Shown: positions 1 through 64,000 of the stretch, piece by piece
How positions within the stretch are numbered: the stretch's first letter is position 1
How the letters are laid out: the number at the start of each line of letters is the position of its first letter
Source of the DNA: Perna viridis
Taxonomy: Eukaryota
DNA length: 64,000 bases
Assembly: GCA_037379345.1 (NCBI GenBank)
Contig: CM074520.1
Coordinates: 8,866,001-8,930,000 of the forward strand
Reading direction: 5' to 3'
Notes under the pieces: model-generated
Databases searched by the model: none
Told to the model about the DNA's origin: nothing
Seen by the model: the letters and a program-made list of their open reading frames with translations, nothing else
Made by a program: the position numbers and the translations under genes

Positions 1-659
1 CATAATTGTCACGTTTGTCATATATTTTTGCACCGAGATGACTAGAAACTTTTTAATTTTGCATTTGTTCCATTTTTCACTTCAAAGATATGGTAGAACA
101 ACATCTGAAAGTCATATATGTACTACAAGTCGTCAAGTTCGACGCTTTTAAGGACTTGTTTATAAAAAAACACGTTCAAATCTAGTAGTTTTTTTTTCAT
201 ATCGTACGGTATGAATGGTATTTTTTCGCGGTTTGAAAATTTAGCGTATTTGTTGAAAGTACGAATTTTCCCCGAGTAAGTTTGGGTTAGATTCTGTTTC
301 TCTGTTATCTTAATATTACGTTTTACAGGATAAAATCGTATGGAAGACATCATTACGAAAAATCAGTTTTGGGCTATTCACTAAATAACAAATGTGATTA
401 ACATTGAAACCAAATGTTTTAGACGTATAACTACAACATCGCCATAAAATTTGAATCAGCCTGTATCAATTTACTAAAAAATCTAATTCAGTTTTATTAA
501 ATTATTACGATAATTATGTAAAGTCTCTAACACTAAAACCTGGGTTCAATTCCGCGGAAATAGTACTTTAACTGAACAATTGAACAGGTGTGTTTCCCAA
601 TGTTGGAATGAAGTATACCCTACTTCATCTACTCGTCAGCTTAATATAAATAGCTTCCG

Positions 660-1352
660 TAGTGATACCAATCTCACAACCACTAAACAACTTCTATAGT
701 TAGGCAAAACTCAAAACCTATAAACAGCTTATATAGTGAGCCGAATCTCACAACCCATAAACAAACAATTTTTTAGGCAATTCTCACAACCCATAAACAA
801 CTTCAATAGTGAGGTCAATCCCTCAGCCCATTATCAGCTTCCATAGCAAGACCAATCTCACAACCCTTAAACAACTTCTATGTAGTGAGGCCAATCTCAC
901 AACCCTTAAACAATTTCTATGTAGTGAGGCCAATCTCACAACCCATAAACAACTTCAATATTGAAGCCAATCTAACAATCCATAAACATCTCTAATTGAG
1001 AGCCCAATCTCACAACACATAAACAAACAACTTTTGAAGCAAATCTCACAACCCATTAACAGCTTCTATAGTTAGATAAAACTCAATACCCATAAACAAT
1101 TTCTATAGTGAGGTCAATGCCACAACCCATTATCAGCTTCAATAGTGAGACCAATTACACAATACATTAACACCTTCTATAGTATGGCCAATCTCACATC
1201 CCATAAACACCTTCTATAGTATGGCCAATCTCACATCCCATAAACACCTTCTATAGTATGGCCAATCTCACACCCCATAAACACCTTCTATAGTATGGCC
1301 AATCTCACATCCCATAAACACCTTCTATAGTTTGGCCAATCTCACAACCCAT
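660..1352. repeat. ~37-bp minisatellite array
   Basis: Unit ccaatctcacatcccataaacaccttctatagtatgg is near-perfect at 1170-1350 and more diverged upstream. Confidence 0.9.
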
Positions 1353-2679
1353 CAAGAATTAAGGAAATTACATAGAATGCTACGAGCCTTATTCATTAGA
1401 ATTAATGTTAGTAGTGAACATATATTTTGTTGATGAAATTAATTTCGTCTTTAGATTTGATAAACGGAAGTTATTCACCCTATGCTTTAGGATGTTTTCA
1501 AGTGCCGCGTTTTAACATAAAAGGCAATGTATTTCAAAGTACGTCCGCTTGCTCTTGCTCAGTCAAGTATGTATAATATACAGTTTCATCAATAAGATTC
1601 TGCTAAATCAAAGATTATGATTTGAAAAACCCATCTTCGTATTAGTAAAAATCAACAGCAACTGCATTAGCGTTAAAACAAACTTTAACAATTACCCCCT
1701 CCAGCCAAACAAGCAAGATAACAAATATAATTACAAAACAAAAACAAAAACCCAAAAAGATTAAAATAAGAAATAAAACAAAGCAAAACAAAATAGAAAG
1801 AAAAAGAAAAAAATATAAAAAAAAATAAATCAGAACATCAATTACTGGAAAAGAATCACAAAAATTAACAAAACAATTTTTATCCTTGTCCTTCGACTTT
1901 GCAGTTTCAATACTTTTGTCATTGGTTTCCTCCTAGGAATCAAATAAACTATTTTATTTTTGAAATTACATTTAAGGCTTTATTAATAAAGTTTAACACC
2001 ACAAAAGATTTCATACGACCACCCACAGTCACGAGATATTGGTCACGTGTCTTAGCGTATTTTTATCATCGTTCTTATGCATTTGTTTCGCTTATTCGTA
2101 TCCGTTCTTTTTCTTATATACACATCTTTTTCCTAAATGACAAATGACCGATTTTTTTAAATTCCGAGAAAAAATATAATGGAATATTGTTTCTCCTGCA
2201 TAATAATTGCAGCCATTCTCCCTATCAATCTAACACTGGATTGCATAAGGAAAACAATCTTGCAACGTGTTATATAATTATGTTATTTCTTGAAAGTTAA
2301 AAGATATAAGTTACACACCCTTTTTATAAGTAGGTACATACACATCTATGGCAAATTTGACAACGCAAGTCTAGTTTCTTACAATAAATACAAAAATATT
2401 TAGTCTATTTCCGTAACATTTTCTTCTACATAATTTGACGGGGAGGAATAAGCGCTTCAAAGGAGTGTTTATAGGTTTATAGAAGTATGTTACAGTAACG
2501 TACTAATAGACGTATCCTCATTAAAATGATGTCTTTTAAGTAATGATTTACTTTTTACAAACCAAAACAAGATATTTCCACGATTGAATGCTTATGGTAC
2601 CTGTCAAATTTTAATTCGGTCAACGAAATCATCGTCTGAAGCATACCCCAATAAAAATGTCTTCTTCATGCCTTTTCAA

Positions 2680-2865
2680 GCTTCACCAATCACATTAGTC
2701 CTCTGAATCATAATTAATCACATTGTCTTTTTGAATATCATTAATCACACTGTCGTCTCACAGAGCTCAAACCACATTGACCTCACAAATCAAGATCGTT
2801 ACCCAAGTATCACCAATCACATTGTATTTCACACGTATATAAAGTATCATCAGTTAGACTGTCTT
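2680..2865. repeat. Degenerate ~22-bp tandem repeat (aatcacattgtc...), left part of an interrupted array
   Basis: Recurring ccaatcacattgtc/aagtatc motifs; the same motifs resume at ~13630. Confidence 0.6.
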
Positions 2866-4334
2866 ACACAGGCAAATTGCAACATATGTTTTCATATGTT
2901 TTGAAACATATGGAGACATGTTTAGGACCAGTTTTCGTGCATTTAAAAATATATGAAATCATTCAAAAATCATACGAAATCACAATCTTTTCATATCTGA
3001 AGATCTTTCGAGTAATAATTACAATATGATTTTTATTTAATTGTTTTTTGAAGAATTAATTCATAAGTCAAAAACAAATGTTTTCAATATGTTTTTTTTT
3101 TGTGTTTTAAGTAGCAGTCCGCCTAAGAATCATGCAATTTTCACTGTAAGTAATTTATTGATGTCAGATGTTTTATCCGAATTGACTTTAAATCAGTTGG
3201 ATATATTGGAAAAACAATAAATAAACTGAAAAAAATGAAAAATAATTTCACCGTTACAATAGCTATGATCACTCCTTAGTAACCACCAATTAAGGACCAA
3301 ATTATCACAAAAACATCACAAATTGAATGTAATTTTATGTATCTAATGGTGGACATTTGTCAAACCACATAATTATATTAATGAAGTGTGACTTAGGGAA
3401 AACAATTTAAAATAAAGTACAAAGCAATCTGATTGGTTTAAATCTGGTTACCATAGCAACCAAAATTCTTAATTTTTGACATTTTGAAATATACGGAAGT
3501 AGGCTATGTTCAGACCTGTTTTGCCAGCACTAGAACGAAGATATTATCCAAATGTAAACATTGATGTGTGGCTAGACCTCCCCACTGAAACATATCAAAT
3601 ATAAAAATATGTAACCTATCTTTGTTTTTCGCTCATCTGGACCCGAATCACCACCTATAAAGACTTTTCTTCTTCTTAACGCTTTTCATACTAACATTGT
3701 CCATACCATAACTTTTTTGTCTTTTGACCTAGACTTCTAATATTTGGTATGTTGGTACATCATCTCAGGGCAGAGTGTTGCGTACCAGAGTTGGTGACCT
3801 TTGAACTTGACCTTTAACCTTTAAGGTCAAATCACATAAAAATTTTTGCATAATACGATACATAATTTTGTCTCTGCCATCACTTTTAGGTCTTTTTACT
3901 TTGATATTTGATCTTCGGCATTTAAGTATATCACACCAAAGCTGAGAATAATGTTTTATGTAGATGCCCTTTGACCTTGACCTCTGACCCCAAGTCAAAT
4001 AACACAAAAAATTTTGCAAAATATACAAAACTTTGTTTCGATCATAATGTTTTTCGTCTTTTTACCCAGATATCTGATATTTTTGGTATGAAAGTAAATC
4101 ATATTAAGGTAGAGTGTAATGTTCTAGATAGGATGATTTTTTACCTTTAGATTAATTAAAACTTAAAGAAATTGAAGTCTGGAGTTTGAAACTACCATTC
4201 TGGGTACTAGAATTTAGGTTGAAGATAAAGGTTTGTTTTCTTGTCGTATATTTCAAGCTCGCCTGGGACGAAGGTCAGTGTGAGCTATTGCCATCACTTT
4301 GTGTCTGTTGTAGGCATCTGTTGTTATTGTTACT

Positions 4335-4640
4335 TTTTTCAAAAATATTTTATAAATTTTATTTTGTCACAATCTTTTGTAATGCCTGAAATAAATAATT
4401 TTCAAAAATATTTTATAAATTTTATTTTGTCACAATCTTTTGTAATGCCTGAAATAAATAATTTTCAAAAATATTTTTTTTAATTTTATTTTGTTGCAAT
4501 CTTCTCTAATGCCTGAAAAATCATTTTCAAAAAGTTTTTTTTTAATTTTATTTCGTCACTATCTTTTCTAATGCCTTAAAATCATTTTCAAAAATCTTTT
4601 TTTTTAAATTTTATTTTGTTGCAACATTTTCTAATGCCTG
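4335..4640. repeat. ~60-63-bp tandem repeat (about 5 units) after a HINE-like 5' fragment
   Basis: Unit tttcaaaaatattttataaattttattttgtcacaatcttttgtaatgcctgaaataaataat; preceded at 4253-4320 by agctcgcctggg...gtgagctattgccatcact. Confidence 0.8.
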
Positions 4641-4759
4641 ATTTAACAATCTAACTCCTTTTTATTTAGGTCCTTATACATGTATTCCTCTTACGAACAA
4701 ATTCACTCGAGTATCCAACATTGGGATGCGTCGGGTATAGTATATTGGTGTGTAGCATT

Positions 4760-6137
4760 TCAGAAACTATGAATAAACCAAACATAGGAAAAAGTTATCA
4801 AGGGAACCAAGATTCTAGGAAATCTACAATTATATACTCCATCTCGTAGTGGCACATTAGAATCAATTGAATATAGAAAATATGAACTATTCATGATAGT
4901 ATACAAAGTTACATGATCCTTCTACTTATTAATTGCCCATACATGAGGTCAGAAGTAAACTTTAACATAGTCAATGAAATGTAAAATATAGGTTTCTGAT
5001 AGTTCACTTTAGCCCGGAAGCTAATTCACGATCCTTGATTCATCAGTATATAACATCAGTTATATGATCCTACCTTTTATATTTAATGAGGTGTGAAAAG
5101 TACTAAATCATGATATTGTAACCAAAAAATTAGATTTTTATTTTCTTTGACATATTCCTCTATATGCGTTAACCTATTCAACTGGGTTTGAACACAGACA
5201 TAAACATACACGTAGATTTTCCAAGACTTCATCAACTTCCTAATCCGAAGATAGTCAAATTCATAATGAACCTGGTTGTGATTCCTAAGATATATTGACT
5301 GACCAGGTATCAATTGTAATTCATTTCTGGTACCTACGAATTAAGACTAAACCAAAATATCTAAAGAGAGTTGCTAAAACGGAAAACGTAGACCACAAAA
5401 TTCTTTAGTGTGTTTATCATATAAATGGCATGTAAATGTATGCACAATTTAAGCCAGTTCTTGTGCTAGTTTCCTTAAATGGGAAATAAATGATCACGCA
5501 TAAAATGGTTTTTGAATGATATTCAAATTTATTTTAATGTGATTAGGGTACAAGTACTACCCTAAGGCCTTATATATACAAAAAGAAAATACAATATCGA
5601 TTTTCCAATTGTTTATTTCCCATTGCTAGGTTGTGATATTCCCAAAACACCCTCCTACGGTATTAACATTTACAACTGTTCTGTTTAGCTCGTATTTGTA
5701 ATAAAGTGTCAGATTTTATTTAACACAACAGATTCCTCTCAGAAAAGCTTTAGCACCAAGGGGTATCGATTTCAAAAACTTCTATGAACGTTTACGAAGT
5801 GTTTTCACCTTTATAAGATTTCATCATGATTTAGTACTTCTGGTATCATAAATGTACCTCAATCAATATAAAAGGCAGGATCATATAACTGAAGTTATAT
5901 ACTGATGCATTGAGGATAGCGAATCAGCATCCAAGTGAAGGGCAGTATCTACATTTCTTTGACCGTGTTAAAGTTTACTTCTGATCTCATGTATGGGCAA
6001 TAATAAGTAGAAACTTGTTGACTATATTGTATAAAAGTAGTTCGCATTTTCTAATTATACAATTGATTCTTAAATGTCAAGACAAGATGAAATGCATAAT
6101 TATAGGTTACCCATATTTGGTTCACTCATAACTTCTA
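4760..6137. repeat. Inner ~350-bp inverted repeat pair (4760-5116 / 5822-6137)
   Basis: For example tgcccatacatgaggtcagaagtaaactttaaca versus tgttaaagtttacttctgatctcatgtatgggca, and catcagtatataacatcagttatatgatcc versus ggatcatataactgaagttatatactgatg. Confidence 0.85.
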
Positions 6138-6188
6138 GACCGCTACAAGTAATAAGGTAACAGGCAAGTAAACAAACGTTTTTTTTTT

Positions 6189-7470
6189 TAGATCAGCTGG
6201 CTAAAAGCCAAGTAAGCTTATGCCATCACTTGGCGTCCGTCATCGTCGACAAATTTTCGAAAATCTTCACCTCTAGAGAATTGTCCACAAAATGACCGTT
6301 GGGATCCGTGAAAAAACATAGCCACCGTTACTGAAAATAGAACATAAAGGTCTAAAGCATTTTTTGCAAATAACTCAAAAACCGTTGCCTTAAGCGAAAT
6401 CATGGTTGGGGATAATATTTCTCAGCATCAAGAGACAGATCTATGCCGAAATTCTGAAAACGGTATTGACAACCAATGTATGAGTTATGACACCTAAAAC
6501 AGCCTTTTTGGCATTCTTCCTATGTACAACTTTGAAAATATTCTTCTCAAAAATCATTGTGGTGAATTCAATTAGAGTTTGCATAATTGTTTCGTAGGGT
6601 ATTTCACACAAAATGACCGAAATGAAACACATTACCTCTGCCACTAAAAAATAGAACATAGGGGTCAGAAGAAATATTTTGCAAACAACTCAAAGGTTAT
6701 TGGCCTTAGCAAAATTCTTGAGAGTAATATAGACAGACCTATGCCAGAATTTTCAAAAGAATTTATCTTTTGATTCAGGAGTTACAGCCCCTGAAACAGT
6801 TTTTGCATGAGCAACTTAGTTAATCTTATCTAAAACCATTGTACATAATTCAATGAAAGTTGGCGTATTTGTTCTTTAGAGTATTCCACACAATATGACT
6901 GTTGGTACTTTTAATCCGTGAAAAAAACATGGCCGCCGTTACTAAAAATAGAACATAAAAGTCAGAAGGCAGTTTTTGTATATAGCTTAAAATATGTAGG
7001 GGTTATATTGTTCAGCATCATAAGACACACCAATTCCGAAATTTTCGAAACGATTCATATACTAATGTAGGAATCATGATTACTGAAACACTTTTTTTCA
7101 CATGTACATGTACAACTTGGAAAATCTTCTCCTTAAATTTAAAACCATATGAGATCATTTAATGGAAATAAAGCATATTAGTTATTTAGTGTATTTGTGA
7201 TCGAAATGACTTGTGATTTATAATCCATGAATATATATGGCTGCCTATACTAAAAACGGAACATAGGGGTCGGAAGGCAGTTTTTTTAAAAATAATTCAA
7301 AAACTGTTGCCTTCAGCAAAATTCTGGTTCAGATCATAAATGTTATCAAAAGCATTTGCTGCATTTGACTATTCAGTTGATTTTAACCTAGCCTGTCTCA
7401 TTGTCAAGATTTTCTAATAAGCAAATTGTAAACCAGGTGAGCGATTCAGGCTCTCTTGGGCCTCTAGTTA
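6189..7470 (+). mobile_element. HINE-type (Helentron-associated) non-autonomous element with internal tandem repeats
   Basis: 5' tgccatcacttggcgtccgtcatcgtcg; internal ~300-bp repeats (ctaaaaatagaacataggggtcaga); 3' caggtgagcgattcaggctctcttgggcctctagtt hairpin. Same family as 27657-28720. Confidence 0.75.
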
Positions 7471-8014
7471 TCCATTTATAATATTTCTATGATATATTTA
7501 TAAATGCTGATTTTCCAATTGTTCTTATCTAAATTTCTGCCACCAAATTCCATGTTGAGTAAGTCACGGTATTGTGACATTATGTTTAAACAACAAAATT
7601 ACAAAACATTTTGAAATGTTCTATAAAAAGAATCTACATGTTAATGTTGATCAAGGGGAACCAAGATTCAACGGAAATCAAAAGAATGTAATCCTGAGAC
7701 ATTTTGATAAGAAGATGTGCATTTCAGTAATACAAGAGCTCAAAAAATGGAAATGGGATATCATGTCAAGTTAAGATCAATAAAAACAAGAAATATTATT
7801 CTGGGGTCTAATTGAATTCTCTCAATATACAGAAATTAATAAATAAAAAAATAATATCAGTCATACGACATCCGTCCTCATTAACACTAAGTCAAAATTT
7901 GGTATGTTATTTGTCAATGAAGTCAAGTTCAAATGTCAACCAATCTAGTACGTGACGCCTCGATTTGATGAAATATAGGCCCATACCAAAATATCAGATG
8001 TCTCAGTAAAAAGA

Positions 8015-8054
<40 letters not shown>

Positions 8055-8792
8055 GTGGTCCAGACTAAATATCAGATATCTGGGTAAAAAGACAAAAAAC
8101 GTTATGGCCAAGACAAAGTTTTGTATGGTATTTTGCCAAACTCTTTATGTTATTTGACCTTAATGTTAAAGGTCAAGGTCAAATGTCACAAATTCTGGTA
8201 CGCTACACTCTACTCTAAGATGATGTACAAACATACCAAATAGTAGAAGTCTAGGTCAAAAGACAAAAAAGTTATGGTCAGGACAATGTTAGTATGAAAA
8301 GCGTTAAGAAGAAGAAAAGGTTTTTTGAGTGGTGATTTCGGGTTAAGATGAGCAAAAAACAAAGATAGGTTACATTTTTTTATTTTTGATGTTTCAGTGG
8401 TTAGGTCTACCATTAGATATATAAAATTACATTCAAATTGTGATGTTTTTGTGATAATTAGGCCAAAAATTGGTGGTTTCTAAGGAGTGGTCGTTGCTAT
8501 GGTAACGGTGAAAATATTTTTCATTTTTTTCATTTTATTTATTGTATTATATTATTATTGGATAAAATATCTGACTTCGATAAATCACCCACTGCACGAT
8601 TCTTATGCGGACTGCTACTTAACAACGTATGAAAAACATATGATGCAATTTTGCCGATGTAGATTCAAGATTCAAGATTCTTTATTTCACTCAGACACAA
8701 GTTATGTGTAACATGAGGCAAATACAAATACAATTAATGAAAATGGCAAGGTAGACAGATATACAAAAATTACATAAAATATATGCATTAAA

Positions 8793-11700
8793 TTACAATA
8801 TAGCTGACAGTTTTTTGATAAACATGGAAATTTTAGATAACAAAGTTGTATGACAATTTGAAAACATACCCTTGAACTTGTGTATTGATGGGTGGGATGA
8901 AAAATACTTTGGTACATATAGCTTCCTAAGATTTACAACAATAGAATTTTTACATACAAATAAATAATGAAACTCATCTCCTAATAAACCTTCGTTGCAT
9001 AAGCTACATATTCGTTCATGTCTAGGTATATTGTGCCATCGTCCTGTTTCTATAGGAAATTTTATATTGGATGATCTAAATTTGGTTATCCAGATTCGGG
9101 ATTTCTCGGGTAAACGAAGTAAGTAAGTTTCAAGACCAAAGTTATGCTTAAATAACTCATAGAAAGATCCTCTAGTGGAGTTATCAATGTCACTATGCCA
9201 TTTTTGAACGAATTGATCTTGCAATATCTGCTTAATTAGTTGTTTGTATAAAGAAAAATCTATAAATTGTTGATCGGTGAATATATAGCTTAATCCACAT
9301 GACTTCAGGAACGAGATCCACTTAAAATTACAAACATTATCAAAATGTAAATTAAACATAAGTTTAAATACAATACAACTTAGTTTATTTTCGTTTTTGA
9401 GGAGGAGAGAGTAAAATGACACCATCCTCAGCTTTATATCTATGTCTAAAGGGAATCGCCCAAGTTCTCCATACACTATGAAGTTCGGCGTACTTTTTCT
9501 AACATTAAGAATGCGCTTGCAAAATTTCAAGTGAACCTTTTCTTTGGAATTTGTGTTTTCGAATCCCCAAATTTCAGATCCATATAATAAAATAGGAGCA
9601 ATCATAAAATCAAAAAGCTTTAATTGAATGTCGATAGGTAAATTCAAGTTTCGAATTTTAGTGTAAACGGCAAATAATGCCTTTTCAGCTTGTTCAACCA
9701 ATTTACTTTTGGCATCAGTGAATGAGCCGTTATACTTAAGCAATAATCCTAAATAATTATAACTGTCGACAATTTCAAGTGATGCATCATTAAGTTTAAA
9801 CTCTGGCAGTCGCCGTGGTTTGCGTTTGCAAAATATCATAACTTTAGTCTTGTTAGTATTAACCGATAATTTCCATGTATCACAATATGCCGAAAATATG
9901 TCTAACGATTTCTGCATGTTGTCGCTCGTTTCTGCAAAAACAACAGTATCATCCGCATACAACAGTGCAAAAATCTCTAAATATATCTGCAGAGCATCAT
10001 GAGATTTATCTAGAATAAAGTCTAATGGTCGACCAACAGCATTCCTAAAGAATTCTTCCAAGTCGTTCAGGAAAATAGAGAAAAGGAAAGGCGACAAGTT
10101 TTCTCCTTGACGGACTCCTATCAAACAAGGAAAGAATTCTGAACGATCGTTTCGGTATTGAACGCATGATCTAATATTGTTATACATATTAAAAATGACA
10201 TCAAAACATTTACCACTAATATTACTACGCCTAAGTTTAGTCCATAGTCCGGTGCGCCAAACCGTATCAAAAGCCTTTCTAAAATCTATAAAGGTACAGA
10301 AGAGCTTTTTTCGCTTGATAGATATAATGCAATCAAAGCATATATGACAAATATGTTATCAGCAGTTGAATGGCCTTTCCTGAATCCAGCTTGATTCTTT
10401 GAAATCAGACTTATCTCATTTGAAAGATCTGTTAGTCTTTCATTTATAATGGAAGTAAATAACTTACCCAGACAACTAATAAGTGTGATAGCTCTGTAAT
10501 TATCAGGGTCGTTTACATCCCCCTTATTCTTATACATTGGTTTAATAATTCCAACAAGCCAGTTCTCCGGTACAATTCCGCTGTCTAATATAACATTGAA
10601 TCATTTACAAAATGTACCAATATGATCTACGGGTATATTTTTCAAGTATTCATTACTAATTTCATCTGTACCGGGTGCTTTGTTATTTTTAAGATTTGAG
10701 ATTGCTCTCAAGACTTCGTTTTCATAGATCGGAGCATTGAGAATATTATTAGCTATCTCTTGATCAGAGGCCGAAAGATTAATATCCTCATCATCTAAAT
10801 CGAACGATGCATCATTTGATTCATCGGCATTTAAATTCTTGAAATAATCATAAAGAACGTCAAGAGGAATAGCTGGTGAATTTTTTTCTATAATTATTAA
10901 ATCGATTCAACAATTTCCAAACATTTTTCGGATCTGTAGAATTAAATTTTCGCAATTCATTTGCACATTTATCCTGGTATTGAGCAAAACTCACATTTAA
11001 CTGAAGTTTATAGTTTCGCGCTGCTGTTTGCAAGCGAGTTTGAACATTTTTACTCTTATTTGTATTGTATTCTTTCTTCGCACTATGAAAAACATTGCGT
11101 TTTTCTTTACATTTCTTGTCGAACCAAGGTTTATCTCCTTGTTTAGCTTTATACTTATGATTTGCAGATTTAACACCACCCATAACATTCTTACTATAAT
11201 AAGTAAGAATATTTACCAATTCATTTACTAGTTCATTTACCTTTTCATCAGTTATTTCGTTAGATTGTAAAAGTTTATCTAACTTAACATCAATATCACA
11301 AAGTGGATCCGTTATAGCATGCCGGAATTGTTCCGACTTTTCAGGGGCCCATCTCACACGTGTAGATGAATGAAGTGTATCATTTATGTTGGGATTTAAT
11401 TTTTCTTTGGCGAATGACAAGGTAAATTTTATTCTATTATGTACATCTGATATCATAGGGTCAAAATCTAATACACAGAATTCTTCAAACAATGAGAACA
11501 AATTCGGGCTTACAAGTACATAATCAATCAAACTGATATTTTTACATGTAGTTTTTCCAATATCTCTATCTTCGGAAACTCTACCATTTGCTATATACAA
11601 AGATAATCGTTTACACATTTCAATCAATCTATGACCATAATTGTTACACCGACCAACATCTTGAGTTGATCTATTAAGAGATATATTATTCTCTTGTAGT

Positions 11701-12270
11701 ACTTTATATGAATACATATTATCAATGATATCATCATCAAATTCATTAAGTAAGTTAAGGTTTTGAAAAAGCGCATCATCAGGGATTACAAAATCATCTG
11801 CTTTTCCTGATCTTGCATTAAAATCACCAAAAAGGGAAATATAGTTCAAATTATGTGAAAATGAAATTAATTCTGATTCTTATTCCTCAAATGCAGAATG
11901 GCATGCATATTTTGAGTTTTCTGGCGGTATATACACACAACCGTATAACAATCTTTGTGGAAGACCTGTATAATCTGGCAAAATTTCAAACCACTGTACT
12001 AGTTCAGATTCTGCTTTTATAAAATTAATATATTTCGAAAATTCTTTTTTATACATAACAATAATACCACCGGACTTTCGTTTGACATTTTTCCTATTTT
12101 TAGTAACGTATTCGTAACCTTGTGGTACATCAAGAACATCAAATTTATCTAGTTTTGTTTCTAAAAAACATATAATATCATACTCTTGAATTAGTTCAAT
12201 AAAGTCAACATTTAGAAGCTTTGATTTTAATCCGCAAACATTAACGAATGTCACTCTCAATTTGTTTACC
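8793..12270 (-). pseudogene. LINE ORF2 (AP endonuclease + reverse transcriptase), disrupted
   Basis: APE motifs NVCGL, ETKL, GDFNAR, IDY, SDVH. RT motifs YRAITLIS, QAGFRKGHST, GVRQGENLSPFLF, LLYADD. C-terminal CSLC...DEFHYLFVC. Split by a stop at ~11880 and further disruptions near 10870, 10600 and 10300. Confidence 0.92.
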
Positions 12271-12320
12271 TGTCGTTGTGTATTGGGTCGTGATCGTTCA
12301 TGTGTGTCTGATGTGATGTC

Positions 12321-13481
12321 CTAGTTCATACCTGGAATGTGAGGTGTTTCACGGGGTTTCGGAACGTACGGCTGACCGTCTACAATAAGGGTATCATACA
12401 CTATTTTTGCATTTCGCTTGAGCCTTTGAAATTCTTTTAGTTTAGGTATCAGTGCTTTCCGGCGCTCGCTAATCTCAACTGGATACTGTTGGAAAACAGA
12501 ATATCTTGGGCTATTTTTAAGTTTTTCATTTGCTTCTCCAAGAACTTTCTGGTGATCATCATATTTTGTAAATCTTGCGATTATACTACGATGCTTTCCG
12601 TCACGCAGTGGCTTTAATCTATGAACGTTTTGGAATTCAATTGTGTTTGCACCTTCAATTTTCAGTTCTTGATTAATAAATTCTTTTACTAAATTTTCTG
12701 TTTCTTCTCTAGTTTCACCTGTATTTTCAGGTAAGCCAGTAAAATTAGATTGTACTTCATAGAATGGGTTTGAAGTTTCAGATATTGTTCATGTAATTCT
12801 CTATTTTGATTTTCAGGTATCCTATTTTGTTCCTCAAGATATTTCATTCTATCCTCTATAACATAATGATGCCTTTCCTCATTTGCCAAGGTTCTTGAAT
12901 GCTGGTCTTGAAGTGTTTTTATATCATTGATTTCTTTTTTCATTGAGTTTATATTAGCTTCAACAGTTTGTAGTTTAGTATTTATTTCTTCCAGCATATC
13001 AAGTTTTGAAGTTTATTTTGAATCATATTGTTGGTTGTGTTTACATTTTCAAGTCTATTATTCATAATATTCATGTTTTGTATGATGACATGTAGTGCCA
13101 TATCTGTGTTTGATGTAACTATAGGTTCTGTGTTTGACATACAGGGATTGCCTTGGATGTTGGATACTATGGGTTGTTGTATTGGTGTACTAGACTGTGG
13201 CTGGGTAGGGTACATGGGTGGTGGTGGGAGTAGAGACCTGAATCCAATTTGTGAAGTATTTTGTGGCATTTGCATTATAGATGGCTCTATGTATGAACGT
13301 TGAGGGCTATTCGTACCATATATACTCTGATTTGCTTGTGTTATGACTTGGGATAAGTCATATTGGGTAAACTTGGTATCGTTGTGGTCGCCGCCATGTT
13401 TTCGTTTTTGTTTACAATTTTCTCGGGTGGGGTAAGTCCTGATTTAGACGAGTTACTCCTATTTCTTTTCTTTTTACCCAT
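12321..13481 (-). pseudogene. LINE ORF1 (nucleic-acid-binding/coiled-coil protein), frameshifted
   Basis: ATG at 13481; Pro/Gln-rich segment; coiled coil (EEINTKLQTVEANINSMKKEI); HSMKYNLI; C-terminal KIVYDTLIVDGQPYVP; stop at 12321-12323; several frameshifts. Confidence 0.75.
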
Positions 13482-13629
13482 TTAATGTTTTAGCGAATTG
13501 TCCATGAAACATCTTCAACAACACAGAGTCACTTAAACCTTGTGCCACCAGGTATAATTACACTTTTTCGTAGAGCTATCGTGAGTACGTCTTGTCTACC
13601 CCGCCATTTTTCCATAGACCAATGTACGA

Positions 13630-14660
13630 GTTAATCATATTTTCTTCTAAAGTTTCTACAATCCTATTGTCAACCCTATTATCCCTAATCACCCTGTCTT
13701 CCCCAGTATCAATTTTTTCCCCACATATCCCTTATCATACAGTCTTCTCAAGTATCACTGATCACATTGTCCCGTCAAGCACCCAAACCACCCTATTTTT
13801 AAGTATCCCCAATCACCCTTATTTTCAAATATCCCCAATTACTCTTACATTCAAGTATCCCAATCTACCTTATTGTCAAATATCTTCAATAACCCTGATA
13901 TTCAGTATCCCAATCACCCTTATTATCAAGCATCCCAAATAACCAAACCTTATTTTCAAATATCCCAATCACCCTCATTTTCAAGTATTCCAAATCACCC
14001 TTAGTTTTAAATATCTGCAATCAAACTTTTTTAAGTACCATTAATCATACTGTCTTCGCAGGTATTTCCAATCACTCTTCTCTAAAGTATCACCTTCAAA
14101 ATACTGCTTTCCTTTGTAATCCCTACATTGTACCACACAGTCTTCCTGATTTTCTCTAATCAAACTCTTCCCCAAAATGTATCCAATCAAAAATGATTTC
14201 CTCAAAATCATCTTTATATTGTCTTATTTAAAAAAAAAAGCCCACCACGTTGTATTTTTTTTCAAGCATCCCCAATCACGCTTATCACCTATCACACTAT
14301 CTTTCTAGGTATTCCCGATCATTCTATCTAAACAAACTTTCTTTTTGAAATGTCTCGTATACATCACTTTTCTTGTCAAATAACCCCTACCGTACCGTCT
14401 CTCAAGTATCACCGTTCACATTGTCAAAGTATCCCCGTTCACATTGTCAAGTATGACCGTTCACATTGTCAAAGTATCCCCGTTCACATTGTCAAGTATG
14501 ACCGTTCACATTGTCAAAGTATCCCCGTTCACACTGCTTGTATATTCACCAAACACATTGTTTTTTTTTTCCATTGAATCCTCAATGTCATCGTCTTTTG
14601 AAATATTCTCAATCTCATTATCTTCTCCTGTATCTCAAATCACATTGATTGTCAGAAATC
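13630..14660. repeat. Degenerate tandem array (aagtatccccaatcaccc...) with a young 45-bp sub-array at 14411-14533
   Basis: Repeated aagtatccccaatcac motifs; exact 45-bp unit accgttcacattgtcaaagtatccccgttcacattgtcaagtatg. Confidence 0.8.
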
Positions 14661-15446
14661 TGTCCGAAAAATAATTTTTAATTAACAGTTTTTGTCATTC
14701 CTGTTGTTCATACAAACGACTTTCTTTTATTCTATTTATATGACATTCAATACGAAAATTGAGTTTTATCTCTAAACGCTGTTATATAGATTTTTTTAAT
14801 ATAACAGAAAGAATGCGTGGAGTTTCATTTTTATGTTTTACTAAAACATTTTACCGGTAGTTCCCCGCAGATATATACTGCGTCACAACCCTTAGACGTT
14901 AAACCTGTATGTCAAGACTTTTTATATCAGTATAATCCGACCACATATACCACATTTTAACCTTGCCAAAAGTAACTGTCGTATAGACCTTTAATGACGG
15001 CCGATATTGTTACATGTCGCAAGTTAAGCCGAGCTTAAAGACCAAGTACAATACTTGATAGTGTATTGTATTGTCAGGAGCAGAAACTCGTATTGTATAG
15101 ATACATCCTATTCTTTATATAGCATTCTATAAATGTTACAATGTGTTTATTTGCTAAAAAATTCTTTATGTCATAAAAATAACTATATATTCTATGTTAT
15201 CCATCTCGAACCTTTATTAAAACCTATTATAGATCAATAGCAATATCCTTAATGAATCCTGAAGATCATATGATGTGTGAAGTACAACATTGATACAGTC
15301 CATTTAGCTAATAGGTGACTAATCCTTTCATAAAACTCTGTTACATAAGATGATACTAACACCGGTGTAAGAAACGGATATTGAGTATTAAAAGTAACTT
15401 AAGATTTATAAAGTACCTCTCATCAATGCATTTTTTATTTATCTGA

Positions 15447-16649
15447 TTACCGCTGACAACATCTTAAAACTGATTTCAATGCAGCATAAAATTCTGAATC
15501 TAAAAATGCGTACAAAATAGGATTGACACAACTGTTGATAATATAAGTATGATAAAGCCACAATATGACTAGGAACCATTTCCTGGACAAATTGTCCCAG
15601 AAATCCGGATCAAATCCCTCCAACACCACAATCAAACCGACGGGACAGTAACAAACTAATGATACAGTTGTTACAACCATGAACATTATAGAGAATTTCC
15701 TCTTCAGCTTTTTATTCCGGCGTCTCACATGTGTATTTCGTCTTATTATGGGGTTTTCATTGTGAGCATTCTGTTTATTTTTATTTTTTTCCGCTATTGC
15801 ATTATCTAATTGATAGTTACCCTCTTCTTGGTGGCCCGAATCTGTTATTTGATATTTTCCTTGAACACCATAAGATGTAGAAGTAGTTTCATTGCTGATT
15901 GGTGTCGGCGACGAACTGAACTCGACACCAGAGCTGTCTAATTCTAACTCGTCAGATTGTTTGTCGTTTCCGTGATTGTTTGACTTTATTTTCTTTGATT
16001 TGAACTGACCATAAATAACACACCCTATACTTCCATAGAAAAATACTAAAGCACTCAATGTAAACACGAGAAACCCGACAAAGAATATGGCGTAGCCAAC
16101 GCCTTCGTCGTAATTTGATTCTTTAAGCCTACCACATCGGGTTCCAATCAAAACTTCTTCACTGTAGAAATCATTTATCCCATAGTTAAATAGGAATGGA
16201 ACAGCACTCACAACTGATAGGAAAAATGACCCACCAACCATAGCTCTGCGTACAGACAGGCGGATGGAAATTTTACGGCAGATTAGTAAATATCTTTGAA
16301 GCGCAATGCTCAGCAATATGAATATTGACATAGCCGCTGATATCGTTATAGTGAAAAACAAATACTTGCACAGAATACTGTTTGTAAAATTAGCCTGCAT
16401 GATATCAAGCAAAAAGCAATTTATCGAACCAAAGATAGTGGCAAATATATCAGATAATGCTAGGACCGGTATGAAATATCGCTCAGAAGGAGCATTCTTC
16501 AGTTTTGTCCTGTATACAAGTAACACTAGTATATTCCCAGTAACTCCTATCATTAAATAGACAGACAAAATCACAGCATTGACAACAACATTCTGTCCAA
16601 CTTCTTCATTCCAGTCTTCAAGGAAATTTGACAAATTCAGTGATTTCAT
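15447..16649 (-). CDS. Rhodopsin-like (class A) orphan GPCR, paralog 1, 400 aa
   Basis: Seven hydrophobic segments; TM1 GN, TM2 LALSD, TM3 LCK...IALQRY, ECL2 Cys, TM6 CYCP, TM7 NPILY. Intronless CDS; polypyrimidine AG acceptor at ~16682 upstream of the ATG. Confidence 0.93.
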   Translation of the reverse strand: MKSLNLSNFLEDWNEEVGQNVVVNAVILSVYLMIGVTGNILVLLVYRTKLKNAPSERYFIPVLALSDIFATIFGSINCFLLDIMQANFTNSILCKYLFFTITISAAMSIFILLSIALQRYLLICRKISIRLSVRRAMVGGSFFLSVVSAVPFLFNYGINDFYSEEVLIGTRCGRLKESNYDEGVGYAIFFVGFLVFTLSALVFFYGSIGCVIYGQFKSKKIKSNNHGNDKQSDELELDSSGVEFSSSPTPISNETTSTSYGVQGKYQITDSGHQEEGNYQLDNAIAEKNKNKQNAHNENPIIRRNTHVRRRNKKLKRKFSIMFMVVTTVSLVCYCPVGLIVVLEGFDPDFWDNLSRKWFLVILWLYHTYIINSCVNPILYAFLDSEFYAALKSVLRCCQR

Positions 16650-19600
16650 GTTTTCTTCCTGGACGGTCGTTTACAGAGATTCTAAAACGAAGAAAATATT
16701 CCAGTGTAATATAACATTATTCGTACTATCCGATTTAATATTCTTTTGTTAAAACTCGATCATATAAAGATCTTCACACCTGTCTCATAACGGAAAACCG
16801 ATATGACGAATATGGATAAATTTCCTTGTCCGCAATGCTACATGTAGCTGCTTTATAAAATATATAAAAGTACATAGTAACACTTGTTTAAATATAGAAC
16901 CAAATAAAACACAGCATACAAACCATTCATTTCTGACGTCTTAATCTGACCGATTTATGTGGTGAAATACTATGTTTGTTACATTCTAGATAACTCTACG
17001 AATTAAGTGAAAATCATCTTTTAAATGAATTTCGTTACAAAACCACTTACCTTTTCTTGTATGAAGGAAGTAATCACTGTTAAACTTCTACGTATTAACA
17101 TAAATGTCAGATGATGTTGAGTGCATCCATTCAAATGGTGACATCCGGGAAAATTTGAAATGTTCACATTCTTAAACATGAATGTATGTATGTAAGGGTT
17201 AGTGTTCTCCCACACTCCCGATACTGACCCGTATAACAATCAGGCCAAGAAAAAACTAATTGAGTTTGACTACTTCAAAACCATTCAAATTCATAACACC
17301 CATATGGCGAAATTAAGACTATTGTAATATATTGAACAAAAGACTACCTAGTTAAATGAATGCTAACTGAATGAATTAATTATGCGTACAACAATTCAGA
17401 CTTGTTTGTATTGTTTTTGTCCTTAAATTCAGTAATTTATAGTTGTGCGAATAAATTTATCATCTATGAGGAAAAAAATTAAAAGAAATCTATCAGAAAT
17501 TTACCCTACCTTTATGTGAACCATTGTTCAGATGTCGGAAGGTCATAACGGTTTCAAATGATATATATCTTCTTAGCTGACCAATGAATAACAATTGAAG
17601 TTCGAATCAGAGATTTAAATATTTATGGGAAAATTGTAAAGTTTAAAGCAAAGATTTAGGTAGATATATAATGAATACCTTAAATATCTCTAAGTTAATA
17701 AATAAAATACACTTCAGGTAAAACACGGCCAATTATACATGGATTGACCACATGTAAATAGACAACCTACTAAAAGATGCAAATTGGTGTTTTTAATCTT
17801 CATAATACCATCTTCACCCGTTGATGAACTTCACATACATGTATGTATATACATATATACAAGTATTCTTATGTACTTCGGTATCGTTGTTAAGAACAAT
17901 GTTTAAGTTTACTGTTTCAAACTTCTAAATCATTGAACTTTATGTGAATTGAGCGAAACATAACATGGCTTTAACATACAATATTCATGCTTCTTTCGTG
18001 TGATGTTCACGTTTGTTTCATGTAAAATTCATGTTCCATTCACGCAACTTTCATATACAATTTACGTTCCTTTTACTAGCAATTTTTGTTACATCATTAA
18101 AATTTACTTCACACGATTTTTATTGGAAAATATTAACACGAAGTTTATATAAAGGCTTGAAAAACAGACGTAAAAGCCATTTTTGGCTAAGAACGTCCAT
18201 TCATCTTATTGGTGAACTTAGGTTTAAAGCTTTAAATGAAGGTAATAACAAAATTATCGAACTGATAAACTCTAAGCAATAGTCGAAAGGAACAGTCAAT
18301 TTGACCAGGGTTCTCGATAAGGTGCGTACACGCGTATTGGACGCGTCATATTGAGGTTGCACTATACAGATGCGAATGAGTTGCATTGCTTCGTACACAA
18401 ATCTGACCGGTCTTATGTAGTAAAACTTAAAAATGAATAGTTAAACTTGTTGGAAATTTGGATTGTGGGTAGTAGAGTATTGTGGGTAGTAGAGTATTCG
18501 TACATTAATAGATGCAATACTTGTGAAGATAAAAAGGTGTTAAATGCATGTTCAAAAAGGCTACAAACCACTAATGTCACTTCCTATAGGCTCCAATGCT
18601 AATTTTATTAAATTCAATGTGTTATGAAGCTTCTACCTTAAGTTAAACCTGAAGAAGACTATACATATTAGGTGGGGTTTACTGCCTTGCACTGCGACAC
18701 TGGCTCATAGAAGACAACAAGCTTAGAATGGAAATTTCACAAAAAGGGGTCTTCTTACAGAACTCGTTAAAACATTTAATTCACTAAGTAGCAGTGACCA
18801 TTTTATGTAAAAAATGAAAATAATATAATTTCCTGCAAAACACAAGCTTACCTGTGTAGATCTGATGTGCACTTTTTCCACAGCAACATAACACTATAGC
18901 ACTAAAAGTAGTGTAGGACTATTTCTGTGTACGTTTTAAAAGCTCATTGGTTGAATTAGTGCTATGTGACCTAAAAGCTATTCAGGTCTTTGCTGCAGTG
19001 GGTTCTCTCCTCTGTATCAGCTGGCTGTTTTTCAAAAATGCAAAATTTCGCATGAACTTTAAGAATTAAATCATAAAGAAATCAGCAGAAAAAGGTAGAT
19101 ATATTTTTCTTTTTTTTACAACAATAACATGCCTGGTTACTTTTCATTGCAGTTTTGAAGTGCCTGATATTTTAGAAAATCTGTTTTTTTTTAACAGTCA
19201 AGTTTGAGAAGGCAACCAAATTTGTCATTAACACTGACATTTTTTCCCATTATGTTACCATAGCTAGATTTGTATGACTAAATATAAGAGAGTATCAATC
19301 ATTTTCATGAAAAAGTTTGTTGTATTTTCTTGTTTGAGTGCATCAATAAAGATTTATTTTAAAAAATGTCTTAAAATTAACTGCAGTGGCATATCTACAG
19401 AGTGGATCTTAAAAACATCGTGCGTCGGTGCCTCCTCACAATATCAGCTGCATCATAACATCCGGAATTAAAGAAAAAATCATTAAAAGTATCCCAAACA
19501 CAGTGAAAAAACATTTGTTTGTTCAACATTTTGACAACCAATCAAAATCTTCGTGAGTCGAAGGTGCAAGATACATTTTAAAAAAAATCCAAATAACAAT

Positions 19601-20647
19601 ATCAAGGTAAAAACTGAAAGGTTAAAAACACTGCAAATGTCCTGACTAATTACAGGCTTTCCCGATTGAAATGGTGAGTAAAACCACGTTTTATAGGGCG
19701 CTATACCTCCCGCTTCCATTACGGTTAATTATTTTTTGATAAATAACAAAATGAACGAGGAACACCTAAAAATCATTTGGAATAATTAAGAAAAAAGTTA
19801 TTTTTACTAGTTGTTAATGTTTCATTTGAAGAACTGTCTAGTTCCTATGTACACACTCTCCAAATTTCTGTAAAACAGGGATTAAAATATGATGATGTTG
19901 GCAATTTTAAAGTCTCGTCACGTAAGTCTAAGATTTCACGAGAACGGGCCTTAACTTCCATTAAAGATGATCAGTAGACGTGGTTGTTTATATTGAAATG
20001 ACTACAAACCTCTTTTTCATAAATATGATAACAAAAATAATGGCACGATTTACTAGTTGGACACTATAATAAGTTTTGTAGTAACGATATTTGGAAATTT
20101 TGAAAAGTATGCATCACATTATTGTACCCGGAAGTTGCTACCTAAATATTGGTCGATCTTCTGTTGTACATGCTATCAACAGTAGAAATCATGTGGAAGT
20201 AATAAAATTACGAACATATTTTGCGTGCGTTGACATGAAAGTCGTTTTCAAGCTCTTAATAACTAACAAATGCCAATGTACCTACTGGGCAAATTGTTGT
20301 AATGAAAGTACATTTGTTCTAAGAACATTTTTAATTTCGTTTTTTTTACATTTATTACTTTAAAAGAAGGCATCAAATCAATTGCATTTCAGATTTTTGA
20401 CAAAGTCCAAAGTTTGACGATGTAGTTTTTTTGCGGTCCTTGTTGTTTAGGAAAACGAATCTAGGGATGACATCATATCTGATACAACGGTGTCTTACAA
20501 AATTGACGATTTTCTTGTGATTTTACAACTATTATTATTCTGAATCAAAATTATAGAACTCCTGGTAAGAATAACACGACGTTTAAGCTGATTTGTATGC
20601 GCAAGAGTGTGGAGATGAGAATTGAATGGTGATGTCTTGGTTAGGAA

Positions 20648-20850
20648 AATCAAGGAAACAAGGATTCGAACGGTAATAAAAAGATAATTCTTGATAACGA
20701 TTAAACAGAGAAAATAGACACACACAGAAAAGAACATGAAATAACCAAAAAAGTAACAGGCGCATAGAAACATGGGCAAATGAGCAACTCTGACTACTAA
20801 AAACTGGGAGTAATGACCAGGCGCACTGGTAGGGTAAACGGCCTCTGTTT
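20648..20850 (+). mobile_element. Copy of a dispersed non-autonomous repeat (family of 41461-41900)
   Basis: aatcaaggaaacaaggattc...gcaaatgagcaactc...gaccaggcgcactggtagggtaaac. Confidence 0.7.
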
Positions 20851-21083
20851 TGCTCGCCGATTTTATCAAAAAAAGCGTCATGTCAGCTATCCCTTAAGCA
20901 GTAGTTGAATGGTACTCTTCATATTAATCACTTTTATAAATTGACTTTGTGAAAACCCAAAAACCAAAGTTTTACCATGACATTGTCAATAACATAAATG
21001 TAGTAGAGCATTCATTTTTTTTTGGTCAAAATAAGTCACTGTGATTATATTTGATTTTATGTTAAATGTAAATTGAACAGTTT

Positions 21084-21443
21084 TATAAGGATATATATTG
21101 GTGAAACGGTGAAAAATAACCAACAACTTCATCAGTAAGGATATATATTGGTGAAACGGTGAAAAATAATCAGAAAACAACATCATTAAGGATATATATT
21201 GGTGAAACGGTGAAAAATAACCAACAACTTCATCAATAAGGATATATATTGGTGAAACGGTGAAAAATAATCAGAAAACAATATCAATAAGGATATATAT
21301 ATATTGGCGAAACGGTGAAAAATAACCAACAACTTCATCAATAAGGATATATATTGGTGAAACGGTGAAAAATAACCAACAACTTCATCAATAAGGATAT
21401 ATATTGGTGAAACGGTGAAAATAATCAGAAAACACCATCAATG
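21084..21443. repeat. ~50-bp minisatellite, ~7 copies with two unit variants
   Basis: taaggatatatattggtgaaacggtgaaaaataa followed by either ccaacaacttcatcaa or tcagaaaacaacatca. Confidence 0.92.
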
Positions 21444-21973
21444 AGAAAGTTCTTCACTTACAGGCATTTCTTTGTTGGTGATATTGCATTTGACAGTGAA
21501 TATATATGTCCAAGATCCAAGCTGAATATTTATGTAATTTGATATGGTTCATTATTAAAGCTGTGTGTACATGTATCAGTTTTGAGATTTATTAATTAGA
21601 TTTTACATCAAAATCGAAAACACCCACTATTTTTTTTTTACAGCTTTGCCTTGAAGATCCACAAAAATGTCAATAAAACTTATTCAGTATACCAGCATGA
21701 CCACTCATTGTCATGGTTTGGTCAAAACCGCAAATCCAAATTCCAACCGAAAGGAAAAGTTTCTAATATGAATTTTTTTTTCAATTACGTTTAAATCTCC
21801 ACGAACTAACAAAATTTTGAAGAAATACAAAATCTGATATCCATTGAATAAAAATATCTAAAGTGTCTGGTTAAGTCTTCATTTTCTTGCTTGGTCATAA
21901 TTTGAAAATATTCTTAATGTTTTCAGGTCAAGTTAATATAAATCGTCTTGTTTATATATTCGTCTTACCAGTT

Positions 21974-22469
21974 ATATATTATAACTGATCCATCCTGCCG
22001 ATGTGGTGCTAGCATTGAAGATTCAAATCATTTTTCCTTTGAATGTCCTCACTATTCTGATACATGTATTAGAAACAGACTCCTTATTAATCTAAATTGG
22101 TTACCGGAAAATTGTCGAGTAAATTTAAGTACCTTAACGTGTGGTCACCCGGCTCTTACCGATGAGCAAAATACAATAATTTTTAGTCATGTATATAATT
22201 ATATAAAAGGATCCAAGAGGTTCCATATTGTATAATCAGTATCATTGATACTGTAAGTATATTTAAAACAACCACATACATCATCACATCATCACAATAT
22301 TTGCTAGTTATATCATGTCAATATTATGTTTATATATTTATTGTATTGTTTTTGCTTGATTTCAATATGTATTGTTACACACTGTATATGGGAGAAGACT
22401 TAATAAGTTTGTCTAACTTGTGTCTAATCCCTTTTGCATAATTACGCAAATAAAATATGTATAAACTAA
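21974..22469 (+). mobile_element. 5'-truncated LINE (CR1-group) 3' end with 11-bp target-site duplication
   Basis: C-terminal ORF2 motif SCRCGASIEDSNHFSFECPHY...YIKGSKRF (stop 22235); 3' UTR with aataaa at ~22449; TSD tcttaccagtt at 21963-21973 and 22470-22480. Confidence 0.85.
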
Positions 22470-23187
22470 TCTTACCAGTTCTTATTGGCCGATCTAATAT
22501 TGATCCCACTGAAGTATCTCCATGTTGTTGATTGAATATATAGATCTACGTAGATTGGAGAAATAAAGATTGACAGGTATATTACAGATTTGACCATCAG
22601 CTACACTGATTAGCGTAAGAATGTGTGACAGACAATACATTAACAACGAATAGAAATTACTGGTATAAATGTGACATTCTCGACACAATTCCATTTTAAT
22701 ATACCTTATAAACGCACGACCATATTAAAGATGTATTGAAAAGTTATGAATAATGTTTGAAACTGTCGATTGTTGTTTGGGCGAACACTACATAGGCCTA
22801 TATTTTGCTTGACAGAAGGGAGGTAATCGCCACCCTCTTTAATAGCTAGACACGTATAAAAAAATCCTTTTAAACTTTGCACAAATCTGCATCAAATTAG
22901 AGAATGTAAACTTGAGACCAAAAATTACTTTCTTAATAAATTCAGTAATATCTTAAATATCACTTTTCCACCAAAGACTTATACGGTGTGTGTAATATGT
23001 TCCTGTCCATTAACACGAATTTAATGTTTCCATGTGTTTGTTGCCACATATTATAGCGGGATATCATTTAATGCCCAATTAGACGTTATTTTTTTCAATA
23101 TACAAGCGCAAGATTTTTGCTATTTAATTCTATTATACAATTCATACATTCATCACTAGAATTACACGTTGACGTAGTCCAAAATAG

Positions 23188-23423
23188 AGTAGGGAAACGC
23201 TTTCGGACCCACGTGGGGTCTGTGAATAGACCAGAGCGTCAACAGAGCAGCCCAGTCGCTAGTATAACATACTCTGACTGAGTTCTTCGGTCAGATATCA
23301 CGAAGGCTGGGCTCCGCTTACTCCAAGTACTAACATATATCTACTAACAGAATCCCCGTATGTGGCGGTCGTGCGAGGTCCGTAAGGATAGTCAAGGTCG
23401 TAAAAGCACTCAATCATCATCAT
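23188..23423 (+). mobile_element. GC-rich, highly structured element with a (CAT)n tail; probable SINE body or retroposed structured RNA
   Basis: Multiple nested stems (see findings); ends ggtcgtaaaagcactcaatcatcatcat. Confidence 0.5.
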
Positions 23424-23687
23424 GCATCCATTTATGAACTATTTTATTACATTTACAAACCAGCTGTTCTTTTGATGAGTTTATAATCATTTTTAACTAA
23501 GAAGTTTGTTATCTCATCTTTCGTTTCACACCTTTGCTTTACTATTTATCAGCAAAATTACTAAAAATAATTCACGTATACTTAGCTATTTATACCTTTA
23601 AGTTAGTTGAATTACTTATTTTGTTTAATTTGTTTGGTTCCATATTTATAACGGACCAAAAACAACACCACCACCAACAACATAACG

Positions 23688-24315
23688 AACAAGTGATACT
23701 GCAAGCAAAACACAAAAGTCGTCAAAACCGGCAAATGGTCGGATTTAGTCGAATTTTGGAGCTGCCATTGAATGAAGAAGGTTGTGATTATCCAAGAAAT
23801 AAATTTTCATTGAAATCCAACTATGTTGACATTTTGCCAATTTTGGCGGTTATTTTGAAAAAAAAATGGCGGCTTTTTGACAAAATTTGAAGCCGCCATA
23901 GCATTTAGAATGTCATGTTTACCCTAGAAAACAATTTTCAATGAAATCGAACAATTTTGAAAATTTGACGATTTTCTAAATTTTTTTTTACGCTTATGAT
24001 GTCAGCAAGTCAAAATCAGTGTTCTCAGTTTTTTTTATACAATTAATGAGTTCCACTAATTTTATAGATTTTTTTTTATTTTTTCGGGTTTTGTATTGGT
24101 GGTCGTCTTGAAATTCCGGAATTAGCTTGCACACACCCTGAACATGCATGATTTTCGAGCCAAGTATGGTATGAATCGAATAAAACGTCTCCGAAAATAG
24201 CTAGGACATCTTTACGCGCAGAAGAAGTATAATAATTATAATAATAAAAGTAATAATAATAATTAGCGGAGCAAAAACAACAAGTCGTAAAACTTCGTTT
24301 TGGCGACTTAATAAC
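23688..24315. mobile_element. HINE/DINE-like element with (AAT)n microsatellite and terminal hairpin
   Basis: Subterminal aagtcgtcaaaac (~23717); (aat)n at 24229-24263; terminal hairpin aagtcgtaaaacttcgttttggcgactt at 24282-24309. Confidence 0.6.
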
Positions 24316-24541
24316 TATTCCTATTTCAGTTCTTTAGAAGTTAAGTTATTTTAATAATTTATTACAATAGCCATGTTGAGTGTGTATATTTGAAGTTGAA
24401 AAAAAAACAAGACGCAAAGACGTCTTAATAAAATAAAGACCACACAGTCTTTTTATACAAAGAAAAAACAAGTTCGCAATTAAGCCGAGAGGAAACTTTT
24501 TTTTACATAAATTGACCCGGTAAAATTTTTAAGCGCGTGTT

Positions 24542-25813
24542 CTATATAGATTTAAATATTGACTTGAGAGCAGTTTTGAATTCTCGATCAAGGAAAGCAT
24601 AGATTATTGGATTTGCAATTGAATTAATGATGTACGTATGGTACAACCATGTCACTATGATGAACTCGTCCTTTGACAGTTCGTCCCAAAATGTAGGGTG
24701 AACTCCTTCCATAACTACAATTACTCCAACAGGCATATAACATATCAGTGAAACAGTCGTAATGATTATAAACATTATTGAGAATTTATTGCGTAGTTTT
24801 CGATTACGGCACTTAAGATGATTTGATGTGACTATTGCTGATTGGACCTTTGAGGGTGCACCAAGTTTAGGGCTTTGTCCATGACTAAGGTTCGTGTGCT
24901 GATCACTAGGAGATAAATTTTTGTTCGACAGTGTTCCTCTATTACTTGCACTTTCAGTTTCTTGGCAATGATGTGCTAAATTGATTTTGATATAACTAAT
25001 ACCGAAAACGTTGTCAGAACGATCTATCTTTTCATTTGTCCTTTTTGTGTTGTCTTTTTCTTTTATTGGTTCGGTCTGTGGATCATCTACGATTGCATTG
25101 TCTGCTGTGTCACTTGTAGAGGGTGCTTCAATGTGTTGTTTAAACCTCTTCGAACTGAATTGTCTATAAATGACACAACCAACTTTCCCGTACAAAACAA
25201 CCAATAATGAAACGGTCATGATCATCAATGAGCCGAACAGTATTGCGTAAACGGTACCAAACGTCTTGAATCTCTCCTTCGATCTGCCACATCGATTCCC
25301 AACAAGAATTTCGTCGCTGTAAAGTTCATTTATATCGTATATTACACTGAAAGGTGTGGCAAGACAAGCGGCACCTATACACGAACAAAGAACCATGACT
25401 CTACGATATTTCTTTCTGAGGTTGTATGTCCTGCATATTAACAGATATCGTTGAATAGCAATGCACTCTAGCAACAGAATGGACGTGTAAGCTGTTACGG
25501 AAAGAATAAACAAAAGACTTTTGCAAAGTGCAACATTTGTAAAATTCTCATTCATAAAATCCCAAATACCACAAGATACAGAACCGCTAATGGTAGCACA
25601 CAAGTCTGACATAGCAAGAAATGGTATGAAATATCTCTCAGCGGTGGTGTGGTTAATGTGAAACTTATAGACATACAACACGAGGATATTCCCAACAACA
25701 CCAACGACGAAGTAGATTGTAAGAATTGTTAAATTCGCTGTAAGATTCCCGGTTACTTCATTTTTCCAGTGTTGTAGAAATTTTTCCGATTCATTCGATG
25801 AAATCTTTTCCAT
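24542..25813 (-). CDS. Rhodopsin-like (class A) orphan GPCR, paralog 2, 423 aa
   Basis: 7TM; GN, ERYFIPFLAMSD, LCK, IAIQRY, RCG, CYMP, NPIIY. Closest to paralog 1. Acceptor ttcttacag at ~25845. Confidence 0.93.
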   Translation of the reverse strand: MEKISSNESEKFLQHWKNEVTGNLTANLTILTIYFVVGVVGNILVLYVYKFHINHTTAERYFIPFLAMSDLCATISGSVSCGIWDFMNENFTNVALCKSLLFILSVTAYTSILLLECIAIQRYLLICRTYNLRKKYRRVMVLCSCIGAACLATPFSVIYDINELYSDEILVGNRCGRSKERFKTFGTVYAILFGSLMIMTVSLLVVLYGKVGCVIYRQFSSKRFKQHIEAPSTSDTADNAIVDDPQTEPIKEKDNTKRTNEKIDRSDNVFGISYIKINLAHHCQETESASNRGTLSNKNLSPSDQHTNLSHGQSPKLGAPSKVQSAIVTSNHLKCRNRKLRNKFSIMFIIITTVSLICYMPVGVIVVMEGVHPTFWDELSKDEFIIVTWLYHTYIINSIANPIIYAFLDREFKTALKSIFKSI

Positions 25814-26919
25814 TATTATCCTCTTTTTCTTGAACCTATCAATGCTGTAAGAAAAACAATGATGTTTTTTAGCAATGCTTTTATTGTAGTTAAACCAAAG
25901 ATGTACATGTATTTATAAAAAAGGACAATAATAGAATGTCATATCAATTATATTTCATTCTACGTTCATAATTATGTTATTAGTACAAATTGTGAGTTTA
26001 AGTTATTGGGAGCAGTGCTTTGATCATTTTGTTTTGATGTTATGAGAAACTACACTGATCCAGAGTTTTATGTAGATTAATGAAAAATAAATTTATATTT
26101 AATATTTACTTACTTTCGTTGAAAATGCTTCCTTCTTTACTTTCTAGAATATCAGTATATACTATTAATTACTCCAAATCTATCAAATATTAATTTTGAA
26201 TATAATCCGAACAAGGCTTATATCTGAGTTCTTCATTTCAAATAATCCGTACCTGTCTATGATATACATTATACAGTCCTCTTGAGGAAATGCTGCTAAT
26301 GGATGATTTATCAATCAGAAACTTTGTCAATACAGACACGATTTATATATTATATCAATTTTCCAGACCACTTTTAAGGTGACTATGATACTAGCAGTAC
26401 CAATACACTTGTGTAAACTATAACAAAACTAAGAATGATAGAAGTTGGCTTTTGATAGTTGATAATTAGACGTTGGATTTTGTCAACGTAATTAATAGAA
26501 AGCTATTTGATGAACTCACGTTTTAATCTAAGTTATATGTAATTTCTAAGTGGAATTTCCCTTATGATTTATGACGTGAAATCAACAACACAAATATAAG
26601 GAAACATCGTTAATTATTAGAATATATCCTGTTATATTCTTATTCCTTTTTGAGTATTGGTAATCCTTCTTACGGCAGCTTTTGCAACTGTCAACTGCAA
26701 CCTTCAGAAATGCGTCTTCTTGAGTTAATAAATCTACTGAAAGTAATGGTTTAACAAATGCTGTAGGTATTGTTCATGAATTCACTTTTTATGTCTCATT
26801 GCTGGTAGTACACGGAAATTTTAAAGAGTGAAAGGTGAATGATGCGATAACTCTTTCAGAATGTCTTATTAACTTCAACCGTCCTGAATTTTCTCCACCT
26901 TTACCATTCGAGACCTTTG

Positions 26920-27103
26920 CCGGGGCAGCACGTGGAGTGTTTTTCATGAAGCAAAATCTGCTTACCCTTCATGAAAACGCGGATCTTTATTGCTGCTAGT
27001 TCCATGTGTGTTTTGATTGTTTGAATATTCTTTTCGCCCTTAGACCACCCTATCAATTATCTCCCTTTGTTATTGTAAACCTCGGTATGTTTGCCTCGAT
27101 TAC
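26920..27103 (-). mobile_element. Degenerate copy of the dispersed repeat (family of 41461-41900)
   Basis: gaagcaaaatctgcttacccttc motif in reverse orientation. Confidence 0.45.
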
Positions 27104-27656
27104 ACAGAGTAAATATAGAATTACTTACATATTTAATCTTTAAGGCAGCTCAATAATGCTGAGATTATGGCGCTTCAATCAATTGAAGCGCCTTAACCTA
27201 CGTCTCCTTCTCGACGGGAAAATACACTTATATATGCGGGTAACTGATTTAGTTAGAGATGTGTTTGTCTAATTTCAGACACTCGATCTGAAAACGGAAG
27301 GCAGTATAAAACGTAAAATGCCCCAAGATTCTAAATTAAGATGACACGTTATTAATAGTTGAATCATAAAATCATTTATCTCAAAAAGTGTTATTGACAT
27401 TTTTGAATTGAGAAAGAGAAATAATATGTATAACCGGACGCCTGGCAATGAAGAAAAAAAATTCGTAGAGAACCATTTTTCGTGGTTATTGTTAGAATGT
27501 CAAACCACGAATTCCAAATTCGGAAACAAACGAAAAGAAAATTTTCCATTCATTTGTGTGATGAAGTTAAATGGTGTCAAATCTATGGGTTGAAAAATCT
27601 ACGAACTGACGTTTTTCTCCTTAACTGCAAAAATTAGTGTCCACGAATATATAAGT

Positions 27657-28720
27657 AAGCGGCTCCAGGGAGCCTGAATCGCTCACCTGGTTAAATTTTT
27701 GCCTTTCAAGGGCACTAACTCTAACAAGGAATTGTCCGACAATTTTGACTCTATGAAAACTTTGGTAGGACTTATCAAAAGATCATTTCATCAATTGAAA
27801 GTTTCATTCTATCTATTATAGTTTTAAAGATATTAGCTGAAAACTGCTAAAAACGTATTTTTTTGCCTTTCAAGGGCAATACCTCTTACATGGAGTCGTC
27901 TGACAACTTTTATCCCTGAAGACATTTGAAGGCCTTATAAGAATCATTTCAGCAATTGAAAGTGTCATTCCATCTATCATAGTTTTCAAGATATTGGCTG
28001 AAAACTGTAAGAAAAAAAGCCATTTTTCACCTTTTAAGGGCAATAACTCTTACATGGAGTCGTCTGACAACTTTGATCCCTATGAATTTTTTGTAGGCCT
28101 TCTAATAAGGACCACTTTAGCTATTTGAAGATATTTGCTAAACCTAACGGTTTTGGAGATATATTCAAAAATCTGCTCCCTGACTCCTAGGTTCTATTTT
28201 TAGTAACAGCGGCCATGTTTTTGGCCGATCAAATATCCAAACGATCGTTTAGTTAAGGATACTCTAAAAAAGGAAAATACCAACTTTCATTGAAATCTGT
28301 ATTGTAGTTCTGAGGAGAAAATTTTTTAAAGTAATAACATCAAAAACAGCAAAACAAAAGTCCAAAAAGGGCAATAACTCCAACATGGGTGAACAGATTT
28401 TCACCAAAATTTGACCACAGATAGATTTCATCATGCTAAATACTTTTACCTAGTCATAATTGGGTTAAACCTAACGATGTTGGAGATATATGCAAAAATC
28501 TGCTGTCTGACCGCTATGTTCTATTTTAGTAACGGCGACCATGTTTTTAACAGGTCAAATATTTAAAAGGTCATTTTGTGCAATCATGTTAAGTTTCAAC
28601 CAAATCCATTCAGCAGTTTCAGGGGAGAAGATGTTTGAAGAAATTGTTAACGACGACGACGACGTCGACGGATGCCAAGTGATGGCAACAGCTCATCTGG
28701 TCTACGGCCAGGTGAGCTAA
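27657..28720 (-). mobile_element. HINE-type element, same family as 6189-7470
   Basis: gagcctgaatcgctcacctgg end; internal ~165-bp repeats (aagggcaataactct); (GAC)n microsatellite; gatgccaagtgatggca...caggtgagctaa end. Confidence 0.8.
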
Positions 28721-30269
28721 GAAGTACGAATAATCAGTTGTGGAAAAGAAAAACCTTACAGATCTATTTCGCTTTGTACTCGATTTCCGTTTGTCTGGAC
28801 GAAACACAAACTATTTTACAATGTCATTACTTTAATTCATTATCTTAAACGAAGTATGAGGCCAGATTTATATGTTATTATCAATTGCAATTTAGTAATA
28901 TTATACAGGAAGTATTTTAGTATAATTGCATGATTGACCTCTATGTAAAATGTTTCCTGCACTGTTTCTGCCATTTTTTTTCTAAATGAAGAAATTTCTC
29001 TAATAAAAATTTTCTTTTCCAATTGGAAGTTAAAAAGGTAAAATTGTACAATGCAGATATTTAGTACTAACATATAATAAATACACATTCTAAAACTGAC
29101 CACATTTAAAATCAAATATAAAATGTAGGGATTTGCTAAGTGCTATACAGAACAATTGTAACCTTTTTTTACATATCAAAAACTTGAATTTTCGAAATTA
29201 GAGATCAAATGTGATACTTATAACTCACAATAGTGGCTTAAAGCATTTTTTGAGTCATTGCCCTATATAAACTAAACCCCTGTATATAGTTTCTGAAGTC
29301 CCGAATTTCAAGAGATTAAATATAAAAGTAGAAAGGGAGCTTTAAACGTTTTACGAAACTTCACCAATACAACGGAAAACCCAGCCTTTTACCGACATGT
29401 CAATTACAAAGGGACAAAAACTGTATACCATAATTCCTTGGTCGTAATTACCTTCTATTATTTTTTTTCTAAGTTAAACTCTACTTATTATTAATTTTTA
29501 TAGATGAAACCTATCAATGTGCATCAATGGATCTCCAAAATTTCTAGACCATTTCCGACAGGTCAACAATCTTATACATATAAATATGCAGCTCTATGCA
29601 TCTCAAAACAAGGGCTATGGTTGTTTTTTTTTCTGAATAGTGGGGGGGGGGATGATAAAAAGGATTGTTCAAATGATGTGAGATATATTCTACAGTATGT
29701 GTTTATTTTGCTGGAATCTAATATAAACTTATGGAAACAAAAAGCATATTGATTTATTATCTTTTTATTTTGCAATTGTCCTCTATACTTCTGTCAACAA
29801 CCAGTGTCCACAATGTTTGCTGTAGTATTGGCAAAATATATATACTTGCTATGAATAGTAAAGAAATTAAAATAAACTGTTGTTCATGGAATGATTTTAA
29901 AGTCTTATGAAACTAGTGTAGTATGTTGTCCTAAACTGTAAACCAGACTTTTCCAATAACTTCATTCACTGTGAAACAGGTCCTTTCTGTCCAGATTGAA
30001 GAATAAACTTTTACTACAGAAATAAGTAGGCTCCTACAAAAGAGAAATCTAAGTAGAGAGATTCAGAGTCAATTAAGAAAAAAACCTGCAAAAGGTATAT
30101 TCTATAGAACATTATGTACACATGCCAGCGTACCAGGAAGAATCTCAAGGCAGTTACAGTGACATACATTAGTATTCGTGGCTTCTTTAATAACTGTTTG
30201 AATTATTAATGTATAACAGATCGCAAGATTTGTCATTTAAGACAATGCAAATTCTGATTATGTCTTTTA

Positions 30270-30532
30270 AAAGTCTCTTTCTTGATGTGTGTGCTGAGCT
30301 GGATCTTCATTTGGTAGCTCATAGAAGCAACAGCTGTAGGTAGGCATGTCACCTACTTTGACACATCATTCTGACTCTAAGCCAACCAGCTGTCACTCTG
30401 TCCCCTGAAATACTGCATGCTTAACAAAAGGCAGTGACTGACAATTTTAAAGTCTGGTGTGATTGGAACAGGGATCAAACTCATGACCTCCATTCCTCAT
30501 GATAAACACACTTACCTGAGACCACCACGGCA
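30270..30532 (-). mobile_element. Decayed tRNA-derived SINE (RUDI-like)
   Basis: Degenerate B box (gggatcaaactc on + strand). Body gctgagctggat...agcaacag...catgtc...gacacatcattctgactctaagccaaccag resembles the bivalve RUDI SINE consensus as I recall it, with CpG decay. Confidence 0.65.
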
Positions 30533-32742
30533 TATAGTAATATTGTGTTTAATTTATTTGTAAATAAATATATACTTTCAATGGCAGCAAACTATTTTTG
30601 CAGGTGTGTATAATTAAAATGTTTAATGAATTCTAACTAATTTTGTGACATAACTGAATTTAATAAATTTTCATAAGGAATCCAATAAAATAAAATTGAA
30701 TTTGGACCAAAAATAAAGAAGTATTTTTTTTGGGTGTGGGCCCCTTGACGCATTATAACTCGAAAGCTGTAAGTGATATCTAAACTCTGATTGAGAAATG
30801 CAGGCAGGGATTTTCATTAGGAATCCAATTATTAAATTGAAATCGGACCAAAATAAAAAAGTCGATTTTTTTTTTTTGGGGGGGGAGGGACTTGACTCCT
30901 TATAACTCACAAAAACGGCCCAAATTTGATGACCCATTTGTTTAACAGAATTAAAAAAGGAAAACAATAGAAAAAGGTATATCAAAATTGACTGAAAATT
31001 CTAAAGTGGATTATTATTTCTCTGGAGTCCTTCAACAATAATAATAATCTTCTGTCATGCACATTTTGGATTAGGTGTAGTTCAACTTGAACATGTATAA
31101 CTTGCTAGTTAAATAATCTCCCTTTGGTGTCATCCAAACATCATTGTATTCCTTCATGCACATCTGCATATGATACCCAATTTCCCAATAAAAAGTTTAT
31201 CAAAATCCCCTGAGCAGTTGTGAAAGAGTAAGGATTACAAGAAACATGGACTGAGGGTGATTTCCTATATTCTTCCAACCTTTGAGGGGATAAAACAACC
31301 TATAAATACAAAATGTTTATGTTTCCTATTAAATCTTCAGAAATTGCTTAGTATGAACAATTCATAACATTAAAATAACACGTACAAAAAATTAACATAC
31401 AACACCTTAACCAATTCACAGAACTAAAAGTGTGATCTGTCATTGATCATCGATCTGTCAAATCAAGTCGCTTCCAGTTTTCAACTGTGAACAGCTTAGC
31501 ATGGCACAGTTGAGTAAAGTTAAGCCATTCTGATTCTGTGTATTTCCCTGTTTAAAGTTACTCCCTACAAGTACATGAATTCATTCATTTTATATCAAAT
31601 AGAGTGAAATATTTGTCTCTTAATGTAAAAAAAAGCCTTACAATAATTTCAAGAAAGACGCAAAGAAGAAGTAATACATTTTTGGTCAAATGAATAAATA
31701 AGTAGTCCAAATTACACAGCAGAATTTTTTATGACCCATGAAAAATGCTTTGCAGGGCATAAATAAAAAAATCCACACCTAATTGTAGACATCATAGAGT
31801 CCAGGTCAGGGTTTGTCCACGTAATGGCTGACACGTGCCTGGAAAACTTTGCACCTAAGACTAAAAATCTGACGATGTAATTACTTTAAATTTTATAATT
31901 AACTTAGAGCATTACATGCAGTTTTACATGTCCTTTCCACTAGAAGTAGATTTATTCCGCGTCAAATTTCACACCCACCCATTAGAACGTGTACGACTGC
32001 TGATGCGTGTGTTTCGATACAAGCACATGTACCCTATAAAACAGATAAATGCCCAATGTTTAGGTAAAGGATTGGAATACAAGTATACATTGAATGGCTG
32101 CAAACTAACGGAACTGTGAACCGAAACTTAATGCCTATTTTGCATCAAGCCTTTTAATTTTTTAAATTAACTTACGAATCCCAAGACTTTTAATTCATGA
32201 CATTCATTCAACCCACTATACTGTGTTTTGAATTACGTAGTGGTAGAGGTTACAGACCACCAATTCAACCAATGAGCATTTGGAACGTACGCAAAAATAG
32301 TCCTACGCAGAAATTACCCCTGTTCCTCATAGTGCTGTGAAAAAAGTTCTCATCTTATTTAAAAAAATTAAACAGTTTCTGAAAGGAAAAACATTTCTGT
32401 ACATTTTATAGGTGCATTTTGCCTCTTGTGATGTGAAGCCTAATCTCCATAATGATTTTTAAATATACCCCTATCTTGTGAAAACACTGGGATTTCCCAT
32501 GCTATTTATAGACCCTTCACTTCCGGTGACCAGTACTGCACTGCAAGTCTGCTAACCCCACATGCCATTCTGAGGATTGTGAGCTGACATATGTAGAATC
32601 ATGCTGATATATAGTCCTCTGCAGGTTAAAGTTAAGATAAAGTCCAGAGAAGCCATTGAATATTGTGAAATTAGCATAGAAGCCTATGGGAAGTGGAATT
32701 AGTGGTTTTTAGCCTAGGACCGGAGGTAATGTTCGCGGCCCC

Positions 32743-32790
<48 letters not shown>

Positions 32791-33344
32791 AAAATGTATA
32801 TTTTAGTACGAAATCTGGATTTTCCACAAATATTACACCCCCAACCCCCAAATAAAAAGAAAATCTATGGTAATCATTTGGTTTCTTCATATTTTGAATG
32901 CCTTTGAATAGTATTACATAGGAGTCGCCATTCGTGATGTACATAAACTTACATATATTTTTCATCGTAGTACATTTGTTTTCAGCCTCATTTCAACACT
33001 CATTGAAGTGCAGATTATACAGGTCATCAAGTCTGTCTATAGCAGAAGGGAGATAATGTATTAATTATCCAACATTCTTCTCAATCTAAATATATACACA
33101 GCAACACTTTACAGTTTTCTGTAACACCTTTGATCAATCAAGTATATAAAAACTGCTGCAACAGGTATAATTACATCTAAAGGTTGTTCCAATTTCTAGT
33201 TGTGTTCATTTTCATACGTTTGTCCATATCTATTTTTAATGGTTTAGGATTTAGAATGTGTGTTGTGCATGTATACAGTTACAATTTATAATTATTATGT
33301 TACTCTCCATGATTAAAAAAACAATAAGCTCCAGTTTTTATTTA

Positions 33345-33492
33345 AGTCCACGAGTTGATAGTTACTTTTGTTTCTTGGTGTGTGTTATTTTATATTAGTA
33401 ATTTCATGTTCTTTCTTGTACATGTCTATTTTCCCCATGGAATATATTCTTTAATTACCGCTCTCTCGGGAATCTTGGTTCTCTTGATTACT
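33345..33492 (-). mobile_element. Partial copy of the dispersed repeat (family of 41461-41900)
   Basis: gagttgatagttacttttg...ggaatcttggttctcttgatta. Confidence 0.55.
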
Positions 33493-35205
33493 TTACCATT
33501 TTCGGGAAGATGTTTCGCAATTAATACAATGAATTATAAAGCAATTTTTCCGATAATGTTCCTTAACGTATACATATAACGCACTGTTTTACATAGATGC
33601 CCATCGATTTGATTTTATCATAAATTTACGTGTAGACCATATATACATATAAAACTTCAATAAAACGTTTGTTTACGTCTTCAAAATTAGTAACTGTAAC
33701 AGAAAATTTGAACTTATGTATTCGGAAATGAAAACTAATTACGACGGTGAAAATAGAGAAAAAACGACACATTGTTGATCATCCTGTTTCCTGACCACTT
33801 TTGTATCTTTACGGGACAAAATGGGATCATTGCAACATCGACTTTAACAAGGATTAAATATGAATTTTCAACCAATGACTGGCATTGTTTAAAAATCTGT
33901 CTTATCTGCTACCATTTAGAATGGGTTTAACAACACGTAAACAACGCTGTAAAAATAAAATGTCTGAAATTTTAACTGAAAATAAATGGTCCGCTTCTTG
34001 AAGCAGACCAAGCAATAACAAGGATACTAAAAAGACAATAGACATAAACAACTTGTACAAAAAAGGGAATTTGATTGACATAATGGAGCAGTTGGAATGT
34101 TTTTACATAGGGTCAAGAATATTATACTCGTTGCATTTCTCACGGAGTTAAGTTGAAAGGTTTCATCTTCCGTCAAATCCTAAATAATGGTCACCATAAA
34201 AGACAGGTACCAATGTGTTTCTAATGTCCTTAATTTCATCTTATGGGATTAGATGAGATGAAGACAGTCAGAAACCAAATAGAATGTTCATAGAAAAAAA
34301 ATCATCTACACAAGAAAAGCTGAACTTACCATTCCAATTCGCGTTCATTAGAATTTAGATAAGCATAAGAGTGCAGAAAAAAGTAGGCAAGCAAAATTGT
34401 TTACAATAATTGCACACCGTGATGCTTGTTTAATCATTTGTACTCATCTGTACATAAATGTTTTCTGTAAAAAGGGTTAACACTGTAATGATTCCATCAT
34501 ATGAGTATTTGTCATTTTTTAAACAAAATTAGATCAATCTGCGTTTACTGTTTCCTTAAGAGTTAAGTATGAACATAAAATTAACTGTACTTGTAATTGC
34601 GGGCATTGCCATTAGATATTAGATAGAATTATAAGGATGACAAATCGAAAGTTATATTTTACTTAATAATGAAAGAGACCTAAATATAAAGATTAAAGTA
34701 AACATCTAAAAAGAAATTTGGTAGTACACTTGGATGGCGAAATAGTGAAACGCTCTGTGTATGGTTAACAATGAAGTTTGTGTCTTTTCTAAAACGTTTT
34801 AGCTATGTTCTACGTGGGGTTATCTTGTGCTAATTATCAATTAAGATATGAGAAAGCATCATTCTGATACTTTGTGCCAATGTTAATTTCTTCATTCATT
34901 ACGTTGGAAATGTATAATTTAACCTCATTAGGTAATTTTCACTTATGACCATCTCACATAAGCGGATGGCGATTTAAGAACGATTAAAGTGTTGACTTTC
35001 GAAGTAATATAAATCCGATAAAAATTCTGGGAGCTAAAATATGATATTAACACTAAAGGTTACTTAAACAAAATCAACTAATTTTGAAAAACAAGAAATC
35101 AAATTTATTGGATGTGACAAAAATAATCTTTTAATTAAAAAAAAAAACTATTTGCACGCACAAAAGATTTCTTCACTGGGTTCCTAAAGATAGTGAACTA
35201 ACACA

Positions 35206-35422
35206 TTAAGGAGGTAGACCTAGGCTAAAGGACACAACTCTTACAGATCATTGGATCGTTTGTATTCAGCAGTTTACATCAATTTCATGTAAGCATCAAA
35301 GTAACTTGGTCAGATTTCATTCTGTTTCAAATGAAAGCTTGATAGGCTTTGGTGAAATTGAATATGAAACAAGCATACCACTGATTTCAAGAGTTTTGCC
35401 CCTTACCCTAGGTCTACCTTAA
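35206..35422. mobile_element. MITE with TTAA target site (Kolobok-like)
   Basis: ttaaggaggtagacctagg...caactctt mirrors aagagttttg...cctaggtctaccttaa. Confidence 0.7.
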
Positions 35423-36408
35423 CACAATTAATCCCCCTTGATTTTCGTTGTATACTAAAATAGTTCCAACTTTGGTAGTAGGTACCTTCCACATTTTTTC
35501 ATATTTTTACTGGAAAATTATATGCTGAAGTTTTGCCTTTAATTGGTAGAAAATAGGTTTACATGGGCTTTTTTCATTTATCAATTCTGACTAAAGTTGT
35601 GATTTGGTTCAGTGGAAGAAGGTTAAAATCTAGGACTTTTAACTCAGTTCATTTATCATGTTTACCCCATCTCCGGGTCATATGTATTAATTTCAGAAAA
35701 TGATGGTAAAACTTTCTACAATTTACATATAAAATCCTGTTTGTACATATCTTTAGGCCAGAGAAGTTTTATTCAGTTTGCGTCGGTGGAATTTTTAAAT
35801 CTGCTCAACTTGAAAATTGATTATGGTTTTGTGCTTCCTTAAACAGTGTTCTTGTTAGAAATGACATTTATATGAGACAAAATTGTATTTATTATTAAAG
35901 TTTTATTGCCAAGAAAAGAAAATATCAGGATACGGAGACTACACGACTGTTAAGGTAACGTCATTCATAAACTAAGTATATATAGTATTGAAATTGACAA
36001 AAATGGCAGAGAATTTCTCTGATTTTTTAAAATCTTAAAGTACTAGACTAAGTATTAGTAATTCACAAATAAAGGATTTCTAAGTCTGAATATTCAATAC
36101 ATGATGCGAAATTAAATCTAAATAGTATCATTAAGTTCAGCTTAAGTCAATATTTAGGACATTCCCTTAATGTAATGTTTTCATTCAAAGTTTTAATAAT
36201 ACATTCAATTAAGCGCTTAAACATTGCTAAATGCATCTGTATATGCATTTCATACACAGGCATAAGTCAAATTAAAGTACTGAATTTTGTCGCTCGTTTT
36301 GGCAATGATCATCAATGCATTATATGAGTTGATCAAATAATCTTATATTAGGAGTATTTTTCTGATCTAAACTGCATAATCTCACAAACATTTCTGTTTT
36401 CGCCCAGC

Positions 36409-37590
36409 TTATTTGTTAGGATTTTGTTGGCGCCGAAACATCCCATACAATGCACGTTTAAAGTCTCCATCCATTGAAGTGTAAATAAACGGATTAATAA
36501 TATTGTTAATGATGTATGAATGATAGAGAAACAACAATACTGACATTTGTGATGATGTCAACGTTTCCCAAAAGTTAAGCTCAAGACCCTCCAGTATTAG
36601 CAATGTCGCAATTGGTGAAAAACAAATTAGAAAAACGCTTGTTATTACCATAAACATTATGGAGATTCTATACTTCATACGCTTGGCATGTCTTTTTAAT
36701 TTTTCTGAGACATTTTTATTTTCTTTGTCAGGAACAACTCTTTCGACACCAGATTCCATATTATCACATCCTTCTTCACTCGACTGGAGGTTTTTTAGCA
36801 TTGCGTCACTTTTTGGTCGCACTTGCTCTTTTTCTGTCCCAGCTGCAATGTTATTATCGTAAACGCTGCTTCTGTTTTCTATGTGTTTTAAATCCAGATC
36901 TTTTCCTTCTTTTCTTTCTCTGCTCTGCTTAAGCCGTTTTGAATGTAATCTGATGGTATACCCAATGCGACCGTACAGAATGAGAAAAGAAGAGAACATA
37001 GTTAAAGTTAAGGCAGACACCACTATACCGTATGTAACCCCTTCTAACTTTTTGCCACATCGTTTTCCGATATATTTTCCGTCTCTATAATAATCAACAA
37101 TCCCATACATTACGGCAAGGGGTGATGAAAGACTGACAGCACTAATTATTGCAGTAACTAACATGATACGTCTCCATTTTAGTTTTAAACTTTGATTCCT
37201 ACATATTTTCATATACCTTTGAACAGCGATACACAATAAAACAAAAACGGAATTAAACGTTGAATTTCCAATGGTATAATACATAAACTTGCACAATATT
37301 TCATCATCAAAGTCCAACTGTATAAGGTCCCATGCTATGCTCATTGATGTACAAATCATACAAGCTATTAAATCTGCCCATGCCAGAACTGGTATAAAGT
37401 ATCGCTCCTCCGACGTTTCTCCCATTCTGAATTTATAAACCACCAACACAATAGAATTACCTATAACACCTATAACTAAGTATATAGAAAGAGCTACAAC
37501 ATCTAAAGTGACATCTAGATGATGTGTGTCTTGCCATGATATAGAGGTATTACTTGACAGGTTTGTGATTGAATTTTCGTCAAAATTCAT
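36409..37590 (-). CDS. Rhodopsin-like (class A) orphan GPCR, paralog 3, 393 aa from the first ATG
   Basis: 7TM; GN, ERYFIPVLAWAD, LCK, IAVQRY, RCG, CFSP, NPFIY; N-terminal sequons NLS and NTS. The ORF-track start at 37599 is GTG; the ATG is at 37590. Acceptor at ~37619. Confidence 0.92.
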   Translation of the reverse strand: MNFDENSITNLSSNTSISWQDTHHLDVTLDVVALSIYLVIGVIGNSIVLVVYKFRMGETSEERYFIPVLAWADLIACMICTSMSIAWDLIQLDFDDEILCKFMYYTIGNSTFNSVFVLLCIAVQRYMKICRNQSLKLKWRRIMLVTAIISAVSLSSPLAVMYGIVDYYRDGKYIGKRCGKKLEGVTYGIVVSALTLTMFSSFLILYGRIGYTIRLHSKRLKQSRERKEGKDLDLKHIENRSSVYDNNIAAGTEKEQVRPKSDAMLKNLQSSEEGCDNMESGVERVVPDKENKNVSEKLKRHAKRMKYRISIMFMVITSVFLICFSPIATLLILEGLELNFWETLTSSQMSVLLFLYHSYIINNIINPFIYTSMDGDFKRALYGMFRRQQNPNK

Positions 37591-38654
37591 TTTAGACACA
37601 AGTTAAGCTTTGGAAACTCTGGGATACAAATACGGAAATAAGTATATTGTATTCAAAAACTTCCGCTTGTACTAATGACAATTAGCTGTAATTTATTTTT
37701 CAGTTTATTCAAGTATTCATTATTACATATAAAACGTCGCTACCTAGATGTACAACTATACGAAGAGAAGGAAGATTTCATATTACTTGATTGTTTGCGA
37801 TTAACTTTACACGTCATCCCTTTTACAATTCACCAAATGGTTTATAAGTTTATATTATCTTATATAAAATTCAAATTAGGCTGAGTATATGGTATAGCTC
37901 AATTATAAAAAGACTTCCTTTAATATCAAATTCCTCTGCATATGTTCTTCGTACCCGTCAAAAGAAACAAACAATTTGAGACATTTGAACCCTATCTTGG
38001 TCATATACGTATAAAAACGGACATAAAATAATGAAAAAGAAGACGAACACAGTTATCCCAAATTGCACGGATTTCATTTCCTGAAATACCAACATCTTAC
38101 AGATTTATCAATCCAACACAGTATACTGCTTTGGCTTGATCGTTACAAGAAATAAGAAATACCTATACAGATACTCCGAATGCACCATCCGAAAAGTAAT
38201 GAATAGAGTCATTTGGTACTATAGATGTACAACAGTTCAATGTAAATAACCTCGTTTACCTACATTTTTTCTGCAAAATTTAAAAAAAAATACAAAGTCT
38301 TATCAAGACTCATAGAAGTTATGATGTAGCTTAAAATCTCACAAATGTTGACAATATAACTGTCAAAGCTGAGATTTCCCTCCAGCCAACTTCGATATAA
38401 TTATTTAAATATGATAGGCATAGAAATATACAAGTCATGAAATGTCTCAGTCGGTCATATCAGTTTTACGTGAAGAGCGGATGACGCTCAGTCTACAAAT
38501 AAACCATCCTAATGTTTTATTTTGGTTTTTTTTTGTGTGTCTGGATACAATATCTTTCTCCGTTATGATGTATCCATATGCACTAGAAGAACCTATTTGT
38601 TCACTATGTCATAGTTTTTCTTTCCTCCTTCATGTACCCTGGACATGACACTTT

Positions 38655-38880
38655 ATGATCAACTTGGCGGCTGCTTCAAGAAATGAAGCAGACGCTGACC
38701 CTACCGGTGCACCTGGTCCATACTCCTAATTTTTTGTTGCTAATTTACTTTTGTGTCTATTTGCGTATTATATTTCGATTATTTAATGTTCCTTGTTGTG
38801 TGCGTCTATTTTTTTATTCAGATGTTATCACTGTATTATGTTTTTTTTTATTACCATTTGAATCCTTGTTCTCCTGATTT
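38655..38880 (-). mobile_element. Copy of the dispersed repeat (family of 41461-41900)
   Basis: gaagcagacgctgaccctaccggtgcacctggtccat...aatccttgttctcctgatt. Confidence 0.7.
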
Positions 38881-39018
38881 CCCTTGGCTATATGTGTGAC
38901 CGTGGTATCTATGACTAACAATTGCTCTTATATTTTCTATTTGATGTATGATTTCTGAATGAATAATTTCGGTAAAACAGATATGAAAAAAATATGAAAC
39001 ACTTATTTCTAGTTAGAT

Positions 39019-40407
39019 TCACAAGCACCGTAACAGTCTTTTTGCTGCATTTCTGAATTCGAGGTCCATAAAAGCATAAATAAATGGATTTGCGATATTG
39101 TTTATAATGAATGTCCGATATAACCAAACTACCAAGCTCGCCTGTGAGCGAGAAAGTCTTTGCCAAAAATCTGGATAAAACCCTTCCAGTGTCAAGATGG
39201 ATGATACTGGAATAAAACACACAAGGAAGACTGTTGTAACTACCATAAACATAAAGGAAAACTTGTTCATCAAGCGACGGTTCCGCTTCTTTTTACTGTT
39301 TCTTTTCTTTTTCTTTGGTGTAAGATTATCCGACGTTGTGTCGAATGACGCCAAAGAGCCTGCGGAAAATGACGTTGTTGATTTCAGCACATTTGAGCCT
39401 GTGTCATTCTCATAAGACATTCTATTATCAGACGACGAACCAAACCCAGCTGTTAGCACTCTATTTTTGATTATTTGTATTTTGAGTAAATTGATACCCG
39501 AACTTGATGTGCTTTGTAATTTTTTTTTCTTCCCATTTAAATTCGAGATCGGTTGTGTTACCGAGTATCTACCAGTTTCTATATTCGAAAAAGCCCGACG
39601 CCGTTGTGTAATATCACTTTCACTCTCTTCGGTTTGTGATGTCTCTGAAATCCCTTCGTTTTTGCCTGCTTTAGATGATAAAGTTGAGTGTTCATTTTCT
39701 GATTGATTGTTCGCATTTCTATTTTGGAGCTTTTTGAAATGTTTATAAATTGCAAAACCAATTTTCCCGTACAAAATTATGAACGAAACATATGTACTGA
39801 AAATAAAGGCAGAAACAACTATTCCATAAGTTGCTCCAACAAGGTGATTTTCATATTTCAGTTTGTTGCAATTTGATGAAATTATTGTTCCATTACTTTT
39901 TAAATGCACTATTCCGTACGTCAGACATAAAGGTATAGTGAATGAAATGGCACAAAGCAGACACAATAAAACCATAACCCGCCGAGTTTTTAAGCTTAAA
40001 GTTTTCTTCTTGCAAATTTTCAAGTAACGTTGAATAGCTATACACAGTAAGAGGAATATTGACATGTATTCGGAATTTCCCATGAAATAATAGACAACTT
40101 TACACAGGGCCTCGTTCGTGAAGTTTTTCTGGTAATAATTCCAGACGATACCAAGTGATGAACACGTTACACATGCGACCATGTCTGAGACGGCTAAAAC
40201 TGGAATAAAATATCGTTCTTCTGACGATCTGTTCATGTGATTTTTGTAAACCAGAATGACGATCGTATTTCCAACAATGCCTATCAGCATGTAAATTGAC
40301 AATGTCACATAGTCAGGAATCGTATCTCGGTCCCAGTTGAATACGTCCATAGCACCTCTCTTAGGCAACGTACTGTAAGTTGTGTTTGAGGCAATACCCA
40401 TTTGCAT
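39019..40407 (-). CDS. Rhodopsin-like (class A) orphan GPCR, paralog 4, 462 aa
   Basis: 7TM; GN, ERYFIPVLAVSD, LCK, IAIQRY, CFIP, NPFIY; long Ser/Thr-rich ICL3. Acceptor ttcttatag at ~40420. Confidence 0.93.
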   Translation of the reverse strand: MQMGIASNTTYSTLPKRGAMDVFNWDRDTIPDYVTLSIYMLIGIVGNTIVILVYKNHMNRSSEERYFIPVLAVSDMVACVTCSSLGIVWNYYQKNFTNEALCKVVYYFMGNSEYMSIFLLLCIAIQRYLKICKKKTLSLKTRRVMVLLCLLCAISFTIPLCLTYGIVHLKSNGTIISSNCNKLKYENHLVGATYGIVVSAFIFSTYVSFIILYGKIGFAIYKHFKKLQNRNANNQSENEHSTLSSKAGKNEGISETSQTEESESDITQRRRAFSNIETGRYSVTQPISNLNGKKKKLQSTSSSGINLLKIQIIKNRVLTAGFGSSSDNRMSYENDTGSNVLKSTTSFSAGSLASFDTTSDNLTPKKKKRNSKKKRNRRLMNKFSFMFMVVTTVFLVCFIPVSSILTLEGFYPDFWQRLSRSQASLVVWLYRTFIINNIANPFIYAFMDLEFRNAAKRLLRCL

Positions 40408-41162
40408 ATATTTCTGCGTCTATAAGAAACTGGAATGCGAGACAACTTTAACAGTTTTCAGTTTATTAATCCTTAAGATGAAGCATTTGTGTATATTGTT
40501 GATTATGATGTTACCAATTTTATTAACATCCTTGCTTTTTCTAATCGAAACATTTGCACGTTGTATATGAACAACTTCGGAAATTATGAGAATTACATCG
40601 CGTTTCCGATTTGTTGTGATTGTGTTTATTTTTTCTACTTAGTATTTTTATACCGTACTTCCGAACGTCACACGTCCCTTTCGTCCTTGTCATGTAGTAT
40701 GACTAAAAGGAAATCGTACACAAGATCCTTGTAACTTTTTTATTGAAGTGATTTATTATTATTTTTAAAAATATATCTATATTGAGTGTATCTGTAATTC
40801 TATGTAAATAACGTTATTTTGTTGACGAAACACGACAGATGGTCTATCAGATGTTTTACTATCGCTTTGCAACCGTTGTCATCAATTGTTTATGTCGCAC
40901 CATCTAACAGATCAATAGATTTAGGATAAAGTTTGTAAACCTTGTAATTGAGAAGGGTGTATTATAGAGTCAAATAACTAACAAAATACAAAAGAAAACA
41001 TAAACGAATTAGATTGAATTTATTGTCATTGTAATAACAAAAATAATTATATTTATCTGGAAGAAAACTACATTCTCTCAATGGAAATACAAATGATACA
41101 ATTGTTTTACAAGCAGCTGCATGACTTCGTTAACTTTATGAGTTTTGCTTTTTTTTCTTCAG

Positions 41163-44100
41163 ACATTGACACAGTTACTACTTTTATAAGAGTGGTCGTA
41201 ATTTCAAACAGTACAGGAACGCTTACACCCAGCCAAGCATGCGCATTAACGTCTACTCAACCTACTGGTACTCAGGAAGTTTTGATAAGGACAGGTATAG
41301 TAAAATGAATTGCATATCTATACGAGTATATTTAGTATTACTAATAATAAATGCCAGGAATAAAGGGAAGATTTTATTCTAATTTCTATCCCTTAGTCAG
41401 TATTAAACATTGTTTATCACGCTTACCTATTGCATAATGTCACATGTATAAGTGTATGAATAATCAAGGGAACCAAGGTTATAGCGGTAATCAAAAGAAT
41501 GTAATCCAGGGGCAAAGACCAGACATAGAAAACAGACATACACAACAAAGAACATAAAATAACTAAAATCATACATACAGAATGACAAAAGCAAATGAGC
41601 AACTCGGACTCCACTAAAACATGGACCAGGTGCACCGGTAGGGTAAGCGTCTTCTACTTTTTTAGAAACACCCACCGAGTTGCTCATAAAAGTCAAGTCC
41701 GGGGTAGACAAACGAGGAACTTTAAGGAAAACCATGACCCGTTGAATAAATCAGTTTTCATGGTGCAGGTGGATACACTAGCATAAAGTATGAGTTGTGA
41801 TATGAACATTCCATACACAGGTGCTGAAAGGATGTTGTCACAGATGAAAGGAAAGTTGACAATTCTGATTAAAAAGTCGTCACGTTGGTCGTAAAAATTA
41901 TATTTTTCATTTAATTTTCAGATTCTGTTTCGTCTTCTACGGTTAGCTGTCCTGGGTCTCTTAACTTCAATTTAGCTGCCATCATTCAATCCTCAGGTTG
42001 TAGTGGGAGTTCTATCCTCGGTGCTTCATCAGTTACTCAACATACTTACTCGTACTCTTCATGTGTCACATCTAAGTACTCAAGTAAGTGTAGCTGTCGT
42101 GCTTTAATTTAAATACGAAGGGTGCAAAGTGACTTACAATGGTAAAATCATGACCATTAAATATTTGATATTGATATTATAATATTTTCTATAGATGCAC
42201 TAAATAGCAAACTCCAACACATATAAGACGCTGAAATGCAAACTTAGAATACGCTTGTTATACTTAAGTCGTACTTAGTCGTAGCCAAACCGTAGAAAGC
42301 ATCACCGCTGACTGCGTACTTTAATTTGTTTTAGGTAGAGGTATATTTGACTGTGTGTATTCTGTCACTGAAGGAGCCTATACCTATGTAAATGTATTTA
42401 ACAATGATACAAGCGTCGATGAAACAACAACATACAGGTATCTCTGTTATGTAAGTTTCAAATTGGTAATGCATTACGAATATTAATGGCTACTTCAATT
42501 TTGTATTCAAGTAATATTTCGTATCGGTTAGTTTGTAATAATTTCTTATAGACTTTTATCTGATAAAGACAGCTTTGACCCAACTAACCTAAAAATTAGA
42601 CCTATCAATTTTTCCATTCATTTATTGTATGTATAGGGTATTACAATACTCCATTCTACTTTCTGTTCTGATGACCTTTCTGATCAACCAATCAGATTTG
42701 ACCTTCCATGATTTTGAAAGCATTATTCAAAGGAAACAAAACAGAGGATTCTGAAAAGGTCACCTGAACAGAAAGTAGAATGGAGTTTTGTTAGATCCTA
42801 TTTGCTGTGACTGAATTGAACAATTGATAGGTCTAATTTTAATTATATTGTGACTCAACAAAAATGTTTGTGCACTAAATACCTAATCAAAAAAGCTATA
42901 TTAGTTTTGTCTGATAAACACTTTGTCCATTATTTAATCAACATCTATTTAGTTAGGTAAGCTCTGTTACAGAGAATTTCATTCGGTAACCTACTCGTCA
43001 CATACATCTTTGAGATCTGTTTTGAATTGCGTCATCTTTGTATAAATATATATAAATATAATTATTATTTCTATGTTCAGGTAACGTGGAGTAGTGGTAA
43101 CATTGTGTATTATACATACCACCCAAAGATTTGCCAACCGACACAAACACCGACGGTTACTGGGTCCGACGACGGCGTTGCTGTCGTCGCCTATTATAGT
43201 AAGTTATAAGACAAATTCTCGATCAACATCGTTTTGAGGGGAAGTGTCATTTAAAGGCTGTTCATGTAAAAATCAGACAGATCCTTTGATATTAGTGACA
43301 CAGGGTAAATTTTATCCAACTGTTCCAATGTAATGTTTATGCCATATGTAAGTAAAAAAGTATAAAGTTCGTTTTGAATCGACAACGAATGGCTCAGAAA
43401 ATTGTTTTAAAGTTCCGTAACAAAGCAACCAAATTTTGCTCAAATCAAAGAGTTGTCTCCCTTGTACCAATGAATTTAATGCTTTCTACGTAATTTATTT
43501 TTCTTCAGTCACTGCAGTTAATCCAAAACCAACATTCAACTTTGAGAAAGAATGCATTTTTGATATGAAATGAATGAACATGTTTTTGAAACAGAATTTG
43601 TCTTGAGCCACCCACTGCCTGGTTTTTGCATGGATACCTCTTAAATAAGAATATTCCTAACCTAGAGCTGAGGTCAAATTCAACTAAAATTTGAATGTGT
43701 AGCAAACATGATATATAAAACATGATATAAAGTATTACAGATTGAAAAGAAGGATAATCTACTTTCAGTGCAAATCTACAGTGGTTTCGACCAATTGACA
43801 GTAAAATATATACCGTTATAAAAATTAAGATGTTTCGGTCTTTAGAAATTAACATAAAGATATAAACGATTCCCTTATTATACAATAATTCGATAGTTAA
43901 ACAATTAATGTGTGATATTTTAATAGGCCATTGAAATCCGTCATATAGGTCTGTATTCCTTCCTGGTTATCAATCTATTTGTTTTAGGTTTCTCTGACGA
44001 TGTAGCCAGCCAAATAGCCGTTGGGGTAATGTTTGGCTTGATTTTGTTAGCTTTAATCATTGTAACGGTAATTTTTCTCGCCCTGTTCCTTGATTGTCGT

Positions 44101-45381
44101 CAAAAACTAATTAAGGCTTGTTCAAAGAAAAAACTAAAAGAAAGTTCAAAAAAGACAAAAGGGGATAGTACAAATAGGAAGAAAACAGACAAGAAAAAGG
44201 AGAAAAGAGATAAGAAGAAAAAGAAAAAGAAAGAAAAAGTGGACGAAAACCAGAATATTGATGCATCCACAAAAGTGAGACGGAAAGACTCTTTATGGGA
44301 AAAGGTCAGTGATCATTTTTGATGACATCTTCAAAAATTGTAGTAAGTGGTTTTTATTTTGAATTCAATTCTTTTTACTTCGTAAATCTTTCTTATGAAG
44401 AATTTTATGTTTTATTAAAGAAACAGATCGGCATTTGGCAAATTCGGACATATCACAACAATTGAAATTAAAATTCGAACATAATTGAAATAAGAAAGTA
44501 GTGGATATTACTTGTTCATAGATTTTTTATCTTTCATTTCGTTTTCTTTTCACAAGGAAAAAGAAGGTGAAGGACATATGAAGTGGGCGGATTTTGTTGG
44601 AATTAACTCAAGTGCTAGGGAATATAAAAAACCTGTATGTCAATGTATTACAATTTAATTCCTCTGTATAGTATATGCTATATGTATGCTCATCTTAATA
44701 CTTTGTTTGACCTAAACTAGGTACAGAAATTTGATAGAATTATGATAAAACGAGAATTCAATTTGAAATTGTTACCCCGTTTATTCGAATCTTTCCAAAA
44801 AGTGTGTTTTTCAACTTTACTTAGTTTTTACTGTAAATTAAGACACTTACTCCCGTTACACGTGAAACAGTTGGATTTCTAAAACAGTACTTTTAGCGAT
44901 ATCTTTTGAATGTTCTTTTAAGACAGCATATTGTAATTGGTACTAACATATACACGGTTATCTAAAAGTTTGCATTTTATTTCTAATTCTGTCAGGAAAA
45001 CGTATATCTATATTTAGTGGTAATAAAATTATTTTATTTGATTTTTTCTTTTAGGAATGGCAACAAAAATGGGAAGATTATAAGGATCCCCTACGGGGGA
45101 AAACAATAGTATTCGATGGGGGTTCGGAGACAGCGCGGAGTACTGATTCCGTGGCTAGCACAAGTAAAGTTGTCTGGATTTTACCAGAAAAAGAGGAAGA
45201 AGAAAGAACTAAGAGTCTTTGGGACAAAGTATATCGACTGTGGTTTGAACCAAGGAAAACTATACCAGAAAATAAATTTCTAGAAATGCAAAAGTTAGCA
45301 AAACTTGCCAAACCAAAACATGTCCGGTTTAAAGGCACGGTAAATAAGAGTAAAGATGATACTGCTATTGAGAGCAAATGA
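41163..45381 (+). CDS. Cys-rich type I membrane protein, paralog D (5'-incomplete; exons 1-3 not found)
   Basis: Manual GT-AG model: 41163-41294, 41922-42083, 42335-42450, 43081-43198, 43988-44304, 44557-44634, 45055-45381. Continuous frame of ~415 aa: ...SQACALT...SCPGSL...GIFDCVYSVTEG...YRYLCY...PKICQP...TM (IAVGVMFGLILLALIIVTVIFLALFL), then a Lys-rich tail. Confidence 0.8.
41461..41900 (+). mobile_element. Dispersed non-autonomous repeat, longest copy in the window
   Basis: taatcaagggaaccaagg...gcaaatgagcaactcggactccactaaaac...gaccaggtgcaccggtagggtaagcgtc; at least 7 related copies in the window. Confidence 0.75.
42592..42840. mobile_element. MITE with long TIRs, in an intron of paralog D
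   Basis: aaaattagacctatcaatt mirrors aattgataggtctaatttt; actccattctactttctgttc mirrors gaacagaaagtagaatggagt. Confidence 0.8.
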
Positions 45382-45706
45382 TTCGATAACATTAGTAGTG
45401 TTATATATATCAATGCAATGCACCCAGTCACATATAGTAAATGGGAAATAATTATCACAAGGTAAACTACAAATATAAAGTTATTATATTTCAGTGACAA
45501 CAAATGTATGTTTACCTTTTGCATTGTCGAACGTGCCTTACTGTACATATGAGGTTTCCCGTTCCACTAATATCTGTAGTTGACAAAAATAACGTAGAAA
45601 TTTCATTATAATGTTTATTGAATATTTATCGTTTGTTAGTTTTTGCGTTTGTTATGTTTCATTCGTTTCTTTTGATTCAAATTAAGAGTATTGTTCTTGT
45701 CTTGAT

Positions 45707-48700
45707 TTAAGTTCTAGTTGCCACGTCATCGAATCTGTATACTGGCGCCTCCTTCCGGAAACACGAAAGTTTCTTCCGGTTGCAGTGTAACAAAAATATA
45801 ACTGTACATGCAAGACTAAACAAAACAGCACATACTAAAATCACTAATAAACTTCCATTTATAGTTTTTTTCCCGTCAGTTTGGGACATGTTCCAGTCGT
45901 TTTTCTCTATAAAATAGAAAACGATAATCCAAAAGATATGCATATTCTACACAACGGACAATTAGTCACTCATGCTTAAGGAACGCTAATGTGTTCACCC
46001 ATAGGATATTAAATCGGGATTCGTCTTCATATTTAGGTTGCTAGTTAATATTAAACTTCATTTGTAATTAAAAAAATTCTAGGTAAATATAATTTTCTAA
46101 TTTCTGATTCAATTTCCAGAACATAGGCCACAAATTAAATTAGATTAAAGATGATTTACTTAATGATTTTATATTGAGTATGTACACGGAAATCAATCTT
46201 TATCGTACGGAACAAAACTGGTATATATCATTGTTAATAAAATTGTAAAAAGAGTTATCTGACATGCTTCCAAAGTATTTGAGGCCACTGACCTCTATTT
46301 GCGTTATTTGAAAAACAAGTTAAAGACAAATACTTTGTTTGACCATTGCGCTTGGATGTATTTTATTTTTTTTGTATTTCACAAATAAATTCTTTGTAAA
46401 TGAATTTTACTTCAAGACAGTTTCAAGAACTTTTTTGGTACTGAACTATTTGCCTGTCAACAATATATATTCTATCTATATTAAAATCATGAATGCTTAT
46501 CATAATTACTACAGACCATACTTACTATATGCTTTTATTTTACCTTTTTGTTTTAGCAGTTCTAAGATCAATATCACTTCATTAGATTCACTGCATACTT
46601 CTGACATTATTGATATTCGATATTTATCTTCAAATGTTGTAATATTCTAGAAAACAGATAAAAATAATGAAAACAGAAATAAAAAAAAATGTTATATCAT
46701 CAAATCTTTAATCTAAGTCAGCAACAACAACAACAAATTTTGCTATTTGTTACAAATGTACAATCTTCATAATCACGAGGGATGTGTACGAAAGCTCCTA
46801 TGTATTTGAATAATTGTAACTAATATTCCGTCCAATACAAATGTCAAATTAGCTGCAAGTGTTAGCATACAAACAGTATTGAGGCAAGATATAACAGCAA
46901 AAACTAGCAATTAGAGACAACATATATCATGGAAGTCAAATAGCTAGACATAGCTTTCTGAAAGATAAACTTACCGACCATTGAGAATATTTCGAAAATA
47001 TCTCATGATGCTGAGGGACAAATGGAATAATAAGTACCGGTTGGTTGCCCGCAAAAGTATATATGAACATTAGCGTAGTTGAGGTCAATTGCTTTTTTTT
47101 GCAACAAACCAATAATAGCTAATTTTGTTACTCTTTATTTGCAATAACAAACAGGCAATTACCAGACAGAAGTAACCGTATGGAGACTTCTTCAATAAGG
47201 CAGTATTGTTTGTCCAAGTGTACAAGTAGTTTCCAAACTGATGAGAATAGTGTAGACAGGTAAATGTGGAAACACCTAAAATCAAAACAATACAAAGTCA
47301 AGGACAAACTTTGTTATAGTGATTTATAGATAAAAGTCCCAAATCTGTTATAGTGATAATGAAATGTGTGGCACAATGTGAAAGAGTAAATCAAGGGAAC
47401 CCAGATACTTATACACATGGTTATGCAGTACAAATGTTTAACCCTCACTGGTCGGCCAATGACAAAGTCAACATTTTGCATCAGGAACCCAAAAAGTCAT
47501 TTTAATTTATGACATATAATAAATAATGTGTAGAAATTTCATTCAAATTAAACATGGGAACGGACGAACGGGACGACTATGGACCTTGCACTTTTCAAGG
47601 GTGGTAGATTAAATGAAACAGAAGCACCATTAATTGATAAATAATATCTATTAAGGTATCATGTACTCGAACAGACATCAGTAAACTTTCAAAAATGTAC
47701 ATTAGTCGCATTAATTTGGGAAAAATATTTGCCTACTTCAAAATCACTACTTAAATCTTACCAAAGTCATTCATACAACTGCTATCAACATAAATACTAA
47801 GCTGCGGAGATGTATGTGAGCTATTTATGAAGCCACTGTAGCATATATTGCTATTTGATCCATCTGATGTATTATTCCCATAAATACCGTTTATTATACT
47901 GGGACAATCTTCTCCTATTACATCGGAAGTTTTTGATACTGAAATTGTAAAAAAGTTATTTGTTTTTATTTGTTTATAAATGTTATTACTTATATTGATA
48001 ATTGTTGCACGTACGATACATGGTAGCGTTTTATCACCTATAATATCCACAACGGTACAATAATGCACATGCTTACTCTATAACCGTAACTGAAAAAAAA
48101 AAAACGGTTATCAGTCCCGGGTAGAAACTTGTTATTAGCCTCAACTGACCAACTAAACTGATAACTTATTTTTACAAGCGGTGTTTTCAAATATGCATTT
48201 TTTCAGTATCAAGCATCTAATAAGATAATGGAAAATTAATATTATATGATGGACAAGACTTATACAGACCATTTCGAACTAGAGTCAGCTCCTTATCAGT
48301 CCCATTTGCACAAGAATAAGTGAAATCAGGATCGTTGTGACCAGCTACAAACTCCTTAAGCAAGTTTTCGTAATCTAAAATAATATGATAGCTAATCATA
48401 GTGGCGACCTGGCGATTATGATTCGAGTGAACAGTCAAATTCAGATTATTTCATTTCAAGTCATATTATGTTATATATGACACCTTTCTATATCTGTTTT
48501 TTTTCATACTTGCTAGTGGATTAAAGGTGATGGAACTTGTTTTTGTTTTAAATTTTAGAAGATTAGGTCACAAATCATTATTCCAGATGATAAGAAGGTG
48601 GTTCCCAGTTATGCAATTGCAAATGAAGATTTCAGATATTTACTTTCAATATTTAATAATACAAAATGGTAAATTCTTACCACTTCTGATTTTATATCTG

Positions 48701-49823
48701 AATATATCTTTAGTTAACTGTATAATCTCTAAACATAAGAACAGGTATACAGGATTACCAAATACAGGAACAGTTCCAGAAGATCTAAGAAAACAAGGCA
48801 TATATGACGTTGTAAAATTTGGCTTAATTAATCATTTATCAAAATAGGATAAACATTTTGAGTCCATATATGTCTTTCCCCCTGTCAAAGGCGTGATTAT
48901 TCTAAAAAAGTCTTTTTCCGGTTCATCACTGATCTTGCTAGTTCATTTACTATTTATCGCCCTTACCGATTTATGATAATGAATTCAGTGGTTTTGTTAA
49001 CAATTCTAGACATATAATTAAGTTTTAATCGGTACACATTGACAGTATTTACACTGTGAAACACATGTAACGGTTAAATAGATAAACGAAAAAACAAAAA
49101 AACAAAAAACAAAAACATAACCAAAAGAAAAAAGTAATAAATATAAAAATAACTAACTGCTTGCTTGACTTATAGAAACATATAAAAATACTTTAATTTC
49201 TCCAAACAGCAATATGAATTATGACAACTAAGTTTAAATTTGGTCTTCCGTGCGAGAAACAAGTCAAAGTTAGAACACTCCTTATTCGATTTGAATTGTA
49301 ATTGAAAAGTGACATTTTTGTGGTTGGAATAGCTGTTAATTATTTTCAAATTGATATTTTATTGTCATAGTTTTTTCTACAATTAATGACATTGACAATA
49401 AAGAATCCTTTGTATGTTTCATATTTCCTTACTTCAATGTGTAAAGGGTTCCATTACTACTACTGCACAGAAAACTTAATCTTTCTCCACTAGGGATTGA
49501 TGTTCTATAGCCATGAATGGCAGATACTTCAAACATCATTGCTCCATTATAGGTGCTGATCCACAGACCTCTTAAGCTTGATGGGAAGGAGCAAGCGGCA
49601 CCTAAACAAGAAAAATCAAAATACTGCAGTTGTTTTGTTGTTTATTATTTCATATTTGACGGAAGTTATGAACAAAATCTTTACAAAAATACTGGTAACA
49701 AATTTTTGTGAACTAATCTCTGATTTATTCATAAACAAAATATAAACAAAACTTACCTATTTTATGTTGAGGAATTACTGCCAATAACACTACTGCTAGT
49801 ACTGTCCATGTTTTGGATTCCAT
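45707..49823 (-). CDS. Cys-rich type I membrane protein, paralog C (345 aa)
   Basis: Exons 49823-49757, 49601-49433, 48784-48681, 48374-48270, 47938-47762, 47275-47163, 46646-46544, 45906-45707; all GT-AG and in frame. Signal peptide MESKTWTVLAVVLLAVIP; CSFPSSLRGLW; 10 ectodomain Cys; TM LLVILVCAVLFSLACTVIFLL. Confidence 0.82.
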
Positions 49824-50378
49824 CACAAATCACAGTACAGATGTATGGATGATTTTTCAACCAGATTATTTTTTTTATGCGTTAAATAACATGTTGTTGA
49901 TACACTGTTTTATAAAAATATAACGGTAGATGGAAAACAATGAACCCAATGTAACCTTAATTGGGCGTATAAGCCACGTTTAATCGGTTGTGATTTAAAA
50001 GAAATTCAATTTACAAAGAACGCAGTCTTATAGTGTTAAATGAAAGGTCATATTATTTAATGAAATTTTAATACCACCAAATGCACTGCTGCAAGTGTTA
50101 AAGTATAAATTAAGATATGAGATGTTGTAATTCGTTAGATTTTCTAATACCCAAGAATATTCATCATTCGTTTATGTATATTGACGTATGTCAAATATGT
50201 AGGAAACAAGGTACTTCGTTGAAATAGGTTTAATTTGTGAACTTGAATAAATTTGATAATAATACAACAGTATGATAAACGTGCAAGTAATATTTCTGTT
50301 TATCATGTATATTGTTCCTTCAAAACTATAATATAAATAATTATAACAATATCAAAATAACAACAGTGCATCACACAT

Positions 50379-53300
50379 TTAATCATCAAAAACATCTCTG
50401 TACAATGGGCTTACTTTCGGTTGTAGGTAAAGAACTGATCTCGGGGAAGATTTTGGATCAAACAAAGTCCAATTCGGTATTGCCATTTTCTTCTGCACAC
50501 GTACACCCCTGTTTGCACGAATTTTACAAGGATCAAATTTTGTTTTACTGACAACATCTACATGTATAGTCGATGTACTTCCAAATAAATCTAAATGTCC
50601 TTGTCGAGGCCGTCTTTTAGCGGCTCTGTATCTTATAATTAAGTATGCAATAACTAATATAATGAACAGAACGGGTAACGAAACCAAAACCCATAATCCA
50701 AGTAGTCCAGAGGCTGTTGAGTATTGCTGAGCTAAAAGAAATATATTGCAGATAAGTTATCGGATTCGCTTATAAATGTAAATTATTCTCAAAAATAATT
50801 TTCATTTGTTGATTTTGTTATTAATCTTTTTGTTGTATGAAAAATAGAAACTACCTACCCTCCATGAATTAACCCTGGTTTCTATTTAGTTTGTGAAATA
50901 CAGTTTATGTGGATTTGTTTTGTTTTTTCGTGATAAACGATTTCAAATGTAGTGTCCAATTCATTTGGTACACCCGACGTTGTCTTACTCATAGTATGTT
51001 TCCTCGATTTTGACTTCGGTTTTTGCTGTTTCCAGTCCTTGTCGTCATTAAAGTCCCATGGGTGACCTTGAGCTGACATTTTTCATCCTGGTGGGGTTGT
51101 TGTCTCTTTGACTTATACACCATTTCAATTCTCGTCATATAAAGGATTAATCTTAATTTAATCATAGTTTTGATTAAAAAGATAATATCTTTATATCGAT
51201 TAGAAAAACACTTTGATATAATAAAAGTTTGTTTTCTAATTTGTTCAATGAGCATATGAAAAAAATTACCTGATGCAACTGTTGTTGTTCGAGAATTTAC
51301 ATCACACGCATCTGGAACAAACAAGAAGTTTATATCATGTCATTCTGTGTCAATCGTTGTATTTCATTATGTATAAGTATACTAATAGCCGGGTAATGTA
51401 AAAGCTTGATTCTTTCAACTTTATAATAAATACATAAGAATCAAACGTTAAATAAATAACAACAATTCATTCATTCAATTATGTCTATATAACATTAATT
51501 TCACTAAGAACAACAATAAGCAATCAAGTAAATACCCTAATTCACACTTTAAAACATTGCTCCAAATGACCCCAGGACTGTTTTGGCTTCATTAATTATT
51601 GTGACGTCATTAATTATGTTGATAGATGGAGAGTACAGTACTAAAAATTCTCTCACTAGTAGGTCAACATTTTTACAAAATGATATCCTAACCAGTGGCT
51701 CTGATATTTTATTTATTAAAGAAAAATGTAAAAATATGCATTATAATAACTTTTTTGTTTCATATTCTTCATAATTTTCCTAATTGTTAATTGAACTATA
51801 TTTCTTTCTGAGTATTTTTCATTATTTAGCTTAAAAAAAAATACACGATTATTTTGTTCATATTGATAAAGGATCCGGGTAACCCAGAGCCCTCCCTTTG
51901 ACCAACTTCTGAGACTATAGAGTAAAGTCAAAGTACCTGATATATCTGTGATGATTATACTAACGCCCCCCCCCAAAAAAAAAATGTCTCCATAGTGGTC
52001 CAGTCATCGTTACAGTGTACAGAAATTTCTGTGATAAATGTATTGTTTTCTTTTTTTCATGGCCTATAGGCAAAACTAACTTATAGAAATCATTTTTTGA
52101 ATGTCAGGATTAATAAAAGGGTCAGTTTAACCCAGAGCCCCTCTTTTGACCTACATTTGAGATAATCGAGTAAAGTTAAAATACCTTCTATATCTGTGAT
52201 GATTATACTAACGCCCCCTACCAATGTCTCCATAGTGGACGAGTTATCGTTACAATGTACAGGAGTTTCTGTGATATATGTATTGTTTTCTTGCCTTTTC
52301 ATTGCCTACAGGCAAAAATTAACTTATGGAAATCATTTTATGAATTTAAGAGTTAACATGGGGATAGACACAACAAAAACTAATATTGAATCACCAGAAG
52401 TATTTAACCACATGTACCGGTTGCTTCATGTACACTTATAGGGTTCAAAAATCAAGTTACTTGATTGATCGTTTGAAAGCATAGAAACTCCCCGGTCCAT
52501 GCTCCATTTTTTTAATGAAGTCCGAGTTGATCATGTAGTTTTGTTACTTTGTACGCGTTTTCCTTTGGTTATTTCATGTTCTTTGTTGTGTGTGTCTGTT
52601 TTCCGTTTCTATTACTCTTGAATATATACGTCAAGTATAGATGAATGATAACTTTTTTTCAATTTAATCGTTTACACTTTCCATAATTATGAATACAACA
52701 TTTTATGTGCATTGGTCATACCCTCACACTGTTTTTGAAATACCTACCCAACAACTGAAAGGGTTATTTACTTCTCTGTCTGTGTTCCAAACCGACAAAA
52801 ACGTCTCTTCACCGTCTGTTAATGATTGTAGGCAAATATATGCTCCACTATCTGTTTGAACACAGAAGAATTTGATTTGTATAAAAATGAAACTACTTAC
52901 AAGTTTATGGCGCTTAATACCAACAGAATAATCAGTGGTAATGTTAGGCACCTCATTTATTTAAAATCTAATTGCAACCCTACTTATTTCCTTCCCTAAT
53001 ATGTGACAAATACTACAACAAAAACATAAAAACTTAAAAGTGCGTTTGTAAAATATTTCGAGTGTTCAATTTTAATAGGGCGGAGGATCATCCAATTGAA
53101 TGAGGCACGGTTAGTGGACATTAAGGAGTAGTAAATGATTAGAAATTGTAAATAGAAACCACCTTCGATGCATCATTTTCCTGTTAATGCTTATTACTTC
53201 TTATCTCGAGCAATATAAGCAATTAGTTCTCGATACAATGATGGAAGAATTGCATGACATCAGGGTCCAGTTTCATAAAACATCTCAAATTAAAATTTCC

Positions 53301-56166
53301 CCAAATCCTTCCTCAAATCGTCAATTTCAAGTGTTCTGATTGGTTGAAATATCAGTTGAAGAAGAACTTGAGCAAATCCAGGCCAGTTGTAAGTTACAAA
53401 TAAGTACTCGTCAGGATGATTTTCGACCACCACTCACCTGATAGAGTTTTAGCAGTTGGTGTATTCGCACAGGTTCCACTGTAGTTAATTTGTATACTTG
53501 TTCTATCAGTGCATCCATCGAGGTGTGTCCCAACACAGCTGTAACTGATTGGGTTACCATGATGTTGGACAGTAACATTGTTATATACAGCTACTACTTC
53601 CGATGGGCATGTCATGTTGACTTGGCTGATTTGACCTGAAAAATTAATATAATTGCTTTTATGCCACCTTTAACGTTATCTATAGTGTTTTTTTACGACG
53701 AGGTCGTCGTATAATTGTTTAGCGCTGTTGTCGTCCTTGTCGTCGTCTGTGTCGTCGTCGTCGTATCTTAAGTAGCAGTGTGTTGCTACTTCTACAATTT
53801 CACAACAATCTTTCGAACTACAAAGGATTTTTGGTTATGGCCCGAACCATTTTAGAATTAGGGACCGGAAACATGCATTTTCTTGATGTCTATATAATAG
53901 ATTGTGGAAATCTTTAAAATTAAATTGTGCCGAAAAGTGCGTATCCTCATGCAGAGGTTCGAATTTTTTCTAGAAATCTTATGACATTAGCGAACGAAAA
54001 TCTAGAGAACAACAAATGCACTGAATCAACGTATATATATATACCATCAAAAATCATAAACAAAGAACATGAACATACCCCAACGATCATTGGAGGTCAT
54101 AATTCAACATGTAACTTTAAATATTGTGCTGATAATTCATGTTGTCTATAGAATTAAGTTCCTTATTTACGGTTTATAATTGTGTAGTACTTTTATTAGA
54201 TATGAAGTAAAACTAGCATACTTACCATTTCTAACCACAGAAACAAAACTCTTTGGGGAAGGTGATAGAGAGCAAATTTCATTTAATGTAGCATTCCCAG
54301 ACCCATCTCCATACAAACTGTCCCGAATAAAAGGATTATAATCTAGAAAGGAAACCATTTAAGTTTAAAGTTTTGCGATAATATTAAATTACTTGTTACT
54401 TTTATTGATACTAACTTATGGAGTAAAGTGAGTAAGTTATTTTATTTCTTTTAGCGATTAACATTGAATAGATTTAATTTTGTATTAAGGATAAAAAATC
54501 GAATTAGCATTTAATTAAAACGATTCATAATAGTAGGTAATATCATATACATATTTGTGAAGATTTTGAAATGATTTTGTAAAATTATGTGATGGTATAC
54601 ACAGACAAATATTTTTCATGCGAAATGCATGTTAATCGAGCTTCACCCAAATTTCACGTGAACTCTGTCACAAATTTTATTTGCGACTTTGGGCCATCGA
54701 TTGCTGAGTTTGCGTCAGGCGAGTCACCAGTTTTGGAATAGTTATTCTTACCACATAAAAAATTATTTGCGACGTAAGCATTCTTTATCCCATAGCAATC
54801 AATTCTTACTGTCTGTTCACGCTTACTTTGGAGTAACCGGCACATTATTTTCTTGTTGAACTAGGCTAAATATTTTAATAATTTAAGTCCTCTATTTATT
54901 CACAGCGAAAGAGAAGATGGTAAGAAAAAGTAACATTCATTATTTTCTTATCAGTCTCGGAAAATTTATAAAAAAATGATTAACAGGTACAGTTTGATCT
55001 TCATTACAGAGATAAATTCTTTAAGAAGCTGTAAATTGAAATATTTTTATGACAAATTTAACTTTATATTGTTTCATTTGTTTCATAGTATACAATCATG
55101 GTATCTTAGACCTCACGTGTTATTTTACCTGTTAGTTGATAATAGTAGGCTACGTTGATGTTATGTACGAATATCTCAAGGCAGAGAAATATCTCTATAT
55201 TGTAACTAGCAAATAGAAAGGTGAATGTCGATCTGCAAGAAAAATGTATTTGCTGCCACCTTTGTTTGTTCGAGTACAAGCTGACTGTTCATTAAAACTA
55301 TCAAATGTTTTTCTCTTAAAGTTACACAGGTGTTGGTAAAGTCAGGCCTTATATTGTTTTCAAAGAAAAAATAAGATATCTTAAAAGGCGCCTCTTTAAA
55401 CTACCTTCAATCATTTTATATTCTGGTACGATTGTTTTTTGTGATTGCTTTTCATTTCGTATTTTGACAATCGACTCTACTTTTTTCCCATTTTTAATTT
55501 TCACTCTTGCCATCTGTATGGCATGCAAAAACAACTTTATTCTGTATTAATTAGCCTTATTATAATATGAACTATATGTTAAAAACACTCAAATACAGGT
55601 AAAAACAATAAATACTTGAGCACGTAAATATTTTCCTGATTTTCATAACAGGTGAAGTTAAGTGTGTCTGGCAAAGTGACGGTTTCCTCTGAAGTTCTGT
55701 ATGACGTCACGAAAGACGAGTTTGTAAAAGTAACAAGACCCCGGTCAGCTCCGATCCAATCACCAGAAAGATGTTGTGGAAAGACACATTGTCCATCTGA
55801 AGAAGCAGCCAGTGATACGTCACATAAAAAACGAACATTGATTTTGGTTAAAACTTGAATTCCAGTAACTACTCAAAACATCCATTGAATTTCTAAATAT
55901 CTAGTTTACAGCTAGCAAGTAACTTACATTCAGTCTACTTCCAAATTGGAATGGAACAAATTGAATCAATCTCCGGGATAAAATGAATCAAAACATTCAT
56001 AAAAAATAAATGCATTCAAAAATGTATCAAAACTTTATGCTCTATAATTTAGAACGCTATGGTTTCATCAATGACATGCATTTATTATCAAATTAGAACA
56101 AAACTTACGTATTTCCAGTAGAACAGAAATGAATGTACAGACTACAACTACAAATAAAATTCCCAT
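50379..56166 (-). CDS. Cys-rich type I membrane protein, paralog B (425 aa)
   Basis: Exons 56166-56109, 55796-55616, 55232-55129, 54342-54226, 53635-53438, 52851-52748, 52305-52185, 51311-51270, 50731-50379; GT-AG, in frame. Signal MGILFVVVVCTFISVLL; CVFPQHLSGDWIGADRG; 12 ectodomain Cys; TM GLWVLVSLPVLFIILVIAYLII. Confidence 0.88.
51937..52063 (-). pseudogene. Duplicated copy of exon 7 of paralog B (frameshifted pseudo-exon)
   Basis: Tandem duplicate of 52185-52305 with flanks and intact AG/GT sites. A -2 and a +8 indel at homopolymers give an in-frame TAA at codon 18. Confidence 0.75.
52478..52620 (-). mobile_element. Partial copy of the dispersed repeat (family of 41461-41900)
   Basis: ccggtccatgctcc...agtccgagttgatcat...tcatgttctttgttgtgtgtgtctgttttc. 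Confidence 0.6.
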
Positions 56167-57575
56167 TTTCCTTTTCATAAAAGCATCAAGTGATTTCTGT
56201 TTTTGAAAGTAAAAAAATAATTTTTACGTGAAAAAACAATGACAAATCATTTTAAGGGTTAAAATCACCTAATTGGAAACTCCTTTATTAATTACTTTCC
56301 GCTACAATGACGTTATTGTAGAATACTGGGTCTATACTGGGGTATACCCTTTCACAAGTACAGCCTCATTCAATCAGTTTACACAAAATGTTTACTCATT
56401 ATTACCTTATCTACTATTGTTAATTATTTGTTAAGGTATATATTTCCATCCCCTAGCTTGATCGGATCATACCTAGTTTTTATAGGTCAGCAATAACAAT
56501 GCTATACAAATAAGGATGTTTTGCTGGTCGTGTATGAAAAAGAACTAAAGTCGTGGAAAAATGTAGGAAACCCGGGTATTGTTTTTATCTACAAATCATA
56601 TCTATATGTTGGATAAGCTTTCTAACCTCTGTGGCTTCTTATTTTTTGTCATTCCTTTATATAACAGGCTTATTTTTTTGTCTTTACTGTAACATTATCT
56701 ATTAATTATAGGCATTGTAATTTTAATAATAAATTTATCAGATTTTACCCTACAACAGTGATGGTGATATTTGTAACATTTAGATTGCAGTGTTTATATC
56801 TGGCATACTTGCCTTTTCATTATACATACGATTAAAATATCATAACCGAATTTTCTATATGACAATTTATTTTGAAAATAGATAATCAAAGCAGGCTCGT
56901 AGCTAAGAAAATTCTGATTTTATTTGAGAATTTTAGAAATGCTATTACAATATACACAAATCGATCTTTACGTTCAAATATGCATTAGTAACATAGACTA
57001 ATTAGTTTAAGGAAAACAAAAATATTGCATATCGGTAGTCCACATAATGTGCACTTCCAAATTTGCATTTGCATCGGATGCAGCTTATAATCTTTAAGAA
57101 TAACTTAAAACACATTTCAACGTATGATGTTTCGTTTTATTTCACCCATTATAGGGGTTGTAAGTCTCGTTCACGGAGTCACGTGACGAGACTTACATAC
57201 CCTATACTAAAAATGCTGTTGTTAGGTATTACAAATATCGCAAAAGAGATCCGGAAGTTTCTTTAAGTGTCAATATCGGTTAAAATCAGAACTAACATTT
57301 CAAGGATAGATAACTGTCAAAAACCTTATTTGTCAAACATTTTATTAAAAAAAATTCAGTGATGCAGAGCTTGAATAATAGTCTTTCTAAATAGAGAAAC
57401 TAAAGCATCCTGGAATGAAATTTTATTGTCAGATCGATGGATTTTTGTGTGTGTCTGATTTTTCTTATATTGCCTGATTCTTACAAAAACTAACACTTAA
57501 AGCTTAAATAAAAATAAAATCAAAACTACCACTTGACGATAATATCGCATTAAAATTGTATTTTTTTTTAAGGCA

Positions 57576-60500
57576 TCACACTTTTCCATTGGGTATTCTT
57601 TCAGAGCTAAAGCTGTAGAGACTGATGCCAGATGCTCGCCTTGGCAATCTTCCTCTCAAGTAATCGTCTAGAGAATCATGATACAAAGGTTCTACCTTGG
57701 CAATCGGTTGTAAATTAGGATGATCGGTTGGTTCCCAATCAGGATCAAATAGGGGATAAAAATTCAATGGCTTTTTAGGTCGGAAGTTGTACAGCTTTGG
57801 TTGTCGGATAACGTTGGGTACAAACACGGTTTTGCTGACAATATCTGCCGTTCCAGTTCCATCATCGGTGATTGGTGGAGGCTTTTTCTTACGCTTAGGC
57901 AATTTAATTCTTGCACAAACGCAACCATATTTCTTATAACAGTACCTGGCTAGCAACAAGATTAGAATGAAAAGAAAGAGTATCGGCAGTATTAACAGAG
58001 CCCAGAGTCCTGCAAGGTTTGGTGGTGCTTCGGTTGTAGCTGAAAAATGTTAAATTGGCATAACTACTATGTTTATTATTAATTAAGACATCATGCAATG
58101 CATATTTATCTTCGCTTACTTAACGTTTATTTTTCTATATTACTTAAGTTTCTTACAGCCATCTCTTTTAATGTTGATTTTTTTTGTGTTACTGGAATTT
58201 GTTTAACGCCGACCTTCTTAAATGTTTTTTATTACTTATCAAATTCTACCCACCCGGCATTCTCATATGATTGACCTAACAATCGGTTTTATATGACACG
58301 CAACACTATTAACATACAATGTTTGTATTCCCATACATACAATGTTTATATTCCCATACATACAATGTTTATATTCCCATACAATGTTTATATTCCCATA
58401 CAATGTTTGTATTAACATACAATGTTTGTATTAACATACAATGTTTGTATTAACATACAATGTTTGTATTAACATAAAATGTTTATATTCCCATACAATG
58501 TTTGTATTAACATACAATGTTTATATTCCCATACAATGTTTGTATTAACATACAATGTTTGTATTAAAATGAAATTCTGAGTGGTGTATGAGCCTCTACA
58601 AATCTTATTTACTTACTTGGGATAATTATTTCACATGTTCCTGAAATGGAAGAAATCAAACATATATTCCTTTTCTTGAGAGATAGTAACAAGCCTCCAT
58701 CCCTTTTAAAATGAAGATAAATGCGATCTTAACAATATGATAAAAATAACTCAGTTCCTAGTACTAGTTATTCAATTTTTAACAGAGTTGCCACGAAATT
58801 GAACTCGTCTTTTGCTTTGGTGATGTCGGGTTGGCGGGCTGGAGGCCGGTGTTCGTCAACAATGGTTTCCGGACTATAATTCGAAAGATTTAAATCCAAT
58901 TCGAACAATTGAGATACAGTTATATACCAGATATGTAAGATTCCGATTGATTTTAATAAGTTCAAAGACACAGCGCCCCCCCCCTCCCCCCAAAAAAAAC
59001 CCTTTAACTTTTTCGGTATAATTGAGGTTTCATGACGATAACTTAAAAGTTCACATCTGATTCAAATGGAACTTTGGGATTTTGATACATATCAGGAAGC
59101 ATATTGATTTATAGCATATTACATTCATGGCAAAAAAAATTAGATTTTTTCATTTAATTAGGTTGTATAATATCAAGGTCCTTTACAGGAATAAAAGCTA
59201 CCAAAAATAATCATAGCTGGGACTTTATGATCTCAGGAACAGGCTTTATCTGTATTGATATGAGATAATGAGGGCTTAAAAGGTTCACACCTGATTAAAA
59301 AAGGAGTCACAGTAAAAATATTTCTTTCATGAAAATTGGGACTCAACTGGGCTTTTACTTACCAAGTATATCCCAGATCACAAGTTTTACTCCACCAGTT
59401 TCTGCAACTGTCGATGATGATGTATTTGAACAGAATTTCGATGTCTCTGTCGCATAAATGACGTCACCGATACGTCGGTAGGCCTACAAAAATGTCTAAA
59501 TTGTACTTAAATGCGCAAGGAATATATAATGTTATACAATTGTATGAGTGTAAAGGTAAAGTTCAAGGCGCAAATCATTGATAACCAATGCAAACATTAA
59601 GTAACTTGCTATTTAATGCTTTGAAATAAGTTATTTTTAACGGGCATCTTTTTTTTTATTTTGTCCTGGAAAATAACGTTAAATGTTCATTTGTGTACAT
59701 AAAAACTCACAAAACAGTAAAATGGATTAGGCCCCAAAGGATCATCATTCCATACAGATAGAAAAGTATCGGATCCTTCTGTTATGGAGTGTATACATCT
59801 GTAGATTCCCTGATCTGTAAGAAAATTCACAATCCATTTACAACATCACATTGAAGATCTGACAAACTAAAACTAAGAGGATTGACAACTAACATATTAA
59901 TTGCAGGGCAGTAATTAAAAAACATTATAACTTAAAAAAAGAAACCCTATATACAGGAAAATAGAAACATGCTTTTCATATGTGTCGCAAAACACCATAA
60001 ACATATCTTTGTCATATTTATTTTTGATGAAAAAACATATGTTCCATCTGGTAACAAAATGCTTTCAAAAACAATCAATGATAATCAATGAAAATTATAA
60101 AAAGTATTGTGAAATACTAACCAGAAAGTGTTTTTGCCGTAGTTGTCGTGGCACATGTGTCATTATATGTAATATTGATCATTGTTTTATCAGTGCATAC
60201 ATCAAAAACAGTACCAGGACACATAGTAGGCTCTGCCTGAGACTCGTGCTGGATGGATACATTGCCAAACTGAGCCTGTATTGCTTCAGGACATGTAACA
60301 TTGACACTTCCGTCAGAAACAGCACCTTCAAAATCAATTCATGGAAAGAGTAATCAAGGGTTATAGCGGTAATCAAAAGAATGCAATCCAGGGACAAAGA
60401 CTAGACATGGAAAACAGACATAAACAACAAAGAACATAAAGCAACTAAAACCATACATACAAAGTAACAAAAGCAAATGAGCAACTCGGACTCTACTAAA

Positions 60501-63097
60501 AGCTGGGAGCATGGACCAGGTGCACCGGTAGGGAAATTCATGAAAATACTTTATTACAAAATGTCATTTCAATTTACACTAAGTTAATCCAACCCTCAAA
60601 GGCTTAAACAGATAATACAAAGCATCTTTTTACTAAACTTAGTTTAGTTTTTTTTTTATAAAACTAATTAATCTTTAAAACCATTTACTCTAAGGCCTTA
60701 TTTAATCTGCAAGACTACATATTCTATCAATGACATGGTGTTTAATCAATTGATCCAAATTCATTAAATATAGCACAGGCTTATTACTATTTTTTTAAAT
60801 TGTCTCTATACTACTATTACTTATTTGACTTTGATAGTATTACTCACCATCTCTAACCAATGTGATATAATTTCGTGGAACAGCTGGTTTTGAACAAACT
60901 GTATCAAACGTAGCAGTATTTTGGCCATCACCAACAATATTATCCTGTAGATAAGGATCATATGCTGGAAAATCACATATAAGAGAAGTTATTTCAGGAA
61001 ACAAGCCGCATTTTGTTTAATATGTTCGCTGTTAAAAACCGAACTTTCCTGATTTTTTAATTTTCTAATATTATCGACAAAAGTATACCGAAGCGTAAGA
61101 AGTGTGATTCAAATACATCAAAATCCCAAAGCATGGTCTACATATAAACACATGAAACAGGAACGATCTACATACACAATGTAGCAAACCAAATAAAAGA
61201 AAAGAGTATTTGAAACATTCGGTGGTTTGTATTCATTTCAATTACCCACTGCCGACAAATTGACTTCAAAAGGATTACACAGTACCAAATCTGGCTCAAC
61301 AGCTAAATCTGATTTGCTAAATGAGAAACAGAAAGCTTGTTGCAAATCACATTAAACTAAATAAAGGAAAACCGTCTATCATCAAAATATGTTTTCAATA
61401 ATTTTGTGATTTAAATTACATTTATTATTTTATTGAAAATAAATTTTTGGTACAAAAAAGAACTATGATTTCAGTAAAGTGAGAACTACTTAAGTTTGGG
61501 TGGCGGTGAACATAATAAGATATTCTTTAATTGTAAGACATTATGAAAATCATTTGAATTCGCTTTTAAAGTAAAACTTAAATCATAATTCCACCTGTTA
61601 ACTGGTAGTAATAAGCGATGTCTTCATCTACTGTAAGTATCTGTAGACACATGTAAAACTTAATAATCAAACCGAATATATTGTTTTCTTGGAATGCTCT
61701 GAAAAATATTAAAAAAAAAATGCAAATAAAAATGAAATCAACATAAAACGCCTTGGCGAAAGACAACGTCAAATAAACATATAGACAAAGAGAACAAATG
61801 CTATTGCGAAAACACTATCTGATATGAACTGATCAAGTGACATTCCTTGAAAAATACAAAGCAAGCATTAGTTGGCAAGGTGCAACTGCACTATAGGCAG
61901 CATTGTGTTACCGCTTTAAAGAAAACACTGTAACTGATAACATAATTAGCGTATTTTGAAGGCAAATGTAGAATATAGACTGAGTTCGTGTTTTTTTTTT
62001 TTTTTGGAAAAAGGAGAGAATGATAAGATGTACATAAAATATGGATTATTTTAAAACATAAACTGATACCATAACATTATGGAGCCTGATGAATTATATA
62101 TAATGCTGGTGGTATCTTTTTGCATGACTTCTCAAAACCGGCATTTTACATTGAGCAATGCTGATCAGACTTAACGAATGATCTAATTACAATTCATTCA
62201 AGAAAGCAAAGCAATATATGATGGCACGAAAATGAACTAGAATATACAGGATGAAATGTACAGAAATAAACAAAACAAAAATAAATCCCTATCAGCAACT
62301 GGAGGAGGATAAATACTCACTTCAGATAATATTGACTTCCCCTTTGTTCTAAACAGTAGAAATCAAAGTGAATTACATTTGGTATGTTAACGCTATATTG
62401 CTGTATAACGGTAGAATTATAGAAATTCATATCCCCTCTATCAGCTCCCTTCCACACACCTGACAAAGTCGATGGAAAATCACATGGTTGTGAATCTGAA
62501 ATATATAAATGGTAAAATCGTAAAATACCGGGTTGAACAAAAAGATTTTTTCATGAGGAAGAAATGAGACATATGATATATCATTTATTATATCTTTAAA
62601 GTCAGGTGTTTACATAGCTTTAGCGTGCGATATGTTTTCTTCGTTTCATTCATTTCATCAGTGGCATCAGATGGTTGAGATTCAACATGTTCATTAGTAT
62701 GCTAAACCTAAACGCTTGGATGTAACGTAACACGATTCATAATGTTTGCATCCTTAGACATTTAGAAAATCCTTAAGACATCCTTAGAAAGATTATTTCT
62801 ACTCTTTTTTTTTAATATTAATATCTTACTTTACTTATTGATTTGATAATGCGACAACTTTTGTAGAGAACACTTTATATATTTTTATTTACAGTGTTTG
62901 TCTTTGAGGTAGTCGATAATGACAAACAAATTTCATGCTATTTTATCTTAAATTTACCCGTCGTCTTTACATTTCCTGAAGGTGTGAAAATTAAATAAAT
63001 TAGGACTTCATAACAGTCCTACCATGGAAACAATTATACTAGACTTACCTCTAATTGTAAAGAATAAGATACACAATACAATTGATACCAAGGCCAT
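57576..63097 (-). CDS. Cys-rich type I membrane protein, paralog A (453 aa)
   Basis: Exons 63097-63049, 62495-62321, 61698-61595, 60964-60848, 60325-60122, 59814-59711, 59483-59363, 58640-58617, 58039-57576; 1362 nt, GT-AG, in frame. Signal MALVSIVLCILFFTIR; CDFPSTLSGVWKGADRG; 12 ectodomain Cys; TM GLWALLILPILFLFILILLLA. Confidence 0.9.
58306..58567. repeat. 19-bp minisatellite, ~13 copies
   Basis: Interspersed variants catacaatgtttgtattaa and catacaatgtttatattcc, in the last intron of paralog A. Confidence 0.92.
60351..60535 (+). mobile_element. Copy of the dispersed repeat (family of 41461-41900)
   Basis: High similarity to 41461-41645: taatcaaggg...gcaaatgagcaactcggactc...gaccaggtgcaccggtaggg. 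Confidence 0.75.
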
Positions 63098-64000
63098 CTT
63101 CTCGAAACATCGAAAGTTAAAAGATCTAAAAAAAATATGAACTAAAGTTCATTGAATCATTGTGGTTTGTTAATATTATGTCAAAGTTACCATGGTCTTA
63201 ACATAGGGAACTGCAGGGTTATTAAACAAAAACCCATTTGTTGAAATAAACACAGAAATGTTTTAATACGATTCCCTTACTTGATTAAAACAAACGAATG
63301 TTTATTTCTTCTGACCAGTATTAAAGCTCTCACATTCTGACTGCATGAGAAGGAAAGATAACATCAAACATTTTAACAGATGTAATCATCCATTTCAAAA
63401 ATGAAATTTATAACCACCCCTTTAAATACACGTTGTCTTTGTTAAACCAGTTATCGTTGGACGTTAGTATTCACGAGAGATGGTCGTTAATTCTATATGA
63501 ATTGGTCAACCAGTTGAAATATTGTAATTTATACCAATACTTCTATTTTTGGTAAATGATGAACAATCAGTTATTTGATTTATACTCAGAAAGTAAATTA
63601 AATAATAAACATGACAATTTATTATGAAACATAAACGTATTTTTTTTTATTTCGTTAGTTGAAGAATATTGACGCTTTCATGTCCAGATTCCCTCATTGT
63701 CAATAGAGACATTAAAATGGTAATGGATTATCACGATATATGCAAATCATTGAGAAAAGGAAAAAAACAACATTACCATTTTAAAACTGCTTCCAGTCTG
63801 TTTTGAAAAAAAAAGTTGTTTTTATGAATCCGCATATTTGACATACATGTAAACAAGGTGAAGTTTTAACTAAAAAAGGATTTAGCAGAAACGTAAGTAG
63901 TTTGTGAAAACATAAATACGACTGATTTTAAATATCTTTTACTTTACAGCGTACTATTTATTTTTTAAGCTGAAGACAAGTACATAAGTTAATAAAATCT

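Follow-up and report, generated by a model that had tools for sequence, protein, structure and literature searches.

The window, a 64,000-nucleotide stretch of Perna viridis contig CM074520.1 (C10), carries exons 4 to 10 of a gene, D, on its plus strand, and four intact receptor genes on its minus strand. We observed that D is not truncated: its exons 1-3 precede the window by 5.7-8.8 kb and share the strand of the other exons. In the list below, L001 is the upstream flank of the window (C10:8856001-8866000); other positions are those of the window, and negative coordinates count back from 0, the last base ahead of window base 1 (C10:8866000).

L001:1222-1407, plus strand: D exon 1 (ATG at 1356), upstream of the window
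L001:2068-2248 (window -7932..-7752), plus strand: D exon 2, upstream of the window
L001:4223-4323 (end at window -5677), plus strand: D exon 3, upstream of the window
C10:8860324-8907162, plus strand: D intron 3, 46,839 bp, GT..AG; the part in the window is 1..41162
About L001:6659-7670, minus strand: dead GPCR1 copy, upstream of the window, inside D intron 3
8796..13443, minus strand: young LINE (RBD-like ORF1, endonuclease, RT), broken into several ORFs
15447..16649, minus strand: GPCR1, single ORF of 400 aa
24542..25813, minus strand: GPCR2, single ORF of 423 aa
32891..33186, minus strand: decayed GPCR fragment, a weak match (E 6.9e-5)
36409..37590, minus strand: GPCR3, single ORF of 393 aa
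39019..40407, minus strand: GPCR4, single ORF of 462 aa
41163..41294, plus strand: D exon 4, joined to upstream exon 3 in RNA-derived contigs
41922..42083, plus strand: D exon 5
42335..42450, plus strand: D exon 6
43081..43198, plus strand: D exon 7
43988..44304, plus strand: D exon 8, with the transmembrane helix and a lysine-rich stretch
44557..44634, plus strand: D exon 9, 78 nt
45055..45381, plus strand: D exon 10, coding part up to the stop codon

The joined coding sequence of D is 1,584 nt long and encodes 527 aa, with GT..AG in all 9 introns. Exon 4 has an AG acceptor preceded by a pyrimidine run and is of phase 1/1, as is exon 4 of the paralogs A, B and C (132 nt in D vs 117, 117 and 105 nt), and the phases of exons 1-7 are those of A and B. 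The earlier note had seen a strong acceptor at 41163, an exon 4 counterpart and intact exons downstream; all of this was confirmed, with the addition of the 78-nt exon 9. Intron 3 measures 46,839 bp in D vs 306-786 bp in paralogs A-C, and it contains, all antisense to D, the four intact single-ORF class A GPCRs, two dead copies and the young LINE. The intron is also repeat-rich.

The note had found no copy of exon 2 in the window upstream of 41163, and it had offered two explanations: either exons 1-3 lie beyond the window, so that the four GPCRs and the LINE nest all sit in one intron of >41 kb, or D has lost its first domain and uses a new start. When we scanned the window up to 41163 together with 140 kb upstream, three exon-shaped candidates passed the motif filter. 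One of the three (-7932..-7752) was the family exon, as judged by tblastn and the family profile (E 2e-8); the upstream search that the note had proposed located exon 2 at 2068-2248 of L001. This motif-filtered scan revealed no family-type exon 2 on the plus strand inside the window up to 41163, in agreement with the earlier reading. A genome search with D exon 2 gave one match.

We further examined the splicing of D. The runs X1, X5, X7, X13 and X18 were taken as RNA-derived because GT..AG joints are visible in them (the archive labels none as RNA). The exon 3-exon 4 junction was present in all three non-DNA runs examined there (X13, X1 and X18), where the loose end past L001:4323, compared by eye, is identical over 30 nt to the start of exon 41163. 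The DNA run X15 reads through the introns, with 0/2 of the upstream splice joints and no exon 3-exon 4 joint. A single X13 contig of 2,243 nt covers D from exon 1 through the last exon (record 1779-2243 for exons 1-3 and 109-1781 for exon 4 onwards), while a 765-nt X1 contig covers exons 1-5. Since the X1 and X18 contigs are of identical length and near-equal depth, the number of independent data sets behind the junction is probably two. The contigs are unstranded, so no transcript strand, start or end is readable from them, and contig depth was not used for ranking genes. Intron 3 of D, in which the receptor genes are nested, is spliced out in RNA. The first of the two explanations holds: exons 1-3 were found at L001:1222-4323, spliced to exon 41163, and the intron hosting the receptors and the LINE is 46,839 bp long.

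The same contigs bear on the second explanation, by which D would start between GPCR4 and exon 41163. The open frame entering exon 4 does have three in-frame Met codons, and the X5 contig listed for D begins within intron 4 (41839), without a visible exon 4-5 joint. However, exons 1-3 are present, intact and spliced to exon 4, which refutes the loss of domain 1 for the main transcript; D transcripts exist, and the main form, spanned from exon 1 to the last exon by the 2,243-nt contig, does not start at 40420-41163. We consider a short D extremely improbable. A minor internal start may accompany the main transcript starting at exon 1, as it is compatible with unstranded contigs. If the gene order were an assembly error, or the junction a product of trans-splicing, the receptors would not really sit in an intron. 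In favour of this, we saw no read or contig that spans the 46.8 kb by itself, and intron 3 is rich in repeats; against it, exons 1-3 and 4-10 are in order on one strand of one 42-Mb contig, the N count is 0 across the 264 kb analysed, exon 2 matches the genome once, and receptors and host family also lie near each other in Mytilus records. We regard such an artefact as having a negligible chance.

All four receptor ORFs lie between D exon 3 (-5677) and exon 4 (41163), and these ORFs and both dead copies are on the minus strand, with D on the plus strand. The first ATG of GPCR4 (40407) is 756 bp from exon 41163, where the note had given ~750 bp. Its extent for the nested arrangement, 15447-45381, was right as to nesting but too narrow, as the true intron begins 5.7 kb upstream of the window; likewise, its inventory of four GPCRs and a LINE nest stands, but the two dead GPCR copies had been missed.

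Hallmarks of class A GPCRs are a DRY-like motif after TM3 and NPxxY in TM7. We observed QRY (DRY-like, after TM3) and NPxxY (TM7) in all four receptors, and each passed the Pfam 7tm_1 (PF00001) cut-off (92.8-106.7 bits vs 30.5) over profile positions 1-260 of 260. They are probably orphan class A GPCRs from a bivalve expansion. An unspliced X13 contig (38840-40559) spans the GPCR4 ORF, with pieces in X1, X5 and X7, all of these contigs being strandless; GPCR3 had no cover in three runs, which was given no weight. Poly(A) hexamers occur 3' of every receptor, although they are too common in AT-rich DNA to weigh. Mismatches between the dead copy and GPCR1 number 25/17/54 by codon position, a pattern indicating that the copy was under selection before breaking.

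In the own-genome tree, the four receptors fell in one clade (7 of 29 rows, support 100/99) in which GPCR1 and GPCR2 are sisters (100/99), and in the mixed tree they again shared one clade (21 of 63 rows, SH-aLRT 99). From the own genome, 20 stretches chosen by hand out of 142 match rows supplied 25 non-nested ORFs, and the trees were built without reference (deorphanised CCK-type) receptors. Three non-nested own paralogs (one at C10:16.75 Mb, two at C11:30.01 Mb) belong to the same clade, and the nested/non-nested label needs 2 changes on the own-genome tree. In these trees the four receptors thus belong to a single well-supported clade, which agrees with old local duplication and is also compatible with more than one origin. 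It could also be that the receptors, though truly nested, descend not from a single founder but from at least two separate events (e.g. one for GPCR1/2 and another for GPCR3/4). The identity between GPCR1/2 and GPCR3/4 is just 31-35% (31-47% among all four), and the clade has non-nested own paralogs as well as Mytilus proteins scattered among them. However, all four are on one strand and in that one seven-row clade, a clade of the four alone was not rejected by the AU test (p-AU 0.405), and the three outsider paralogs may have left the array. We consider separate events unlikely. Together, these results have led us to conclude that D is very probably an intact 10-exon gene whose spliced 46,839-bp intron 3 holds four intact and two dead intronless antisense GPCRs, likely derived from one early nested receptor gene by local duplication that happened repeatedly.

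The host, D, crosses the membrane once in its 527 aa and is a relative of the DUF7042/7043 proteins. Like DUF7042, DUF7043 and DUF7044 proteins (PF23069-PF23071), it has a signal peptide, two cysteine-patterned beta domains and one membrane helix; a literature search for the names DUF7042, DUF7043 and DUF7044 gave no paper. As a single-exon query, D exon 2 gave 18.1 bits against DUF7043 (cut-off 27), and the DUF7042 or DUF7043 cut-off was passed by 8 of the 11 full-length homologs scanned; the family profile matches D exon 2 at E 2e-8 and exon 6 at E 1.2e-13. D groups with P0123 and P0254 (SH-aLRT 98). The structure model is of P0254, a likely ortholog 29% identical over 440 columns, and not of D itself. 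Two lipocalin-like barrels are predicted in its ectodomain (pLDDT mostly 77-96). Foldseek on this model gave nothing at E <= 0.001, while VIA-align gave a best Z of 9.6 (rmsd 2.7, 97 aligned), many rows at 6-8, and APCDD1 (8e0p) at Z 6.9 (rmsd 3.6, 116 aligned). The look-alikes of the predicted barrels, Tp0751 (5jk2) and APCDD1, score at or near background and allow no functional inference. From the model, D probably sits at the cell surface and carries two barrels of a small-ligand-binding type. The gene model of this uncharacterised membrane protein is now fixed.

GPCR4 has relatives at 73-74% and at 56-58% identity; a relative at 56-58% occurs in four Mytilus species and is accession-adjacent, in three of them, to a relative of the GPCR1/2 clade. 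The Mytilus orphan receptors auto-named CCKAR-like, opioid-like, 5-HT-like and orexin-like are of the same expanded family as GPCR1-4; since the names conflict within one 90% cluster, they are automatic labels and not ligands. A host-family protein and a clade receptor with identical scaffold length and close accessions were seen in M. coruscus (CAC5359699 / CAC5359707) and in M. californianus (XP_052089678 / XP_052089653). These accession neighbourhoods suggest that the receptors and the host family are linked in Mytilus too, nesting there being a separate matter. No D ortholog was found in Mytilus with the last exon as query (0/127 candidates scored), by alignment (2 of 7,069 scored, both unionid) or among 127 proteins compared (best long matches 32-33%); CHS0354_018630 and ACJMK2_030853 are the unionid orthologs. 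Receptor loci together with their flanks were also sought in two metagenome scans, which gave 220 and 55 pattern matches, of which 0 were confirmed. We also looked for second host-family/receptor pairs: none appeared among 14 DUF7043 places vs 142 receptor rows, in a search that missed the window's own genes, and no host-family ectodomain exon was found under E 0.7 in 178 kb, in short stretches, around 25 other family receptors. In the profile scan of receptor stretches L021-L040, matches under E 0.7 were confined to membrane-helix/tail columns. What either search found is a lower bound.

The Mytilus pairs and the predicted barrels with one membrane helix could be taken to mean that function has kept the linkage: tethered to the membrane, D-type proteins would present ligands to the nested receptors or serve them as accessory partners, or the two would share enhancers. 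However, even without a functional tie, microsynteny is to be expected inside a single bivalve family, nested copies have no easy way out of their host, co-expression in Drosophila is lower for nested pairs than for neighbours (in passages of PMC3814207), and the other family receptors lack a host-family ectodomain exon within the limits just given. We hold this to be improbable; no evidence for functional coupling of D and the receptors was found, and host and receptors are probably independent, each receptor being driven by its own promoter in the intron. A long shot is that the mussel family has, throughout its history, retained a module made of a membrane protein with lipocalin barrels and the orphan receptors housed in its intron, the protein feeding small ligands to these receptors or delivering them to the surface. 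If true, it would give the DUF7042/7043 family a function and provide a handle on the large bivalve orphan GPCR expansion.

An antisense GPCR array in a host intron is a further example of a known and fairly ordinary arrangement, and the present evidence does not reveal a new mechanism. P2RY12, P2RY13, P2RY14, GPR87 and GPR171 form a tandem paralogous array antisense within MED12L, and gene predictors tend to split nested layouts. We found no passage in the literature that states the nesting of the P2RY12 cluster in MED12L; unlike the D locus, it comprises vertebrate nucleotide receptors in a Mediator host. GPR34 and GPR82 lie antisense in a CASK intron of vertebrates, where they have been retained for 450 My (according to passages of PMC3247265). 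As at D, a single intron of a host with many exons carries several class A GPCRs in antisense orientation, but there are two receptors there vs four intact and two dead ones here, the hosts are unrelated, and the 5' non-coding exons that mammalian GPR82 has were not seen for GPCR4. Passages of PMC3814207 report that 9.5% of fly genes belong to nested/including structures, that 71.27% of nested genes are antisense to the host and that they are less co-expressed with hosts than neighbours are; this general class, whole genes in a host intron and mostly on the opposite strand, resembles the D locus, and the same passages make no mention of molluscs or GPCR arrays. Among the listings of non-subscription papers searched, none dealt with this locus or with bivalve GPCR arrays of the nested type. 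What the locus offers is an RNA-backed birth-and-death GPCR array in one antisense intron of a mollusc, a layout that makes the host gene appear truncated, and a small test bed for co-regulation of nested receptors and host.

As to how the array arose, a founder receptor gene may have settled antisense in a once ordinary D intron (306-786 bp in the paralogs), an orientation that would keep its poly(A) and splice-like signals off the pre-mRNA strand of D. Unequal crossing-over could then have led to birth and death of receptor copies, apparently of two ages: old ones, the four at 31-47% identity, and a more recent one, the dead GPCR1 copy. Transposons would have lengthened intron 3. A 1-kb query from the LINE matched end to end at at least 15 other places at 94-99% (40 of 228 candidates scored), and by this sequence comparison the LINE insertion is recent.

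We observed that exons 1-3 of the plus-strand gene D lie beyond the window, at its upstream side. Paralogs A (453 aa) and B (429 aa), each with 9 exons on the minus strand, were rebuilt by coordinates, as were six of the exons of C and the part of D that starts at 41163. The exon at 41163-41294 has a clean acceptor and corresponds, by phase (1/1) and place, to exon 4 of A-C. It lies 756 bp from the first ATG of GPCR4 on the opposite strand, and the earlier note, which had put this distance at ~750 bp, was accurate in its description of both this D exon and the antisense receptors. It had left open whether exons 1-3 lay beyond the window, with an intron of >41 kb, or whether D had lost its first domain. 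Together with 140 kb of upstream and 60 kb of downstream flank, the window (contig C10, 8866001-8930000, in a genome of 723 Mb and 46 contigs) was searched by tblastn with A-C and by a plus-strand scan for exon-shaped frames. One family-type exon 2 was found at -7932..-7752 and exon 3 at -5777..-5677 (negative positions are upstream of the window, 0 being C10:8866000). A profile of 29 family proteins detected exon 2 at E 2e-8 and exon 3 at E 0.012, and no further plus-strand ectodomain exon upstream of 41163. Exon 2 had a single match in the genome search. The other two of the three exon 2 candidates from the motif filter were repeat-like or had no family pattern. Two more exons were placed:

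-8644..-8593, plus strand: signal-peptide-like exon of D, from a reading of the 10 kb directly upstream
44557-44634, plus strand: 78-nt exon of D, from GT..AG joints in run contigs

Beside these upstream exons, a D truncated by loss of the first domain is scarcely credible. Every intron of D is GT..AG.

Sequencing runs were placed on window 35500-45800 (X13, X1, X5 and X7), and on positions 600-4600 of the 10 kb upstream (X13, X1, X18 and the DNA-sized X15); the RNA origin of all but X15 is presumed, not on record. The downstream exons of D showed GT..AG joints from the four runs on the window. The joints of exons 1-2 and 2-3 were present in three of the four upstream runs (X13, X1 and X18), X15 being without any, and in these three the contig end hanging over past exon 3 was identical to the opening 30 nt of the exon at 41163. 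A 2,243-nt contig of X13 carried exons 1-3 at record positions 1779-2243 and exon 4 onward at 109-1781, and a 765-nt contig of X1, covering exons 1-5, joined upstream and downstream placements likewise. As X1 and X18 resemble one data set filed twice, the junction probably rests on two independent sets. The contig listed for X5 starts inside intron 4. The joints and record coordinates link both sides of intron 3, establishing D as a 10-exon, 527-aa gene with an intron 3 of 46,839 bp (vs 630 bp in A, 786 bp in B and 306 bp in C). The housing of antisense receptors in this intron is real and now well supported, and that the nesting is an artefact seems extremely improbable.

The receptors, the receptor remnants and the LINE in intron 3 are all on the minus strand. 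The four receptor ORFs proved to be class A GPCRs, all four being intact and matching the whole 7tm_1 profile (92.8-106.7 bits), with QRY and NPxxY motifs. The other elements were:

-3341..-2330, minus strand: dead GPCR1 copy, with 90% and 86% identity to GPCR1 in two blocks
8.8-13.4 kb, minus strand: LINE, RT 91.5 bits, split into several ORFs
32891-33186, minus strand: decayed GPCR fragment, weak match

The dead copy has two 1-nt deletions and lacks its middle, with mismatches of 25/17/54 by codon position. The LINE is young, since it has at least 15 other end-to-end matches in the genome at 94-99%. A 345-nt inverted repeat pair (86%; window 3573-3915 and 8068-8409) lies beside its downstream end, also within intron 3. 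In X13 a single unspliced contig (38840-40559) spanned GPCR4, while X1, X5 and X7 covered it piecewise, all unstranded; the receptors presumably have promoters of their own.

Pairwise identity among GPCR1-4 was 31-47%. In an own-genome tree of 29 receptors (the 4 nested and 25 from 20 stretches hand-picked high in the family match list, with 2 non-GPCR ORFs left out), the four nested receptors and three unlinked paralogs formed one 7-row clade (support 100/99), with GPCR1 and GPCR2 as sisters. Forcing the four together cost 2.08 log units (p-AU 0.405), so that a single origin is neither rejected nor demonstrated; a single founder would fit, and arrival in several separate events appears unlikely. 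A mixed tree with 34 of 82 database relatives added (a quick tree, not the careful search) yielded this clade again (21 of 63 rows, SH-aLRT 99) with Mytilus proteins interleaved, which, if these are orthologs, places the duplications before the split from Mytilus. The receptors belong to a large family that occurs in clusters: scoring 92 of 606 candidates gave at least 142 match rows, with arrays on contigs C1, C2, C8, C11, C13 and C14.

Most likely, an intronless receptor gene came to lie antisense within D intron 3, with local multiplication and decay of its copies thereafter. It would have been tolerated there because receptor signals would not be read on the D strand, and transposons would have lengthened the intron. 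The arrangement may well be neutral. D and the nested receptors are probably independent of each other, and a functional coupling between them is very doubtful.

The named proteins nearest to those of the window were from Mytilus, which makes a mussel the likely source. Relatives of GPCR4 and of the GPCR1/2 clade had consecutive accessions in three Mytilus species, and a host-family protein and a receptor of the nested clade shared an equal scaffold length and near accessions in two. These records bear on linkage, not on nesting, and suggest that host-receptor linkage is conserved in Mytilus. A D ortholog was sought in Mytilus and not found, nor were genomic loci of the receptors found in metagenomes.

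The arrangement at D is a further case of an already known kind. A P2Y12-type receptor cluster lies inside MED12L, a nesting that PMC9377314 was not found to state. GPR34 and GPR82 are antisense inside a CASK intron, according to PMC3247265. For Drosophila, PMC3814207 gives nested structures as including 9.5% of genes, 71.27% of nested genes as antisense, and co-expression of nested pairs as lower than for neighbours. Literature listings showed no paper on the D locus or the host family; genome-paper supplements, outside the search, may include the arrangement.

The D protein opens with a signal-peptide-like stretch; 12 cysteines (2 within the signal peptide) precede a membrane helix at about residue 304, and the tail is basic. 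It clusters with two freshwater-mussel proteins (SH-aLRT 98), and 8 of the 11 homologs scanned passed the cut-off of Pfam DUF7042 or DUF7043. The predicted model of one relative, P0254 (mean pLDDT 68.4, pTM 0.55), is confident in the ectodomain, not in the tail; it shows a beta-rich ectodomain and one long helix. Its fold matches were lipocalin-like barrels at modest Z (best 9.6; APCDD1 6.9), mainly over the second domain; Foldseek gave no clear match. Judging by fold alone, our guess is that D serves in small-ligand binding on the cell surface.

D (plus) and C (minus) stand tail to tail (window 45055-45908), the last, membrane-helix exon of C (about 45906-45707) being 325 bp from the D stop. 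An unspliced contig piece ran from the last D exon through the gap in all four runs, and in three of them the record ended 108 nt past 45800, at the C acceptor; on the evidence of these unstranded contigs, the 3' ends of D and C likely overlap. Downstream lie a full host-family gene, E (window 71228-75047, minus), and a lone host-family exon 2, F (window 78441, plus), for which the sequence as far as window 124,000 gave no clear later exons. Just past F, on the opposite strand, is a 631-aa single ORF (window 80306-82198, minus) that matches B-box and, weakly, NHL; this too may be a nested gene. Gene B carries a decayed duplicate of its exon 7 in the intron that follows (window about 51940-52056, minus). 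Contig C9 (14.60-14.72 Mb) has three open frames of 661-712 aa that match the whole of DUF7043 above the cut-off and look like host-family relatives with few introns.

Follow-up and report, generated by a model that had tools for sequence, protein, structure and literature searches.

What do the short open reading frames between positions 41163 and 63097 of the window (the whole 64-kb stretch of DNA analysed here) encode, and what might their products do at the cell surface? The preliminary description had assembled them into a "hidden tandem family of four" receptor-like genes, with A, B and C complete and D partial. Gene models built anew from the sequence, on canonical AG/GT splice sites, recover this assembly (Table 1), including the claimed splicing of small fragments into whole genes. 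The arrangement is slightly different: three complete genes (A, B and C) lie head-to-tail on the minus strand, but D, which lacks its 5′ end, lies on the plus strand and converges on C, so that the tandem description holds for three genes and the tandem orientation given to D does not stand. The array runs on beyond the end of the window, and the genome contains at least 15 exon-2-like copies, most of them clustered on one chromosome.

Table 1. Gene models and related features, in positions of the window.
Feature	Coordinates	Strand	Structure	Basis or remark
Gene A	57576..63097	-	9 exons, 453 aa	splice sites and phases read from sequence
Gene A exons	63097-63049, 62495-62321, 61698-61595, 60964-60848, 60325-60122, 59814-59711, 59483-59363, 58640-58617, 58039-57576 (incl. 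stop)	-	49, 175, 104, 117, 204, 104, 121, 24, 464 nt	
Gene A micro-exon	58617..58640	-	24 nt, phase 1 to 1	TTTCAG acceptor, GTAAGT donor
Gene B	50379..56178	-	9 exons, 429 aa (425 from second ATG at 56166)	open translation; introns 2-8 by transcript joints
Gene B exons	56178-56109, 55796-55616, 55232-55129, 54342-54226, 53635-53438, 52851-52748, 52305-52185, 51311-51270, 50731-50379	-	70, 181, 104, 117, 198, 104, 121, 42, 353 nt	
Gene B micro-exon	51270..51311	-	42 nt, phase 1 to 1	encodes DACDVNSRTTTVAS
Degenerate tandem copy of gene B exon 7 and flank	51850..52103	-		self-similarity of open frames
Gene C	45707..49823	-	8 exons, about 351 aa, short tail, no micro-exon	splice sites from sequence
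Gene C exons	49823-49757, 49601-49433, 48784-48681, 48374-48270, 47938-47762, 47275-47163, 46646-46526, 45906-45707	-	67, 169, 104, 105, 177, 113, 121, 200 nt	
Gene D	41163..45381	+	5′-incomplete; joined frame open, 390 aa	canonical splice sites
Gene D exons	41163-41294, 41922-42083, 42335-42450, 43081-43198, 43988-44304, 45055-45381	+		

The genes share a common plan. Introns of A and B follow the phase series 1,2,1,1,1,0,1,1, and those of C the same series minus the last; exon 3 is 104 nt in each of the three and the other exon sizes are near-identical. These features, together with the absence of the micro-exon from C, had been read correctly at the outset and all reappear in the rebuilt models. 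The window contains the motif C-x-F-P-x2-L-x-G-x-W at exactly three places, in the second exons of A, B and C. A local script found a hydrophobic N-terminus and a single transmembrane (TM) segment in each of A, B and C, and counted 6, 9 and 10 N-x-S/T sequons, respectively (A being counted on a 445-aa model without the micro-exon), in agreement with the Cys-rich, single-pass, receptor-like architecture with many sequons that had been proposed. Also as described, the paralogs are strongly diverged outside a conserved Cys frame, with pairwise identities of 40% (A-B), 24% (A-C) and 23% (B-C).

Gene B provides a direct check by transcripts. Its introns 2 to 8 are present as GT..AG joints (CT..AC on the plus strand) in contigs from up to four runs of four studies, and each of the four runs contains the two joints that define the micro-exon (50731>51270 and 51311>52185). 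B is transcribed, and at introns 2 to 8 its splicing agrees with the model. The junction check that had been suggested thus succeeds for these seven introns, micro-exon included, but not for intron 1, for which those contigs contain no spliced joint and read through without splicing between 55616 and 56138; exon 1, like intron 1, is a prediction from sequence. The 425 residues originally assigned to B apply from the second ATG; from the first there are 429. Within intron 7 the transcript skips the degenerate copy of exon 7, whose frame is broken and which carries a T/G homopolymer run: spliced contigs pass from 52185 directly to 51311.

The other models are checked by orthologs. For A, the length of 453 aa given previously is that of the rebuilt model and also that of the transcript-derived ortholog P0036, which in tblastn covers exons 2–7 and 9 at 66–90% identity and in a full codon alignment matches A without gaps. 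The A micro-exon and its two split junction codons read G-TCEIIIP-T; the same position in P0036 reads STCEIIVP. P0036 supports the predicted model of A, including the 24-nt micro-exon. The model of C is predicted from splice sites and from the Mytilus galloprovincialis ortholog P0031, which backs both the tail YRFDDVAT and the acceptor of the short exon 5. A longer exon 5 (48037-47762) was dropped, because the Mytilus ortholog and the paralogs A and B all begin at the C-P motif region. The exon-7 donor of C may lie at 46526 or at 46544: the nearer donor gives the 345 aa of the preliminary description, the other about 351.

The exons of D are homologs of family exons 4–7, followed by a TM exon and an extra last exon (45055-45381), and D-type proteins of oyster and scallop (P0145, P0176, P0177, P0090) match them. 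D is indeed partial, in that exons 1–3 were not found in the window by motif regular expression, by local hmmsearch of all open frames or by tblastn with four D-type orthologs, nor near D in a whole-genome search with P0145; at its other end, however, D extends further than had been supposed, to the last coding exon. A homolog search with P0145 for a mussel D ortholog returned oyster proteins only. Taken with their relatives, A to D are almost certainly real genes of one mollusc family; their products are predicted, from sequence, to be single-pass, Cys-rich, glycosylated surface proteins. The cluster is thereby provided with exact gene models, one gene (B) being checked by transcripts and the others by orthologs.

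To what family do they belong? A profile of exon 2 retrieved 153 proteins among 1.84 billion, and all 27 representatives whose source name was looked up are molluscan. Two entries in the match list (P0063 and P0139) are repetitive bacterial adhesin-like proteins and were set aside as false positives. The family extends through mussels, oysters, scallops, unionids and gastropods, and its members are always named "uncharacterized"; the genes are hidden, then, in an open-reading-frame view, but not in the databases, where orthologs are annotated as uncharacterized proteins in several mollusc genomes. Bivalve homologs of this kind show 36–65% identity to the window genes over aligned columns. Four examples agree with the window genes in length class, in Cys frame and in the place of the TM segment: XP_011449364 (Magallana gigas), XP_033742589 (Pecten maximus), XP_022327669 (Crassostrea virginica), which is of the D ortholog type, and OPL33416 (M. 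galloprovincialis), of the C ortholog type.

A resemblance to DUF7042 and DUF7044 had been suggested in the preliminary description, and it proved correct. Pfam scans covered single window exons and database orthologs, with a gathering cut-off of 27 bits for both DUF7043 (PF23070) and DUF7042 (PF23069). For A, B and C, exon 2 is a weak match to DUF7043/DUF7044 (PF23071), the DUF7043 scores of 17.4, 13.9 and 14.5 bits being sub-threshold and confined to the first half of the model. In full-length orthologs DUF7043 exceeds the cut-off in P0031 (C type, 33.1 bits) and P0016 (27.9) and falls just below it in P0036 (A type, 25.8); DUF7042 exceeds it in P0036 (31.5), P0011 (32.2) and P0016 (31.9), and gave no match in P0049 (B type), in P0031 or in single window exons. 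Domain 1 of the window proteins resembles DUF7043/7044 and domain 2 DUF7042. UniRef names one gastropod member "DUF7042 domain-containing protein". The nearest Atlas clusters are DUF7042–44 proteins of molluscs and arthropods. In two of these, where most members of recorded phylum are arthropod, the proteins combine all three domains (in one of the two they are ∼614 aa long), whereas the mollusc proteins have two domains, a TM helix and a tail.

Membership was judged by an alignment of 50 proteins, a TM scan and the orthology of A–D in a tree. In the alignment 11 cysteines are nearly invariant (C21, C64, C92, C133, C160, C184, C192, C206, C223, C250 and C269, P0036 numbering), and the exon plan, the Cys frame and a TM helix near residue 300 are those of mollusc single-pass proteins with DUF7043 and DUF7042. 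Literature searches on domain names, Pfam and InterPro accessions and bivalve gene symbols returned no papers. The family is already catalogued, without an assigned function.

How old are the copies, and are they diversifying? The preliminary description favoured a diversifying receptor family, and a rapidly changing recognition system (in immunity, self/non-self discrimination or gamete interaction), with positive selection acting outside a fixed Cys frame, would fit several observations: the 23–40% identity of the paralogs around that frame, the exon-2-like copies concentrated mostly on one chromosome, the identity of only 41–43% between B and C and their Mytilus orthologs, and an ectodomain of A that changes ∼2.4 times faster than its tail. 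However, the survey of orthologs that had been proposed shows A, B, C and D each grouping with their own orthologs of other bivalves (SH-aLRT 95–99) within a mollusc-wide family; the paralogs are therefore old, and have been retained one-to-one. Moreover, A differs from P0036 (82% identity) by no insertion or deletion, with dN ∼0.10 against a saturated dS, which indicates purifying selection on A overall. Over A as a whole dN lies far below dS; within the ectodomain, dN against P0036 is 0.12. Attractive as it is, the reading as a diversifying immune or self-recognition family was removed as unsupported, and we regard it as improbable.

Structural models offer a different view of the ectodomain. 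AlphaFold2 models of P0036 (pLDDT above 90 over residues 20–290) and P0031 (mostly above 85 over 20–280) contain two disulfide-rich lipocalin-like β-barrels, one TM helix and a tail; each half of the ectodomain is predicted to be a disulfide-braced, eight-stranded up-and-down barrel of the lipocalin (calycin) type. In lipocalins a short helix precedes the first strand, which carries the signature G-x-W; here G29 and W31 likewise fall within the first strand (residues 29–33), directly behind a short helix. Domain 1 matches the lipocalin fold of Tp0751 (Z 8.4 and 8.8) and domain 2 Bacteroides lipocalin-like proteins (Z 8.0 and 7.8), with further matches to RBP4 and to salivary and tear lipocalins; matches to lipocalin folds span Z 5.4–8.8, and the comparison tool describes Z 6–9 as a common range for models that have no true relative. 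Foldseek against the PDB returned nothing at E up to 0.001, its weak rows being small-barrel proteins (TbpB, hemophilin, streptavidin); a search of PDB sequences with the family profile (E up to 10) linked no solved protein and produced TM-segment noise only; and the Lipocalin family (PF00061) gave no match in the exon or ortholog scans. The likeness to lipocalins such as RBP4, tear lipocalin and those of insect saliva lies in the predicted barrels and the position of G-x-W. The differences are two barrels per chain, extra disulfides, a TM anchor and an identity of only 4–16% in structural alignments. Lazarillo is a GPI-anchored lipocalin. Similarity of fold does not show function.

On the models, the nearest solved architecture, by fold only, is that of APCDD1: a type I membrane protein that has a pair of apposed β-barrels, 12 cysteines and a short tail, whose second barrel binds lipid (mouse, PDB 8e0r/8e0p; PMC10193966). 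Two apposed barrels on one TM anchor are also found in the AlphaFold2 models, as architecture and not as homology. Might the mollusc proteins be functional counterparts of APCDD1, capturing lipidated Wnt or another lipid-modified morphogen and so damping signalling? The overall layout is the same (signal peptide, two barrels, TM helix, tail), A likewise has 12 ectodomain cysteines, and the combination of membrane anchor and two barrels in one chain is called unusual (PMC10193966). In both models domain 2 does match APCDD1 barrel 2 (Z 6.0 and 5.8, 112–113 aligned residues), but no better than it matches dozens of other small barrels. There is no detected similarity in sequence: APCDDC (PF14921) gave no match in any of ten family proteins (E up to 0.01), and the family profile did not find APCDD1 chains among PDB sequences at E up to 10. 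Further, the two barrels of APCDD1 are described as homologous, with highly similar folds (PMC10193966), whereas hhalign detects no relation between the two domains here (probability 0.7%). True APCDD1 homologues, reported in many invertebrates (PMC10193966), would already fill the role. A counterpart of APCDD1 in this functional sense is very improbable.

A third possibility is that the barrels serve as rigid, glycosylated spacers or protein-contact modules of an adhesive or structural surface glycoprotein, with no small ligand. The proteins are disulfide-rich, they carry 6–10 sequons each, and several family members reach 700–1300 aa, with very long tails or extra length. Against this, Pfam scans of exons and orthologs detected no known adhesion domains, the barrel fold typically serves ligand binding, and a conserved tyrosine motif in the tail suggests signalling or trafficking; we consider such a role rather unlikely.

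We lean, though narrowly, towards a reading in which four adjacent genes of the region encode type I membrane glycoproteins of a family found across molluscs, which may capture a hydrophobic or lipid-modified ligand. Each would begin with a signal peptide, followed by domains of the DUF7043/7044 and DUF7042 types, a short stalk and a single TM helix, and would end in a cytoplasmic tail. On the cell surface one or both barrels would capture a small hydrophobic molecule or a lipid-modified protein, and in the A/B subfamily the ligand might be passed on, or the protein internalised, by way of a tail bearing K-V-x-P/L-L-Y. A surface binder of this kind is our best guess at the putative function; ligand binding as the mechanism of the double-barrel proteins is a tentative proposal. 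Broader still, and unlikely as a whole, is the view that DUF7043+DUF7042 proteins form, in protostomes, a class of receptors with two lipocalin barrels and a membrane anchor, which would sense or scavenge hydrophobic or lipid-modified signals, with an APCDD1-like build of independent origin, a new K-V-x-P-L-Y tyrosine motif in the A/B tails and four functionally distinct, anciently separated subtypes at this locus. The models suggest a testable structural idea for three Pfam DUFs, in which a membrane anchor carries a pair of lipocalin-like barrels. APCDD1, the one protein of this layout with a solved structure, binds lipid and dampens Wnt signalling. Should the mollusc proteins likewise bind hydrophobic ligands, they would be candidate chemoreceptors or regulators of lipid signals in bivalves.

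The tails differ among the four genes. That of C is short, that of D is lysine-rich with a different conserved end, and those of the A/B subfamily carry K-V-x-P/L-L-Y. The motif is present in 17 of the 61 TM-bearing entries scanned (a count that includes near-duplicate cluster members), from mussels, oysters, scallops and unionids. In A the tail is the most constrained part of the protein: dN is 0.05, against 0.12 in the ectodomain, in the comparison with P0036.

The window is AT-rich (G+C ∼32%), contains no N runs and lies at 8.866–8.930 Mb of a 42-Mb contig in an assembly of 723 Mb. On the minus strand, the stop-to-stop frames from 45.7 to 63.1 kb form three collinear groups of similar pieces; with each piece read together with its flanks, canonical acceptors and donors join them into open frames. 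The three spliced genes of the preliminary description (A, B and C) are thus recovered, together with their common series of intron phases: 1,2,1,1,1,0,1,1 in A and B, and 1,2,1,1,1,0,1 in C. Gene B read from its second ATG encodes 425 aa, the length originally reported, and gene C encodes 345 aa when the nearer exon-7 donor is taken. Across all six frames of the whole window there are three occurrences of the motif C-x-[FYW]-P-x2-[LIVM]-x-G-x-W, one in exon 2 of each gene.

Features of the receptor-like genes and their surroundings (window coordinates)
Feature	Position	Strand	Details
Gene A	63097–57576	minus	exons 49, 175, 104, 117, 204, 104, 121, 24, 464 nt; 453 aa
Gene B	56178–50379	minus	exons 70, 181, 104, 117, 198, 104, 121, 42, 353 nt; 429 aa
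Gene C	49823–45707	minus	exons 67, 169, 104, 105, 177, 113, 121, 200 nt; 351 aa
Gene D, family exons 4–7	41163–41294, 41922–42083, 42335–42450, 43081–43198	plus	phases 1,1,0,1
Gene D, transmembrane exon	43988–44304	plus	
Gene D, further coding exon	45055–45381	plus	matches C-terminus of oyster/scallop D-type proteins
GPCR paralogs	15450–16670, 24545–25912, 36412–37602, 39022–40419	minus	397–466 aa, Pfam 7tm_1
Shared open frame	60357–60563	minus	intron 4 of A
Shared open frame	41430–41750	minus	D intron after exon 4
Shared open frame, weaker copy	20586–20882		near GPCR genes
Tandem array	58307–58567		19-bp unit ×13, 88% matches
Next gene past window end	71225–73818	minus	family member

Local scripts show a hydrophobic N-terminus and a single strong transmembrane segment in each of the three proteins, with six, nine and ten N-glycosylation sequons in A, B and C, respectively (A being counted on a 445-aa model without the micro-exon), in keeping with the single-pass, signal-peptide-bearing, glycosylated design first proposed. 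The ectodomain of A contains 12 cysteines. By the same means, protein identity is 40% between A and B and 23–24% between C and either of them. The tandem array in the last intron of A lies just downstream of the micro-exon.

The exon series of gene D, a 5′-incomplete member, follows the family phases as described earlier, but its last coding exon had been missed. D ends 326 nt from the stop codon of C on the opposite strand, and the two are therefore convergent. A motif search, a local profile search of all open frames of the window, tblastn with four D-type proteins and a separate genome-wide search all failed to find exons 1–3 of D; D may be truncated, may begin at the ATG at 41081 just upstream, or may have 5′ exons farther away. 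The 26 kb upstream of D is occupied, on the other strand, by a tandem cluster of four intronless genes for rhodopsin-type GPCRs; its members share 31–47% identity and each gives a full-length 7tm_1 match (E 1e-26 to 2e-30). An open frame common to introns of A and D (78% identity over 54 aa), with a third, weaker copy (37% over 62 aa), all three on the minus strand, is probably a dispersed repeat.

Transcript evidence is available for gene B. Contigs from four runs of a single organism, one per study and labelled only “RNA?”, were aligned to 50200–56199. The main contig of each run is spliced, with CT..AC borders on the plus strand corresponding to GT..AG on the strand of B, and the contigs are therefore RNA-derived. 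Their joints coincide exactly with the modelled borders of introns 2–8, include the 42-nt micro-exon (51311–51270) and leave out a degenerate tandem copy of exon 7 (∼52103–51850). Confirmation of the proposed junctions thus covers introns 2–8 but not intron 1, at which the contigs of the four runs show no splice joint; none extends to the ATG. The model of exon 1 is therefore based on sequence and on P0049, the ortholog from Mytilus coruscus, which has its signal peptide at the same place. Intron 1 is covered unspliced (55616–56138) by contigs of all four runs, at no more than one third of the main-contig depth, and the main contig of run X13 itself continues past exon 2 into intron sequence. 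Retention of intron 1, an internal start site or carried-over DNA would account for this.

In two runs the spliced B contig extends below 50200, toward gene C (∼49089–50199), by 1111 nt (X1) and 1000 nt (X2). The larger figure is the sum of 443 nt of genomic sequence and exons 2–6 of C as modelled (169+104+105+177+113), a match in length that is suggestive only; the extension may be a transcript reading through from B into C, or an assembly artefact joining overlapping UTRs. Within the B introns, three stretches (52400–52800, 51000–51200 and 54600–54800) have contig depths exceeding that of the gene by factors of hundreds to thousands, and many loose contig ends; they are copies of elements that are highly repeated and transcribed.

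An exon-2 profile built from A, B, C and eleven more copies of this genome (which holds at least 15 exon-2-like copies) was searched against 1.84 billion proteins and matched 153 at E ≤ 0.001. All 27 representatives with source names looked up are unnamed molluscan proteins; they come from mussels (Mytilus species), oysters (Magallana, Crassostrea), scallops (Pecten, Mizuhopecten, Argopecten, Ylistrum), freshwater mussels (Sinanodonta, Potamilus) and gastropods (Nucella, Lymnaea, Patella, Elysia). The best protein matches are Mytilus proteins. Among the relatives, P0049 is of B type, P0031 of C type and P0145 of D type. P0036, encoded by an assembled transcript (L014) of another species, has 453 aa and aligns to A at 82% identity with zero gaps; where the 24-nt micro-exon of A encodes TCEIIIP, P0036 has STCEIIVP.

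Single exons gave only half-domain Pfam matches, to DUF7043 and DUF7044. On full-length orthologs, DUF7043 scores above the cut-off for the C type (33.1 bits) and one scallop protein, and just below it for the A type (25.8 bits); DUF7042 is above the cut-off for the A type (31.5 bits) and two scallop proteins. In the protein Atlas, the ectodomain adjoins mollusc “DUF7042 domain-containing” clusters and arthropod DUF7042/7043/7044 clusters. The DUF7042/DUF7044 resemblance suggested at the outset is thereby upheld: the DUF7042/7043 family is already catalogued, with no function assigned, and we found no paper on DUF7042/7043/7044. A–D are very probably real genes of this catalogued but unstudied family.

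AlphaFold2 models were made for P0036 (50-sequence family alignment) and the C-type P0031 (46 sequences). In both, a signal-peptide helix at the N-terminus is followed by two beta-rich domains, a transmembrane helix and a disordered tail; the ectodomain of P0036 is modelled with confidence (pLDDT above 90, residues 20–290), and so is that of P0031. Foldseek returned no significant match to the models in the PDB. An exhaustive structural aligner returned, for both domains of both models, almost only small up-and-down barrels: for domain 1, the Tp0751 lipocalin fold (Z 8.4 and 8.8), RBP4, and insect and tear lipocalins; for domain 2, Bacteroides lipocalin-like proteins (Z 8.0 and 7.8), YLR301w, potempin and nitrobindin, all with Z values in a range the aligner flags as common. 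No sequence relation was detected between the two domains, or between either and solved proteins; from the models, both are taken as lipocalin-like barrels, as a fold assignment and not as homology. G29 and W31 of the exon-2 motif, both nearly invariant, fall within the first strand of the P0036 model, preceded by a short helix; the G-x-W signature of lipocalins has the same position.

Domain 2 also matches barrel 2 of mouse APCDD1 (Z 6.0 and 5.8 in the two models, again values of the range flagged as common). In APCDD1 the combination of a membrane anchor and two barrels in a single polypeptide has been called unusual, and lipid has been shown inside barrel 2 (PMC10193966); the likeness of the predicted mussel double barrel to it is one of architecture only. 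The best-supported mechanism, still a tentative one, is that these surface proteins would take a hydrophobic or lipid-modified ligand into their lipocalin-like barrels, with tails that would differ by subtype.

In a likelihood tree built from 54 proteins of the family (SH-aLRT supports), A clusters with four Mytilus proteins plus P0036 (99), the clade of B contains two Mytilus proteins (99) and that of C one (99), and D joins oyster, scallop and unionid proteins (95–96); A and B form sister clades inside a group that also contains scallop proteins. Each gene having its own ortholog clade, these are old paralogs kept one-to-one and not the product of a recent burst. Between A and L014 (Nei–Gojobori) dN is 0.10 (0.12 in both barrels, 0.05 in the tail) and dS is saturated, which makes the nominal omega (∼0.05) an order-of-magnitude figure only. 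Old one-to-one paralogs and low dN against saturated dS speak against the diversifying receptor family initially envisaged. B and C, at 41–43% identity to their Mytilus orthologs, are far more diverged than A and may therefore have evolved faster; for these two the diversifying reading, although weakened, may still hold.

The tails of A and B type carry a motif, K-V-x-P/L-L-Y, which is lacking in C, D and gastropod proteins and present in oyster, scallop and unionid relatives, where G-P-I-[VI]-x-P often precedes it. The first gene beyond the end of the window has counterparts of exons 4–7 and a tail like that of A (CYKKYGC..., ...KPLYRDTLDDY), with 5′ exons lying outside the 10 kb examined there; it is on the same strand as A–C, and the array therefore continues beyond the window. 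Further DUF7042 genes of this genome are found at 42.34–42.49 Mb of contig C1 and at 14.60–14.72 Mb of contig C9, the latter (open frames of 661–712 aa) being possibly single-exon relatives of different architecture.
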